Source: Amphiscolops sp. MND2022 (taxonomy: Eukaryota). Taken from it: a stretch of 64,000 bases of DNA. Positions within the stretch are counted from its first letter, which is position 1, and every line of letters starts with the position of its first letter. Below are positions 1 to 64,000 of the stretch, one piece after another. A model generated the notes under the pieces. That model made no database searches and had not been told where the DNA came from. It worked only from the letters and a program-made list of their open reading frames with translations. The DNA lies in NCBI GenBank assembly GCA_964187785.1, contig OZ076409.1, forward strand, positions 4,776,001 through 4,840,000, given 5' to 3'. Made by a program: the position numbers and the translations under genes.

Positions 1-707
1 GTTGACCTCTTGGGTTGGACGGACTCAGGGTCACTAATGGCTGGGACTTTTGCTTCATTGCATGACATGGGTACATCCTCTCCTGACGTAGCTGGAGTCT
101 GAGAATCAATGGGGCTGGAGGCGGAGGCTCCGCTGACGACAGGGTGCTCTCGCGCAGGGGCAAAGGTAAATTCCATTGGTAGAGCACTAATGTTGACCTT
201 ACTCTTAGGGTGCTTACTGCCTTGTCCCTGATCGCGTACGTTGGAGTGTACAGGAGGAGTCGCAAGAGAAAGCTTCTCCGGTTCTCGTTCATGAACCTCG
301 GTAATTGTTTTGTCAGGAGGAACGGTTGGATTCAGTTCTATGGGTTCGCTGATGCTGACCTTAGGAGGGGCTGACAGAACGTCAGGTGCATCTTTCTTTC
401 CCTGGGAGCACATAGCAGCAAATTTCCGAGAACAATAGGCACCCACACTTTCGTCGGAACCACTACTGGCAAACACAGAACCTCCTCGTTTGTAAATTTC
501 AGCTAAAAGGGATATATTCTCGGCTTCACGCTTGATTTGGGCTACACCTAAACGCTCCGGTGTAGTGACCTCTGGTTCAGGCTGTTTCTGAGGGGAATAT
601 TCGGGCTCGGAAGAGGATAAGGTAATCTCAACCACTTCAATCTCATCCTCCGTGCGGTCACTAGATTGTCCTTCAACGTCAGCATTTTGTTGGCTAGTAT
701 CCATCAT
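1..707 (-). CDS. Unknown acidic, Pro/Ser-rich ORF (MMDTSQQNADVEGQSSDRTEDEIEVVEITLSSSEPEYSPQ...), at least 235 codons, open off the left edge
   Basis: Hand translation: ATG at 707, no stop down to base 1. Missing from the ORF track because it has no stop in the window. Confidence 0.6.
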   Translation of the reverse strand, partial: MMDTSQQNADVEGQSSDRTEDEIEVVEITLSSSEPEYSPQKQPEPEVTTPERLGVAQIKREAENISLLAEIYKRGGSVFASSGSDESVGAYCSRKFAAMCSQGKKDAPDVLSAPPKVSISEPIELNPTVPPDKTITEVHEREPEKLSLATPPVHSNVRDQGQGSKHPKSKVNISALPMEFTFAPAREHPVVSGASASSPIDSQTPATSGEDVPMSCNEAKVPAISDPESVQPKRS

Positions 708-2559
708 CTCTCCGTTAGACTGAGTTGGTTGGCCGTTTGAATTCTCTCCTAAAAGGAAAGATATAAATGAGCGCGGTTGACTTCCTGCATAAAAATCCAT
801 CTTGCCGCAAATTTAAGAAAATTTCCGGAAGTAGATTAGACACAATGTTCACGTTCGTGACAGAACATTTCATGATGGAGGAAGTGGCAAAGTTAGAATT
901 AAAACCCTGATCAAGTTTATTTCTAACAAAATTAAAAGAACCAACCTGATGTCTCATCCATATGGAAGGGCAGAATTGATGTGACTCAGTCCTTTCGTAA
1001 TATGCGCTGGGTATTGAAGAGTTGGATCAGTTACAGGATAGTTGACAGCAAGTCAGGTCCGCCCAAGTAGATTAATTCCCCAAAGATCCCAAAATAAGTA
1101 ATTCACTTTATGGGAAATAATAGTTTAGCTGCCGAATTACTTCAGAAATAGTGGTTGGCCTTACTCAGAAAGCTGGCAATAGACCCAAGGTCAGAGAGAC
1201 TGCAAGAGAATAGCGAAATAATCTATTGCAACTCAAGTGATGCTACTTGAGGTTGATTACTCAGCAATTGACAAATAAGAAATTTAAATGTAGAAATGAT
1301 TCCTGGAATGGAAAGTTTATATTGATTGCGATGATACCCGCTACTTTGAAATCCAAGGTCAGAGAGACAGCACTAAATTACAAAGGTAAATCAGTACAGC
1401 TCAAGTGATACTACTTGAATATCAAATAACAAGGAGAATGCAATTGAATTGAAAGATTACAACTAGAATAATGAATGAAATTCCACTGGCTGAATTAAAC
1501 GAAAGATGTCAACTGATACTCTTTGTCGCACCAGTTACTAAGGCTATCTAATTCTTATGTTTACTTAACCAGACTGCTTCACTATACTAACACGCTGTAC
1601 CATCCAAGTGACGTCATGAATACATTTACACTGAAAGTACACTAGACAGCGCTCCTTTACTAGCATAGTAGTACTTGACTAATTAGACGCAAAGTCCACT
1701 TGACTGCAAACAAATACCTGACTACTACTATTCACACTCCATAAAGAGTAACCTATTACAAATATGACGTCATCATCACCTTCTTACCTGAAACGGAGTT
1801 AATGGCGTTGTGATACTCCTCAGTGCCCACTAGCAATTATGAAACCATCACCATCCCTTCCCTGAATTTATCCAATATGTACAATTCGTCGCTACTAATT
1901 CCTAACATCAAAGAGTCGTGGCTACATGTAAACTTGCTCAATGTTATCAATTATCTAGACAATCGTGACAATAAGTCCCGTATCTGCCAGCGATGTACTT
2001 ATTACAGGTTAACATATTGAAAAATTAACATATCTTCATTCGGTTAAACGCTCGGTGCAATTTCATTCCATAGAATTACAAACCATTTCATGAAATTTAG
2101 TTAATTCTCTTTACTCGGCGATTTTACTCGGTTTCACCCATTATTATCATCCACTCATTCAGAAAGTTAATTGGTCAGTCCTACTACTGCAGTCGGCCTG
2201 ACCAAAGGTCTTTGATGCCAATTGTTTACAGAGAATTAACACTAACACCTCTTATAGCGGCAATGAGGTGTCTTTGAAAAGGAAAGTAAACTCAACTCAA
2301 GAGGCAATTAATAAACTCTTACAGACCGTAAACTCTAGATTGTTGATGTCCATTCACCCAAATTGAAACCTATAAGGAAATAGTTGGGGGAGATGTGGGT
2401 TAATTTCCCGCTCAACCGTTCCCGCGAAAACGGGAGCAGACCTATAGTCAGTCTGACTTCACCTCGTCATTCCTACCCTAAAGTTCTCGCGGAAACGGCC
2501 GCAAAGAAACTCAAACCAAAATTGCTAAAAAACTTCTCATTCAACGTTTCTACAAGGAA

Positions 2560-3383
2560 ATGTCTCTACAATTTTCTTTGGAGGAACACGATAGACCTCT
2601 AGTTAGCCTTTCGTACCAGTCATCCGATGAAGAATTGGAAGTGGACTCAGTGTCCATTGCAGATGGTCCTGACGGTCAAGATTCTGACGACGATATACAA
2701 GTTCTTGCTTGCTATCGTGAAAATATACCCTTCCCTCCACAATTCACCGCGGGTCGGGCAATGACGACAGAGTTAGCTCATTGCTCAAATGACCTGAACA
2801 TACCAGATGACGATTTAATTGGATCAGTAAGCACTTTTACAGATCCGTCACAAGACTTGCTCGATTGGTGTGTAGGGGGCCCCCAAGAACTTCTTATGGC
2901 TCAAATGCGGATGACCACCCAATAACGTATTTTGGCCAGCTAAACCCAATACGGGACTCACCGTGGTCACCTCCGTTAGAAGACCAAGGACCATCAGTTG
3001 ACACCTACCAGCCTACACAACCTCATGGTTCGGCAAACTCATGGTATGGCAATTCACACATCACAGGCCTAGGAATTAGCGTCAGTGGAAGCTGTGGCCA
3101 ACCGAATGAGACGACCCAAACTGGTTGCGTGATCTGTGGGAAATCATCTGCCGACATTAAAGAAGAAATAACACTGGGGTACCTTGAACAGACACACATT
3201 CCCGGAGAGACGTATGAGCAGCGGATTGCTAGACGTGATGCATTCCAGGCAGGTATGAAAGCAGGGACGTTCATACTTGTAACGGGGGGAGTGTCGCAAG
3301 CTGCCGCTTGTGACGGCGTCCTATACCAAATGATGCCAGAAGGTAATGAGACACTACCAGCACCCGGGGTCTTACCTATCTAA
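2560..3383 (+). pseudogene. Frameshifted accessory ORF of about 274 aa (acidic N-terminus, CVICG motif), unknown function
   Basis: ORFs 2560-2925 and 2865-3383 overlap and join at the GGGGGCCCCC run (about 2875-2884). Confidence 0.5.
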
Positions 3384-4194
3384 ACAAACTCTGAAACAAA
3401 CTTTAGCATTTATTCTGATAGTTTAATATTAGTTTCATACATGTAACGACCGAAGTATTAGCGCTAAACATGTAATTTCTATGCTACTATTTAGACCTAA
3501 GGTCAAACTGACAGCATTCAATCAGTACATTTATTCAATTGCTATTATTGATTTGTTACTATTTAGAATTTCCCATTGATGAAATTACTTACAATTAGTC
3601 TGTACCTAAAGTACATCACTTAGTTAACGATGCAACACTTAGCAAATTAACTCAACTGCTGTTAAACGATGTTTAAAGAGTACTTTAAGACACTTTTCTG
3701 AGCAGTTAATTAACTAGTACTCTACTGCAGTCAAATTGACGTGTGGTCGCAAGTACTTGTTGACCAATCAGAGTGAAGCACCAGTCTATCATTGCAGTCA
3801 TGCTGACGCATGGTCAAATTTGGAATTTCATTGAGTATGGATGTTACCAATGCATGAAAGGTTGTTTTTAACCTGAATTTGAATACATGTAAAGATACCC
3901 ATTGTTTGTTTGATGCTATTTATATCTCTTCATTTGTGTGACGTAATGTCAAAACCTCCAGTCTATTTTTAGAACTAGTGACCTAATAATGAAACCGGGG
4001 CTATATTTAGAATGATATCACCCTAAATTTAGTTCCTGACACGCAAAATATTGCGTGTCATGCAGTATAAACTATATATACGCGGAACTTGTAATAAAAG
4101 GATTCATTCATTGATTGAGAACGCTACGATACAAAACTGTTCAATTTGTTACTGTTGATTATTTCACTGTTGAAACCAAATCCATTTCTTGAAA

Positions 4195-4845
4195 ATGCCT
4201 TCAACTAGAAAGCAGAAAGCAAGAGAGAAACGTTCTAGACAGTCTGACGTAATGTCTGATATAGAAAATCTAGATGTAATGTTAGGAAGTTATCAGAGAG
4301 AGAATAATGAATTCCGAGGTGAGAATAATGAAAATACATTAGACCAAAGGTCTGATGAACGGGAAGGCCAGGATCGAAATGTGGAAGACTATCAAACCTT
4401 CCTGAAAAACAATCCAAGTGAAAATAGTTGTTTGACCATTGAAACTAGTAGAGTTATTAGTTCTGAAATTTCATCACAGATGTCAAGGAAGTTTCAGGAA
4501 ATGCAAACTAGTCTAAATTCTCAGATATTGGATGTTATAAACACTGCGATTGACACTAGGGTGCTTCCCAGCATCAAAAATGCTGTTAGGAGACAGAATT
4601 CAGCGAAAAACACAAGTTTAGACCTTCGGTCAGATGGACTGCATGAAGATACTGCCGCCCCAGGAAATTCTCAGAAGGACCTTCGGTCAAATGGACTGCA
4701 TCCGGAAAATACCAGTAAATCGTACCAGGATGCTCAGAATGAGTTTCCGAGGTTAATTTCAATCAAAAATAACCAAACAAATCATCGCAGAGAGAATTCA
4801 GGTGATTCTCAAGTTAGTGACGATGAATATGGTTATGACAGATAA
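4195..4845 (+). CDS. Gag-like N-terminal ORF (MPSTRKQKAREKRSRQSD...) within the putative LTR, cut at the LTR end
   Basis: ATG at 4195, downstream of TATA/Inr-like motifs. Basic N-terminus, helical segment, DLRS(D/N)GLH repeat. The frame is open to the terminal CA at 4840 and stops 3 nt into the flank. Gag identity is inference. Confidence 0.5.
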   Translation: MPSTRKQKAREKRSRQSDVMSDIENLDVMLGSYQRENNEFRGENNENTLDQRSDEREGQDRNVEDYQTFLKNNPSENSCLTIETSRVISSEISSQMSRKFQEMQTSLNSQILDVINTAIDTRVLPSIKNAVRRQNSAKNTSLDLRSDGLHEDTAAPGNSQKDLRSNGLHPENTSKSYQDAQNEFPRLISIKNNQTNHRRENSGDSQVSDDEYGYDR

Positions 4846-6922
4846 TAATTTCGACCGTTTTCGGAAAATCATGGTCGAAAGGTAAAATTTCGTCGATTTA
4901 CATGTATTAGGATAGGAAATTACCGTTTCGCGGTGAAAAAGTGCAATCATTGTTTCCGATGAAATGTTTTTAAAACAAAAAACGTCATTGAATTCTAGAC
5001 AATCTGCAGAGTCCGATGATTTTAAACTTTTCAGGAAAAAATTTCAGAAACCTGCTCAACTCTGGGAAAAGAACAAAAGTGTTCTTTCTGCGCCTGAGAT
5101 TTCAGTTGATGCGCCAATCAAAATTAAGAATGAGAACAAATAAGCAATTTTAATTGATTGAAAACAGCGCTCAGCGCATAGAGTGACGATTTCTTAATCA
5201 GAGTACTGTAGTGTGAACAAAAATTGTGTCTGGATTCTAAATCGCCACGCTAAAAGAAATATAAAATAAACTCATTCTGCTTATTGTTGAGTTTATTTCA
5301 TTTTTCATTCGAAAAACTCCGGTGGTGGGGGGGATAACCGAGAAATGTAACAGTTAATTATTAGACTACAGATAGGGCGTTCTATGCATTTTAATTTTAT
5401 GAATTATCTTTATTAAACAAAAATTTAATAATTCAATGAAATGTTACGATTCAAAACATTGTTACAAAAGCTACGAATACCCGCTCTAGTCACCCGAGCA
5501 GCTGTTTTCTCGCGAAAACTGCCTAAAAATAAAGAAGGAGATATTGCCTAAAAAGTTAGAAGAACCGGCGCTTTTCTGCTTCCCCCAGTATCAAAAGTTT
5601 TGGAAAGAATTTCATTAACGTTTTTCTAACTGGCTTAATTGAAACTGAAACCATTTTCCATAACAGAAAATTAGCTTTTACTGGAATAGTTTTTTGTTTA
5701 AACAAAACATTCTTCATGCATTTTGACTGTGATTATGTTGAAAAATAACCGTTTTTTGTGAACAAACTTCATATCTGGATCCTAAATTGAAGCTTTGGAA
5801 TCAAGTTTCAAATTTGATTTGGTATCCAGTCTTTTTGTTATAATAGTTTAACTAATTTTTCGAAAAAAGTGTTGGTTTTCTGGAAAAGTAGAAAAGAACC
5901 AAAAAACCTTCTGAGATTTATTGATTTTTTTTGTAATTATGCTTCAATGACAGTTGTATTCAATAAGTAAATGAGTGACGTACGTGATCATGGATGCATC
6001 AACTAATGACGTCATTAGTTGTCTTCAATTCCCGAAAGGCAAGCATTATTCTCATTGCATTCATTTAACATTTAACTCAATGCAATAAAAAATATGGAAA
6101 AAGGATTCAATAAGTGGGCTCTTTTTCCTTTTCCCCCACACTTTTTAAAGAAAACAAACTCAACATAAAGGATTATATTTGACTATATCATTCAATATTT
6201 CTTCGAATAAGTCTTTTCCTTTGTTTTGTTGTCTCCACACTATTAGAGTAGTTTTCCGCTTGAACAAAACATTGTTCACACAATTTGACTAATTATGTTC
6301 GTATTGAGTGTTTATTGATGACTCAAAACAGGAAGCTGTTGATTTCTTCATCAAAATTGCGTAACTACATAGGGAAAAAGTGTGAACAAAGTTTGCATCT
6401 GAATCCTAAACTATCACCCTGAGAATAAATTTAAAACTGAACTGTTTCATTGGAAACGCATTTGAGATATAATTAATTGCAAAAAGTTCATCTTGAAAAG
6501 TGTGGGGGGGGAAAGGAAAAAGTTCCAAAAAGTGTTAATAAACACTACTGTATTCAATTGAGATTGAGATGTATTGAGGCAAAAACGTCAATAAGCTTTT
6601 TTCTGTTTTCTCACCAACCGAAGCTATTCTTTTTGGCGGAATTGTTGAGCCTTCAAATTTCTGAACAATTTGTGCTGTGGTCTTTTCTGTTATTTCCCCC
6701 AGCCTACTGGCTTAAAAAGTATCCCCCTTTCGACATTTCATTTGTTAGGATAAGAATCGTAGTATATGACTCACTTCTTAATGACTCACGTCTTATAGAA
6801 ACTCACTTCTTAGTGGCTCACTTCTCAATGAACTTCTTTTCATTTGTTAGGATAAGAATCGTCACTTCTTAATGACTCACTTCTTGAAAAATGGGGGGGG
6901 CAAACTTGCTGGGGGGGGATCC

Positions 6923-7713
6923 CAGGTTTTCGATCTTTGCAAATCTGTGCAGATCTGCAAGATCTTTACAGAAGTGTGCAAATTTTCTTTAAAGATTTTT
7001 GCAGAAATATGTATTTCTGCAGCTTCTAAGGAACCAATATACTGCACTTTTGGACTTCTTTAACTGCTTCATCGACTATTTTAGCTGACCAAGGCTCAGT
7101 CAGTTGATAATATCGTTCACTTAAAATTCTCGAGAAGGAAAATTTGTCCCCATCACAGTAGTTTTGGTGACTGGAGAATGCGCTGTATTGGTTATACACC
7201 GTAATTTATCAATTTCACTTGAACTTTCCAGAAGTGGTTGTTGAACTTTGAGAAGCTCATTTGCCTTCTTTGACTTTGACTTCGTTTTGACGGATGAAAT
7301 TTGACATGTGGCAACCTTCTGGGTTGGTAGATATGTTGATAAAGTGTTGTTGTTGTAATATTTCGGGAGTGTAATATTTCGGGTAATATATGGTTTGTTG
7401 AAGCAATTTTATTAATTTCTGGTAACTCGGAATACGTTATAGTAATTTACTGGTCATTGTTTGGATCTGTAAAGATCTGTAAAGATCTGCAAAACTCTAC
7501 AGGTCTGTACAGATTGCTGCATAAAAATGTTTCATCATTTTGACATAAATGAGATTTTTCTCGTGTTTTAAACCTTTTTATTCTTCGTTTGACATTGCTG
7601 TGGGGGTTCTATTGTGTTTCTAAGTAGGTCATTTTTCTTCGAATCTGCACATATCTGCAAAGATCTGCAAAAATCCTGCAGATCTGCACAGATTTGCAAA
7701 GATGGAAAACCTG
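6923..7713. mobile_element. Non-autonomous TIR element (MITE), CAGG-ended
   Basis: CAGGTTTTCGATCTTTGCAAATCTGTGCAGATCTGC ... GCAGATCTGCACAGATTTGCAAAGATGGAAAACCTG inverted ends. No clear TSD. Confidence 0.7.
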
Positions 7714-9295
7714 AGATAACAGAAAAGATCCCAATTCTTTTTGGCGGAATTGTTGAGCCTTCAAAATTCTAAACAAATTTGTGCTGGTAACTCTTGATCA
7801 CATCTTTCACTTTGCCGGAAAAATGTTTGAAGTTGGTTTCATTCATTGAGTGCGCTTTTTCCGGAAAAAAGTCTCAAATTCTTCGAATTGACAGTCAGGT
7901 GATTTTTTTTTCAGTTACATGGGTTACCAAAGAAAAATTTGGGTTCGACATTTGCTTTGGATTTTTTGGCTCTTTTCTGTTAGCCCCAAAATTTTTCCCC
8001 TCAAAATTTTCGAAACGAAATATTTAGAAAATTCAACTGCCTTCATGAAAAGTTATATCGTTTTGTTTTCCCTAACAGGAAGTTGACTTCCATTGTAATA
8101 CTTTTCGTTTTTTAAGAAGTAAATTAATTGTTAAAATGGAAAGATTATTCAAAAGAGGGACTTACAAACGTATAACAATTTCTCGTTTACAAACGTAAAA
8201 AACAAAAATTATTCAAATTATTACATGATCCAATTGATTAAACTTGATCAAAATAGCAAATTATAATGAAAAGTAAACAATGAAAGCTAAGAGTATAAAG
8301 GTAGATCTCTATAAAAATTATGTTGCTGCTCTCTTTTAGATTCTGTTAAGTTCTTTTATTAAAAAACGCAGTATTTATTGGTTGTTCCGTCCATGAGCAT
8401 ATTTTTGTACTCGTTAATTATTTCATTTTCAGGGAGGACTTTCTGTTGAAGAAGAATTTTCCATTACGTATTTGCAATAGAGTTCGTAAGTTTTTGTTGA
8501 CTGGGCATTTGAACACTGAATGGTTGAAGGTTTCGAAACTTTTCGTTGGAACAAAACTTTTTCCACGCATTTGACTGCAATTATTGTTGACAAGCAATAA
8601 GAATACAAAAAGTAAATATTAGTTGTTCAGTTTCAAGCCATCTTGGCGTAATAGATAGTTCACTATGACATGAAGTTTGGCCGAATTCGATTCTGTCACG
8701 AATCCTAAAATATTTTATGATTTTCGAAAAAAATACTCTAGTATTTCAGAATTTCTCGAATTTCTCGAATATTCTAGAAAAAATATTCTTGCTAGTTCGT
8801 TTGAAAAATCACTGTTTACTAATACTTGTTAATTGGTGCTTAATTTATGTTCATTTAGCCTTCTGATGTGTATTATTTTAATTTATTCTTGGCTGTGAAT
8901 CTTGTTGGAACTCAGTACGAATTTGGCCTTTAAAAAATTGGAAAACAATACATTGGGTTTCCTTCCTTTATACATAAAACGATCTATATATAGAGAAACT
9001 TTGTATTATATGGAGAAAATTCCTATAGTTCTTTCAATTATGTTCCAAATAACACTTTTTGTCACTGAGTACAAGCAAGCTGTTGATTTCCTAAATTTCA
9101 AAAAATTAAGAATGAGTCACTTCTTAGGGAACAATAGTCTGTATTTGTATCCCAAACTGACGCCTTTTAAATTAAAGTTTAAAAATAAAGGTTTTTTCGT
9201 GCGGTTTTTAGTCTTTTTTATTTCAACTGATTTTTCAAAAACAAATTGGTGATGGTTTAGAACGACAAAGAACCCGTTTCTCTGTTCTTTTTTAG

Positions 9296-9400
9296 GTCTG
9301 GCAGTTATTTGTGACGACTTCTTCGTGCCCTCTCTTGAAATCATTTCTGATCAACTCAACTTGACCGAAGATGTGGCTGGAGCTACATTCATGGCTGCAG
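9296..9400 (+). CDS. SLC24A: SLC24/NCKX exchanger exon ([36 protein letters not shown]), start of alpha-1 repeat
   Basis: Canonical NCKX motif; AG/GT boundaries; phase matches the next exon. Confidence 0.93.
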
Positions 9401-10456
9401 GTATCTTCAAAGATCCATTTATGTTCATTCATGTTCATTCATGTTCATTCAAAAAATAGCCTGCCCTGTACACAGTGCATGTACATTAGTGCATGTGTAT
9501 AGACTAGGTGAACCGAAAAAGCGGAACGCACAAAAAAAATTTCCCCTGTCAGACATTCTCTCATTACGTAATCAAATCTTCAACACAGAATGATCCGAAC
9601 CTTCAGAAAAAGGGTAGACGTCTTTACCAGTCATTTCGTTCACACTTCTGATGTGTGAAAGTTCATTTGCTTCGAAGAAAAGTTGTCAAAGTGAATGACT
9701 GACGAGCTGAATTGAAATGTTCTGAGTCGTTTTGAAACATTTGTTGACAAATATTTGGAACTTTGAGAGCTCAAAATGATTTCATGCGTTCCAATTTCTT
9801 TGTGGTTCACTTAGTACGTTACATTCGAGGAGAAGGAAAATTTTCGCTTCAAAAGTTATGAAAACTAACAATCATCAACTTCAAAAGTTTCGAGTGGGAA
9901 GCATTGTTGGAAAAGGTCACTGAGATTTTTTTTCAATTCACAAAGCCGATTCTCCGTGTTTTCTAAAAAAGAATAAAAGATGACAGTAGAATTAGTTGGC
10001 TTTCATCAGCCTGCTTGTTAAATGATGAACCATTTCATAAATTAAGAGACCATTCCATCTAGTCCTAATTTTAATCTTTCTGAAGCAGCCACAAATATTA
10101 AAAGAAAGACTAATTGTAGCAAGATTTTAAAATTTTCCCACTGCAAAAACTTGGAACTTGTAAGATCATCTAGCAAAAATTCCAACAAAATTCTAACAAG
10201 AAGTTAATTTCGACTAAAGGGCAATTGTGTTACATGTTCTTCAAGAATTTCTAACATGCACGGTCGGATGCTTTTTCCAGGGTTCTTGGATAATCTTGAT
10301 CGAAAAATTTTGGAACTTACAAGTGGCTTCCATGAGCAGACATTGTCGTGGAAGATCTTGCAATGTTCTGACAGGATAATGCATGAACTTGCAAGATCTT
10401 GAAAGTTTCTTACAAAATCCTGGGAGATTAGCAACCCAGCGTTGGTTGTATTGCAG

Positions 10457-10593
10457 GGTCTTCCGCACCCGAACTGTTCACGAGTATCGCGGGTGTTTCC
10501 TTCGAGAGTGACGTAGGAGTGGGCACCATAGTCGGGTCCGCCATCTTCAATCTCCTCATCATCATTGCCCTCTCGGCCGCTCTTTCCCTCCAG
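10457..10593 (+). CDS. SLC24A: SLC24/NCKX exon (SSAPELFTS...GVGTIVGSAIFNLLII)
   Basis: Alpha-1 repeat motif; TGCAG|...|GTAAA boundaries. Confidence 0.93.
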
Positions 10594-10601
10594 GTAAAAA
10601 A

Positions 10602-11031
10602 AACAAGCCGGGACCGGCCCAAGTCGGCGCCATATCCAAGGCTCAAAAATAGCAAAAAGACTTCCAAGTGTCAAGTATTCTCTTTTACAGTACTCGAAAA
10701 TCAAAAATTTTTCGAAAAAAAATTTTCGAAAAAATTACATACTCAAAAAAATGAACCGCTAAAGTCTCACAATACCAAAAAACTGAAAGGGGGGGGCCCT
10801 TTGAGGTTTTTCAACATCCATTCTGTCGCAAAACATCAAAAAATGCAGGGGGACCCTTTGGGGAAAAAATTCCGAAAAAAATGTCTCGCAGTGCCGAAAA
10901 AAATTGAAAGGTGCAATTTGACACCATAATATTTTGTAGAACTTTTAAGAACTATTTTGTTCAGCTGGTGTGAATTGAAAAAAGAGTCACTATAATAGTC
11001 GCGTTTCACTTCATGAAGCGCCGACTAAAAA
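10602..11031 (-). mobile_element. Helentron-associated non-autonomous repeat (HINE/DINE-1-like)
   Basis: Sub-terminal inverted AGTCGGCGC/GCGCCGACT, terminal GCCGG-GA-CCGGC hairpin, T/A-rich ends; about 10 copies in the window. Confidence 0.65.
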
Positions 11032-11639
11032 CAAACCGAGACCAGGTCTTCAAAGTCGACGAACCCTCTCAGGGCTCAAACAGCGCAAATGAGCTTTGAG
11101 AGGCTCATGGGCGGTAAAATCTGAGAAATCTCACTTTAGCAAAAAAAACTTTTAAAAGGTTCTTTTAACGCTGATAAAAATTTTTCCTCACTAAAAGCGT
11201 CAAAGAACAAAAGGGATGTCTGTCCTTCAGTGATGAAATAAACAAAACGCTAAGCATCGGGATATTTTCCGCCACACTCGTGTTGCAGAACAAGTCCTGT
11301 TGTTGAGAATTTGACCATTAAAATTATCACTTATTTCCGTTCATCATTTTCGAACAGGTTAGTTTTTTTTAGTTCAATAGATTTCCTTTGCCTTTGATCG
11401 TTTCGGATATTGTATCCCGTGGCGTAAATATTCAAAAACTACAAAAATTGATGAAAAACTTGAAATTTTGAATCTTTTTCTGTGATTTTGGGGCCATTTG
11501 GGGTCAACCAAAAAAGTCCAAAAATATCTATAAATACATATCGCACGAAGCTAAATTTTTATCAGTTGAATTCTACGAATGAACATCTTCATGAATTTAA
11601 GTATAAAATTGGAACATGGCTACCCAGGTTGACCAAACA

Positions 11640-11820
11640 TACTTACCATGCTATGATCATAGTATGATCATACTATGATCATGGTCATTCCATGATCATG
11701 ATCATGCCAAGACCGTACCATGGCGACCATGTTTCATAGTATGACCATACTATGGTCATCATGTTTCATAGTATGATCCATCATGTTTCATAGTATGAAC
11801 ATAGCATGATCATAGTATGA
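11640..11820. repeat. Degenerate CATGAT/CATAGTATGAT short tandem array
   Basis: Visible repeats. Confidence 0.7.
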
Positions 11821-12004
11821 GAAACGATGAAATCTAGATTGAAAGTCGAGATGTCGGACATGGTAACCTCCTGTAAACAAAGTTCACAAATTGGATACCG
11901 AGTCCTTATGCTGTATTTTTAAGGAGGCACTCAGCTCGTGAGATACATAGTATCCCACTTGACGAGACCCACGACGAGAACGTGGCCTCCGTTGGGTCTC
12001 AAAA

Positions 12005-12570
12005 ATCTAAAACTTGGACAAAACAGCAACAAAATTATGGAAATCAGCTACTGAAAGAGGAATTAGATCTAAAACCTGGATCAATTTGATCTAAAAACAA
12101 AAACTCCGGGAAGACAGCGAAGAGTATCTAAATTATGCATAATTTCGTCTCTAAATTGGGAATAATATCTAAAACTTGGGCAAAAATAGCTGCTAAATTA
12201 TGGAAGTCAGCAATTGAAGTAGCAATCAGATCTAAAACCTGGATCAATTTGATCTAAAATCATCGAAAACTCTGGAAAGAGAGCGAAGAATATCCAAATT
12301 ATGCATAATTTAGTCTCTGGATTGAGAATAATATCAAAAATTACGGGGAAATAGCTACGAAATCATGGAAAATCAACAACTGAAAATGGAATCAGATCTA
12401 AAACCTGGATCAATTTGATCTAAAAACAAAAACTCCGGGAAGGCAGCGAAGAGTGTCTAAATTATGCATAATTTCGTCTCTAAATTGTGAATTATATCTA
12501 AAACTTGGGCAAAAATAGCTGCTTATTATGGAAATCAGCTATTGAAATAGGAATCAGAACTAAAACTCCG
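12005..12570. repeat. Tandem repeat, about 163-bp unit, about 3.4 copies
   Basis: AGATCTAAAACCTGGATCAATTTGATCTAAAA and ATTATGCATAATTT recur at about 163-bp spacing. Confidence 0.85.
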
Positions 12571-12973
12571 TGCGATATTATAATTTTGTAAAAAAAACGA
12601 GGCTGATTTGGATATTTTTCTTTCCCATATGGAATATGAGAGGAAAATCTAAAAATCCTAAAGAAGTGCCAAAAATACCCAAAACTGTCGACTCTTTTAT
12701 CTAACCCACGAGTGAAAAACTTTGGAAAACTTACAAAAAAGCACAAATGCCAACTTAATGACATTCATTTCAATTTTCAGTAGAAACAATTTGATTAGTG
12801 TCATAATAAACAGTGATTAGTTTTTTCTCTAGCTCACAACACTCACGAGCATTCCACAAATCACTTTTTTTTGGTTTTTCCCCACAAAAAATATGACCCA
12901 CCCAATTACACGCACTTTTCAAAAACGAATGAACAGTTTACTCCAGAAATTTCTAATCCTTTCCGATTTTCAG

Positions 12974-13173
12974 ACGCTCAACATCGACTGGCGCCCTCTA
13001 GCGAGAGATTCCGTGTTCTACGCCATGTCGATTGTCATGTTCATAGTGTTTGCGTGGGACGGAGTTCTGGAACTGTACGAGTGTGGAATCCTCTTCTTCG
13101 GCTACTGCCTCTACGTCACAACTATGTTTGTCAACCAGCCCCTTATGCGGTTCTTCTCGTTCCTCGAATCATG
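12974..13173 (+). CDS. SLC24A: SLC24/NCKX exon (TLNIDWRPLARDSVFY...WDG...E...Y)
   Basis: WxPLxRD motif and TM helices; TTTTCAG|...|GTCAGT. Confidence 0.9.
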
Positions 13174-14421
13174 GTCAGTACTTCTGTCGTACCTCAACGA
13201 CCCGGGTTCGATCCCAGTCAAGGTCCGAGTTTTTGATTTTTTTTTGAAAAATCTCAGAACCATTTCTTCTGTCAACGGTTTTAAACAAAAATTTTTAAAT
13301 ACTGAGGATCAGCCTGATTTAAATTAATTTGTACACTTAACCTTAAATATATATTTGAGAATGTATTAGTTTTGAGCTGATATCTTATCTTAAAATTATC
13401 TTAAAATCTATGCTTCATGCTTCAACTGTTTTAGCATATGCGGGTAATTTATTTCCAAACAAATTTATGAACTTTTTTTAAAAAAAACATCAACATTAAT
13501 GACTTCGCTTCGAAGTATAATTTCCCTCACTAATGTCTAACCAAAATTCCTTCAAATTCATGTACCCCGTTTGGAAAAATGGAATCCTTGGAAAGATCTT
13601 GCAAGACTGAAGATTTTGATTGGTCTAGATAATTTCTTTTTCAGATAATATTCGGGTTCCTCAATTTTAACGAAATTTTGCGAATAAAATGTGTTGTTAT
13701 TTATTTCTCTTTTCACTTTCAAAATCTTTCACAAAATTAACACCTGTGTTAGCTTTTGTAAGTTCATTGGAACAAATCCAAAATTGAAATGGATTTTACA
13801 ATAGTGATTTTGACAGATTTTTTTGCCAATTTAAGAAAATATCGATGATTGACAAGACATTGAGAGATTATTGCAAGAACTTTCAAGTAAAATGTTTTTA
13901 TGAAACGACAAATTCTCTGTTCTGATTGGTTAAAGATTCGTAATCACACGATCGACCCAACTACACTCAAACTTTCATCTTATTCATACTGATTATGTCT
14001 CAATAGCTCGTCGTATTCAAATGCATATCAATTAAGCAATTGAATGTTTGAAAATTTTGCAACTAATAGCTAGGATAATTATCCTGTCATGAATTCGAGA
14101 ACTTGAGTAAATGTAAGTGAAATGTAAGTAAAAGTGTCTGTAAATGAAAGGTATTAAAGATTTTAAAATCTTTAATACCTTCCATTTACAGACATTGTTT
14201 AGACCATTAGAGTTCCATTTAGTTCATAAAGAATTAGTTATAAAGATCACAAATTGCCAACAAAATGCTGCTTAGTTTTCGTATAATTAGTTTTTAGGGC
14301 TTGAAGAGTTTCAGATATCTCATTGTTGAGCTTTGGTTTCTTTCATCTTCATGGCATTCCTGACATCTGGCCTATTTTCAGTAGAATATGTGCCCGAATC
14401 TTACAGTGGCTAGTTTTTTCA

Positions 14422-14717
14422 GACGCGTAAGGTCCACTTTTTGTTCATTTGTCCAACAACTCTGAAACACTCGAACCTCAGAAACGCGTCCAAAACGAAA
14501 AGAAAAAACTAAAAAGACGTCCAGAACCTCGAAAACACACTAATGATCCCATTCCGCACTTTTTTCGGCACTATGCGACTTTTTTTTGAAACTTTTTGGA
14601 TTGCATCAAGGGGTCCCCCTTCATTTGTTTCGATATTTTGCAACACCCTTTTACATTTGTCGGCACTGTGACACTGTTCAAAAATCTCATTAAAAAATTT
14701 TCCCCAAAGGGTCCCCC
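14422..14717 (+). repeat. Left copy of the 296-bp target duplication flanking the Ty3/gypsy element
   Basis: Matches 20591-20885 with 1 substitution and 1 T indel. Confidence 0.95.
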
Positions 14718-17700
14718 TGTTATACGGTTGATCCGATTGACCCCTATTGAGTCCCAACTACAAACTACCACCCAATTCTCTAGCATACCTAAGAATTGTA
14801 TACAAACAAACTCTAAATAGATTACTCTACTCTATACTCATTTTTGGATACGATTTTGAGATAGAACATACGATAAAAAGATTGGGAATAAACACATTAC
14901 TTTTATTTGTTTTCTCATATATCTTACATCAACCTTAGAATAGAACATGGCGCAGTCAGCCGATTTTTAAATTGAACAAACCCTTTTAAAACGGAAAACA
15001 ATGGCCGATAGAAATATCGTCCCAAACCTAGAAACAAAAGCCACAGACGGAAACCCGGTATTTACACCGAGACAATGGCTTGAAAGGTTCCGGCAGTTTT
15101 GTAAACGGGAACACAAAATTGACATTAACCCAATAATGAAAGGAGGAGATATTACGGATGCCGATTGGAACGGAAAAGAACAAGCCGTACAAGAAGATTT
15201 TATATGGGGAGTGGGACCGGAAGCATTATATCAAATAACTAGGGCCGAATATAAAACGGAACCCGACAGCATAAAAGTGAAAGACCTAATCCGGTTATTC
15301 ACCGAATTCTATATGCCGAAAAGAAACACTTACCACAACCGCGGACATTTCTTCTGGGCGAAGCAGACTGAAGATGAGACACCGGAAGAATTCTGGAGAC
15401 GGCTAATCGAAATCGAAAAGGAATGTAACTTCAATGCAATATCAGCCGAAGAACTGTTGATATCAAAATATATGACAGCGATCACCGATAAAAAATTACG
15501 GGACAAAATAATGAAAGAAAAAACGTTGGAACTAAAGAAAGTAATCGAACTGATAAAACAAAACACGTACGAGAAAAAGAATAAAAAGAATACAATACCG
15601 GAAGCTTTGATATCAACAAAAGAAAAACACATAATTAAAGAAGAACCGATCCAAAGAATGGAAAGATTCGGAACAAGACCGAAAAATAAAAACTTCGGGA
15701 ACCGAACATGCAGATTTTGTAATGCTTAAAACTGGACACCAATGCATAAATGCCCCGCATTAGAAGCCAACTGCAACAAATGCGGAAAGAAAGGACATTA
15801 CGCAAAAGTATGCAGACAGAAATTCAACAACAACCGAACGGTGAAAAGACTAACCGAAGAAGAAACAAACGAACCGAACGAATCAACAAGCGACTCAGAC
15901 GTAAGCATTCACCACATAAAAGAAATCAAGAAGATAAACGAAATGAACAAACACTTTACGGCAACAGTACAAATCAACGGAGTAAAGAAGGAATTCATAA
16001 TCGATACCGGATCACCCGTTACAATAATGCCCTCCGACGAAAGAATCATGAAAGCTACCGAAATTCAGAAAATAACAAATAGATACCAAGATGTGAACAA
16101 AAACGAAGTGAAATTCCGGGGAAAAATTCCGGTGAACATAGAATACGAAAACAACAAACAGCAAATGGAAATTTTAATTACCGAGAGAACAGATATAACA
16201 CCACTACTCGGAATGGACTGGATGAAGAAATTCAAACTAACAATCGGAAAAATACAATTGGCCGAGAACAACCAATCAGAACGCGAGAAAGTGTTCACAA
16301 AGTTCCCGGACCTATTTGAAAACAATGAAACAATAAAAGACACCGAAATAAAACTTCAATTGAAACCGGGACACCAACCGATAAAACAGAAAGCCAGACC
16401 GGTACCACTACATCTACAGAAAGATGTAGAACGAGAATTAGAGAGATTAATAAAATTCGGACACTTGGAAAAAGTAAACAATGTAGACGAAGATTGTTTT
16501 GTCTCTCCGGTGGTGATAACCGTAAAAAGTGATAAGTCGGTAAAAATAGCACTGGACTCACGGAAACTAAATGATAGTTGTATCAAGATGAGATCACATA
16601 TGCCGAACATGGAGGAATTACTAAACCAGATTTCGATTGAAATTACCCGTGACCGTACAGCACAGTTATTCATGTCAAAAATTGATTTGGACTACGCATA
16701 CGGACAAATGAAATTATCAGATGAAACCAGCCGACAGTGCGTATTCGCATTAACTGGAGGAAATTTCAGCGGATACTATCGATTTAAAAAGGGATTTTAC
16801 GGATTGGCCGATATCCCCACGATATTTCAAGAAAAGATTGACCGGACACTCGAATACTGTACACCGGCTTGGCTAGACGACATAATCGTGGTAACTCGCG
16901 GAAACAAACAGGACCACGAAGGAAAATTATTCGACATTTTGAATAAATTAGAGAAAGCCGGATATAGAGCGAGTAAAAGAAAGTCCGAATTCTTTTTGAA
17001 CCGAACAAAATGGCTGGGACACGAAATAGATGAGAACGGAATTAAACCGAACGAAGAAAAAATCGAAGCGATACAAAAATTAAATCCACCGAAAAACACA
17101 AAAGAATTAAAATCATTTCTCGGAGCAATACAATATATGGCGAAATTCCTACCGAAACTTTCGGAACGGATAGACCGACTGAGGAAACTTCTGAAAAAAA
17201 TGAACCATGGAATTGGGAAGAAGAAAAACAAAAAGACTTTGAAAAAATAAAACAAATGTTAACCGAAGGACCATGCCTGGCCCATTACGCGAAAGATAAA
17301 GACAATATAGTGACAACAGATGCAAGCACTACCGGTCTCGGAATAACACTTTGGCAAAAACAAGACGACGGAAACACGAAACCGATAGCATACGGTAGTA
17401 GATATTTGAATGAAACCGAAAAGAAATATTCAATCGGTGAATTGGAATTACTAGCGGTAGTATGGGGATTAGAGAAATTCCGATTTTATTTATACGGAAA
17501 GAAAGTATATCTATATACGGATCATCAAGCATTGGAACCACTGAATAAACGAAACCGGTGTAACAAACAATATAGCGCAAGATTAACACGGTGGTTAGAC
17601 CGATTAACACACTTCGACATTTCAATACAACATATCGCCGGCAGCAATTTGAAATTCACCGATTATCTCAGCAGAAATCCGGTAGGGGGAGCAGCACCGG

Positions 17701-20590
17701 AAGAAAATTACGAAGAAGAATACGTAATTAACATATTAACCGAGCACGCCAAATTAAACTTGGAACACGGAAGACTATTCGTCGACCAATCAAAACACGA
17801 TAAACGCAAAACCGAATTACGCAGTGACGCAACCGAAACAAAAGATGAGCGCAACGAAAACCAATCACAAACGAATAGAATATTCGAGAACATAAACAGC
17901 GTGAACAAAACCGAACTCAACAAACCATCTACATCCGGGCAGTCCGAAATTAGCACTTCAAAATCAAGTTACCATTCGTTACAGCAGAACACTGAGAAAA
18001 TGGATAGAGAAAACTTTTATCACTGGGGAGCCACCCGTGAAATCATGAACATTATCAGACGCCGCAACAACAGTCCGGAAACCAAAAGATTGATAGATCA
18101 ACGAAATGCACTATCCCGGCCAGGAACCTTGAGACGCCGGTATGATCATCAAACACAGCGGACAGTATTCGCACCCTCCCGTCCCAACAAAAGAAGCCGC
18201 GAAGAAATTGCAGAAATTGACGCGGAAATCATGAGACGCGCAAATAGACTGGGAGGAGGATACCAACCATTACAGGAAGAACCGGAAGATAATACGGAAG
18301 AGGGCGAAATTAACCAGGAACCAGAAGACACCGAGGAATACAGCGTACTGCTACGCGAAGATAACTTGCCAATAGTAGATCTAAGCAAGTACAACACTGA
18401 CGGGAAGGAGGCAAAATACATCCAGATCAACCACATCGTGGGGAAACTGACAGCTAACAAGAAGATCACGGAGGAGAACATCAAAAAAGCCGAATTCGAG
18501 TTCATGCTGGACTTGAAAACCCTCATCTCAAAGACCGCGACAGACCCTGAACTCACTCATGTACGGAATAGCATGAGACGCGAAGACCGTGAAATCACCC
18601 CGGATGGTTATAAACCGGTTTTCGACAAACTATCAATCAGATGGGGGCTGGTATTTGTGGACGATCAAATAGTGATACCAATTGATCTCCGAAGAAGACT
18701 TTTGGATATTCTCCACTTCGGCCACGCCGGAATGACAAAGATGGAAACCGAGGCCAAAATATTCTGGTGGCCGACAAAGAAGTCCGACATCGAAATGAAA
18801 GTTAAAGACTGCACTGCATGCCTTGCCTCAGGTAAAAATCTCAAATATCAATTACCGAGTAAACACTACGGAAAACTAGGAAAATTAACCGAACCGGGAC
18901 AAGAAATACAAATCGATTTCACCGGATAACTACACAATCAAAAAATACACGGAGACGTACAAATACTAATTGCGGTAGATAGATTCAGTAAATGGCCTAC
19001 CGTAAAAATTTGTAAAACTGCCGAAACAAAAGAAGTGATACAGTTTTTAACAAGTAATTTTAATTTATACGGAATACCGGAGAAAATTAAATCGGATAAA
19101 GGAGGCGCCTTTATCTCAAAAGAATACCGGCAATTTTGCAAAAACCGGAACATAGAAATCGAATATTGTACACCCCGGATACATACGGGAAATGGAGCGG
19201 TGGAACGAGCAATACAGACACTAAAAAATCTAGTGTTAACAAACATGGAAGACGGTAAAAACCTTACCGAAAGTGTAAACCGAGCACTCCGAGTAATGCG
19301 ATTTACCGTACACACCGGACTTAAGAAAACACCATTTGAATTACATCACGGAAGAAAGCCGAGAACCGAATTAACAAACATTGTTAAAGAAGGTAAAACC
19401 TTCCTATCTGATTGGTCAGAACTATCTATTTCAGCACCAATAAGACCGAAGATCCCCATCTACGTGGGTCGAGACGGAGAAGGCGAAATAACAAACCATA
19501 TCATTATGGCACGAAACAAAACGGAAGAGAAGAGACTAGCAGAGGGACCGAAATCACCGAAAAAGAAACATTCGGTTAGCTATCCTTTTAAATTTCGAGA
19601 AAAGAACCATAACAAAAAATCCCTAGAAGGAAAATTTCAAAAGAAAATACAAACCGCAATAAGCGGAACCGAAAACACCGTGAAAACGGATACCGGAAAA
19701 ACCATCAGCCGAAAATTTATTTCGGGCCCATTATTTCAGAATGAAAAAAAGACAAGACGAGAACCGGCACCAATGACAAGCGGTGAAATCTTACCGAAGA
19801 ATAGACACTGCCTCCGTGGACTAGACGGGAAGTATGGCCGCTGGGACGAAATCCTACGGGACATACAAAATGGAAAACTAAAAATAGTACAAAACAGAAA
19901 GATCGACAGCGAGACAGAAGACGAGGATGATGATGAGGACGAAGAAATGCCGGAGGAGACCGGAAACATCACATATGATACATCCGAGCGAAACGGAAGA
20001 TATGCTCCGATACAAACGAATCCGGAAGACGAAGCAATACAAATTCACACCGAGGATGAAATTTCTGGTGAGAATTTAGAACATAACATACGGCGTTCAA
20101 ACCGAAAAACAAATAAACCGAATAGATACGGTGGTTTATCATATACAGGAAACTTTTGGGGATAAACAGAAAATTAATTTTATGTTTTACAGGAAATCCC
20201 TGGAACAGAAGAAAAGAGACGCCACAACCGGAAGTGATCCAAAAGCCGGCAGACTTCCTACAACAGGATCTGGAGACGACACCAATCCGACCATCAACAT
20301 CGGCATCAAAGAACCCTTCCGACAATTAGAAGAGAACCAAAAAGAGGAGAGAGGGGGAAATGTTATACGGTTGATCCGATTGACCCCTATTGAGTCCCAA
20401 CTACAAACTACCACCCAATTGTCTAGCATACCTAAGAGTTGTATACAAACAAACTCTAAATAGATTACTCTACTCTATACTCATTTTTGGATACGATTTT
20501 GAGATAGAACATACGATAAAAAGATTGGGAATAAACACATTACTTTTATTTGTTTTCTCATATATCTTACATCAACCTTAGAATAGAACA
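14718..20590 (+). mobile_element. Full-length Ty3/gypsy LTR retrotransposon
   Basis: 230-bp LTRs 14718-14947 and 20361-20590 (TG...CA, 2 differences). PBS TGGCGCAGTC at 14948 (tRNA-Ser-like). PPT AAAGAGGAGAGAGGGGGAAA before 20361. Domain order gag-PR-RT-RH-INT. Confidence 0.97.
15001..20165 (+). pseudogene. gag-pol polyprotein, disrupted (TAA 15727-15729, frameshift in the A-run near 17195, TAA 18927-18929)
   Basis: Zn knuckle CNKCGKKGHYAKVC; protease IDTGS; RT IDLDYAYGQ...WLDD; RNase H TDAS...ELELLA...YTDH; integrase HHCC, IDF and SDKG...E. Confidence 0.93.
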
Positions 20591-20885
20591 GACGCATAAG
20601 GTCCACTTTTTGTTCATTTGTCCAACAACTCTGAAACACTCGAACCTCAGAAACGCGTCCAAAACGAAAAGAAAAAACTAAAAAGACGTCCAGAACCTCG
20701 AAAACACACTAATGATCCCATTCCGCACTTTTTTCGGCACTATGCGACTTTTTTTGAAACTTTTTGGATTGCATCAAGGGGTCCCCCTTCATTTGTTTCG
20801 ATATTTTGCAACACCCTTTTACATTTGTCGGCACTGTGACACTGTTCAAAAATCTCATTAAAAAATTTTCCCCAAAGGGTCCCCC
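20591..20885 (+). repeat. Right copy of the target duplication
   Basis: Begins immediately after the 3' LTR terminal CA. Confidence 0.95.
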
Positions 20886-22309
20886 CTTCATTTTTTTCCA
20901 TATTTTGCAATCAGCTGGAGTTTCATGAAGCTCAAAGGGTCCCCCTTTTACAATTTTGAGCCTTAGATATAGCGCCGACTTTGGCCGTTCTCGGTTTGTT
21001 TTATCTTCCAAGGCCTATTTCTCCGTTAGCAGTTTTTTCTCCGAACCTACTTCGGTTTGCTTTTTCCAAGACTTTGGGCTACATTTTAGTTGAATTGTTT
21101 ACTACAATTAGTTCTGGAATTCTGTTTCCAGAAAAGTCCTGGCTACAATTGGCTTTTTGTCGAAAGTTTTTTAAAAATCGTTGAAGCTTCGGACATTTTT
21201 TGTCGGAATTTCTTACCCCTTCCCTCTTTTTCTGGTTCCCTACCACAAGCAGCGCTTCCGCACGATTCCGGCGTTTCGTTTTGCCAGAAAATCCTGCAAA
21301 GCCGCTGAGACAGAAAGGCCAAATTATGTTAACCTTGATAAGACACGAATGTGAACTTTTAAGACAGTAAAAGTTTCAAAATTAATCATTTCTTTCAAAA
21401 AAACTTTCGACCGATTGGTGCATGGAATAGAAAGTTTGCTGAGGCGGCCTCTAGGCATTATATCAATTCAGCGGTCTCACTGAAGGTGTGAATGTCTCAT
21501 TGTCTAATTGCAGCTCGAGTGGAAGCGCAACGTGAGTTGCGTCTATGCTTTCACGACTAAGTTTTATGGAATAATTTATCTCAAATGATGTGTTCGGAAA
21601 CTTTAAAAGGACAAATTCGACGTCAATTAGAACTAGCTGCGAATAGTCCTTGTTTTTGAAAGTTTCCTTAAAAATAAGATGTGATAAATAAACTCCAAAC
21701 TAAACATTAAAAAAAACTATTATGGTGAAATGTTAATTCACAGCCGCTATCTTGCCAAGCGATATCGCCTTAATTTACAAACCTATACACACTTTGTTCT
21801 ACCTACCATCAGCTACCATCAACAGCGTTTCAAAAAAGTTAATCTACTGGATAATATGAAAACTGTTGACATTTTCCCTATTATTTCCGTCTCCACAACT
21901 CATTGTGCAGGGGAGGAAAATAACTATCTGTGTAGCGTTTTTTCCGAATTCTGCAAAATATCCACTCTACTACTCCATTTAAAATATGGATACTTTAGTC
22001 ACAGTGGCTCAATTCGTAGTGCGTCCGAGTGGGTTCGAATCCGTGTTGCAGCCTGAAATGTTTGTGTCTCGGTGCTTAGCGGTCGTCATGGTAACTTTTG
22101 ATCCGTGCTATAAAAATCAGGTACTGTCCAGCAACAACTTCTGTCGCATAAAATGCTCCGTGATTTTAATTCTTGAACAATTCTACAGATCTAAACACCA
22201 GGTAAAGCAAATATGCATAAGGAGTTCCAAACTCGCAATTTGAAGTAAAATATTTCTATTGCCTTCGTCCTGACAAGATCCAACTAATTTCAAAAACAAT
22301 ATTTTACCA

Positions 22310-23836
22310 TTTGCAAATCAAATTCAACATTCTGAACATTCAAATTCAACGTGAATTCTTTCAATTTCAACACATGGATAGTCAAGTTCAACATGAAAGC
22401 TTTCGAATTCAATCTGGAATTTTTTCATGTTTGCTCACATTCAAGTTCAACATATCATCTTCAAATTCAACACATCCAAAGCTAGTTGAAATAATTGAAG
22501 AAAACCTTTCCTAATGCCCCGAGAAAGATATCAAGAAGTGTCGGCAGATGACTCATAGTTTTATACGCTCATATAGAAATAGAATTTTCCGGCGTTGTTG
22601 AAACTAATTTCTGCTTAGGATTTTAATATTTTAGGATGGCGAAGATTTTGTCCAATTGGCCCGAGTTATGAGAGTGAACAGAACGACTGCTACCTACTCT
22701 ATTGTAAACGTTGACTATTTGGGAAAACCATGTGGAGGACCTCACAATGTCAAATTCGACGACGAAATGCAGTTGAAAGTCCAGGAATTTCTGGAAGATA
22801 ACGTGCATTTGACAATACGCGTTCTAAAAGCAACACTCAGACTCGAACTTCCAAATAAACCTAATGTTCATGATAAAACTGTCTCAAATGCTACTGAAGG
22901 GCTGCCTTTCAACTGAAAATTGCAAGAGAATATCCGCAGGATAGAAACAGTGCCGAAACTAAAGCATGGCGAAAAGAGTATTGGGAGTGGTTGAAAAGTG
23001 CTGAAGTATTGAATGCGATGAAAATTTATATTGATGAGTTCGGTTGTAATATTCACATAAAAAGAACTTTTGGACGCTCAAAGAAAAGTGAGAGGGCTCA
23101 TAGAAAAATCACTTCTCAAAGCGGGGGAAACATTACTGTTTGTGCTGCCATTTGTGTTGAGCTCGGAATGGTATATTATCAAATGTATTCAAGAGGGATG
23201 AAAAAGGACCTGTTTGTGAAGTGTTTGGAAGATGATAGCGCTAACGTGATTGCTGAATTCGGGACCATCACTGTTTGCGCTTTTCCCATTTTCGATAACG
23301 CTCCAAGTCATCAGAATATAGAGGAAGGAACTGCTATAGGCACTCTTCCAACCAAACGTTTGCCCAAATTTTCTCCATTTCTGAATCCATTTGAAAATGC
23401 ATTTTCTGCTTGGAAAGCGGCACTGAAGGCTCTCTTGTCCGCAAATCAACGTGTGTTTTCATCGCTCAATGAAAACGGACGAGAAAATTGGACAAACCTT
23501 GTGTAATTTCCATTTCCACAGAATGAAGGAGTTCATTGAAGAGAGTTCTCGCACTGTTACATCTTTTAAATGCTCTCAATGGCAAAACTTTACCACAACT
23601 TTTCATTCGAAATGCTTAACAATGCAAACAATTGACTGAATATGAACACAAATATCACTGTTCAGTAATTTGGCGAACTTGACTTTCTTCTGTTTAATTT
23701 GATTCTCACATTACTTATATGTGTTAAATTTGAAATTCTACCTGTCGAACTTGAATGTTCGTTAACGTATAAGTTGTTCAACTCGAATGTTACATTGTTG
23801 AATTTGAATGTTCGGATGTTGAATTTGATTTGCAAA
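22310..23836 (+). mobile_element. Degenerate Tc1/mariner/IS630-superfamily DNA transposon, copy 1
   Basis: Imperfect TIRs TTTGCAAATCAAATTCAACA...; transposase fragments IYIDEFG, FDNAPSH, LPKFSPFLNPFE; stops and frameshifts. Confidence 0.85.
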
Positions 23837-24166
23837 AACATAATAACTCGTATACAGCACAATTTTCATGTTATGGGGGTTACACAAAGGAACCATGATG
23901 TTACTTTTCAAATGGAAAAAACATAAAAGTTGGTCAGAATCAAAATCGACACTCTTTCTGAAAAGACTTGAACGAATTATGGTACGAATTCTGACAGAAA
24001 TCACGTGTAACGCCGGATATAGCGCAGTTCTCATCGAAAAAGTTTATATATCCGAAAGCGGTACTTTTAGACTATAATTAGAACAGATACGGAAATGCGG
24101 CGTAAAATATTTCTATTGCCTTCGTCCTGACAAGATCCAACTAATTTCAAAAACAATATTTTACCA

Positions 24167-25691
24167 TTTGCAAATCAAATTCAACATTCTGAACATTCAA
24201 GTTCAACGTGAATACTTTCATTTTCAACACATGGATAGTCAAGTTCAACATGAAAGCTTTCAACTTCAATCTGGAATTTTTTCATGTTTGCTCACAATCA
24301 AGTTCAACATATCATCTCAAATTCAACACATCCGAAGCTAGTTGAAATAATTGAAGAAAACCTTTCCTAATGCCCCGAGAAAGATATCAAGAAGTGTCGG
24401 CAGATGACTCATAGTTTTATACGCTCAAATAGAAATAGAAACTTCCGGCGTTGTTGAGACTAATTTCTGCTTAGGATTTTAATATTTTAAGATGGCGAAG
24501 ATTTTGTCCAATTGGCCCGAGTTATGAGAGTGAACAGAACGACTGCTACCTACTCTATTGTACACGTTGACTATTTGGGAAAACCATGTGGAGGACCTCA
24601 CAATGTCAAATTCGACGACGAAATGCAGTTGAAAGTCCAGGAATTTCTGGAAGATAACGTGCATTTGACAATACGCGTTCTAAAAGCAACACTCAGACTC
24701 GAACTTCCAAATAAACCTAATGTTCATGATAAAACTGTCTCAAATGCTACTGAAGGGCTGCCTTTCAACTGAAAATTGCAAGAGATTATCCGCAGGATAG
24801 AAACAGTGCCGAAACTAAAGCATGGCGAAAAGAGTATTGCGAGTGGTTGAAAAGTGCTGAAGTAGTGAATGCGATGAAAATTTATATTGATGAGTTCGGT
24901 TGTAATATTCACATAAAAAGAACTTTTGGACGCTCAAAGAAAAGTGAGAGGGCTCATAGAAAAATCGCTTCTCAAAGCGGGGAAACATTATTGTTTGTGC
25001 TGCCATTTGTGTTGAGCTCGGAATGGTATATTATCAAATGTACTCAAGAGGGATGAAAAAGGACCTGTTTGTGAAGTGTTTGGAAGATGATAGCGCTAAC
25101 GTGATTGCTGAAGTCGGGACCATCACTGTTTGCGCTTTTCCCATTTTCGATAACGCTCCAAGTCATCAGAATATAGAGGAAGGAACTGCTATAGGCACTC
25201 TTCCAACCAAACGTTTGCCCAAATATTCTCCATTTCTGAATCCATTTGAAAATGCATTTTCTGCTTGGAAAGCGTCACTGAAGGCTCTCTTGTCCGCAAA
25301 TCAACATGTGTTTTTATCGCCCAATGAAAACGGACGAGAAAATTGGACAAACCTTGTGTAATTTCCATTTCCACAGAATGAAGGAGTTCATTGAAGAGAG
25401 TTCTCGCACTGTTACATCTTTTAAATGCTCTCAATGGCAAAACTTTACCACAACTTTTCATTCGAAATGCTTAACAATGCAAACAATTGACTGAATATGA
25501 ACACAAATATCACTGTTCACTAATTTGGCGAACTTGACTTTCTTCTGTTTAATTTGATTCTCACATTACTTATATGTGTTGAATTTGAAATTCTACCTGT
25601 CGAACTTGAATGTTCGTTAACGTATAAGCTGTTCAACTCGAATGTTACATTGTTGAATTTGAATGTTCGGATGTTGAATTTGATTTGCAAA
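24167..25691 (+). mobile_element. Same transposon, copy 2 (part of a tandem duplication)
   Basis: Near-identical to copy 1, with an extra frameshift near 24980. Confidence 0.85.
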
Positions 25692-26899
25692 AACATAATA
25701 ACTCGTATACAGCACAATTTTCATGTTATGGGGTTACACAAAGGAACCATGATGTTACTTTTCAAATGGAAAAGGAATAAAAATTGGTCAGAATCAAAAC
25801 CGACACTCTTTCTGAAAAGACTTGAACGAATTATGGTACGAATTCTGACAGAAATCACGTGTAACGCCGGATATAGCGCAGTTTTCATCGAAAAATTTTA
25901 TATATCCGAAAGCGGTACTTTTATACTATAATTAGAACAGATACGGAAATGCGGCGTAGGTTAAATGGGAGTCCCGCCTTTGTGGACTAAGTATCAAATA
26001 ATATAAAAAATATATTAAAATACCAAAAATACAATGCCAAAAAAAACACGATAAGAAGAAACATTTACGGTGTAAAAACGTTTTCCACCAATTTTATCCA
26101 AAAATTGTAATTGTTGAAGAAAAATATATATAACAAGACGACCGCTAAGCACAGGGATATTTTCCGCGAAACGCTTATTGCAAAAAAGTATGGCGAAGGA
26201 GAGGTTCGAACCGAAGACCTACTGGCTGGGAAACAAAAACATCAAGCACCAGCCTTGGTTCGAACCCAGTGCCTACAACCTGACTGAGCCTACATGGAGT
26301 GGAGATAAAGTGGAGTTTTGGCAGAATTTGTAAAACAAAACGCATCACAGATCATTTATGTGGGCGGAAAATAATAAACTGGAAACAATCTTCAATAGCG
26401 GTTGTTGAAACTTCCTGTTACCATAATTCATCATGTAGTCATCTTTTCTGACGGTCATTTGTGGAATTACGTTTTGTGATATGTGGTGTCACTTTGCATA
26501 AAAATCATTCCACAAAAATGCTCTCACTGCCTTGTTTGATTTCTCAGTTAGAAAAAACCCTTTTGAGCTCAAGAGATCCGCCTTTGGAGTTTTTTGGCAC
26601 AATGTGATTCTTTTCAAAATTTGTTTTTTACTTTTTCTTTTTGGTTTCTCCGCACTTTCAGGTTGGATTTTTTTCGGAATTATGAGCTTCAATTTTTTAA
26701 ACAAATAGTTCCTCAATGATTTGTAGTACTTTGCCGGCGGCCGGTTTTGAATTCTTATTCATTTAATGACGCTGATGACAATTGAATGGGTACATTCTTT
26801 TTTATTGTAATCGAATCGAAAAGAATACGACAGAAAAACACAAAACAACACTTTTACGAAATCTTTTACGACCATTATCGTTTTCTTCGTAACACGTAA

Positions 26900-27856
26900 C
26901 CCGGGTTGGAAATCAACCGCAGTCCACCGGTTGTCACCGATGTTCCACCGAAGCCCCACCGGTGGACCACTGCGGTGACATCCGCAGATTTTGCGGTGGC
27001 CACCGGTGGACCACCGGTGGAGTTACTCACAGTCCCACCGGTGGCCCACCGAAGATTCCACCGGTGGTCACCGTAGTTCCACCGGTGGTCACCGATGGTT
27101 CTACCGATGGTACAAGGATAATGCAGGTCCAGCAAAAATCGGCAGAAGTTTAACAGAATTATAGAGCAAAAATTAACGAATTATCAGCCAAAAACACCTT
27201 AAAAGAGCGCAAATTTTGTGGAAATCATAGGATTCAAATCTATTAGTGAATACAATTCATATCATTATATTTGGATACACTAAAATCAATGAATTATGAA
27301 AAAAATACTCCTATAAAATCTTGTTTTTGGGTGGAACAATTAACGAAATATCACTTAAAAAAGCCTAAAAAGAGCGCAAATTTTGCGAAAACCATGGGAT
27401 TCAAATCTACTCTTGAATACAATTGAGATCTATAGTTGGATACACCAAAATCAATAAATTATTAAAATAATTTGACTACAAAATCTAGTTTTCGGGTGGA
27501 AAAATTAACAAAAATACCCCCAAAAATGGTGAAAATCCTACCTATCTTGCGGCTGCAGGATACGCGGTGCCGAAAAGCGCCCTTAATGCTACCCGGGCCA
27601 TTAAGGTAACCCTCAGAAATCAATAAGTAACAATATAACAGTAAAAACATGCATGAAACCCAAAAAAGAATGACCGTCAAAATTTGACGCGCCGAAATTT
27701 GAATTAATAATTTTGAATTCGAATTTTCCAAAAAAAAGTTTCATCGGTGGCCACCGGTGGAATTACGGATCGAAACTTATGAACGTCTTGCACCGGTGGT
27801 CACCGGTGATACACCGGTGGACACCGGTGGGTTGCGGTGGGTTTCTAGTACTGGAA
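26900..27856. mobile_element. Non-autonomous TIR element with CCACCGGTGG palindrome arrays and 9-bp TSD
   Basis: AACACGTAA at 26891-26899 and 27857-27865; imperfect inverted ends; internal AT-rich repeats. Confidence 0.7.
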
Positions 27857-28644
27857 AACACGTAATCGAATAAATGTACCTTCAGAATTTTTACTCGATT
27901 CAAATTGATAGGGATTACGTCAGAAACACAGAGTGTTCGGATTTGACATTAATTTTTCAATTTGTAAAAAATTTTTATGGAACGATTGCGCATAGAAAAC
28001 AAAAGCCTGAATTGAAAAGTCATTTGTTCTATCAAAACTCATCATCGAAATTTTGCGGAAAAAAACTGAATATATTTTGCTATGATAAACTATAACATAC
28101 TGCAAGCATTCGCTGACATAATACATTATGTATTAAAGATATATTTGAACTTTAAGGCTTTTGAACAATTTCATGACATCTGCAGCTCAGTTTTTATATT
28201 TTTGAACAAAGTTTTGAAAGTATTTTTGTTCTTTTGTGTGTTACAACTTTTCAAAATGTGATCGAAAAACGACAAGATGCCAAAAAACAGCTTTTTCTTA
28301 TTAGAGAATTGGATTGAAATCACTACATGACTTTGATTCAATTCAAAAACAAGCCATTATTTATAAACTTGAGAAAAGTCGATTCTGAACTATAAGTTAT
28401 TAATCAATTTCACTCTTTCATGATTTCTTCTACACGATCAATTTTCTTTTCTATCGTTACAGCTTGTTTTTCTACAACGAATTTGTTTTTTATAAAACAC
28501 GTTTTTTGAATTTCAAATGCTTTTATGACTTGGTAAGATTTACACTAATAATGAACTCACGGGCTCACCTGATTTCACTTGAAAATTGAAAATTTAGCAA
28601 AAAAAACTTTATAAAAATACATTGAATTTTTAAATTTGTTTTAG

Positions 28645-28702
28645 CTGTGGCAAAGTAGACGGCGAAATCGAAGCAACCGAATTGACCCAGAACGGAAATT
28701 TG
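28645..28702 (+). CDS. SLC24A: Probable SLC24/NCKX cytoplasmic-loop exon (CGKVDGEIEATELTQNGNL)
   Basis: TTTTAG|...|GTTAGT. Phase 2 to 0 bridges exon 13173 to the downstream phase-0 exons. Confidence 0.6.
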
Positions 28703-28812
28703 GTTAGTCTTTGCAATAGATAGTTATTAAGTTAACTTAATTGGATTTAATCACATATAAAAAAACCTAATTTATTTAAAAACTTATGTTTGAAAGTTTT
28801 CTTTTTTTTTAG

Positions 28813-28833
28813 CCGGCTGAGGAATCAAATGCG
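28813..28833 (+). CDS. SLC24A: Candidate 21-nt microexon (PAEESNA) in the NCKX loop
   Basis: Poly-T tract plus AG, GTTAGT donor, phase 0/0. Confidence 0.45.
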
Positions 28834-30577
28834 GTTAGTAGATTAAACCTTGCATTGTTTTCCGCTTTCCAATTTGTACATCAAGCCAAAATCAATCGCT
28901 CATTGGGAAAGTAATTTCCGAATTCATAGCGAGCGGAAATTAAAATAAAAATAAGATTTTCTGTATTGGGTAGCAAATGTTCTTTTTATGACAAAATTTT
29001 AATTATCATGTGTTGACTGATGCAATATCACAATAGCATCTCCAAATCTTTGGTTCAGATATTATTAACAGTTATCGTACTTCAGTGTAGAATGCTGAAA
29101 ATTTGCAAAACGACATTAAAAATTCCTTAACCAATCAGATGAAATGTTAAACTTTGTAGATAGACATACAAATCTCCCAATTCGACATTCAATTTCAGCA
29201 ATCCTCAGCGGACCACTGCTCTCATTCAGCTTGTCACAATTACACTTTAGGATAAAAAAATTCCTGACTAGTATCCGCTTTTCTCTAATTACGCTCAATG
29301 ATAAAAGTCCACAGTTTCTGATTACACTGTGCATCAAAATGCGCGATGAACGCACTGCACTGTTTGACCGAAGAAGGTTCGCTCTCGTTCTACGGAAAAA
29401 CTCAACTTTTGGGGCATATTTATCGTAATGGCAATCAAAATTGAAAGTTTGGTTCTACCTCGACAGTAGCATGGTAATAGCGTATGATAATCTTGATTAT
29501 CAATTTTGTTAATTTTGAGTACCTAATTTTTGTAATTAACCGATTGGAATCAAGATTGATAAAGCACACTAATTTTGAAAAACAAATTTGGATGTTGTTT
29601 TGCAAATTTTTGACGTCCGGCAATGTATTAAACATAAGAAATCTATCCTTTATTTTTTGAATGAAAAAGAGAGCAAAAGAACAATTTTGGAGATTTTCGT
29701 ACTTAAATTGTTCAGAACAAGATTTTGGCGCTTCTGATTTAGTGACTTTTCATGGCAGGATCCAAAACAACATGGGATTAAAACAGCTTCATGTATGGCA
29801 TCAAATGGTTCCATCCGATAACTTCATGCCGCTTTCATGAATGGAAACGTATGGAACCATTTGGTTCCAGGCATGAGATTACATGGAACTACAGCACAAT
29901 TCTTACAACTAGATAGTAGATAAAGACAACAAAATAAACTTCTTTCGAAGTTGTAAAAAGTTTCTTCCGAAGGTGAAAGAAGCAAAAACGACAATGCTTG
30001 CATCCCACTTTTCCCTGATTTTTGCATTCATCTTATGGTTCCAGACGTAACGATGCATGGAAAGTCTACGCATCGAATGTCATGATTCCATGAATGAAAT
30101 CGCATGGAATTATGTTGATATTATGGCTGAGCTGTGGAATTGCATGGAAGATCTCATGAATTTGGATCCGGGTTTTGCCAAAAAATGAAATCAGTCTCGT
30201 TTCGCCAAAAAAGTGAAATAAGTGTGACATAGGACAGTTTATTTTCGTATCAGCCAAAATTTTTACATTGGTCGTGTCGTTCGGTTTTCCGTCTTCCGGG
30301 GCGCTTCGTCAAAACCCAAAACCAACCGCAAGACAAGTAGTGGCATGTCGGTTCGCTGCGCTTCGCTCCTGCCTTTAGGGCTTTTGCAGAGGTATGAGGA
30401 TGTGGATTGCATACTTGAATGTTGAAAAATTCAAAATTTGTGACAGTGAAAAATTAAGTTTTTGGAAAAATGACTGACTTTCGGACAAAAAATGAATTAA
30501 AAACTACCCTTTACCATTCTGTTATTCAAACACTTATGTCGGGGGAGATGAACAAAAAAGGCCAACTTTCTTTATAG

Positions 30578-30783
30578 AAAGAGGAACATTCGGAAGATAG
30601 TGAAGAAGGAATAGTTCTTCTTCGGTTCATGCCAGCTGTGCCTCTTTCTGTGCCCGAAAAGGACGGGGATGACGTCATAGCTACTTTGAAGTTCGTGGGT
30701 GCCTGGTTCATTTTTGTAGCCGCTTTTCCCTGGGCTCTGGCTTTTGCGTGGACTGTTCCCAACTGCTCCAAGGATCATCTGAA
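30578..30783 (+). CDS. SLC24A: SLC24/NCKX exon (acidic loop end ...FPWALAFAWTVPNCS)
   Basis: TVPNC motif of NCKX; AG/GT; phases consistent. Confidence 0.88.
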
Positions 30784-31754
30784 GTAAAAATATAAACAAT
30801 TGCCGATTGGAAAAAAATCTGTTTGTTAAGAAAAACTGAACCAGCGCTTTTCTGCAGTGTCATGACTGCATCGTTGTTAGCAATCAATGGAAAGTTCATC
30901 AAATTTCTTTATTATTAAGAATTGGATCTATCATTCCTTGGTGATTAGCTCCGAAAAGTTGTTTCAGTGTTTCAAAATTTTAAAAGTAAAAATAGGAATA
31001 GTCAATGCAATCAGTTATCGATCGCAATTGAAATTTACGAAATACTTTGAGCATTAAACTCTAGTCTATTCCGAAGTCTTTCTGGTTGATTAACATTTGG
31101 CGGAGTAGTTAAATGTAAATGTTTTAAACGTGGACTGTTTTTGAGTGCATTTCTACAAAAAAGTGAAATTATAAAATAAAGTCAGTTTAAGAACAATTTC
31201 AAATACTACTACTAATATTCAGCTACCGAAGCGAATGACAATTCACACAACAGAGAGATCCAATTATTTCAAGTCCTTTTTTACTAGTTGAACCGAAACA
31301 ACTTAACGCAAAAACCTTCAAATATCGAAAACTTCATAACTGTGAACCTCTGATAGCCTATTACTCTCATTTTGTAAAGCTCGCTAACCTTCATTCGTTT
31401 CGTTTTTAGTCAGCGCATCTTGTAAGAAATGCATTAAATACTATTGAACTAATATTTTTCCTCTTTTTGTGCATATATAGGCTTCTCCAAAAAATCATCT
31501 GTTGATTTATCTTCAAAAATGCCTCGTAATAACTTTTATTATTTTGTCTTTGAGATCAGTAATTGTTCATACTGATGGAAAAATTTTTGAAAAAATTGTA
31601 CAGAATATGTTTGAAACGGTCGATATTTGGAACACTTTCGATTTTTTGGGAATTATCATTGCGTTTTGCGAGACATTCGCGTCACAAAAGCATGTTGGAT
31701 AGTCCTCTGCTACAACATGGAACTCTCTGGATTTTCTAAATCCTGAAAACATTC

Positions 31755-32281
31755 AACAAGCCGGGACCGGCCAAGTCGGCGCCATATCCAAGGCTCAAAA
31801 ATAGCAAAAGGACTTCCAAGTGTCAATTTACAGTACTCGAAAATCGGAAAACCAAAAAATGGAGCGAGTGGGGCAGTTGAAGGGGGGACTCTTTGGAGAA
31901 AAAACAAATTTTCGATAAAAAGTCTCACAATGCCGAAAAACTGAAAGGGGGACCCTTTGGGGTTTTTCAACACCCATTCTGTCGCAAAACAGCAAAAAAA
32001 TTGAAGGGGGAACCCTTTGGGGAAATTTTTTTCCGAAAAAAAGTCTCGCAGTGCCGAAAAAAAAATGAAAAGGGGACCCTTTCATCTCGCCCAGTATGGT
32101 ATGTTACGCGGGGAAACAGGAAAAACCTTTTTGGTTCAGTTCGCTAGGCCAAATGGTCCAATTTGGTGAATAATATTTTGTAGAACTTTTAAGAACGATT
32201 TTGGTCAGTTCGTGTGCATTGAAAAAAAAGAAAAGTCACTATAATAGTCGCGTTTCACTTCATGAAGCGCCGACTAAAAAC
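31755..32281 (-). mobile_element. HINE-like repeat copy
   Basis: Same termini as 10602-11031. Confidence 0.7.
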
Positions 32282-33826
32282 GGAGCAAAAATTTGACTAA
32301 AGTGTTAAATTGGCATTTTTTGTCTTTTTTAGAATAATTTTAGATACTGTTTTATCCATAAACTCAACATTTCTCAAGTCGTGAAAGAATACCAGATGAC
32401 TGTTTACTTTGTTTGTAAAATCTGTGGGAGTTTGAATTTCTCGAAACGTTCAAACACATTGCAGAAACTGAATGAAGTAAACAAAATGTGGATTGTTTTA
32501 GCTTTTTTGGGCAATTTCGAGGAATTTAGTGAAACAAATCATCGGATTGATCGTTGTAGAGAGTTTTGGACATGGGATTTGCTGGATATTCTATAACCAC
32601 GAAAATAATTGAAAACTGTACAGAATTGTTCTAACCAAATAAATCCAAAAACCATACCTATCGCACAAACTAAGTTTACATCAGTCCATTTTCATGGGAA
32701 ACTCCCTTGAACTTGGTTATGGCACTGAAAAATGGCAAGTTCCGGGAAAAAGTTTTGCCATCATTTCAAAAAAATGTCACTTCAAAATGCCAAATTGAGT
32801 TGTTTCGAGTTCGCTGTCAACAAATATTCTGGATTTCGAAGGCTCAAATTTTACGTTTTCCTTTTTTTTGGGGACGCTTATGCTTTAGATGACCCTTAAA
32901 AAACAGTAAACGAAAGAAACTCGCAATTTTGACAACCTAGCTACTTGTCAACAAGATTTGACAAAAAGGGTCACAAGGGTCACACAAAGGGTCAAAGGTC
33001 ACAAGTTTTTCGTTGATTGCTAATCATTCATCAGATTTGAGGTCAATATCAGACAAATATGGCATATGTTCTTTGAACTTGAATCAAGAAATCGCCAAAT
33101 CCCACAGGCAAACATTTAATCACCAGCAGTTTGAAAAACAGCAGTTCAGACTTACACTTCAGTTTGAGACGTTTGTTGAGACATTTTGAGACATTCAGAT
33201 GTTTTGTTTACTCTTTTTTGATTTTTGGTTTTGGCAAAAAAATTTCTCTAGTTGTTTTTGTTGCATATTCTTTGAGGCCCATGCACGAAACATTAACAAA
33301 AAAATACTTTCAAAAACGCAATGGGTCTTATGAGAACAGCCCGTTATTCGTATCTGAAGTCACTATATATCGGCATAGAAATCAAACCTTGAAGCTATCG
33401 TATAGAATCAGTGCATGAAACGCCATGTTACGATGGATACCAAAACAAAAAAAACATCGCAAAGTTTTTTTGGTTCCGTTTTGTGACACTAAATAAGTTC
33501 TGGGTGATTGTTTGAGATGTTTTCATGCTCGAAAATTTCGCTGTTGAGCTGATAGTTATTCAGGTTTTAATCAAAGTTTATGAATTTTTACTGAAAAATC
33601 TTCAGCGCGATTCATTTTTTTTCGCCTGAAAACATTAGGCCTTAGAAAATTTGTCACGACTTGGAGTCATTAAGGCAGAAAATTATAAGTTTTCATGGTA
33701 TCCTGAGAAAAACATGATGGAACTACTTTAGAGCGTAATATTGAAAATGAGAGATTTTCATTGGACTGTTTAAAAGATCACAGTTTGACTTTCAAATCAC
33801 GTATCACAGTCGAGAAGCAAAAGAAA

Positions 33827-34337
33827 ACAAGACGGGAACGTCTAAAGTCGGCGCCATATCTAAGGCTCAAAAAGCTCAAACTTTTTGAAATTGTAAAAGG
33901 GGGGACCCTTTGTGTTTTTTGAAAAAAAAAGAAAAATCGAAAAATAAGAATTTTGAGCCAGTCTCATAGTGCCGAAAAACTTGAAAGGGGAGACCCTTTG
34001 GGCTTTTTGAAACTTCAATTTGCTGTAAAATATCAAAAAACTTCAAGGGGGGACCGTTTGGAGACAAAAAAACACGAAAAAACTCAAACCCTATAGTCTC
34101 GTCCTGTTTTGTATCTTACGATAAAAATGGAGTAACTGAAAGGGGGGACCCTTTGCACTATCCTAAATGCGCTCCCCGTTTGCCTTTGCCGGTCCAGTAG
34201 TTTAGAACTGTATTTAGTAGTTGAACGTTAGTCGCTTCGAAGTTGAACGTTCGTCGCTTCGAGTCTGTCTTAAATAAAAAAAAACGAGTGACTGTAATAG
34301 TCGGGCTCTTTTATTAATAAAAACGCCGACTAAAAAC
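33827..34337 (-). mobile_element. HINE-like repeat copy
   Basis: AAGTCGGCGCC...AAGGCTCAAAA start and CGCCGACTAAAA end. Confidence 0.65.
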
Positions 34338-34749
34338 AACTGGTGCTATCCACTTCTCAAAATTAGTGCCTTTTCTATTTTTTTTATTTCCATCAGAAGA
34401 GGAATCCGAGAGAAGGCATCGTTTTCAAGTGAACTCTTGCTCAAAATTTCATAGGTTGCAATGACTTTTTCTATAAGTTTTCCTCTGAAAATTGAGCATT
34501 TTTCCGAAGATTTATTAGGTTGCAGAGCTTTTTTAAAAAAGCGCAGCGAAAAATTTCCAAGATTTTCAAAGATGCAGGAAAGTTTTACAAGATTTTCCAA
34601 CATGCAGGGAAGTTTTACAAGATTTTTCCCTGTATGATCCCTGAATTTTCTAGGTTTTTTAAAAAGTTTCCCTGCATGCATTCATGCAACATGCAAAAAG
34701 TTCATGCAGGCTCGACTAGGGATTGTTTGTTGCATTGATTGTGCTACAG

Positions 34750-34903
34750 GAAGTATTTCATGGTGTCGTTTCTCATGTCTGTGCTTTGGATCGCAATCTG
34801 CAGTTTCGGACTAGTGTTCATGGTGGGCAGGGCTGGCTGTGCCATGACCATCGACTCTTTCGTCATGGGACTCATCCTGGTCGCTATCGGAACTAGTGTT
34901 CCT
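34750..34903 (+). CDS. SLC24A: SLC24/NCKX exon (KYFMVSFLMSVLWI...MGLILVAIGTSVP)
   Basis: Alpha-2 repeat start; TACAG|...|GTTAGT. Confidence 0.93.
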
Positions 34904-35779
34904 GTTAGTACACCCCACCTTAAAGTTTATTGGGCAACAAGACGCCCGCTAAGCACCGGGATATTTTCCTCCCTTTTCGCCTTCATCACTTGAGCCATAG
35001 CTATTTTTTTTTTGGGGGGGGGTGGGATCTAAATAATAAGATCTAAAATTTAGTGATTTTAGATCTTATTCCCTTTAGATCTTATTCCCGTCCTGAAATT
35101 TTAGATCTTATTCCCTTTGGATCTTAATCCCATTTTTGACTTTAGATCTTATTCCCCCCTCCTACTAAAATAGTCAAGTAACTAAATAGTCAAAAAACTA
35201 AATAGTCAAGTGATGGAGCGTGGAGATTTGGCAGAATTTGGAAAAAACCGCAACACAGATGATGATTTTCCTCCCCATTGAAAATGTGGGTCGGAAAATA
35301 ATAAACTAATCCATAAAAAAAGAAGTTCTTTTCTGCAACCCCCCCCCCCCACCACCATTTCAAAAAAATTAGTGAAACTATTTTAACAAATCATCAATGA
35401 CCATCAAGAATAAACCTGAACTTTTGAACAAATTAGTTAATTGATGTCGACATAATTTTTTTACATTACTTCACACTTCACAGTTGAAAGTTGCTCATTT
35501 TAAAATGGCAGAGAAAAGTTGCGTTAAAATAGGGGCTTCCAGAGGTGAATTTTTTCGTCAGAAAAATATCACAAAAATCTGGATAATTTTTTGCTTCAAG
35601 TTTCGAAATATTTTAGAGACAGTATTGAATTTTACATTCATATCAATTTCTTTCTTCCGCCTAAAAATTTTTCAAGCATAAAAGTTGCTTTTGTATTGGG
35701 GGAATGAGAAACAAGGTGTATGTGGAGGGAATAAGAAGCATTGTCCTGGTTCTCTTATAGTCTTTTTTGGTTCTTTTAG

Positions 35780-35953
35780 GATGCCCTGAGTTCGATCATC
35801 GTAGCGAGAGAGGGTTTCGGGGATATGGCTGTGTCCAATGCGATTGGAAGCAACGTTTTCGACATCAATCTGGGCATCGGACTTCCGTCCGTTATCAGAA
35901 TCATCGCAGACACAGGATCGCCGATTTTCCTGGTCAAACCAGAGGAAAAACAT
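35780..35953 (+). CDS. SLC24A: SLC24/NCKX exon (DALSSIIVAREGFGDMAVSNAIGSNVFDINLGIGLP)
   Basis: Alpha-2 repeat. The GTSVP|D Asp is characteristic of K+-dependent exchangers. Confidence 0.95.
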
Positions 35954-36725
35954 GTAAGGCTCTCTCATTACGCTATTGGAAATTTTTTTTCTGAAAACAT
36001 GAAAAGATTTTTAGTACCGGTGCTTTTTTCTCCTGAAAAAGGTTGTAGCCGACTCTGTTTCAACATTCAATTAATTTCCGCTGGGTGATAGGGAGTAGAG
36101 CCGAACAGTAATGATGCCGTAAGATATCATAGCTTAGCAACGTTCTCGAATGTGATATTATGAATGGGTTGAATTACGTAACAATGAGCCACGAATGATG
36201 AAACTATTACGTAACGTTTACAAACAATCAGCGGAAACGAAAACTGATGAATTCAATTTCAGCTTAAGTACAATACGGTTATATCATTGAAGGCGAGGAA
36301 ATTTTAATGAAATTACTGTTTTTTTTGCGGAAAAATTGAAAGTTACATGGAAGTCGGGTCCCACTCAAGGCTCAAAAAATCGACTCGGAAAGTCTTTCAG
36401 TTTATTGAGGAAACTCTTTTTTAATCTCATTGTCCGAGGAGTATCCGAATGGACGATCTTTGAGACTTAAAAAAACGCTTTTCTACATCAGAAAACTTCA
36501 AAAAACCAATTTACTGGGAAGTTTGAAAACCTTCTTTTCCAAAAAAGTAGCCTTTTACTGATAAATCCAAAAGGGAACCTTTAGACTCGCAAATGGTTTT
36601 TTCCTGTGTGAAAACACCAAAAAACTCAAAAAAGAATGTTTTGGTGGAATCAGGAAAAAAGTCAAGAAATTTGGCGCAGAGCTGAAAAAATCTTTTGTAA
36701 CTTTTTAAATATGAAAAACTCTTTA

Positions 36726-36790
36726 GAGCTGTGCGGGGATCGAACGATCTCTTGTCAGCGAACAAGACACTCTAACCACTAGACCATTAA
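36726..36790 (-). repeat. tRNA-derived SINE-like head inside a degenerate HINE-like copy (about 36351-36920)
   Basis: Minus-strand A box TGGTCTAGTGG and B box GTTCGATCC; no proper cloverleaf. Confidence 0.45.
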
Positions 36791-37140
36791 CAAGCTTCGT
36801 CCAAGGACTTTCGTTCAAAGTTTAAAGAATTTGCAAAAAGTGTCTACTACAATGACAGTTGAAAAAAAAGATGCCACTACAAGAGTTTCACCTTTTTCAT
36901 CAAAAAGCGCCAACTAAAAATACAACAATAAGGGTCAGCCTCTAGAGTTTAAAAAAATCGCCGACGAAAAAGCTATTTTATTGTTCCATTTCTCAGACGC
37001 TAAGACATTCTGGAACTTTTTCCTTCCCATTCTAAGGAAAAAGAGCTGACATTCTCTTATAGGCAATTTTCTCCAGGACAAATTTTTGACTGCAAATTTT
37101 ACAATATGTCATTACTATCACAATTTTTAATTTTTTTCAG

Positions 37141-37356
37141 GCGAAACAAGACAAATATCCGAACAACCCTTTGGTACCCCATGCCAAGTTCGGTTTTCTG
37201 CTGCTCTTCGTGTTATTAGTCTGTATTGCCATCTTCGCAATCGTCAAATTCCGACTCAACAGGGTAGTCGGCATCTCATTTGCCGTAATGTACCTCGTCT
37301 TCATAGCTTACGCAATGATTCAGGAATTCGCCTGCGATGGCGGCTACGGTTGCTGA
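37141..37356 (+). CDS. SLC24A: SLC24/NCKX terminal exon (last two TM helices, stop)
   Basis: T-rich CAG acceptor at 37140; FRLNRVVG...YLVF motif; TGA at 37354-37356. Confidence 0.9.
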   Translation, partial: AKQDKYPNNPLVPHAKFGFLLLFVLLVCIAIFAIVKFRLNRVVGISFAVMYLVFIAYAMIQEFACDGGYGC

Positions 37357-39202
37357 AGCTCCGCACTCAAGAGGTCCAGGGTTCGAGACTGGGTCCGGCC
37401 CAATTTTTTTTTTAATCATTGGAAGGTTTTAAAATCGAGGCTGAGCCCGGTCAAAACAAATTTCACAAACAGAACAGCACTACTTACAACAGAATTCAAT
37501 TTTTTTGCATTATGTTTTTGCATTTGTAAATATTGTACATGTGTACCATAACTATTGATGTACAGAATGAAATTCAATACTTTGACTTATCTTAAACAAT
37601 TGTAACATTCATTATAATGAGTTTATAAACTCTTATTTTTGTCAACACATTTTCTTTTTTAAATTCGAGCATCATGTAAACTTGAAACTTTGAAGTAAAA
37701 TCGCAAAACTTGTCATAGTTTATTAAACCATCAAGTGATAAAAGTTGGAACAAAAAAAAACGTTTGAAAAATTTGCAACATGTTCGAAACACGGTTCGTC
37801 AAAAGTGAAGTCTTAAGCACTAGAATACAAATATTCTAAATTAAAATAGGCGAATGTTTTCCCACATGAAAAATTAGAAGACAATATATCTGACACAAAA
37901 AAACTCATAATTAGTACTTCATGTAACTGAAACTTTTCCGAAAAAATTGTAAATGAATCCTTTGGTTGATCTATGAGATCAGTTAACACAAAAGCAACTT
38001 TCATGCTACCGACCGATGTTCAATATTACCGAAAAATCACTGGAAACCACAGTCAAAGAAATATGAAGCATGTTTGATATGAACCCCTAGGTTAACAAAC
38101 AAAATTTTTGAAAAATTGGCAGACTTGTTTTTTTTGAAATTGGCGAAACATTGTTGATTCGTTCGATAGACACACGCAGAGATTCCAACCAGAACGAACA
38201 ACAGTTGAAATTCTGTTCTCGAAAAAAATTCTGGACCTTTGGACTATCAATTTTGTAAAAGAGCTGAAGTTACTCACAAACAGAAATCAGTTTGGTTTTG
38301 TCAATGTCTAAGGGTGAATAACCATTTTCAAGACGTCGCTGATAGGCTAATGTTAGAAACTCTAATCTCTCCTCATTACAATTTCGGCATTAGAATGGTC
38401 GGCTCTTTTCTGTTCCCCCCACCACCAAAATTTTTGGAAGTAAAATTCCTCAAAAACTTTAGACTAGCCTAATTAAATGTAAAACCTTATTTCATAATGG
38501 GAAGTTAACGTCTATTGAGATAGTTTTTTGCTTGAACAAAACATTGTTCACGCTTTTTGACTATAATTGTGTTCGTATTAATTGTTTATTGATGACTCAA
38601 AACAGGAAGCTGTTGATTTCTTCATCAAAAATGCGTGACTACATATTGAAAAAGGTGAACAAAGTATGTATCTGAATCCTACACTGTCACACTAAGAATA
38701 AATGTAAATTTGAAGCCTTCTGGTATGTATTCAAGTCTTTTTGCTATACGATTTTCACTAATTTTCGAAAAAAAATTGGTGGTGTCGGGGAAAACAGGAA
38801 AAAGCCGAATGGTCGACACCGCTTCCGTATAAAGCGAATAAGATTGCTGATCTACAGATAAAATTTATCACCCTAAAATTTAATAAAAACTACCAAGTAT
38901 TTCGGGTATAGTGGACAAAACTGAACGCCAATATCTAATTTTTCCAACGATTAAAAAAGGTTGATACTTGGTACATGGAAAACGATAAAGGGAAAAATTG
39001 TTCGAACTAGTTCGTAGGATGTTTAAAGGTGTTGTGCATTCGCAAACTTGCAATTATCTACATAAAATAAACTACAAATGCATTACAATCCTTCCTTCAG
39101 TTCGACAAATGTTGGTAACTTCTCTGTGTCTACAAGTGCATCCAATAACCTCAGAACAACTGAAGACCTCCGGCTAATCACTCGTACATCAAAAGACCTT
39201 TG

Positions 39203-39658
39203 GGTACCCCTTACTGAGTGTGGTCCCAAACTATTTCTTCTTACTAAGTGTGGTCCCTATTTTATAAGTGTGGTCCCTGCATAGTTTGTCGGAATTTTTA
39301 TATTACGTCGTCAGCTATGTTCACATACCTCTAGTGCCCTAAATGCAGGAACGACCTAAATGCAGGAACGAAGCGAAGCAGAGCGACGTGCCATATGGTC
39401 ATGCCTCAATGTTGCTACTTGGCGAAGGGAGCGAAGCGACCGAGCTATACAACAAATATGCTAACCTCTTCAAATCAAGTTCCATACATATTTGCTGTAA
39501 CAGCACTAAAAGCTAGTAAATTGAATTCTGCTGTTTTGAACTACATGTAATGTTTGTTTTACGTTGGCTATTCTAAATTTGCTAGGGACCACACTTAGTC
39601 AGGAGTTTTCAAGCCGGTTGCATATATGTTGTAGGGATCACACTTGGTCAGGAGTACC
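39203..39658. mobile_element. MITE, GGTAC-ended, 8-bp TSD GACCTTTG
   Basis: TSD at 39195-39202 and 39659-39666; TIRs with repeated AGTGTGGTCCC. Confidence 0.85.
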
Positions 39659-40150
39659 GACCTTTGTAGCCAATTAGGGAGTTCGTCAGTTGTATGACAG
39701 GTCATCCTGCAGGAACCAGGATGGCAAAGATACGACAAAAATTACGCTAAGTTGTGACTGTTGACAAGCAATAAGATTGATTGCAAAACTAGTTCGTTTC
39801 AAGAGATGCAAAAGCTTACTGGATTATTCTGTTCGCATAGTAAAATTGCAGAAAGCGTTCGATCGGGTTCGATTCCCGATATTACCGAAGTTTGATATTT
39901 CTAGTATACTCGTAAAATAGCAAAATTAACCAATGTCTTTTTGAAATAACCTTGAAAAAGGCCTTGCTAGTTCGTTCGAAAAATCGTTGTTTATTAATTC
40001 TCGTTAATTGGTGCTTATTTTATCTTCATTTAGCTGTCTGACATGTATTATTTTATTGTTTTGCTATTTATTCTTTGCCTCCAATCTTGTTGGAAATCAG
40101 AGCGAATTTGGCCACTAAAACTGAAAAATAATACATTATTGGTAGCTTTT

Positions 40151-40244
40151 CTTTCGACGCCCAAAAACGATCTATAGAAATCGAAACTCTATAGTTATCT
40201 TTAGTCACTATCGGCCAAACGTTTTCATACAAAACCTCTAGATA
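40151..40244 (+). repeat. Left copy of the 94-bp target duplication flanking the LARD
   Basis: Identical to 45330-45423. Confidence 0.95.
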
Positions 40245-40245
40245 T

Positions 40246-43200
40246 TGTAACGTCCAGCAAAAGACGTCACAAAAATTCGATGAAATGTGCGATAGCAAAA
40301 TTTCTAAATCAAGATGGCCGACCTGACAGGTACTGGAAATTGAAAAGGATGATGGAAAATAGTGCAAACGACACCCCCACCCAACCCGAGAGAGAACACA
40401 CCGTCACAGAAGTATCCCCGAAATCGCCGTGTTGTGCGATCTCCCTCGGAAGACGTCCCAGCTGCCAGCAGAACCCGAAGAATGGCCCAAGAGATGAAGA
40501 AACTCAGAAGTTCGCATATTTTGCGTGTGCCACCTAGTAGGTCCAAGACCAAGGCTCGCTGACACTGACGCCTGATGTTTTCTGAATCTATTGTACCATA
40601 TTTGCGGTTTTTGTAGGTGTTTGGTGATGTTTTACCCCTTATTTCACCCAGTTTAGACGTTATTCACTAATTGAATGTACTTTGGCTAAACCCCTGTTTT
40701 TGGACCTCGGAGGTATGTAGAAACACGCAGGAACATTAGGAATTGTTTTTACAGGCTTGTGGGACGTGTCCGGACTTTGAGAGAGCCGGCACGTCGCCTC
40801 GGAGCTCTAACTGAGGAGACTCCTTAGACGTATAGGAAAAGTCCCTTTTAGGAGACCATTTTGGGATTAAAAACTAATGTCTAGGTTGTAGTAAGACACT
40901 GGTCTCCTGTTCAAGCAATCTAGGCATTGTCCCACTTCTATGATGTACTCTGCTAGGTGGTTGACGTTACATCTAGAATAGTTTTTATGGCGCCCCACAA
41001 GGGACATTTTTCCATCTTTTCGCCATAATTGGAGTTTTTCCTGCTTTCCGGCCCTGCTAGGTCTAGATCTAGGAAAATTTGTTGGAGAGTCCTAGATTAT
41101 TTTTATTGCCTTAGTCAAGCCTGGTAGGCTTTCTACTAGCTGAATTCCTGCGTTTCCTGCGTATTTCCGAGGTCTGAAACCGAAAATCGACGATTTCAGA
41201 CAGTGTATCCCTTGTATTTTGATAACACCTGTTGAAAATGTTAATCCGGCCTATCCGGAACTGGTTTTAAAGGGTTTTGTAGCTCCGTTTCAGTAAACTA
41301 GCAATGTATGGGGACCGGGAGGACGAGTGCTGAAGGCCCCAATTAGCTGACGACAGTGTGTGAGCACCTCCGACATCACACCTCCAGTACCGCTGTAGTT
41401 GCCGTATACCCACGTCAATCGGGTTATATTGCTAATTCTTGCTAATAATCGGCCCAAAAAGCATATTCCCAGGCCTGTTCCCACTAAAATTAACTAAATT
41501 AACTGGGGAAAATACCCTGTGGGTGTTTGGACCAGTTGATTAAAAATTTGAGCGCGAAAACCTTGAAAACAACACCATATATAGCTCAAATACCGATTTT
41601 TGAGGTGTTGAAAGTTGAAATCTAGTGGAAAAGGATACGGCCAGTGGGAATACGAAAAAAACGTTCCATCGGACCTGCTAGGTCAGGAACAGAAAAATTT
41701 GCTGGGCTAAATTACTGAAACATCAAAAAAATTTAGCAATTTTTGTTTAAAAAACATCAATTTTGGCCTAAAAGAAAAAAAATTTGTGAGGGCGAAGCCT
41801 TGGGCATTTGTTCCCAAGTTTTAAGATCAGCCCAAAAACGTTGTTCCTGAGCTTGGTAGTACGAAACACTACTGTCAAGACAAATTTTAGCACCCCCCAA
41901 TAAAAATTGAAACTTTAACCCTTGATTTTCTTTTGTTATATATAGACCTGAGTAGAGGACCACGTAGACCTGAGCGTTATAAAAACCTAACTAATAATTG
42001 AAACAACCCCAGTCCCCTCAATAAAGTTGTCACACTTTCTAACACTACTATTAGAACCATTCGGAACGTCTGAGAACCGAGAAACAAAAAGTTCCTAGGG
42101 AAAATACGTATTTTCAGTACTGTCCCGAGAGTGTCAAAGGTGCAACTTGAAAGTTATTTTGAGAGACCTTATTTGGAACCTGCCAGGTTTCGCTCGCCTA
42201 TTTTCCGTTAGTATAGGGTATAACGTTGCAAACGCGGAAAACTGCGAGTAATTCCAACCAGTAGTTGCTGAAAAATAGTCGAAAACGCGTTGTTTTTGCG
42301 ACATTTTCGGAACACTGGAGTAGTGTCCCCAAGATAGGTCGAAATCTCTCCTGATAGGAGTAGCTCAAAACAGATTGCACCATCGTATAGATCATAAAAA
42401 GTTACGTTGGTGGTGTAATTGTCGTAGTGCTACCACTACTGGTGATTGAGAAATCTAAGCCGCAGTTTTGCTCAAAAATTGTACGAAACTGTCAAAAAAA
42501 AATCGAATTTTAGTTGAGCGTAGTGCAATACCTTCGGAGTATCCCAGCACTAAAATTCTTGCATTTTCGTACACACAGCACTAGATCCCGACGATTTGTG
42601 CATTTTGAGCAGCTTGCTACTGTCCAATTTGGAGAAATTGACATTTTTGTGAATTTTGGCCCCAGGAAGTGACTAATAGGGTACATCATAGTTTTGTCAA
42701 CTCGGATTGCGGAATATTGACCTGGGCACCCCGCTATTTTGTTTTTCTGTTACGTGGGCCTAATTCATGCTCGCATACAAAATTTCAGGTAGCTAGGAAG
42801 CCTAGAAGGCGAGTTTGACAGACTTTTGTAAATTTCACAACATAGTCGATTCTTCAAACAACATTCTGAAGCAACCCCAAGTCACGTATAATCAATTTTG
42901 GCGCAATCGGCGGTGATTTTCCCACGATTTGGTCACAATAGTATACCGTGTTAATTTTTCAGGTCGCTAGTAGCTCTAGAAGTGATTTTCACCTTCCCCA
43001 GGCGTGCATTTTGGCGTAGGAATTGCCGATTTTGAGAAATTTTGCGAAAAATTATACACTTTTCGTAGGTGTAGTTGCAAGTGAAGGTTTAAACGACCCT
43101 AGTTCTACACCAGACATTCATAGCACGTCCCATTGAAGTAATCAGAATGGAGCTAGCTCAACCCTAAAATCTTGGGTTTGTCAAAAAGCTGTCTACGAGA

Positions 43201-45329
43201 CATAGGAGTGCAAAACACAAAAATTGCATTTTCTCTCCCAACGGCCACCAGGGTCACCTAAGTGTGAACTGATAGGTGCATTCACGTTTGCCTCGACTGA
43301 GAAGTGACGCGAGAGAGCTAGAACGCAATTAGGAGTTCTCTAGGAGACGTGGATAGTGGACGCGGTGCGTCTCGAGACAGAAAATTGAGTAAATTTGAAA
43401 TTGTAAAGAACTGTATTTCCATTGATCGTGCTACGATCGTAAGGCAAGAAAGCACTTCAAACTCAGTGTTCATTGTCCTACTCATCCCCGAGGTCTACCC
43501 CTAGTCCCTAATAACATTTTTGTTTTTACTTGTGCTCTCCAGAAACAGGGCAGCATGAGTGACGAAACGACTTTTCAGACAATCTAACGTCTGTAGCCAA
43601 GCAGGCTTCTCAAAAAATCAATGTTCGTTGCTTGATTCATGCCTAAGGTGAACCTCGGTACTCGGTACCACAGTTGCATGAACCATATCGATGTGAAAAC
43701 ACCGGACAAGAGATTGGCCCGGGGAGCACCTGTACTCTGCCGAAAGGAATCAACACCAAGCATGATAAAACACCTGGAGTTTCGAAGCTCTGAGAACTGC
43801 TTGGCCTGCGGCCGTGCTTTTAGAACTCGAATGATTGCTCTGAAACTTGTTTTTGAAGCCAAAGACTGTTTTCATTGTTTTAATGATCCACTATACCTGA
43901 TTTTTTAACTTCCCTTGGTCATAGTCTATCATCGCTATCGACATAATCATCCTCTTGAGAAGCAGTTTATTTCCATCTTTTACATATACACTTGTGCCTA
44001 TATTACCTACACAACACCTTTATCTGAGCGTACACTGCTAACTCAATAGATTGAATGGGTCCTCGCTTTTGATGATATTTTTGAATTTTTGGGATCTATT
44101 TCTCTATTTGTGCTTTTTATTGTGCAGTTTCTGTTGGCCATAAACTACGACACTTTTGCAAGACCACAGCCATTACTTTTACTCTTCGCTTTTCTAGTGC
44201 TATCGTGCATTTTGTACAACCTAACCTATCAGGTGGGACCGAGATTGATGCCAATCCTGTTGTGATGAGTGCTTTTTATGCAGATGCAAAAAGGTGCTAG
44301 AAATTTTGAAATCTTGGTGCGAAATTAAAAGTTTGAAAATGTTTTGAATAAAAGGCTAAGTGTCTAAAGTTGCTAACGCTATTCCAGCGCTAGAACCCAT
44401 TGTTGGTGTGGAATCCAAGGAAATCTGCCAGGCTGGCAAAAACTCGTGTTTTTGGGCAATAACATGTTCTTGGGCAATGACTTCCATTTAGATTCCTGAA
44501 GTACCATGTCACAACTGCATCACTGGATCACTGGATGATGGCAACCAAGACGTGAACGTCCACTTTCGTTTGTCGAGGACGACAAACTACGGCCCGGGGA
44601 GGATGTAACGTCCAGCAAAAGACGTCACAAAAATTCGATGAAATGTGCGATAGTAAAATTTCTAAATCAAGATGGCCGACCTGACAGGTACTGGAAATTG
44701 AAAAGGATGATGGAAAATAGTGCAAACGACACCCCCACCCAACCCGAGAGAGAACACACCGTCACAGAAGTATCCCCGAAATCGCCGTGTTGTGCCATCT
44801 CCCTCGGAAGACGTCCCAGCTGCCAGCAGAACCCAAAGAATGGCCCAAGAGATGAAGAAACTCAGAAGTTCGCATATTTTGCGTGTGCCACCTAGTAGGT
44901 CCAAGACCAAGGCTCGCTGACACTGACGCCTGATGTTTTCTGAATCTATTGTACCATATTTGCGGTTTTTGTAGGTGTTTGGTGATGTTTTACCCCTTAT
45001 TTCACCCAGTTTAGACGTTATTCACTAATTGAATGTACTTTGGCTAAACCCCTGTTTTTGGACCTCGGAGGTATGTAGAAACACGCAGGAACATTAAGAA
45101 TTGTTTTTACAGGCTTGTGGGACGTGTCCGGACTTTGAGAGAGCCGGCACGTCGCCTCGGAGCTCTAACTGAGGAGACTCCTTAGACGTATAGGAAAAGT
45201 CTCTTTTAGGAGACCATTTTGGGATTAAAAACTAATGTCTAGGTTGTAGTAAGACACTGGTCTCCTGTTCAAGCAATCTAGGCATTGTCCCACTTCTATG
45301 ATGTACTCTGCTAGGTGGTTGACGTTACA
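40246..45329 (+). mobile_element. Non-autonomous LTR element (LARD-like), no gag/pol
   Basis: 726-bp LTRs 40246-40971 and 44604-45329 (TGTAACGTC...GACGTTACA, about 5 differences). tRNA-Lys-like PBS TGGCGCCCCACAAGGGAC at 40988-41005. PPT GGGGAGGA before 44604. Confidence 0.92.
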
Positions 45330-45423
45330 CTTTCGACGCCCAAAAACGATCTATAGAAATCGAAACTCTATAGTTATCTTTAGTCACTATCGGCCAAACG
45401 TTTTCATACAAAACCTCTAGATA
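45330..45423 (+). repeat. Right copy of the 94-bp target duplication
   Basis: Starts immediately after the terminal CA. Confidence 0.95.
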
Positions 45424-45477
45424 AACATTCTGGTTCACATGGATGGTTCTCCTGTTTTTTTCGATGAATCAGAATTG

Positions 45478-45806
45478 GGTACTCCTGACTAAGTGTGGTC
45501 CCAAGCTATTTCTCCTTACTTAGTGTGGTCCCTATATTATAAGTGTGGTCACTGCATAGTTTGTCGGAATTTTTATTGTTACGTCGTCAGCTATGTTCAC
45601 ATACTGCTAATGCCCTAAATGCAGGAGCGAAGCGAAGCGGAGCGACGTGCCATAAGGCCATGCCTCAATGTTGCTACTTGGCGAAGGGAGCGAAGCGACC
45701 GAGCCATACAACAAATATGCTAACTTCTTCTAGGGACCACACTTAGTCAGGAGTTTTCAGGCCGGCTGCATAAGTTTTGTAGGGACCACACTTAGTCAGG
45801 AGTACC
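45478..45806. mobile_element. MITE of the same family as 39203-39658, 8-bp TSD CAGAATTG
   Basis: Perfect TIR GGTACTCCTGACTAAGTGTGGTCCC; TSD at 45470-45477 and 45807-45814. Confidence 0.9.
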
Positions 45807-47783
45807 CAGAATTGTCCCAGAACTTGATCAAAAAGTAGCCCAACCCAGAACATGGCTTTCTGCTTGCCACTGTCCAGACTTTCCCCATGCTCAGAGAAGC
45901 TTAACACTCAACCATGTGCATGTGCGTGAGCTTTGTGACCTGCTATCCGGCTGGAGAACCCACCTGTTTTCATCCAAGAACATGACGGTCTCGCGCAAAT
46001 TGAGAGTCCTGGCTCAAGAGACCAGTATGAAATTGGCACCATATCATCTATTTCACCACCCAGGTACAACTTGTTGGGAATCCCCCCTCCCAACAACACG
46101 AAAGCACTTTTTGTTCTTGAATAAAAAATATTTCCCTGATAAGAGAATATTATATGAATGTATATACTTAGAGGATTGTCTCTACAACTGTTTGGACACT
46201 TCAGGTTAAAAAATTACCATAATTTTATGATATTATTGTCCAACATAGCAGAAATTCACGTTTGAAACAAACTAAAATCGTATAAATTGGTCCCTAATGT
46301 TTTGATATTATTGTCCAAAATAGCAGAAAATCACGCTTGGAACAAGCTAAAATTGTATAAATTGATTATGTCGACATCAATAATTTTATTGGATCAAAAT
46401 TTCAACGCAAACGACGTCGACATAATGGTATTTGAACCTTCTGTCTTAATTCCCCCCTTCCTGCCGCAGTTTGGGGGGAATAGATGACATGGTCCCGAAA
46501 TTGATCCCTGAATTCAAATTTTGGAGGATCAATGCAATACACTTTCGTAGTTTTTTATGGTTTGAAGTTTTTGGCATGGCTAAGCTCGCGTGGCCTTTTG
46601 ATGTGGTCGGGTTATTTTCAAAGAATGATGTGGTTCTCACTCGCATGATGAAAAGATTGCTTTGGTTTTCCAACCTTTAATGTGATGGGACAAAGTTCAG
46701 AAAACTGTTCAAACCCTTTGGAAATCCCGAGGTGGACCTTTTGTTGCTTGTCTCCCAGTTTTTTTGGCATGAAACGTCTGGCTAAAAATACTTCTGGCTA
46801 AAAAATCTTCACACTTGTAAGGGAGTGTCTTCTGCCGTTCCAAAGAATAAAAGTCTCAACTGTTTATCAGTAAAGTTTCAAGAGCGGTTTGAAAGTCTCT
46901 TTGATAAAGCAAAAGTAATAGTGTTCGGAGAATAAAGAAAACTGGAGATATTATCAAACAAGCATCCAGTGGAAGAGATTAATCTCATGTGGTAAAATTT
47001 ATGTATTTCTCCAACATGCACTTGAAGTTTCAAATTATTGATCCTTCTAGATATTCTTTCTGGAAGATTTCGTTTTGTCCACGAACATCCCGTACTTATG
47101 AGCTACAATCCTACTACTATGGAACTAATACGATTTGAAAAACAGCAGTTACGGAACTTATCAAAAAACAGAAAAAAAACTTGTTGAAAGTTGACACTGC
47201 TACGAAAACGGGAAGTCTTGAAATAAAAGTAATCGTTATGAAACGAAACAAACATGTCTAAATTTTCGCCTTTTGCACTGTTGAAATACTATCACCAAAG
47301 GCTGATTGTATTTTAATTTTCTTTGTTGTCGTGAAATTTTACGCGGAAAAAAACTTTTTTGTACCACAATCACAAACATCGGAAAAACTTGAGATTTGTG
47401 GAATGATTTAGTTTGTTCTCAATGTTATTCTTTCAGATTTGAGAAACCGACAAAAACTGCTTTATATATCTCTTTTTCTAATGAATCATGAATGTCCAAA
47501 CGTATAGACAGACAAAATGTACAGTCAAAAGAAGAGAACAAAAAAATAAAGGAACTAAGACGAAGCAAATAAAAAGCGAATGAAAACAAAGACACAAACG
47601 AAATAGAAATGAATGGCTCGGAGTGAGTCTCACCGGCTGTGGTCTGAATACTTCCTTCATTGCTAAAAGGGTGATTTCTCGCCACAAATTGTCAAACCAA
47701 GTCGGTCAATTCTGTTAATCTCCCGTCTAACAATCATTGTTCGATCCTAGTCGACAGGCAGTGTGTTCTAGTCACGTTCCTTA

Positions 47784-48467
47784 TAGTAGCGTTCTAAAAT
47801 ATCACAAATTAACATTGCCCAAAATTGCAAAATTCAAATCCAAATATCTTGAAAACTGTCACAAATACTAAAAATTGTCAGCTACGAAAGTTTCTTAGAA
47901 TTTTATCTAGCTTACAAAAATGTTTGTTTGAAATTTCTATGACGCTTACTGAGAACGTTAGAAAATGCAAATTTTAAGAAATTTTAATAGAAATTTGAGT
48001 TGTTTTTGGAAATTGAATAGCTTAGAATTAAAATTTTTGGATTGTTTTTTCATTCGGAGACTCCTTATAATCTCCCGAACCTACTGAATTGTTTTGGTCG
48101 AGAATTTTCTTCGAATCAGAAAAAATTAAAGTACATATATTAAGATAAGCTATAAGAATTGCATTTAGAAAATTGATGACTTTTATTTGAAATCGAAAAA
48201 TTTTCACCAAAAAGTTCCAAAATTATTTTTTAAACTTAGCGAAAATCAAGAAAAAATGCATATTTGATGAAATTTTGTCAAAATTTACAATTTCTAACTT
48301 TTGTATTTTTTTGCAGAAATTTCAAACAAGCATTTTTGTAAACTAGATAAAATTTTAAGAAACTTTCCTAGCTGGCAAATTTTTGTATTCGTGACAGTTC
48401 ACGAGATATTTGGTTTTGAATTTTGCCATTTTATGCAATGAGGTTGCGATATTTTAGAACGTTACTG
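47784..48467. mobile_element. Tc1/mariner-type MITE with long TIRs and TA TSD
   Basis: TAGTAGCGTTCTAAAATATC / GATATTTTAGAACGTTACTG flanked by TA; empty site in the duplicate near 51409. Confidence 0.85.
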
Positions 48468-49538
48468 TATTTCGTCGTAGGATGGTATGTTTTTTCACGT
48501 TCCCCCTGTTCATGTAACAGAATATTCGGGAAATGAAGATTAGCCATTTCGTACCAACTAAGATTGGCAATTGTTCTGAATTTATGAAAACTGTTATACA
48601 TGGGTTTAGGAATGAAAAGAACTAGGGTATGAAAAATTGATCAATTGATGTGGTTTAATGGTAGTTGATGTTGTGACAAAGAGGGCGTTGGGTTTTTGTA
48701 AATTTTTGTGGTCAATGAAGCATCATGCTATTTCAGTGTCTGGTTAAAGTTGGTGTACTGGTATTTTCTCAAATCCTGATTAGCACCATCTGCATCAAGT
48801 GCTAAACCGCAGTTATTAGACATTTTCAATCTATAGCGCAATCTAGCAGGTTACTGGTATTATTGCTTAAACGACGCTCTGGCATTCACAGCATCAACCC
48901 GTTATTTTCCGCCCACATATAATGGGGGAGGAAAATCATTATCTGTGTTGCGTTTTTTTCCAAATTCTGCCGAATGTCCGCGGTCTCCTTCAGCTTAGTT
49001 GACTATATTAAATACTTGACTAATTTAGTTACTGGTAATTAAGGCTGTTTGATTCATTAGTAATTACTACACTGGAAGAATAGCTCAACCGAATTAAGAT
49101 TAAATAGCCGAAGTTAGTTTAGATCGAAACGGCGGACGGTTGAAAAAGCTATTGGTTGAAATTGTGAGCGGTTGAAATGGCAACGGATGAAATTGCATAG
49201 GTTGAAAGTGTATAGGACGAAATGTCCTGAAACGAGTTTAGCGCATTTGACCTTTAGCAGGTTACTTTGAAACCGCAACTGCGAGCGTCTTTTGTTAGAC
49301 CATTCTGTTTTTTCAATACTGTACCAATTTGTACCAATTTATGCCTCCGATTTTTGACCTTTTCAGAATCACACTTTGAAACTAACCTTGCTCTTTCATC
49401 TTCGACAAGATGCTCAATCTTTTATCCAGTAAAAGTTTAGAACAGATCTAAAAACATGAAATTTGAGTTGCCAAATTACCTAACTTAAAAAATGTGACTT
49501 CAGAAAGAAACAAAAATTGTTTTTTCCTCTAAAAATTA

Positions 49539-49698
49539 TCATTGTGGGGAGTTTTTGCGGAATCGGGCAGAACAGGAAATTTTGAAAGATTTGGGTTGGT
49601 TGGATATGTCTTCATTTTCTGGGTTCTGGGAATTGAGGGAGGCCAGGAACTGTTGTTCTTCCTGTCTTTGAACGAGTCTGCACTGTGAATTGGTCCAT
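49539..49698 (-). pseudogene. Truncated duplicate of the Rab last exon (RLVQRQEEQQFLASLNSQNPENEDISNQPKSFKISCSARFRKNSPQ)
   Basis: Direct similarity to 56511-56669; lacks the acceptor; CC changed to CS. Confidence 0.85.
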
Positions 49699-50734
49699 AT
49701 TTTTTTCCAGTATTGTATTTGTACCACATTTAAAATACCCATATCTGCTGTCGCCCTAATTATGCGTTAGGGATTTAAACCAGGTTTATTATATAAAAGT
49801 TCGATGCTACTAGTTAATGTTGCTGTTGAAGTTAATCCAATCCGACGTCATTATTACGTTGAACCATATTTACTCTAATTTGGATACAATAATTATGTGT
49901 GCTAATCATTTTAATAAGGCTAAATTATCAAAAGATTGATCCATCTTATTCTCCTAGCATCTCTAAATATTCCCAGCAAGCGAGATTTGTTTTATTTTCT
50001 TCGAGTAAAAATTCAAAATCACTCCAGCGTCATCTCAGCGTCAATTTTTCTACGAACCAAAGCAGTAAAACAGGGAAACATTTCCGGTTTGACAGACTGA
50101 AGTAATATCTACTTCCTGCTTGGGAGGAAGCAAAAGGACGCCGGGATGAAATAATACACGCGCAAATTTCGGATCATAATGATTGTTTCATCGAAAAAAC
50201 AGGAAGTGACAAATTGTTCGAGAGAAATAGGGGATTTAGTCGTGATCAAATGATACTAGGAGGGTATAAATACGATGATATTCCATGGATAAGGGACTCA
50301 GTCTTTTGCATTCGTAAAACTCAGTTGCGCTATAATTCACTTATCTCAGCCTATTCCTTCATTTTTGTTTAAAATATATAGCAAAGACAAATTGAATTAT
50401 CCAAACAAAACTTTCTTCATTCAAAGTGTCGACTACAAGAAGCCAAAAGAGAAAGAACAATCAGCAGGAGAGCACCGAAAGTGTTAGTGAAGTTTCTGTT
50501 TCACCGATAATGGTAGAAAATTCTTGTCCATTAGACCAGGACGTAGCCGTTGCGGGACCTTCGAAGCCGAAATCCCCTAGGATCGAAAATAGCTTCTGGA
50601 AAAGTTTGAGGGCTTCTTTGAAAGAAGAAATCATATCTGAAATTAGGAATCTTCTCGTTGAATCTCAGAAAGAGATGAAGAAACTGCTACGATCAACTCT
50701 ACTCAAAACAACGACCTGTGTGGTAGTCGTAACA
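49699..50734 (+). mobile_element. LTR remnant ending ...AGTCGTAACA, containing a gag-like N-terminal ORF (50426 onward)
   Basis: TATAAA at 50265, Inr-like TCAGTC at 50298, ORF STTRSQKRK...SLRASLKEEIISEIRNLL, terminal CA at 50734. The left end is unclear. Confidence 0.55.
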
Positions 50735-52366
50735 CCTACTACTATGGAACTAATACGATTTGAAAAAGAGCAGTTACGGAACTTTTCAAAAAACAGAAAA
50801 ACTAAACTTGTTGAAAGTTGACACTGTTACGAGAACGGGAAGTCTTGAAATAGTAGTAATCGTTATGAAACGAAACAATCATGTCTAAATTTTCGCCTTT
50901 TGCACTGTTGAAATACTATCACCAAAGGCTGATTGTATTTTAATTTTCTTTGTTGTCGTGAAATTTTACGCGGAAAAAAACTTTTTTGTACCACAATCAC
51001 AAACATCGGAAAAACTTGAGATTTGTGGAATGATTTAGTTTGTTCTCAATGGTATTCTTTCAGATTTGAGAAACCGACAAAAACTGCTTTATATAACTCT
51101 TTTTCTAATGAATCATGAATGTTCAAACGTGTAGAAAGACAAAATGTACAGTCAAAAGAAGAGAACAAAAAAAATAAAGGAAGTAAGACGAAGCAAATAA
51201 AAAGCGAATGAAAACAAAGACACAAACGAAATAGAAATGAATGGCTCGGAGTGAGTCTCACCGGCTGTGGTCTGACTACTCCCTTCATTGCTAAAAGGGA
51301 GATTTCTGGCCACAAATTGTCAAACCAAGTCGGTCAATTCTGTTAATCTCCCGTCTAACAATCATTGTTCGATCCTAGTCGACATGTAGTGTGTTCTAGT
51401 CAGTTTCCTGATTTCGTCGTACGATGGTATGTTTTTTCACGTTTCCCCAGTTCATGTAACAGAATATTCGGGGAATGAAGATTAGCCATTTCGTACCAAC
51501 TAGGATTGGCAATCTTGGTTCTGAATTTATGAAAACTGTTACATGGGTTTAGGAATGAAAAGAACTAGGATATGAAAAATTGATGAATTGACGTGGTTTA
51601 ATGGTAGTTGATGTTGTGATAAAGAGGGCATTGGGTATTTGTAAAGGTTTGCAGTCAGCGAAGCATCTTCCTATTCCAGTGTCTGGTTAAAGTAGGTGTA
51701 CTGGTATTTTCTCAAATCCCCATTAGCACCATCTGCATCAAGTGCTTTCAATCTAAAGCGCTATCTAGCAATGGTTACTGATATGCTTGCTTGAAGGAGT
51801 CACCGTATCAACCTTGTTTATAATGATGATGTAATCATTCATCACTTTTTGAAGCCATGATGGGTACGGCGTAGTTTTGCAAATGGGATGTATCGAAATT
51901 TTGAAATACCCTGGATATAAAAACTACACTGTGTGCAAAAACTATTCAGTATCATGATATACTGAGAATTAGATGTTTTGCTTTGAATTTCAACTATAGC
52001 CTCAAGAAATGGCTTTTTCAAAAGTTGTGTTTGGGGCGTAACCAGTACCGAAGATCTGTCTAATCATGATTGTTAGCCCCTAAGCATATCATTCATCTAT
52101 AGCTTAGTTTAACGCATTTCACCTTTAACAAGTTACTTTTAAAACCACAGCTGCGAGCGTCTTTTGCTAGACCATTCGGATTTTCAAATACAGTGGTGAA
52201 AATAAAGATCGAATCTAGCTTAAACGTTTGTCAGCCCAATTGTTTCGTTGTTGTTTGTCATTCAGAAAAGTACTAATTAATATAAAACTTTGACAGCACA
52301 TTACGACGAAAGCGTTGCTACATGACTTCTACCGTAGTTTTGCTCGATCTTGTCCATTGGACAGAA

Positions 52367-52462
<96 letters not shown>
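52367..52462. repeat. (AAT)32 microsatellite = LINE 3' tail
   Basis: Perfect repeat about 70 bp beyond the ORF2 stop. Confidence 0.95.
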
Positions 52463-52463
<1 letters not shown>

Positions 52464-52533
52464 GGTTTTTCCCGAAGGAGGGGACAGGGTCCCAGAATTC
52501 CACAGGTTCTCCTTAAAGTTGTCCGGCTTTCGC

Positions 52534-55374
52534 CTAACTCGTCATTTTCCACGTCGACTTTATATGATAATTGTAGGAATTGGCAAAATATTCTTTGAAA
52601 ACTTTGGTAAGATCTTCTTTAATTGTGGGAGATAGTAGGTCAATGTCTTTCTTGGTCGCTTGGTGAATCGCAATAGACCGGTACCAAAAATTTTGTCTAC
52701 TTGAAGATAATCGCAGTTTCGGTAGTACAAATAATTCGGACTCGGCAGCTCTCGTTCTTTTATCTGAAGGGAGAAAACGTACCTTCGGCTCCCAGTCATA
52801 GTTGTACTTGTCATTGACTATACGACTCAAGAGAAGGATATCATGTAACTCAATGTATAGCGAGATTGGTAATAAATTCAGGCGGTGTAGTCTCATTTTG
52901 TAATCTGGCTCATGGTCGATCCATTTCGTAACGCGTGCCTGAAACAATTCTAAAGCAGAAAGCGAATTGGTATTTGCATGGCTAACTTGCATGCCATAAG
53001 TTAAAATTGGGACTAATAAACCACGATATAAGTTCATTTTCGCTCCTTTGGATGTTCTCGGGGAAACATTTCTTCTGATCATGTGAAACATGCTATAGGC
53101 TTTAGAAACTCTACTTTTAATATGTTCGCTCCAATTCAGATTGTCACAGATGATAACTCCCAGGTCCTTTTCACATTGTTTTCTCTCAAAAACGGAATTT
53201 CCAAACAAAAAGGGTCCCTGGTCTTTGCCCTTGAATAGCAGATAACCGCATTTACTAATATTGGCGCTCATTCTGTTGGAATTACACCATTCAAGGATAT
53301 GTCTCAAGGATAATTGGAGATTTTGATGGTCGTCAGAATATAGTTTTAGGTCATCAGCGAATAATTTGGAATCCACGCTCAAGTTTTTAACTACATCATT
53401 GATGTAAGTGACAAACATTAGTGGTCCCAGCAGCGACCCTTGGGGGACACCACTTGTGGCGTATTTGTAATCCGACAAACTGCTGTTTACTCTAACTCTT
53501 TGCCTTCTGTTACTAAGGTAATCCCTAAGTATGTCATGTAGACCCCCCTGAATCCCAGCTGACCATAGCTTCCGTAAAAGGATGTTGTGGCAAATTTTAT
53601 CAAAGGCTTTTTCGAAATCGATGTATATTGTCGCAAAGTAAGAAATATCCTGATTTTCTCTAGCTCGGTAGATATCGTCCACATAGTCCAAAAGTTGAAG
53701 AACGGCAGATTTGTTTCTAGAAAAGCCGTACTGAGAAGAATTTATATCATCCTTGACGTGTGCATATATGGCATCGTATAGTATGCGTTCGTAGACCTTC
53801 GATATCGTGCAAAGGAGCGCCACTGGGCGATACATTTCAACGCAGCTCTTATCACCCTTTTTGAACAGCGGAACTATTGTGGCATCTTTCCATGCTGACG
53901 GGAATTTGTGCTTATTTGCAGCGGTCCTCAGGAGTAGGTAAATTGACGGGGCTAAAGATTCGGCACACTTTTTGAGGAAAATATTCGGAATATTGTCTGG
54001 TCCACGTGATTTGTTCACGTTTAAATTAGACAGTATTTTAACAATATCGCGCACGCTGAAGTGTATACTGCTGGTTATAATCCTTGGTTCAGTATTTACC
54101 AATTCATCGGATTCCAAAAATTGGGTAGCAATGTTATACACACTTGCGAACCAATTGTTAAATAAATTCGCTTTGTCAGTATCAGTTTGGACTTGCTTGT
54201 CTCTATAGTGCATAACTGAGGGGAGTCTGTCAGGTGATTTGATTTCTTTGATATAGCGGTAAATTTTGTCAAAACGTCTTGACCTAAACACATTTTCCTC
54301 GTAATCTAATTGATCTATACTTGTCATCTCCTTGATAGTTGTAAGCAGGTTTAGAATTTTGCACGATCTGGCATACGAAAAGTTTCGTAACTGTTTTGAT
54401 TCCATTGATTTCATTTTCCTTATAACGCATGAAGTTTCTGGTTTTATCCATGCTGGTAAAGAAGATCGGTGCTTGGTGCGTTTGGGAATGGTTTGTTTGT
54501 GAATTTCATCTAACCAAGTGTACCATTGCTCAGTAAGAACATCCACATTACTATAACAGTACGGAGTAAAAGGGTTTGATAATATATAATCGTTTACGGA
54601 TGGAAAGTCCGCTTTTGAGTAAGAGTAGCAATTGAGTTTGGCGTGGGGTGTTGGGTCATAATAGGCCTCGAACGTCATGGAATAGGGATAATGGTTGCTC
54701 AGTGGTTTATCGTCAATGGCAAACGATTTATGCATAGTAAGATTTATCTTACACAGGGTCACAAATTCTGGGCTGTTCGTGAGAATGACCTGGAGTGAAT
54801 TTCCAGATGAGTCTTCATGAATCATTTGCTCGAAATTGTAGTAGACAAGTAAATCCAATATTTCCGATTCAAAGTTATCAGAAGACTCCATCACATACCA
54901 ATTGGTAAATTCAAAGTTTATATCTCCGGTGATAATTACGTGCTCTATGTTATTGCTATTCTTCAGATTATCTATATTCACAAGGAAGTCCGTGAATTTT
55001 TGTAATGACCATTTATAGGGACTATTGGCTGGGGCTGAGTAGATTGATGCAATTAAAATCTTTGTATCATCGAGATCGATTTGCACACAGGCACAATCGT
55101 CATTGGCTACATTTGGAAGTTGTATTTCTTTAGAGATAAGCCGCTTCGACAACGCAATTAACGTACCTCCGTGACTTGTTTTATCGCCCGATTTGGATGG
55201 TCGGTCGCCTCTGAATACATTGAACTGGTTTAAGAATAACGAATTGTTTGAGATTGCTGAGGTAAGCCATGTTTCTGATAAACAAACGATATCAATGTCC
55301 TGTAGCGCTAATGAGTTGGCTAATGTCTGTCTTCGTGTAATATCTAGAATGCTCCGGACATTATAAATTAGCAC
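52534..55374 (-). CDS. LINE ORF2: AP endonuclease plus reverse transcriptase, intact 946 codons
   Basis: YNVRS, LSETWL, GDIN, SNH (APE); KSRGPDNI, IDFEKAFD, GVPQGSLLGP, FADD (RT). Confidence 0.96.
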   Translation of the reverse strand: MLIYNVRSILDITRRQTLANSLALQDIDIVCLSETWLTSAISNNSLFLNQFNVFRGDRPSKSGDKTSHGGTLIALSKRLISKEIQLPNVANDDCACVQIDLDDTKILIASIYSAPANSPYKWSLQKFTDFLVNIDNLKNSNNIEHVIITGDINFEFTNWYVMESSDNFESEILDLLVYYNFEQMIHEDSSGNSLQVILTNSPEFVTLCKINLTMHKSFAIDDKPLSNHYPYSMTFEAYYDPTPHAKLNCYSYSKADFPSVNDYILSNPFTPYCYSNVDVLTEQWYTWLDEIHKQTIPKRTKHRSSLPAWIKPETSCVIRKMKSMESKQLRNFSYARSCKILNLLTTIKEMTSIDQLDYEENVFRSRRFDKIYRYIKEIKSPDRLPSVMHYRDKQVQTDTDKANLFNNWFASVYNIATQFLESDELVNTEPRIITSSIHFSVRDIVKILSNLNVNKSRGPDNIPNIFLKKCAESLAPSIYLLLRTAANKHKFPSAWKDATIVPLFKKGDKSCVEMYRPVALLCTISKVYERILYDAIYAHVKDDINSSQYGFSRNKSAVLQLLDYVDDIYRARENQDISYFATIYIDFEKAFDKICHNILLRKLWSAGIQGGLHDILRDYLSNRRQRVRVNSSLSDYKYATSGVPQGSLLGPLMFVTYINDVVKNLSVDSKLFADDLKLYSDDHQNLQLSLRHILEWCNSNRMSANISKCGYLLFKGKDQGPFLFGNSVFERKQCEKDLGVIICDNLNWSEHIKSRVSKAYSMFHMIRRNVSPRTSKGAKMNLYRGLLVPILTYGMQVSHANTNSLSALELFQARVTKWIDHEPDYKMRLHRLNLLPISLYIELHDILLLSRIVNDKYNYDWEPKVRFLPSDKRTRAAESELFVLPKLRLSSSRQNFWYRSIAIHQATKKDIDLLSPTIKEDLTKVFKEYFANSYNYHIKSTWKMTS

Positions 55375-55434
55375 GTGGATTATTCGTTTAATACGTTGAT
55401 CGCCGAGATACCTCGGTGAGATACCCGAATGTAG

Positions 55435-55629
55435 TCAATTGTCCGTTTGATTCACGTTTTCAGAATCGGTGTATTTGACAACAACCCATTTTTCGTCGAT
55501 ACGCTGGTGAAGTTCCAATCCTTTGATTTTCAAATTTCTTGGATCAATGCCGTCTGTAATCAGTTTGCGTCGTTTGACTACCGCATCATGTTCTTTTTTG
55601 GCGTCTTCTTTGCTCAGTTCAGGACTCAA
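55435..55629 (-). CDS. LINE ORF1 C-terminal fragment
   Basis: Directly upstream of, and in frame with, ORF2. Confidence 0.6.
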   Translation of the reverse strand: MSPELSKEDAKKEHDAVVKRRKLITDGIDPRNLKIKGLELHQRIDEKWVVVKYTDSENVNQTDN

Positions 55630-55658
55630 ATGATATCCGACAAATTTTTAACCAAACA

Positions 55659-56198
55659 AACAAGAAGCTGGGAACGGCCAAAGTCGGCGCTATATCCAAG
55701 GCTCAAAATTGTTAAAGGGGGGACCTTTTGGGCTTTGTGAAACTCTAGTTTATGAAACAAAATGAAGGGAGACTTTACAAAATTTCCGAAAAAAATTTAA
55801 AAGTGAGATTTTGAACAGTGTCACAGTGCCGAAAAATGTAAAAGAGGGACACTTTTGGATATTTTGACATCCATTGTGTTGCAAAATATCGAAACAAATG
55901 AAGGGGAGACACTTTGGTGCAATCCAAAAAATTTCAAAAAAAGTCGCATGGTGCCGAAAAAAATCCGAGTGAAAAACACCAAAGGGGGGATCCTTAGTAT
56001 GTTTTCTGTTTTCTAGGCTCGGGATGTCAATGTTTTCGTTTTGGACGAGGTTTTGGCGTTTCTAGTATGTTTCAGACGTCCGTAGTTCAAGTTGATGTTG
56101 TTGAACAAATGAACAAAAAAGTGGACCTTACGCGTTTAAAAAAACTACTAACTGTAAGAGTCGGGCACATTTTCTACTAAAATGCGCCGACTTAAAAC
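55659..56198 (-). mobile_element. HINE-like repeat copy
   Basis: AAGTCGGCGC...GCGCCGACTT termini. Confidence 0.7.
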
Positions 56199-56510
56199 GC
56201 CTTTGAATTTATGAGTTTTTTATCCGGGAATAGATGTAAAAAAACACAGAATTTACTTTTGGTTCGATCTTTATTTTCAATAATGTATTGTATAAATTGT
56301 TGCCTCTAATTTTTGACTTTTTCGTTCACACTGTGAAATAGGAAAAATAAACTCTTTCTTATTCGACAAGATGCTCAATCTTTTCTCCAGTAAAAATTTA
56401 GAACGGATCTAAGACTTTATTTTTGAATTGTCAAATTAACTAACTTAAAAAATGTGACTTCGGATAGAGACATTGACAAAAACGGTTACTGTTTTTTCTT
56501 CTAAAAATTA

Positions 56511-56771
56511 TCATTGTGGGGCGTTTTTGCGGAATCGGGCACAACAGGAAGTTTTGAAAGATTTGGGCTGGTTGGATATGTCGACATTTTCTGGGTTCTG
56601 GGAATTGAGGGAGGCGAGGAATTGTTGTTCTTCCTGTCTTTGAATGAGTCTGTAGGTGAATTGGTCCATGCACTGTTTAACGTTGCTCCCGGTGAAGGAG
56701 CTGACCTCTGTGAAGGAAAAATCCGTGTTTGTTCCCAGAGTTGATTTCACCAAGTCAGCTTCCAATTCCAC
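56511..56771 (-). CDS. Rab-family GTPase terminal exon (G5-like EVSS; ...TSCCARFRKNAPQ*)
   Basis: CAG acceptor; phase 0; in frame with upstream exons. Confidence 0.85.
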   Translation of the reverse strand: MELEADLVKSTLGTNTDFSFTEVSSFTGSNVKQCMDQFTYRLIQRQEEQQFLASLNSQNPENVDISNQPKSFKTSCCARFRKNAPQ

Positions 56772-56953
56772 CTGTAAGTCAACAAAACTCAAAATATTTT
56801 CCTTGACGTTTCATGGATGCTCTTACAGGTTGCATTCTATGACTCATTTATTTTTGCATGATTCCTTGATATTACATGAATGCTACTACAGGTTGCATTT
56901 TATGATTCATTGATTTTTAGTCTGATTCCTTGATGTTGCATGAATGTTCTTAC

Positions 56954-57098
56954 AGGCTGCATGTCTGCCTTGTTGCCCACAACCATGAGACATGCATCTT
57001 TGGGCGCATAGCACTCCACGTCATCCATCCACTTCTTCAGACTGTAGAACGTCTGGGGTCGTGTGACGTCATACATCAACACCAGGCCATCTGATTTC
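56954..57098 (-). CDS. Rab GTPase exon (KSDGLVLMYDVT...VVGNKAD)
   Basis: YD and G4 NKxD motifs; AG/GT. Confidence 0.92.
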
Positions 57099-57207
57099 CT
57101 GAGCAGTACCAGAAAAATGACGTCATATTCAGCGAAATGCAGTGCCATCATTTCCCGGAAGATCACGTGACGTTCGAATCAAGAACAAGACGGGAACGTC
57201 TCAAGTC

Positions 57208-58220
57208 CAGGGGTGGTCAAAACTTAATTGAATTGCAATTAATTTATTGTTTGTTTTTTCGGTGTCAGGCCATTTCATCCTATGCAATTTCAACCTATGC
57301 AATTTCAACCGTTGCCATTTCAACCGCTCACAATTTCAACCTATTGCATTTTCAACCGTTCGCAATTTCGGCCTAAACTAATTTTGGCTATTTAGTCTTA
57401 ATTCGGTTGAGCTATTCTTCCGGTGTAATAATTACTAATGACTCAAACAGCCTTAATTATTTGTAATAATTCATGAAGAAGCCAAAACGTACCGAAACTG
57501 GTGTAAAAATTAGCACATTTGAATTTAGAAATGTATGAAAGTTAAAAACACCGAAATAATTATGTAACTAATTAGGATCCATTAGCTAAAATTAGTTTAG
57601 GTCGAAATTGCGAACGGTTGAAAATGCAATAGGTTGAAATTGTGAGCGGTTGAAATAGCAACAGTTGAAAGTGCATAGGTTGAAAGTGTATAGGACGAAA
57701 TGTCATGTAACCGTTTTTTCGTTGATTGTTAGACACAGCAATGTATTGCAATATATTGCAATGTTTGTTTTAGCGCAGTACGGAACTCATCAAGTGTTTA
57801 AATTTCAGAGTATGTTTGTTTTACAAAGTGGACACTATTACATTGCAAACCTACTTTGTATTATTCAGTCATGAAAGGATGCCAAGATTTGAAATCCACT
57901 GTGAAACACTATTTCACCAACTGCACAACAGATGACACAAAATGGAAATGTCAATGAGGGAAACAGCTGACACAAAAAAGAAATGCAATTGTTCCTCAAA
58001 ATAAACAGAAAATTTTGAGACGAAAAACTAGTTTCCTATGTTGTTAATTCTGAGGTTGTTTTGAATTAAGTTTTCTAGAACGTTTTTTATTCATAGTGTT
58101 TGTGATAAGATTTTTGCAAATAATTGCAAGTACTGATTGCAGAGTATTTCAATTAAAAGTAATTTATTGTCAACGCATTAATTGATTGCAAGGCTTGCCA
58201 TTACTGTTTGACCATCCCTA
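57208..58220. mobile_element. hAT-type non-autonomous element with 8-bp TSD CTCAAGTC, inserted in a HINE copy (57184-59465) and carrying a palindromic MITE (about 57260-57713)
   Basis: CAGGGGTGGTCAAA / TTTGACCATCCCTA TIRs; TSD at 57200-57207 and 58221-58228. Confidence 0.85.
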
Positions 58221-58875
58221 CTCAAGTCGGCGCTATATCTAAGGCTCAAAAAGCGCAAATTTCAAAATATGCGCCAGACGTTGTCATGAAAAACTACTTT
58301 TCTCGAACCTGCGCCTCCTCGTTAGTAAAACGCAATATGGTTTGGACTTAACGTCAAAAAATTGGGAATGGCGCTTTTCTCCGTTCAAAATTTCGGATAT
58401 AGCGCTTTACTCCGCTCAAAAGTTCGGATAGTATCAATAAAAATATTTTTGGGTATATATTGAGAAAACATATTTTCAGACAAAAAATGAGAATTTTGAA
58501 GCAGTCTCATAGTGCCGAAAAATTAAAAAGAGAGACATTTTGGGTTTTTTGAAACTCCAGTTTGTTGTAAATTTTCAGAAAATTTGAAGGGGGACCCTTT
58601 GGAGACAAATAAATTCGAAAAAAAGGCTGACAGTGCCGAAAATTGGAAGGGGACACTTCAGTCTCGTCCACTTTCGCTATGCACGAAAACGTTTTTGGTT
58701 GAACCAGGGACTCGAACCCGTGACTGCCGGGTCCCCCTAAAGCGATTCAAGTCTGCACTAAAAAGTGGTACATACACGATGAGGTCTGTGGTCTGACGAA
58801 AAAAAAGAAAAACCAGAGCCGCATATGCAGTAAAGGAGTCGGCTTAGGTCTTTTTCCTTCTCGCTACAATCCCAG

Positions 58876-59340
58876 TCATGCGAATTTGTTAAAATTGCAC
58901 ACATAGGACCATACTATGGTGTAGAAAATGACTGTAGAAATTTCGTTCGAATCGTATGGACAGTTTTTGCAAAAATCAAAAAAGTCGAAAGATGGCTGTT
59001 TTTTGGCCACTTTTGGGTTAATTTTGGCTATGTTTCTCACTTCCCAGCCATACGATTTTGATGTCATTGCACATATAGTACTCTAATTTGGTGTAGAATG
59101 ACTGTAGAAAATTTCGTTCGAATCGTATGGACAGTTTTTGAGAAAATCGAAAAAAGTCGAAAAATGGCAGTTTTTGGGCTAATTTTGGCCCGTTTGGCTA
59201 ATTTTGGTCATGTTTCTCACATTCCAGTGATACGATTGTAATGCCTTTGCGCACGCGGGGGCCCCTTGGATGTAGAATGACTGTGCAAAGTTTTATGAAA
59301 ATCGTATGGACAGTGTTTGAGAAATTTGAAATTTTCATGA
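58876..59340. repeat. About 175-bp tandem repeat, about 3 copies
   Basis: ATGACTGT...AATCGTATGGACAGT recurs three times. Confidence 0.7.
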
Positions 59341-59797
59341 AAAGGTCGGGAGAAAAAAAACAAAAAAACGACGATTGCATAAGTAGTCGAAAATTTTCCG
59401 ACTCCTGAAAATTTAGCTACTGTAATAGTTGGGCACTTTTCACTAAAAAAGGGCCGCTTAAAAATTTTGATGTTGCGGCTCCGTGAAATACAAGGGTTAT
59501 TCACAATCACTTAATGAGATAGTCTTCGTAGGTATTTCATAACATTTTCCCTCCCGCTAACAGTTGTCAAATTCTGTAGAAATGTTAAAAAACAAATATA
59601 AATTAGGATTTGGTTGTAAAAATATAAGTGAAGTCATGAAAAAATAGAGTAAACAATTTTTAAAATAATTCTTTAAACTAAAAAGCGCCCAACTTGAATC
59701 CCAGTTTTTTGAACTATTGATTCCTCGCTTGTGGACATTTGACTGCTCGTGGAAAATTTCTGGGCGCACAAAAAAGGTATTGCGAGATACATGTTTG

Positions 59798-60293
59798 TTT
59801 TTAGTCGGCGCTTTCCTGATGAAAAGAGCCCGACTATTACAGTGGCTAGTTTTTTTTCGTCAGACTGCAATCCTCACCCTGATTGGTCCCTTTTCTTACA
59901 ACAGAAACTACTAAAACTACTAAGGCCTAAGGCCAAGTCGGGCCAGAGGAAACTTAGTGCATAGGGCCCCCCTTTCAGTTTTTACTTTTTCAAGGAAACC
60001 TACAAAACCGGACGAGACTAAATGGTCCCCCCTTTCGATTTTTTCGGCACTATGAGACTTTTTCCCAAAATTTACTAATATGTCCAAAGGGCCCCCTTCC
60101 TTTTTTAAATTTTTTTTTGCAACTGAATGGATGTTGAAAAAGCCCAAAGGGTTCCCTTTTACAATTTTCGGCATTGTGAGATTTTTCTAAATGATAAATT
60201 TTTGTCCTCAAAATTGTTTTTTTTTCAGTTTTTAAAAACTTTGCGCTTTTTGAGCCTTATATATAGCGCCGACTTTAGACCTTCCTGTCTTGT
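59798..60293 (+). mobile_element. HINE-like repeat copy
   Basis: TTTTAGTCGGCGC...GCGCCGACTT...TTGTT. Confidence 0.65.
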
Positions 60294-61481
60294 TAATACT
60301 TGAACTATTTTTGAACAATTTTTGTTTTTTTTTGGAATCAAAAGTTAACTTGAAATTAATTAAACTATGAAAACTTAACATGCTGGTTCAATCAGCTAAA
60401 TCTAGATATCAGAAAATCAGATCAATCACCATACGAAAATAACTGAGCAGAAAATATTTGAAAGAAACTTTTCCGTGAAACCAAACAAATCTCTCATCAT
60501 ATTTCAAAAGTTTTCCCACCAAGATTACTCAGAAATTAAACGAAAGTTGTGATGTACGTCATCTAAAAATAACGATCGTGATTTTTGTACCGACATTTGG
60601 AAATTCATTAATTCCTATGACAAAAATATTAAGTGAACAGTTTTCGAGAAAGTTCGCCCTATCACCAATATTTTTGAAAATTTATTGAAATCATTGGGAC
60701 AAAAAGACTAGGAGCCAAACCAGAAACCTTCATTTTTATATACATTTTCCAGATGACAGTTTAGGATCCAGGTATGAGCTTTGTTCACATTGTTATGATG
60801 TCACGCATTCTTCATTTCACAAAAAAACAGTTTTCAAAAGGAATTTACCTTCTTGTTTAGGACAAAAATTGCAAGTTCATTTAAGTCAGTTAAAAAAATT
60901 TTCAATTCAAAAATTTCAATGGCGCGAGGCAGAAAAGCCTTTTTAGTAAACCACAGTTGATGAATGATTTAGCGTCAGAATCATGAGAAGTAATTCAAGT
61001 CAGTTGTTGGGCCTGATACATAAACGTTGATTTTGCGAGCTTTATGACCGAAATATAGCTAGAATGTGCTGAATATATAAAGAATTAGGAAGTTAAAAAC
61101 AGTAGCGTCAATATAATCGGATGAAAAAAAATTTTCAGAGTCAAAAACTTTTTCAAACATAGTTTTTTGTGCCCTAAGATTTCAATAGTTCTACGCTTTA
61201 CGACAGAAATAAACCCCGTGTTAGGAAATATCAAAAATATAGATTTTTTTCGAAATTACGAAAACGTTCCACAGTGCCGAAAAATGCTATAAAATGAACA
61301 AGACTCACCTGAAATAGGTGTCTTAGGAGGAAACATAAAAAAAACGAAATAGAATTTTAATTTTTTTGAAATCAAAAAGGAGTCGCACAGTGCCGAAAAC
61401 GTGATGAATTGAGTTAGGCTGACGTGAAGTAATGACCTATGAGGAAACATCAAAAAACATAATTATTGAAAACTTTTTTTG

Positions 61482-61876
61482 TTTTTAGTCGGCGCTTCAT
61501 GAAGTGAAACGTGACTATTATAGTGACTCTTTTTTTTTCAATCCACACGAACCGACAAAATAGTTCTACAAGTCCTACAAAGATTTATGGTGTCAAATTG
61601 AACCATTTGGCTTGGCGAACAGAATCAAAAAGGTCCCCCTTTCAGTTTTTTTCGAAAATTTTTCCCCAAAGGGCCCCCCTTCAATTTTTTGATGTTTTGC
61701 GACAATGGATGTTTAAAAATCCGAAAGAGCGCACCAGTTCGGTCGTTTGGGTTTTTTGAAAGTGCTTCGGAACTCTTTTTGTGAGTTTGATACTTTGCGT
61801 TTTTTGACACTTTCGTTTCCTTTTGCTATTTTTGAGCCTTAGATATGGCGCCGACTTATGCCGTTCCCGGCTTGTT
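61482..61876 (+). mobile_element. HINE-like repeat copy
   Basis: 5' subTIR with hairpin; 3' subTIR with GCCG...CGGC hairpin. Confidence 0.7.
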
Positions 61877-61937
61877 TTCGAAATCAAGAACAAGTCGCAC
61901 AGTGCCGAAAAACGTGATAAAAATGAATGAGGCTGAC

Positions 61938-62136
61938 CTGAAGTAGTGTCTTGTGAGTGCCCTGAACTTCTCCTGGCCGCAGGTGTCCCACAGTTGCAGG
62001 GTGCACGTCTCTTTGCCCCCTCTGATAGGCACTGTCTTAAGTAGGAAGTCTATGCCCACAGTGGCAGGCAGTCGCTCGTCGAAAGTGTCACTGCACAGAC
62101 GTTGAATGAAAGACGTTTTGCCCACAGAAGCGTCAC
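61938..62136 (-). CDS. Rab GTPase exon (GDASVGKTS...ATVGIDF...LQLWDTCGQEKFRALTRHYFR)
   Basis: G1, G2, G3 and RabF motifs; AG/GT; phase-consistent. Confidence 0.95.
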
Positions 62137-62177
62137 CTTAACAATGAAGGCTCAAATGTTTACCTTCTTGGCCTTTT

Positions 62178-62540
62178 TATTTGGCGCTTTTCTTTAGAAA
62201 AGAGTCGACTATAATCATGCCTTTTTGTCAGTTTTTTTGATACACCTGAAGTGAAAATAGTTCTACCCTAAAAATTCTTCAAAATTTTAAGAAGACGCCA
62301 AATGGTACCTGTTGGCCCAAGAAACTGAACCAAAAAGGTTTTTCTTTTTTTCCGCGTAAGATACAATACGGGGCGAGACTGAAAGGTCCCACCTTTGAGT
62401 TCTTTCAGCATCGTGGGACTTTTTTCAAACACAATTTTCATCAAATGGTCCCCAATTCACCAATACTTTGGCACCTTGAAGTCCTTTTGCTATTTTTGAG
62501 CCTTTGATATGGCGCCGACTTGGGCCGGTCCCGGCTTGTT
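62178..62540 (+). mobile_element. HINE-like repeat copy
   Basis: 3' end GGCGCCGACTTGGGCCGGTCCCGGCTTGTT. Confidence 0.65.
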
Positions 62541-63881
62541 CCATGAACTTTGGGAATTATGCTTTTTCTTTAGGAATTTGTTGCGAATTCAATCATTGTG
62601 CTGAGATTTTGCTAAAAACTTTGAAGGCTATGGGTTCCTAGTGTTCCCGTTGAAATGTAACTCAATCAAGTAAATCACAAAACAACGTAGCGACCATGAG
62701 TCTTATTCCCCCCCCCAAGCGGCCGGGGGTGGGATAATAAGAAACAAGGTTCAATTATTTCATGATGTCGAGATCGTTCGGCTGAAATTTCGGACCAATA
62801 AATTATTTCATGTCACCATAATCCTTTTTCATTGATTCACATTTAACAGCTGCTCTTTTTAATTCATGGCAGAGAAAGTTTGCATTGAAATAGGGGCTTT
62901 CCTGAACAATTTTACCGTGTGTCCAGGGGCGAATTTTTGCTTTTTTTGTCAAAAATTATACAAAAAGTCCAGATAATTTTCTGTTTTAAATGTCGAAACA
63001 ACTCTAGAGACAATTCACTAAGTATTCATAGGCATATCAATTCCTTTCATTCGCCCAATAAATTTTTCAAGCATAGAAGTTGTTTTTGTATGAGGTAAAG
63101 AAACAATGCACTTATCCTATTTACTTGATAAACGTAGGTGCAAATCTGTGGAAAATACTCTCATTTTCAAGTTTGTTTGAACCGTATCTCAAAAATTTTG
63201 GTGATCATGGTAAACTAAGTTGAATGAGCGGAAATATCCGAATGTGAACAAAACGCCCATTTCCATTGAGGTCTTTTTCGCAAACGTCAAAATCAAAAAA
63301 AACTTTTTGGCTGGTTTTTGTGTTTTTTGTTTCTTTCTTTTCCCGTAAGAGCACTAAAAAGAATTGGCTGTTATATTTCTACACTTTTAGTGCTATCATG
63401 TACTAAATCATAACAAGCAGGGCCCAAATCGGTGCTCCCTCAAATTGCAAAACATCTCAAGTTTCTTGAATATGCAAAACCAATATTTTTAAACTTTTAA
63501 GAATTTCTCAGTGCCAAAAATACCCCAAGGGATATGCATAAGACTCGGCAACTACTTTTTTCCCAACTGGAAACACAAAAAATTCATATTTTGAAAAATT
63601 ATGTTTTTTCATTTTTTTCGGAAGAATTTCATGGTTTTCCAAAATTGCATTCTCCACAATCATTAAGAAAACTCATCAGTTCCACAGGATCAAAAAATAA
63701 CAAAGAAGAGTTCTCCCTTAAGACTCGGAAAACAGGTTTCGTTCGAAGAAACCACCCCCAACTCCCAAAAAAAATGTACAGAAAAAATATTCTACTTTTG
63801 TTTTCCATTTTTTATTTCGGTAAGTCGTATGTATATGACGTCATTCGTGGCTAATTGAATGTTTTCACAGCACTCACAAAC

Positions 63882-64000
63882 CCAGGAAGACGACTTTGAA
63901 GACCTTGCTCCTGCAGCCGGCACTGTGCAGCTGGGTGGTGCTCTCGACCTCCCGGATGTGCTTCTCGAAGGTGTCTCTGATGTCATTGGCCGACACCAGC
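63882..64000 (-). CDS. Large-Rab (RASEF/CRACR2A/RAB44-like) exon with N-terminal extension (LVSANDIRDTFEKHIREVESTTQLHSAGCRSKVFKVVFLG)
   Basis: Open frame ends FKVVFLG and splices in phase to DASVGKTS; runs off the window. Confidence 0.85.

Follow-up and report, generated by a model that had tools for sequence, protein, structure and literature searches.

Long flanking duplications recur at a minority of copies of one Ty3/gypsy retrotransposon family in Amphiscolops sp. MND2022

We asked why, at three mobile elements in a 64,000-nucleotide stretch of the Amphiscolops sp. MND2022 genome (contig OZ076409.1, positions 4,776,001 to 4,840,000; hereafter the window), the DNA on the left of the element recurs on its right, and whether other copies of the same families show this arrangement. 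A sequence-only reading of the window had described three LTR families in which a terminal CA leads directly into this second copy. The description proved accurate at 14718-20590, 40246-45329 and 49699-50734 (window coordinates; features lie on the plus strand unless stated otherwise), and self-BLAST, a repeat finder and inspection of the junctions placed duplications of 296 bp, 94 bp and ~2.6 kb where they had been claimed. The assignment to three LTR families held for the first two elements, which have paired TG..CA LTRs, a primer-binding site and a polypurine tract, but is not shown for the third, which has no LTR pair, TG start or coding signal and is 5′-truncated relative to other copies of its family.

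Element 1 is a Ty3/gypsy LTR retrotransposon and represents family 1. Its 5′ LTR (14718-14947, 230 bp, TGTTA...GAACA) differs at 2 of 230 positions from the 3′ LTR (20361-20590), which ends in CA. Immediately 3′ of the 5′ LTR lies the putative primer-binding site TGGCGCAGTCAGCC (14948-14961), which we take to be complementary to a tRNA, and the polypurine tract AAAAAGAGGAGAGAGGGGGAAA (20339-20360) adjoins the 3′ LTR on its 5′ side. The coding region (14971-20165, from the ORF list and Pfam) holds four open frames: one of 252 aa without an assignment, one with protease and reverse transcriptase, one with RNase H and the integrase zinc domain, and one with the integrase core. Pfam domains between 15730 and 20165 (aspartyl protease, RVT_1, RT_RNaseH, Integrase_H2C2 and rve) follow the order protease, reverse transcriptase, RNase H, integrase that is characteristic of Ty3/gypsy elements, with the reading frames interrupted. 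A tyrosine-recombinase element with split direct repeats was considered and rejected on the DDE integrase (rve), the ordinary LTRs, the primer-binding site and the polypurine tract. In the Atlas, the frame with RNase H and the integrase zinc domain fell only among generic clusters of plant, arthropod and oomycete retrotransposons. The left copy of the duplicated flank (14422-14717), which includes an ~85-bp piece of a dispersed repeat, shows 2 differences in 296 positions from the right copy (20591-20885). The right copy begins straight after the CA at 20589-20590 with the sequence of 14422, and a host CA just before 14422 leaves a 2-nt ambiguity at the junction.

Element 2, of family 2, is a non-autonomous or decayed LTR retrotransposon. 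Its LTRs (5′ LTR at 40246-40971, 726 bp, TGTAACG...CGTTACA; 3′ LTR at 44604-45329, ending in CA) are 99.3% identical and form a TG...CA pair with terminal inverted repeats. The internal region (40972-44603) has no open frame of at least 150 aa in the ORF list; the motif TGGCGCCCC occurs 16 nt past the 5′ LTR, and a purine run precedes the 3′ LTR. The flanking copies (40151-40244 and 45330-45423) agree at all 94 positions, and the right one begins right at the CA. At the other end a single T (40245) separates the left copy from the 5′ LTR; the right copy has an A at the equivalent position, and the T may be filler or the result of a substitution. A pair of segments outside the element, 39200-39658 and 45475-45806 (88% alike), was considered as part of a larger local duplication and set aside as a dispersed repeat, which is also present at locus L026.

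Element 3 (49699-50734) is a 5′-truncated, non-coding copy of a dispersed repeat with the constant 3′ end ...GTAGTCGTAACA; it ends in GTAACA and in the window starts with ATTTTT. Other copies of family 3 match end to end and reach at least 400 bp further 5′, and the window element is shorter at this end than three other copies. The TGTTAC terminus did not occur in ~13 kb of family-3 loci, and Pfam gave no hits on the open frames of the element or its duplication. Pfam, the ORF lists of two loci, the search for terminal motifs and one direct pair of family-3 copies yielded no signal of class; the direct pair, on another contig, is simply a tandem duplication in which flank DNA was copied too. 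Element 3 lies between copy A (47110-49698) and copy A′ (50735-56669), which match in four blocks: 47110-47781 with 50735-51409 (96%), 48462-48803 with 51405-51746 (91%), 49235-49319 with 52106-52191 (85%) and 49329-49698 with 56288-56669 (84%); identity across the duplication spans 96% to 82%. The two pieces of A that were searched for in the 1.07-Gb genome (47110-47781 and 49235-49698) occurred elsewhere only in A′. Each copy has received its own later transposon, for which the other copy provides the empty site: A carries an inverted-repeat element (47785-48466) whose empty site sits in A′, and A′ carries a LINE (52192-56287, minus strand) whose open frame at 52534-55434 encodes endonuclease and reverse-transcriptase domains. 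These separate insertions indicate that the duplication at element 3 is real and old. Gene fragments, which the earlier reading had expected in the duplicated DNA, were not found by Pfam in the open frames of the element-3 duplication.

We then asked how common such duplications are among other copies of families 1 and 2. The genome searched comprises 1.07 Gb in 1929 contigs and gave ~120-1400 first-look candidates for family 1 and >4000 for family 2; at least 40 LTR copies of family 1 were scored genome-wide. The sample was restricted to copies with both ends identifiable, and left fetched flanks of 800-1900 bp set the upper bound on detectable duplication length; the denominators leave out four copies from a subfamily of family 1 and four from family 2, for which no partner LTR end lay in the stretch retrieved. 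Among the 34 determinable other copies of family 1, 30 had 5-bp duplications, one was a tandem array and three had long duplications, at three other chromosome positions (537 bp at L019, 604 bp at L023 and ~330 bp at L050/L051/L058). The pattern is thus not peculiar to the window. Family 2 had 3-bp duplications at 17 of 19 determinable other copies and clean long ones at 0 of 19. The family-2 case L067/L068 was ambiguous and went uncounted: the same part of a dispersed repeat lies in both flanks (94%), and the similarity stops 11-12 bases from the junctions. As short duplications dominate both families, the long cases are exceptions within a functioning integrase system. They form a recurrent minority, ~9% in family 1, and are not the rule; "often" and "routine", as the sequence-only reading had put it, are too strong. 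That reading had itself named near-universal short duplications elsewhere as evidence against its proposal, and family 2 comes close to this. Long duplications are not shown to be a genome-wide phenomenon, and the absence of clean long cases from family 2 counts against it. None of the 53 determinable elements had neither a short nor a long duplication, which is compatible with a route biased towards duplication.

In total, long duplications of 94, 296, ~330, 537 and 604 bp were found at five LTR loci in two families, together with the ~2.6 kb at element 3. In 6/6 cases the boundaries of the duplication match the element ends, to the base or within at most 8 bases, and at the five LTR loci each flank copy directly adjoins a complete LTR terminus. 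For nearly identical repeats of 94-600 bp to lie flush with both ends of an element is beyond chance. The duplicated flanks are mutually unrelated in sequence, which indicates that there is no common hot spot.

This match between boundaries and element ends bears on whether the duplications have anything to do with insertion. Plain tandem duplications do occur in this genome: the window contains one at 22245-24101 and 24102-25958 (1857-bp unit, 97.9% identity, GTA microhomology), and a 1791-bp unit on another contig (99.8%) copies part of a family-3 element plus flank. An element could therefore have landed at the joint of a pre-existing A-A pair, or A could have been copied later. We consider this very improbable, since insertion at an old joint would bring its own 3- or 5-bp duplication, of which there is none, and the boundaries match the element ends in every case. 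Later duplication would moreover be expected to leave a second copy of the element to the left of A, as at the 1791-bp locus, and there is none in the window, at L019 or at L023. Equally improbable is an assembly artefact in which the second flank copy is absent from the organism. Although the genome is in 1929 contigs, a single-copy A would leave no read with the junction between the LTR end and the start of A. The flank copies are 0.7-3.3% diverged, with indels, the copies at element 3 each bear their own later transposon, and the same assembly contains 47 loci with clean short duplications.

The two junctions of each LTR case differ. One end is exact in 5/5 LTR cases, and the other has either filler (1-8 bases) or microhomology (2-3 bases). 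Filler occurs at the 5′-LTR junction, with an exact 3′-LTR junction, in element 2 (T), L019 (GT) and L023 (GTAAAAAA), and the first six bases of the L023 filler copy flank sequence 9 nt upstream. Microhomology occurs at the 3′-LTR junction, with an exact 5′-LTR junction, in element 1 (CA) and L050 (ACA); at least 2 nt of microhomology at 2 of 5 right junctions has a chance probability of ~0.03. The 1-nt and 2-nt signs are each weak alone. Truncated LTRs were seen in 0/5 cases, while element 3 is truncated. The combination of one exact junction with one that shows filler or microhomology suggests a one-ended integrase reaction that was finished by host repair.

The sequence-only reading had proposed uncoupled integration, which might for instance take place across a replication fork or sister chromatids. 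Its core, that the two ends were attached far apart in a single event, fits better than the rival accounts, but clean joining by integrase at both ends is not what the junctions suggest. In the fully uncoupled form, integrase would join both LTR ends with the usual polarity at target positions hundreds of bases apart, and gap repair would duplicate the interval. The complete TG..CA termini in all five LTR cases speak for this form, as does a geometry that is normal and only stretched. Element 1 and L050, moreover, have no extra bases at either junction; their 2-3 nt of microhomology are weak evidence, and these two cases count against joining by the host. Yet 1, 2 or 8 extra bases lie at one junction in 3/5 cases, one of them a locally templated copy, and integrase strand transfer adds no bases. 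Random polarity would predict equally many deletions, and 0/53 were seen, though selection could hide them. The 5′-truncated element 3 does not fit it at all. We therefore hold fully uncoupled joining to be unlikely.

A further possibility is that two same-family insertions flanked A on homologues or sister chromatids, and that unequal crossover within the element yielded A-element-A together with the reciprocal deletion. Arrays of tandem elements that share LTRs (L011, L071 and the spacing of hits) show that exchange between elements or cDNA recombination occurs. However, the scheme requires paired insertions in the same orientation, 94-604 bp apart, at five unrelated sites, in a genome of 1.07 Gb with the numbers of family-1 candidates given above. 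No second same-family LTR was found in the 1.0-1.9-kb flanks of 38 other family-1 loci, except for a tandem array and an LTR fragment of 26 bp; the fragment, at L115, lies 13 bp from a complete element and is a point in favour of crossover, while none of these flanks holds a second full LTR. The divergence of the LTRs was read for the same purpose. If crossover had joined two source elements, LTR variants shared with other copies might be seen, but the LTR-LTR differences in the long-duplication elements are private (the derived state occurs in 0-1 of 30 other LTRs, one site excepted), as they likewise are in normal copies, and crossover gains no support from them. At L019 (LTR pair 6/228, flank copies 4/537) and L023 (7/230 and 5/604) the LTRs are more diverged than the flanks, as if they came from different insertions; the flank copies could also postdate the insertion. 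L050 goes in the opposite direction (LTR pair 3/229, flank copies 11/331). When the four family-1 cases are pooled, LTR divergence (18/917) and flank divergence (22/1768) did not differ significantly (p = 0.18), as expected from a joint origin. Crossover also leaves the filler bases at the junctions unexplained, and we regard it as improbable, more so than fully uncoupled integration.

What, then, produced the long duplications? That each arose as a target duplication in a single event seems to us probable. The best explanation overall, to which we give a probability of roughly 0.55, is one insertion event in which the ends of the element were attached 94 bp to ~2.6 kb apart and the interval between them was copied; an interval copied in this way would be present on both sides of the element. 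One-ended integration completed by host repair is our candidate for the specific route, at about even odds, with the order of steps and the enzymes set out here conditionally. Integrase would attach one end only (in element 3, this part would fall to whichever activity attaches its 3′ end). From the nick, the free 3′ end of the chromosome would then be lengthened by tens to thousands of bases, with the intact strand or the sister chromatid as template, and host end-joining would attach the other end of the element to the extended DNA, with filler or microhomology. Fill-in synthesis would finish the second flank copy.

A broader proposal is tentative, and we think it rather doubtful: half-completed insertions may be common here (~1 in 10 in one Ty3/gypsy family) and nearly always resolved as duplications, in which case retroelements of more than one class would regularly generate tandem duplications of 0.1-2.6 kb in their neighbourhood. 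A bias of host repair towards long extension of the nicked end before end joining might be the cause, and might likewise produce the plain, microhomology-bounded tandem duplications of kb scale.

If one-ended insertion is correct, integration can fail half-way in nature and yet leave a heritable insertion. Each event duplicates host DNA in tandem and so supplies raw material for exons and regulatory copies, as well as a substrate for recombinational deletion. A rate of ~9% in one family, if true, would be several times the roughly 1% inferred for human HERV-K elements, and this genome would then lend itself well to finding, in a natural setting, which host repair pathway completes one-ended insertions. 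LTR-finding pipelines that demand a 4-6-bp duplication would discard such copies or place their boundaries wrongly.

Finally, we compared these insertions with known systems. Paired nicks on opposite strands, made by nickases in plants and animal cells, give a long 5′ overhang and, from it, a tandem duplication. The analogy lies in two interruptions tens to hundreds of bases apart that are filled in and joined, so that the interval is duplicated, although no mobile element takes part there.

The closest parallel to one-ended insertion comes from HIV-1 and ASLV vectors. According to Varadarajan et al. 2016 (PMC5041404), when integrase inserts only one viral end, host enzymes insert the other, and the commonest outcome is a duplication of host DNA that measures hundreds to thousands of bp where 5 bp would be normal. 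The aberrant junction shows short homology or added sequence, the host-joined end is often truncated, and deletions, inversions and foreign inserts also occur. Aberrant integration amounted to 7-25% with weakened integrase and to 0/99 with the wild type (PMC5041404). One normal junction and a long host duplication are features shared with our cases, and 3/34 in family 1 is similar to the 7-25% reported there. In contrast, those events were obtained in cell culture with mutant integrase, mutated ends or inhibitors, whereas here the copies are germline-fixed and of Ty3/gypsy type, with complete ends in all five LTR elements and with duplications only. The complete termini, set against the frequent truncation in HIV-1 and ASLV, count against the one-ended route.

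Long duplications in a natural setting are known from human HERV-K (HML-2) LTRs, fixed or polymorphic, which have flanking duplications of 61-450 bp (Kahyo et al. 2017, PMC5488345; Mamedov et al. 2004 cited therein). For the 111- and 250-bp cases the pre-integration allele proves a true target duplication, and in one case two bases lie between the duplication and the LTR (PMC5488345), a spacer that resembles the filler described here. HERV-K, a primate betaretrovirus-like ERV, differs in kind from the Ty3/gypsy family 1. By PMC5488345, ~6 of 451 inferred HERV-K duplications (1.3%) are long, compared with 3/34 here; the difference in rate gave p = 0.012 when computed with 3/28, before six subfamily copies joined the sample. 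The passages of that paper drawn on here report no analysis of junction asymmetry.

Two other systems share part of the picture. Among non-LTR elements, R9 of bdelloid rotifers (126 bp) and Dualen of Chlamydomonas have very long target duplications (as described in passages of PMC9977147); their 3′ end is exact and the site of second-strand cutting or joining sets the length of the duplication, which bears on the 5′-truncated element 3. Their duplications are regular, family-specific and tied to particular endonucleases, whereas element 3 enters the comparison by its window copy alone. Tf1 can insert independently of integrase by single-strand annealing and forms tandem elements that share one LTR (Li et al. 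2022, PMC11042837). There, host recombination inserts the cDNA of an LTR element; tandems of this kind also occur here, at L011 and L071. Unlike our cases, the Tf1 pathway uses target homology to the primer-binding site or polypurine tract, and the sections of that paper drawn on here describe no long flank duplications. A similar homology was considered for element 1, whose flank has GACGCA where the primer site has GGCGCA; it was dropped, since the one mismatch between the two flank copies there is a CpG transition, which accounts for the resemblance equally well, and nothing of the kind is seen in the other cases.

Among the papers listed in literature searches, none reports a Ty3/gypsy family in which long duplications reach a similar frequency. 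Insertion with a long duplication is an already known phenomenon, in the aberrant integration of HIV-1 and ASLV and in HERV-K, and family 1 is a further example of it.

We inspected the junction sequences of three repeats and compared the window (G000:C1:4776001-4840000, in an assembly of 1.07 Gb in 1929 contigs) with itself. Its GC content is ~32-44%, and transposon copies are abundant throughout. All three flank-element-flank structures described in the sequence-only reading are present where it had placed them. Element 1 has LTRs (TGTTA...GAACA) at 14718-14947 and 20361-20590; a 296-bp stretch of host DNA adjoins the 5' LTR (14422-14717) and recurs directly after the 3' LTR (20591-20885), with 2 of 296 positions differing. 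The 5' LTR is followed by a putative primer-binding site, TGGCGCAGTCAGCC, and just upstream of the 3' LTR is a run of purines; protease, reverse transcriptase, RNase H and integrase domains are encoded by the open frames in the order of Ty3/gypsy. Element 2 has LTRs of 726 bp (TGTAACG...CGTTACA) at 40246-40971 and 44604-45329 between identical 94-bp flank copies (40151-40244, followed by an extra T at 40245, and 45330-45423). The ORF listing holds no frame of at least 150 aa in its interior.

The window contains further repeats. A plain tandem duplication occupies 22245-25958, with a 1857-bp unit (22245-24101 and 24102-25958, 97.9% identical) and GTA common to its breakpoints. Each unit comprises a complete Tc1/mariner-like element, with inverted ends of 41 bp (22310-22350 and 23797-23836) and a DDE_3 open frame (22898-23506), as well as flanks of 65 and 265 bp. 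An array of ~163-bp units (3-4 copies, 66-95% identity) lies at 12002-12590. Both strands carry a short dispersed repeat whose core is GGCGCCGACTT..CCGGCTTG (10596-10656, 20927-21000, 31748-31808, 33820-33880, 55656-55716, 58199-58259, 60221-60294, 61803-61876 and 62467-62540); it also forms both flanks of an ambiguous relative of element 2, the locus L067/L068.

Element 3 (49699-50734, 3' end ...GTAGTCGTAACA) is flanked exactly on both sides by a longer stretch of DNA, present in two copies (47110-49698 and 50735-56669) whose identity ranges from 96% to 82%; two tested pieces of this stretch had no other occurrence in the genome. One copy carries an inverted-repeat element (47785-48466) and the other a LINE (52192-56287), the opposite copy being an empty site in each case. 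Because each copy thus has its own later insertion, the duplication is real and old. The LINE, on the minus strand with an apurinic-type endonuclease and a reverse-transcriptase open frame (52534-55434, 966 aa), entered the right copy after the duplication arose. Other family members match element 3 end to end and share its 3' end but extend at least 400 bp further 5'; element 3 is therefore 5'-truncated. No TG start, inverted terminus, LTR pair or protein-family signal was found in element 3 or in the family-3 loci examined. A direct pair on another contig was rejected as an LTR pair, as it is a simple tandem duplication of 1791 bp, with 99.8% identity and flank DNA included (L099+L081+L098, G000:C13:23251200-23256000, minus strand). 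Its unit consists of the last ~1.24 kb of the family-3 element and ~547 bp of downstream flank, and the locus resembles a flank-element-flank structure with a further element copy to the left. Thus the proposal of three LTR families could be confirmed for elements 1 and 2 only; apart from the LTR label of element 3, the observation is real.

How do these families usually insert? For family 1, the relatives of element 1, we analyzed 38 other copies, the best-scoring matches in which both ends could be paired. In the first batch of 15, 12 had a 5-bp target duplication (one with a mismatch), one was a tandem array sharing an LTR (L011) and two had long duplications (L019, 537 bp; L023, 604 bp). 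The second batch of 13 gave 12 with 5 bp (two with a mismatch) and one long duplication of ~330 bp (L050/L051/L058, a single locus, here L050). Ten copies of an 84%-identical subfamily added six with 5 bp, the other four, whose 3' LTR lay beyond the fetched stretch, being outside the denominator. Altogether 30/34 determinable copies were canonical, 1/34 was an array and 3/34 (8.8%) had long duplications; the exact interval for this last share, 2-28%, was computed on 3/28, when the six subfamily copies were not yet part of the count. Among 23 other copies of family 2, a 3-bp duplication was seen in all five of the first batch, in five of ten in the second (one ambiguous, L067/L068; one array member, L071, so assigned because internal sequence precedes it; three outside the denominator) and in seven of eight in the third (one outside). 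This amounts to 17/19 determinable copies, and a clean long duplication was found in 0/19 within left flanks of 800-1900 bp; in both families the fetched left flanks had this length, so that longer duplications would escape detection. Both families normally make short duplications, and the suggestion that LTR integration here is often uncoupled, and routinely so, was overstated.

LTR-sharing tandem arrays, recognizable by a primer-binding site after the 3' LTR or a polypurine tract before the 5' LTR, occur in both families (L011, L071); the spacing of matches points to two more (G000:C1:37699001/37703700 and G000:C10:19025207/19029905/19036066). The family-1 copy L015 (G000:C10:34504657-34514363) has a ~100-bp internal duplication in one LTR and a normal 5-bp target duplication.

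Each of the five LTR cases with a long duplication has one exact and one slightly irregular junction. The 3'-LTR junction is exact in element 2, L019 and L023, where the 5'-LTR junction has an extra T, an extra GT and an extra GTAAAAAA, respectively, the first six bases of the last repeating flank sequence 9 nt upstream. The 5'-LTR junction is exact in element 1 and L050; at the other junction, CA (2 nt) is common to the LTR end and the host DNA just before A, the duplicated stretch, in element 1, and ACA (3 nt) is shared in L050, where the LTR's terminal base has changed to T. Signs of one or two bases are each weak when taken alone; microhomology of at least 2 nt at 2/5 junctions has a chance probability of ~0.03.

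Could two insertions and an unequal crossover have produced these structures? This is unlikely, as at five unrelated sites it needs two same-orientation insertions within 94-604 bp of each other, in families of hundreds to a few thousand copies per gigabase, and leaves the filler bases unexplained. Near the 38 other family-1 loci, the fetched flanks held no second same-family LTR except at the array L011 and for a 26-bp fragment. The fragment, at L115 (reverse strand), has the pattern of the first LTR bases and lies 13 bp beyond the 3' LTR of a complete element with a normal 5-bp duplication. Differences between the two LTRs of long-duplication elements are private (derived state in 0-1 of 30 other LTRs at all but one site), and the same pattern is seen in normal copies. 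The two LTRs differ more than the two flanks in L019 (6/228 versus 4/537) and L023 (7/230 versus 5/604), about as much in element 1 (2/230 versus 2/296) and less in L050 (3/229 versus 11/331); the four family-1 cases sum to 18/917 versus 22/1768 (p = 0.18). Comparison of the duplicated flanks of different cases revealed no kinship. An assembly error is likewise unlikely: if A were single-copy, the junction of the LTR end with the start of A would be absent from every read, the flank copies have diverged, indels included, and at element 3 the two copies bear separate later insertions. A plain tandem duplication, prior or later, does not fit either, since there is no additional short duplication and, unlike at L099+L081+L098, no second element copy to the left of A.

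What remains is one event in which the two joins lie far apart, and because of the junction pattern we favor its one-ended version. Integrase would join one element end, the nicked chromosome end would be extended, and host end-joining would attach the other element end. Element 3, with its exact 3' end, truncated 5' end and kb-scale duplication, fits this logic whatever its class. Uncoupled joining of both ends entirely by integrase is kept alive by the complete LTR ends in the LTR cases and by two cases without filler. Of the original uncoupled wide-join proposal, the single long-stagger insertion is thus retained, while two integrase joins are probably wrong, the junctions favoring one join plus host repair.

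Human HERV-K (HML-2) LTRs show natural long duplications (61-450 bp in 6/451 inferred duplications), two of them proven through pre-integration alleles, according to excerpts of PMC5488345, and some non-LTR elements also have them (excerpt of PMC9977147); this kind of event is therefore already known. The rate in family 1 is higher (3/28 versus 6/451, p = 0.012, a comparison made without the six subfamily copies). The frequency of such events in a Ty3/gypsy family and the one-sided signature at the junctions of fixed genomic copies may be new; a literature search, with supplements outside its scope, found no published report of either. According to PMC5041404, aberrant events occurred in 0/99 cases with wild-type HIV-1 and ASLV and in 7-25% with weakened integrase, and host DNA was 'most commonly' duplicated, over hundreds or thousands of bp. 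The mechanism proposed there, one end joined by integrase and the other by the host, is the same as the one-ended reading favored here.

Follow-up and report, generated by a model that had tools for sequence, protein, structure and literature searches.

Integration of a Ty3/gypsy retrotransposon ordinarily leaves a target-site duplication of 4–6 bp. The closest described departures from this rule come from retroviruses: with ASLV vectors, and with HIV-1 in the presence of integrase inhibitors or weakened integrase mutants, integrase inserts one viral DNA end and host enzymes insert the other (Varadarajan et al. 2016, Hughes laboratory; PMC5041404). In the sections of that report on which we draw, the aberrant end is described as often truncated and often associated with short homology, the host duplications extend over "hundreds or thousands of bp" as against the normal 5 bp, and the aberrant events also include deletions, inversions and foreign inserts (PMC5041404). 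Natural counterparts have been reported for HERV-K (HML-2), where loci have target sites duplicated over lengths of 111 and 250 bp and, putatively, 450 bp (Kahyo et al. 2017; PMC5488345). For two of these long-duplication loci the passages considered here describe a pre-integration allele with one copy of the segment, and the authors leave open a "pseudo-TSD" produced by recombination (PMC5488345). Among non-LTR elements, duplications of 126 bp for the rotifer element R9, and longer ones for Dualen, are cited in bioRxiv 10.1101/2022.05.23.493040. In the open-access literature we found no account of long duplications occurring naturally around Ty3/gypsy elements or around any other non-retroviral LTR element.

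Here we describe such a duplication in Amphiscolops sp. MND2022, whose assembly comprises 1.07 Gb. The window, that is, the whole stretch of 64,000 nucleotides that was analyzed, is C1:4776001-4840000, where C1 denotes contig OZ076409.1. It contains an LTR element of the Ty3/gypsy type (14718–20590, 5,873 bp), which has 296 bp of target sequence on both sides and is set into a host repeat. The features of the locus, in window coordinates, are as follows.

14376..14421, no strand assigned: 5' part of the host interspersed repeat, unduplicated; matches to the repeat family begin at ~14376
14422..14717, plus strand: left copy of the target segment, 296 bp; its last base adjoins the TG of the 5' LTR
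14718..14947, plus strand: 5' LTR, 230 bp, TG...CA
14948..14965, plus strand: putative primer-binding site (PBS), read from the sequence, beginning with TGG directly after the 5' LTR
14971..17247, plus strand: first frame, with gag-like region, protease and reverse transcriptase (Pfam); stop at 15727–15729
17046..20162, plus strand: second frame, shifted by one base, with RNase H and the zinc-binding and core parts of integrase (Pfam); stop at 18927–18929
20340..20360, plus strand: polypurine tract (PPT), read from the sequence, directly before the 3' LTR
20361..20590, plus strand: 3' LTR, 230 bp
20591..20885, plus strand: right copy of the target segment, 295 bp; its first base directly follows the CA of the 3' LTR
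20886..21002, no strand assigned: 3' remainder of the host interspersed repeat, unduplicated; the family is colinear to ~21000–21008

The element itself is conventional in its architecture. Its two LTRs of 230 nt each match at 228/230 positions, with 2 substitutions in a global alignment, and the termini are TG at the start and CA at the end. Pfam profiles place an aspartyl protease and RVT_1 within 15742–17247, and RT_RNaseH and Integrase_H2C2 within 17256–18926; the integrase core is split by a stop, and its profile (rve) lies within 19035–20162 at 30.1 bits, below the cutoff of 32.6. The resulting order of protease, reverse transcriptase (RT), RNase H and integrase is the Ty3/gypsy domain order, with a change of reading frame between RT and RNase H. 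Thus the TG...CA LTRs, the order of pol, and a putative PBS and PPT are all present in this copy. The one Ty3/gypsy trait that it lacks is the target-site duplication of 4–6 bp, in place of which it has 296 bp; this absence characterizes the insertion event rather than the lineage of the element. Judging from its reading frames, the copy is now dead. Both in-frame stops are private to it and would have been acquired since insertion: the stop at 15727–15729 is a sense codon in 12 of 12 sister copies, and that at 18927–18929 is a sense codon in 14 of the 15 sisters compared, the remaining one giving no match. Elsewhere in the same window there is a nearby, unrelated tandem duplication with a unit of 1.86 kb.

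To describe the flanks quantitatively, we aligned the two copies of the segment globally. They are 99.3% identical, differing by one substitution (G/A at the sixth base of the segment) and one single-T indel in a T run. The alignments confirm the earlier description of the locus, in which the LTRs differ at 2 of 230 positions and the flank copies by 1 substitution and 1 indel, each copy adjoining an LTR end. The length of 296 bp likewise stands, to which we add a 2-bp ambiguity at the U5 junction: the CA at 14420–14421 is the same as the final dinucleotide of the 3' LTR, and our repeat search listed the flank pair as 14420–14717 and 20589–20885, in two blocks owing to the one indel. This 2-nt CA overlap at the 3' LTR (U5) junction, expected by chance in about 1 case in 16, is the sole irregularity, both junctions being exact in this copy. 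No 5-bp duplication is present at the LTR ends, and the element and its flanks contain no N bases. The duplication is ~60 times longer than the usual 5 bp.

The state of the locus before insertion can be read from paralogues of the host sequence. The segment sits inside an interspersed repeat of ~460–530 bp, with more than 3,000 candidate copies genome-wide that are ~80% identical. All 28 of the 28 members that we fetched hold the segment once, and they are colinear with 14376–14717 plus 20886–~21002 in one uninterrupted stretch that runs across both duplication boundaries. This colinearity bears out the proposal of the initial annotation that deleting the element and one copy of the segment restores a single intact repeat. 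The nearest other member of the repeat family in the genome is only 84–85% identical, compared with 99.3% between the two flank copies, indicating that the second copy is a local duplicate and not another member of the family; the similarity of the flanks is far beyond chance. The paralogues serve here as a proxy, as no empty allele or alternative haplotig of this locus was found in the assembly. The repeat had been called HINE-like. The hallmarks of a HINE (Helentron-associated interspersed element), as given in the part of PMC4067079 considered here, are subterminal inverted repeats and a 3' stem-loop; a scan of 3 host-repeat members, whose ends are mapped imprecisely, found no end-to-end subterminal inverted repeats. 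The window contains no Rfam or tRNA match.

We then compared this insertion with the rest of its family. A family-specific motif at the start of the LTR occurs only 53 times in the genome, so the sample of sisters is nearly complete. Counting the present copy, 27 copies with paired ends were examined and 26 were evaluable, the excluded one lying in a tandem array. Ordinary 5-bp target duplications directly at the TG and CA are present in 21 of the 26 evaluable copies (two with one mismatch) and at all three solo LTRs of the family. No evaluable copy is without any duplication, and we saw no target sequence shared among the family's insertions. A further locus, C1:35.67M, shows a 3' LTR for which neither a 5' LTR nor a local duplicate could be detected, and was left out of the evaluable set. 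Had the segment been part of a longer LTR in other family members, a reading that the initial annotation had itself raised, it should recur in the sister flanks; it lies beside no LTR of the other 25 evaluable sisters, and that reading is ruled out.

Broader motif searches reach related elements as well. At ≤2 mismatches, the genome has 1085 instances of the LTR-end plus PBS motif and 446 of the PPT plus LTR-start motif. Ten C1 elements that share only the former motif belong to other families with other LTRs, and in the three of them that are readable no long duplication was found. Of ten copies fetched with the PPT motif, six were unreadable, and the other four come from a subfamily whose LTRs are ~77% identical (with only 14 LTR starts in the genome): three have normal 5-bp duplications and one lies in a tandem array.

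The present copy is not alone in its family. Long duplications adjoining the element ends are found in 5 of the 26 evaluable copies (~19%), this copy included, with lengths of 296, 332, 347, 537 and 604 bp.

C1:4.79M (this copy): 296 bp; exact at both junctions, with the 2-nt CA overlap at U5
C1:69.24M: 537 bp, 4 substitutions; U5 junction exact, 2 extra nt (filler) separating the TG of the 5' LTR from the duplication
C1:58.42M: 604 bp, 5 substitutions; U5 junction exact, 8 extra nt (filler) at the U3 junction that repeat the adjacent hexamer
C9:37.21M: ~332 bp, with indels and ~10 substitutions; exact at U3, with a possible overlap of 3 nt at U5
C1106: 347 bp, 3 substitutions and 1 indel; U5 (3' LTR) junction exact, other end truncated

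Filler or truncation at one junction is thus seen in 3 of the 4 other cases, and the element at C1:58.42M also carries an internal deletion. At C1106 the element lacks its entire 5' LTR, together with 11 nt at the start of the PBS, and is joined to its flank after 1 extra nt. This break lies within a dozen bases of the end of minus-strand DNA before the second strand transfer, which suggests that an unfinished cDNA was inserted. At U5, nothing is lost from the terminus in any of the 5 cases (the terminal base of the C9 copy being mismatched), and the U3 terminus is likewise complete in all 4 full-length ones. As at the present locus, no haplotig or empty allele of the C1106 locus was found in the assembly. 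The five duplicated segments have no mutual similarity, and the five elements are scattered over the LTR tree, indicating five independent events; on this sequence evidence, the same accident appears to have been fixed at least five times in a small family. A captured transcript of the host repeat, acquired by template switching, was also considered as the source of the 296-bp segment and is ruled out: the two copies are 99.3% alike compared with at most ~85% elsewhere, and the other four segments are unrelated DNA.

Three further features of this set bear on its origin. Five duplications stand against zero deletion-type events among the 26 copies (p = 0.03 if the two are equally likely). The lengths fall in two groups, 296–347 bp and 537–604 bp, with only five values on which to base the grouping. 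Finally, divergence within the insertions gives a mixed picture of their timing. The initial annotation had taken the similar divergence of LTRs and flanks as a sign that the duplication dates from the insertion, and for the present copy that comparison holds (LTRs 0.9%, flanks 0.3–0.7%); over the four long-duplication copies with both LTRs it is noisier, with 17/915 substitutions in the LTRs and 20/1769 in the flanks (p = 0.09). In the first three cases listed above, divergence is greater between the two LTRs than between the two flanks (14/687 versus 10/1437, p = 0.008). Such an excess would be in keeping with a duplication made after the insertion, but the C9 case goes the opposite way.

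How do these insertions compare with the systems described above? Relative to ordinary Ty3/gypsy integration, the architecture and the TG...CA ends are the same, and 21 of the 26 family copies keep the 5-bp duplication. The resemblance to the aberrant ASLV and HIV-1 events, as presented in PMC5041404, is close: a long host duplication adjoins the element, one junction is canonical, and truncation, short homology and extra bases are all seen across the five copies. The setting is different, however. Those events are experimental, somatic and vertebrate, and arise under impairment, whereas here we see fixed germline insertions of a Ty3/gypsy element with no known impairment, which make up ~19% of the evaluable copies and include duplications only. 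The HERV-K (HML-2) loci, as far as the account in PMC5488345 that we use describes them, share with ours the property of being natural, heritable LTR insertions with duplications of a few hundred base pairs. They amount to a handful of loci, for which the empty allele is known, whereas our cases number five among the 26 evaluable copies of a single small family, and the pre-insertion state is represented by paralogous proxies. Compared with the pseudo-TSD option considered for HERV-K, the filler and the PBS-truncated copy found here point to the insertion step itself. With R9 and Dualen, on the partial account in bioRxiv 10.1101/2022.05.23.493040, the likeness is limited to the principle that duplication length corresponds to the distance between two target strand breaks or joins; those elements integrate by target-primed reverse transcription, relying on endonucleases that they themselves encode, whereas the present element encodes a DDE integrase.

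This leaves a mechanistic puzzle: How can a family with a 5-bp norm come to leave several hundred base pairs of duplicated target? On our own estimate it is quite likely that the duplication arose during insertion, by one route or another. As to the route, we lean towards a real Ty3/gypsy insertion made by aberrant one-ended integration. Integrase would have linked only a single end of the cDNA to the target as it normally does; host repair would then have copied a few hundred base pairs of the adjoining target before joining the other cDNA end. The element would thereby have come to be flanked on either side by the 296-bp target segment, where 5 bp is the norm. Strand-displacing extension from the nicked 3' end of the target, if that is how the copying proceeded, would yield duplications only. 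Some observations sit uneasily with one-ended integration: both junctions are clean in the present copy, with neither end marked as host-joined; the model expects deletions also, none of which is found among the 26 copies; and the greater LTR divergence of the first three cases, a signal weakened by the fourth, would suit a later duplication.

The all-duplication outcome might instead reflect a directed second route, regular in this family or in this host, in which about one in five insertions is finished by nick-primed displacement synthesis that always duplicates 0.3–0.6 kb and never deletes, the lengths falling in steps of approximately two and three nucleosomes. We consider this elaboration doubtful. 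If true, it would be distinct from the random duplication-or-deletion outcome of crippled retroviral integration.

Clean junctions are also what would be expected if integrase had joined both ends itself, at positions 296 bp apart (on neighbouring nucleosomes, for example), and the long single-stranded gaps had then been filled. At both junctions here, and at U3 in the C9 copy, the join is exact to the single base; five duplications with zero deletions are what a fixed polarity of the 5' stagger would give, and the two length groups could reflect nucleosome spacing, insofar as five values can suggest it. Three of the five cases, however, have filler or a truncated end at one junction, features that integrase does not create, and we know of no intasome geometry that spans hundreds of bases. 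We therefore consider such a wide stagger unlikely.

The irregular junctions lead in another direction, to capture that does not involve integrase: a free linear cDNA would be end-joined at a chromosome break, or at the junction of a small tandem duplication nascent during replication restart. Filler of 2 and 8 nt, the 8 nt apparently templated from adjacent sequence, would be accounted for in this way, as would a cDNA without a 5' LTR whose first base lies 11 nt within the PBS, and the possible overlaps of 2–3 nt at two U5 junctions. Moreover, the PBS and PPT touch the LTRs in this family, so that unprocessed cDNA would already have TG...CA ends. Against such capture, U5 ends intact in five of five cases and U3 ends in four of four full-length ones imply less nibbling than is usual for end joining, and capture offers no reason for breaks to carry duplications of 0.3–0.6 kb. 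Its probability seems to us as low as that of the wide stagger.

An error of assembly, such as haplotype sequence placed twice around a heterozygous insertion, is a still less probable source of the pattern. One of the two flank differences is a homopolymer length, a typical long-read error, and three of the five cases lie on the single contig C1 (3 of its 4 copies, as against 2 among the 22 on other contigs; p = 0.014 in a post hoc comparison over 13 large contigs). Nevertheless, the junction between the LTR end and the segment start is unobtainable by stacking two alleles of a normal insertion. There are true substitutions between the copies, ~10 plus indels in the C9 case, and the filler nucleotides and the PBS-truncated element are biological signatures; the region itself has no N.

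An origin after insertion has very little to recommend it beyond its geometry. Two family insertions at the edges of the segment on different homologues, followed by unequal crossover within the elements, would produce exactly the order segment, element, segment, and would allow the LTRs to have diverged further than the flanks, which two of the sisters show. It would need double insertions in the same orientation within 300–600 bp, five times over, which is extremely unlikely with ~53 LTR starts in 1.07 Gb and no shared target sequence. In addition, the closest relative of the 5' LTR is its own 3' LTR (228/230), and the filler and the missing 5' LTR would be left unaccounted for. We regard crossover as highly improbable. 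Least credible of all is a segment already in tandem before the element landed at its junction, which has no specific support (the tandem nearby, noted above, is unrelated) and is opposed by the lack of a flanking 5-bp duplication, by the single segment in 28 of 28 paralogous repeats, and by the need for an exact landing at a junction five separate times.

Events of this kind are already known from retroviruses and HERV-K; what is unusual here is their frequency of ~19% in one family and the duplication-only outcome. Target-site duplications of 4–6 bp serve to define LTR insertions and to detect them in automatic searches; insertions with long duplications are missed or misread as recombinants. 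The junction sequences at five loci allow the repair route to be inferred, and the all-duplication bias provides a testable departure from the retroviral model. If one-ended integration finished by host repair is indeed the route, its interest would extend beyond retroviruses in the laboratory or under drugs: it would leave heritable scars in the genome, and retrotransposition would be a direct source of small segmental duplications.

Four sister copies of the same Ty3/gypsy family as the focal element carry long flank duplications. C1 is the contig that holds the window, and C9 and C1106 are other contigs of the same assembly:

C1:69.24M, sister copy, flank duplication of 537 bp
C1:58.42M, sister copy, flank duplication of 604 bp
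C9:37.21M, sister copy, flank duplication of 332 bp
C1106, sister copy, flank duplication of 347 bp

Two of these four sisters have filler at the U3 junction, and one of the four lacks the whole 5′ LTR together with 11 nt of the PBS. With the focal element included, three of the five long-duplication copies of the family lie on C1; in a post hoc comparison, long duplications were found in 3/4 copies on C1 vs 2/22 on other contigs (p = 0.014).

The host repeat of the focal element (window 14422-14717 and 20886-20960) contains several short G/C-rich motif copies, each followed by similar T-rich sequence, and the 5′ junction of the element sits immediately after one such motif. At C1:35.67M, the 3′ LTR of a family copy adjoins base 1 of another, very abundant repeat in its downstream flank (C1:35669263-35669592); this repeat is ∼330 bp long, with >3,700 first-look candidates that are ∼90% identical. 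No 5′ LTR was detected for this copy at the expected distance.

A tandem duplication (window 22245-25958; two copies of a 1.86-kb unit, 97.9% identical) lies 1.4 kb downstream of the focal element. Three further features of the window are:

22898-23503, ORF inside this tandem duplication, match to the DDE_3 transposase domain
40246-45329, second LTR element, TG...CA LTRs of 726 bp, 99.3% identical
52534-55434, minus strand, open frame of 966 aa, AP-type endonuclease domain and reverse transcriptase

The five bases at the two sides of the second LTR element differ from each other, and this element is not bordered by any long flank duplication. Because the 966-aa frame combines an AP-type endonuclease domain with a reverse transcriptase, it represents a LINE-type element.

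At C2:29.70M and C1:41.02-41.03M, PBS and internal sequence directly follow a 3′ LTR, or a polypurine tract precedes a 5′ LTR. Judged from these junctions, the arrangement indicates that both loci are tandem LTR-internal-LTR-internal arrays, of the focal family and of a related subfamily.

What the first reader, a model, noticed from the sequence alone, without database searches (positions are those of the whole stretch)
40151..45423. Non-autonomous LTR element flanked by an identical 94-bp duplication
40151-40244 (plus one extra T) precedes the 5' LTR, and an identical copy at 45330-45423 follows the 3' LTR. The LTR ends are perfect 9-bp inverted repeats with a PPT, so the 94 bp lies outside the element. 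There is no short TSD. The family is unrelated to the element at 14718.
Basis: seen in the sequence. Interest (0 to 1): 0.75.

Follow-up and report, generated by a model that had tools for sequence, protein, structure and literature searches.

The report
LTR retroelement with oversized target duplication
A non-coding jumping element sits between two identical 94-base copies of host DNA instead of the usual 4-6 bases, and an unrelated element nearby shows the same oddity, so such elements may often land sloppily in this organism, unless the genome assembly created the repeats.

Summary
The 94 bp is host target DNA, not element: its first half continues a dispersed host repeat, and 0 of 18 other copies whose 5' flank could be read carry it. 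In both, the flank copies are no more diverged than the LTRs. Best reading (0.62): a long TSD made at insertion, the two ends joined ~94 bp apart and host synthesis duplicating the gap. This is known for HERV-K (61-450 bp, about 1.3% of sites) and for aberrant HIV/ASLV integration. Main rival (0.22): false duplication by a long-read assembler; no reads, second assembly or whole genome were available to test it. If real and genome-wide, an organism where LTR elements routinely make long TSDs would be new. The scan's notes hold no LTR case, only one non-LTR analogue elsewhere.

The parts
40151..40244 (+). Left copy of the 94-bp duplicated host segment (long TSD); its first ~48 bp belong to a dispersed host repeat that runs in from upstream
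   Evidence: 94/94; 39963-40198 vs 8788-9009, 76%
40245..40245 (+). Single extra T between duplication and 5' LTR: a junction insertion, or a substituted last base of a 95-bp duplication
   Evidence: not a family trait, since the base before the LTR varies in 18 other copies (hand count: 7 T, 6 A, 3 G, 2 C)
40246..40971 (+). 5' LTR, 726 bp, TG...CA with 9-bp inverted ends
   Evidence: start supported by 18 other copies whose similarity to the LTR begins at this point
40988..41005 (+). PBS-like site starting TGG, 16 nt downstream of the 5' LTR (likeness to a tRNA-Lys-type site is recalled, not tested)
   Evidence: sequence; no tRNA gene in the window to compare with
40972..44603 (+). 3,632-bp internal region without a detectable gag/pol/env domain; multicopy in the collection
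   Evidence: 12 proteins of one 90% cluster on contigs of 12 different lengths
44596..44603 (+). Polypurine tract abutting the 3' LTR
   Evidence: the same internal-to-LTR junction is seen in 10 of 68 protein clusters
44604..45329 (+). 3' LTR, 726 bp, 5 substitutions against the 5' LTR
45330..45423 (+). Right copy of the 94-bp duplication, flush with the terminal CA, no microhomology
14422..14717 (+). Second case: left copy of a 296-bp duplication, flush with the 5' LTR of the unrelated Gypsy; part of an abundant dispersed host repeat
14718..20590 (+). Second case: Gypsy element (230-bp LTRs 14718-14947 and 20361-20590, 2 differences; protease, RT, RNase H, integrase in interrupted frames), in an intron of a Na/Ca exchanger gene
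20591..20885 (+). Second case: right copy (295 bp; 1 substitution at a CpG and 1 homopolymer base against the left copy), flush with the terminal CA, 2-bp microhomology

Best explanation
A young copy of a multicopy, non-coding (LARD-like) LTR retrotransposon family, flanked by an unusually long target-site duplication made when it inserted. SHOWN: the LTR/PPT anatomy; the 94 bp is host DNA present once on each side; other copies have other flanks; the flank copies are no more diverged than the LTRs; a second, unrelated LTR element in the window has the same anatomy (296 bp). INFERRED: the element was copied by an autonomous partner's enzymes (partner not found). Its two cDNA ends were then joined to the target about 94 bp apart, not 4-6 bp apart in one concerted step, and host DNA synthesis copied the interval. 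Either integrase made two uncoupled strand transfers, or it joined one end and host polymerase plus recombination attached the other, as proposed for HIV and ASLV. The left end with its extra T is the likelier irregular end. Because two unrelated families show this, the cause is more likely on the host side or a general property of integration in this organism than a quirk of one integrase.
For: Exact flush anatomy. Host origin: the left flank and the first 48 bp of the duplication align to a paralogous host repeat. For the second element, both flanks align to one continuous paralog at 55672-56182 that holds the segment once. 0 of 18 readable 5' flanks of other copies resemble the segment (best 3 of 14 residues). 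Age match: 1 substitution in 390 duplicated bases against 7 in 956 LTR bases, Fisher p=0.45. Both junctions of both elements fall at the TG/CA termini (one offset by 1 nt), which a join made without regard to the element should rarely hit (inference). Precedent: HERV-K TSDs of 61, 96, 111, 206, 250 and 450 bp; the 96-bp case has 2 extra nt at a junction; empty sites were PCR-validated for two (PMC5488345). One-ended HIV integration gives host duplications hundreds to thousands of bp long (PMC5041404).
Against: No reads, empty allele or second assembly were seen, so the junctions rest on one contig. Two of two in 64 kb is far above the HERV-K rate (6 of 451 at 61 bp or more), which is also what a systematic assembly fault would give; false duplications are documented for long-read metagenome assemblers (10.1101/2025.04.22.649783). 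In the HIV work the aberrant end is often truncated and usually shows short homology; here no end is truncated and only one junction has 2 bp of microhomology. The flank test cannot see copies that do carry the 94 bp, because it has no in-frame start codon, and it says nothing on other copies' TSD lengths.
Confidence: 0.62

Rival explanations
1. Assembly artefact. The insertions are heterozygous with ordinary short TSDs, and the assembler or polisher joined the insertion haplotype to the empty haplotype, repeating 94 and 296 bp of left flank after the element.
For: Two window ORFs are each on record from one ENA contig of 336,698 bp only. Concatenated haplotypes and false direct repeats are reported for long-read metagenome assemblers (passages). 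2 of 2 is suspiciously frequent. The window has another near-identical tandem duplication (22245-25958).
Against: The right-hand joins fall exactly at the terminal CA in two unrelated elements, with no leftover short TSD. The 296-bp copies differ by a CpG transition, so they are not one read reported twice. If the 1.9% divergence of the 1.86-kb tandem duplication were allelic, 1 or fewer substitutions in 390 bp would have P=0.004 (this holds only under that assumption). Two MITEs in the window have ordinary short TSDs, though they are older and perhaps fixed, so this control is weak.
Confidence: 0.22
2. Pseudo-TSD by recombination. Two separate insertions of the same family, 94 bp apart on two alleles or in two copies of a recently duplicated segment, recombined through the element and left the interval on both sides.
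For: Proposed as an alternative for long HERV-K TSDs (PMC5488345). Gives precise LTR ends by construction. Both duplications lie at least partly in dispersed host repeats. LTR elements commonly recombine through LTRs (PMC5932611).
Against: It needs two independent same-family insertions within 94 bp, and again within 296 bp for another family. The 18 readable flanks show no shared target (one pair shared 5 of 12 residues). The longest in-window paralog of the 296-bp segment is only 67% identical, while its two copies are 99.3% identical, so unequal exchange between ordinary repeat copies does not fit.
Confidence: 0.1
3. The 94 bp is part of the mobile unit (an outer repeat carried with the element, or a captured flank integrated by homologous recombination of a circle).
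For: Would explain the missing short TSD and the perfect identity.
Against: 0 of 18 other readable 5' flanks carry it. It is continuous with a host repeat that starts further upstream. Neither junction resembles the PBS or PPT side of the element (8 of 34 and 6 of 24 matches), so Tf1-type annealing (PMC11042837) is not indicated.
Confidence: 0.03

Closest known systems
HERV-K (HML-2) insertions with long TSDs (PMC5488345; main text parts 1-3 of 4 read, supplements not opened)
   Same: LTR element with near-identical direct repeats of 61-450 bp abutting its ends; one 96-bp case has 2 extra nt at a junction; pseudo-TSD alternative discussed
   Different: There it is a rare event (6 of 451 at 61 bp or more) in an endogenous retrovirus of primates, with empty sites validated for two loci. 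Here it is a non-coding LTR retrotransposon plus an unrelated Gypsy, 2 of 2 in one window, with no empty site seen.
Aberrant one-ended integration of HIV-1 and ASLV (PMC5041404; passages and Discussion read)
   Same: One normal end, large duplication of adjacent host DNA, host polymerase and recombination invoked
   Different: Induced by drugs, integrase mutations or mutated ends; the aberrant end is often truncated and usually has short homology. Here both LTR ends are complete.
LARD (large retrotransposon derivative; PMC5718144, passages only; size and no-ORF definition recalled)
   Same: Multi-kb element with paired LTRs, PPT, PBS-like site and no detectable coding domain; multicopy
   Different: Described mainly in plants. 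A conserved internal RNA structure and the autonomous partner were not shown here, and the TSD is not canonical.
Canonical LTR-retrotransposon integration (PMC6911290, passages)
   Same: TG...CA termini, short inverted ends, PPT, PBS-like site
   Different: TSD of 4-6 bp there (87.2% 5 bp, 11.6% 4 bp, 1.2% 6 bp among plant elements filtered for having a TSD); 94 and 296 bp here

Membership tests
LTR retrotransposon (structural) | Paired direct LTRs with TG...CA and short inverted ends | tested here: met
LTR retrotransposon (structural) | PPT directly before the 3' LTR | tested here: met
   same junction in 10 of 68 clusters
LTR retrotransposon (structural) | PBS complementary to a host tRNA 3' end near the 5' LTR | tested here: inconclusive
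   TGG-starting site 16 nt downstream; no tRNA available to compare; the Lys-type likeness is recalled
LTR retrotransposon (structural) | Dispersed copies with different flanks and a common boundary | tested here: met
   18 distinct 5' flanks; 18 of 18 last flank residues can be encoded by a codon ending in the LTR's first T (background 0.80 per residue)
Canonical concerted integrase insertion | 4-6-bp TSD | tested here: not met
   both elements
LARD / non-autonomous LTR element | Several kb with no gag/pol coding capacity | tested here: met
   5,084 bp; 0 of 6 frames reach a Pfam cut-off, one hit at E=0.083; longest stop-free frame overlapping the internal region 118 aa; no similarity to the neighbouring Gypsy
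LARD / non-autonomous LTR element | Conserved internal sequence or RNA structure across copies; mobilised in trans by an autonomous partner | not testable with these tools
   No DNA of other copies could be fetched; only protein fragments show internal conservation
Long-TSD insertion (HERV-K type) | Near-identical long direct repeats abutting both LTR ends, made of host DNA | tested here: met
Long-TSD insertion (HERV-K type) | Empty allele with a single copy of the segment; junctions confirmed in reads or by PCR | not testable with these tools
   one search listed no run; only paralogous single-copy sites were seen
Tf1-type integrase-independent insertion (single-strand annealing) | Target homology to PBS or PPT, usually with truncation or insertion beside an existing copy | tested here: not met
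   (8 of 34, 6 of 24, 7 of 28, 5 of 24 matches); PMC11042837 passages

The most novel reading that the evidence does not exclude
In this organism LTR retrotransposons of unrelated families routinely insert with long, variable TSDs (about 100-300 bp) and intact ends. The stagger would be set by host chromatin or repair, or by uncoupled strand transfer, and not by integrase geometry. Each insertion would duplicate host DNA and leave a direct repeat through which the element could be removed cleanly.
Probability: 0.38. Interest if true: 0.78.

Novelty: new variant of a known kind. Interest (0 to 1): 0.5.

Why it matters
One long TSD is a known rarity. Two in two unrelated LTR families within 30 kb is not expected at the published HERV-K rate of about 1.3%. 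If this is real and general, it is a natural system in which LTR integration is often non-concerted, something otherwise seen mainly with drugs or mutants. It would make the host step of integration repair testable by a simple genome survey. It would also mean that LTR finders which demand a 4-6-bp TSD undercount young elements here, and that insertions can be reversed by recombination between the long repeats. If it is an artefact, it is a specific and recognisable failure of long-read assembly at heterozygous insertions, which matters for this scan.

Tried and rejected
Whole genome: none held. Sequencing runs: none was listed for 36500-46400; that is no evidence either way. DNA of other copies: 0 matches to a 20-base LTR-end pattern in metagenome contigs; no relative of the neighbouring integrase in viral, metagenome or genome contigs (43, 138 and 91 pattern matches, none confirmed). 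Independent support for junction-crossing ORFs: 2 of 10 window ORFs were on record, both non-junction controls on one contig; all 5 junction ORFs were absent, which is uninformative because gene callers skip most such frames. A decayed gene at 43636-44262 (2 stops in 209 codons, hydrophobic stretches): rejected as unproven, since 154 of 500 simulated sequences did as well, there was no Pfam family and no Atlas hit for its first 90 residues. Of its 13 database matches, 12 map back to this element and switch frames or stop early like copies of non-coding DNA; the 13th (P0151) gave no match to the window. A third LTR-plus-duplication at 47110-51798: the second copy starts after a TAACA, but no matching LTR start was found; not counted. 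LINE at about 52463-55650: no flanking duplication found (longest shared word 11 bases, off the boundary); its 5' end is unclear, so it is no clean control. Stable RNA structure at the U5/PBS junction: z=0.42. Rfam: 0 hits. Organism: not identified; no homologue carried a name. Literature: searches listed no paper whose title or abstract opening reports long TSDs as a regular feature of Gypsy or non-autonomous LTR retrotransposons. Most listed papers were not opened and the library lacks most subscription journals, so this does not show absence. Scan notes: nothing by place, sequence or two further word searches.
Full report
1. Observation. 40151-40244 and 45330-45423 match over 94 bases and no further; a single T at 40245 separates the left copy from the 5' LTR; the LTRs (40246-40971, 44604-45329) are 726 bp with 5 substitutions, end in 9-bp inverted repeats and have a purine tract before the 3' copy. 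There is no 4-6-bp TSD, 16-mers of the segment occur at these two places only, and 0 of 20 shuffles of the window contained a repeated 24-mer. The element shares nothing detectable with the Gypsy at 14718.

2. Setting. The window is eukaryotic and repeat-rich, probably animal (inference): an intron-containing Na/Ca exchanger gene at about 9289-37353, a Gypsy, an endonuclease-RT LINE, a DDE transposase and MITEs. The organism was not identified. Two window ORFs are on record from one ENA contig of 336,698 bp; that this is a long-read assembly is my inference from contig sizes.

3. The element. It is 5,084 bp with a 3,632-bp interior. None of 6 frames reached a Pfam cut-off (one hit at E=0.083) and Rfam gave 0 hits in the window. 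A stop-poor stretch at 43636-44262 is not beyond chance (154 of 500 simulations). The family is multicopy: one 90% cluster from the interior has 12 members on contigs of 12 different lengths, and an LTR-derived frame found 68 clusters among 70 candidates. A TGG-starting PBS-like site lies 16 nt after the 5' LTR; its tRNA was not tested. Structurally it is LARD-like; no partner was found.

4. The 94 bp is target DNA. The left flank and the first 48 bp of the segment align at 76% to another copy of a host repeat at 8788-9009. No DNA of other element copies could be fetched, so I used spurious ORFs that gene callers made across the LTR start. Of the 68 clusters, 40 do not cross the junction, 10 run in from the element's own interior (3' LTRs), and 18 run in from foreign sequence. 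All 18 differ from each other (one pair shares 5 of 12 residues) and from this locus (best 3 of 14). All 18 end in a residue that a codon ending in the LTR's first T can encode (background 0.80 each), which supports the boundary. The base before the LTR is mixed (hand count: 7 T, 6 A, 3 G, 2 C), so the extra T is not a family feature. One copy lies inside a gag-like frame related to the neighbouring Gypsy (P0231). Limit: the 94 bp has no in-frame start codon, so copies carrying it would be invisible. The test refutes 'travels with all copies', not 'with some', and gives no TSD lengths.

5. A second case. The unrelated Gypsy at 14718-20590 (LTRs 230 bp, 2 differences; protease, RT, RNase H and integrase domains in interrupted frames) is flanked flush by 14422-14717 and 20591-20885, 296 and 295 bp, differing by one CpG transition and one homopolymer base. 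Both flanks align to one continuous paralog of a host repeat at 55672-56182 that holds the segment once. So both paired-LTR elements found by the window's self-comparison have long flush duplications. Substitutions in the duplications (1 in 390) and in the LTRs (7 in 956) do not differ significantly (Fisher p=0.45), as expected if the duplications date from insertion; the numbers are small. Two MITEs have ordinary short TSDs; the LINE shows no long duplication but its 5' end is unclear.

6. Mechanism. Best supported (0.62): a long TSD made at insertion. The two ends were joined about 94 bp apart and host synthesis copied the interval. The anatomy and host origin are shown; the joining steps are inferred. 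PMC5041404 (passages and Discussion) reports that when integrase inserts only one end, the host attaches the other, commonly duplicating hundreds to thousands of bp; that end is often truncated and usually has short homology. Here no end is truncated; the 94-bp case has an extra base on the left and no microhomology, the 296-bp case has 2 bp of microhomology on the right. Two uncoupled strand transfers would explain intact ends more simply, but that is my inference, and the two variants cannot be told apart from two loci. PBS- or PPT-directed annealing as in Tf1 (PMC11042837, passages) is not indicated.

7. Rivals. Assembly artefact (0.22): long-read metagenome assemblers are reported to concatenate haplotypes and invent direct repeats (10.1101/2025.04.22.649783, passages), and 2 of 2 is suspicious. 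Against it, the joins sit on the LTR termini in both elements with no leftover short TSD, and the 296-bp copies are not identical. It cannot be excluded without reads (one search listed none). Pseudo-TSD by recombination between two nearby insertions (0.10; proposed in PMC5488345) needs paired insertions twice over, and the longest in-window paralog of the host segment is only 67% identical. Carriage with the element (0.03) is contradicted by the 18 flanks.

8. Comparison with what is known. PMC5488345 (main text parts 1-3 of 4; supplements not opened and may hold further cases) lists 8 HERV-K duplications over 10 bp among 451 putative TSDs, 6 of them 61-450 bp. One of 96 bp has 2 extra nt at a junction, and empty sites were validated for the 111- and 250-bp cases. 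A review calls these special cases (PMC10742618, passages). Plant LTR elements filtered for a TSD have 4-6 bp (PMC6911290, passages). So the single locus is a new instance of a known rarity, in a non-coding LTR retrotransposon. What differs is the apparent frequency and the intact ends. My searches (mostly listings only) showed no report of long TSDs as a regular trait of LTR retrotransposons, which does not prove there is none. The scan's notes held only a non-LTR analogue in another genome (e1-7510870; not checked).

9. Verdict. Real in the assembly, most likely a long TSD, and probably systematic in this contig for either a biological or a technical reason. Interest 0.5. The most novel reading, routine long TSDs across LTR families in this organism, has probability about 0.38 and would deserve about 0.78. 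A read pile-up at two junctions and a genome-wide flank survey would settle it.

Noticed in passing
window 14422-20885: Unrelated Gypsy element flanked flush by a 296-bp duplication; taken into the main argument
   Followed up: yes
window 22245-25958: Head-to-tail duplication of 1,857 bp (36 substitutions, 3-bp junction overlap), each unit holding a ~1.5-kb element with 41-bp inverted ends and a DDE_3 transposase frame plus flanks; a real tandem duplication or two haplotypes side by side
   Followed up: partly
window 47110-51798: Older ~1.1-kb duplication (96% and 86%) with a TA-flanked MITE (47782-48469) in the first copy only; the second copy starts right after a TAACA at 50730-50734, but no LTR start was found
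   Followed up: partly
window 43500-44300: Pyrimidine tract and CAG followed by an ATG and a stop-poor, hydrophobic frame, in the position where an env-like spliced ORF would lie; not beyond chance in simulation, though some other copies read through stops seen here
   Followed up: yes
window 40972-41005: The PBS-like site is 16 nt from the 5' LTR, whereas the Gypsy at 14718 has its TGG directly at the LTR end; a long spacer could leave an unusual right-hand cDNA end (speculation)
   Followed up: partly
window 45476-45808 and 39200-39658: Two copies of a MITE-like family with 27-bp inverted ends lie on either side of the element; the right one has a short TSD of about 6-7 bp
   Followed up: partly
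window 52367-55650: LINE on the minus strand with an open 966-aa endonuclease-RT frame, next to an (AAT)32 run; no TSD found
   Followed up: partly
window 9289-37353: Na/Ca exchanger gene with at least 7 matched exon blocks; the Gypsy and the tandem transposon lie in one intron, and the finding lies about 2.8 kb past the last coding block
   Followed up: partly
window 4174-4845: 223-aa frame without a Pfam family that belongs to a 22-member cluster on many contigs, so probably part of another mobile family
   Followed up: no
window 12005-12566: Tandem array of 3.4 units of 163 bp in an intron
   Followed up: no
proteins P0231 and P0155: Other copies of the element: one LTR inserted in a gag-like frame related to the neighbouring Gypsy; one internally deleted copy joined to the abundant host repeat
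   Followed up: no
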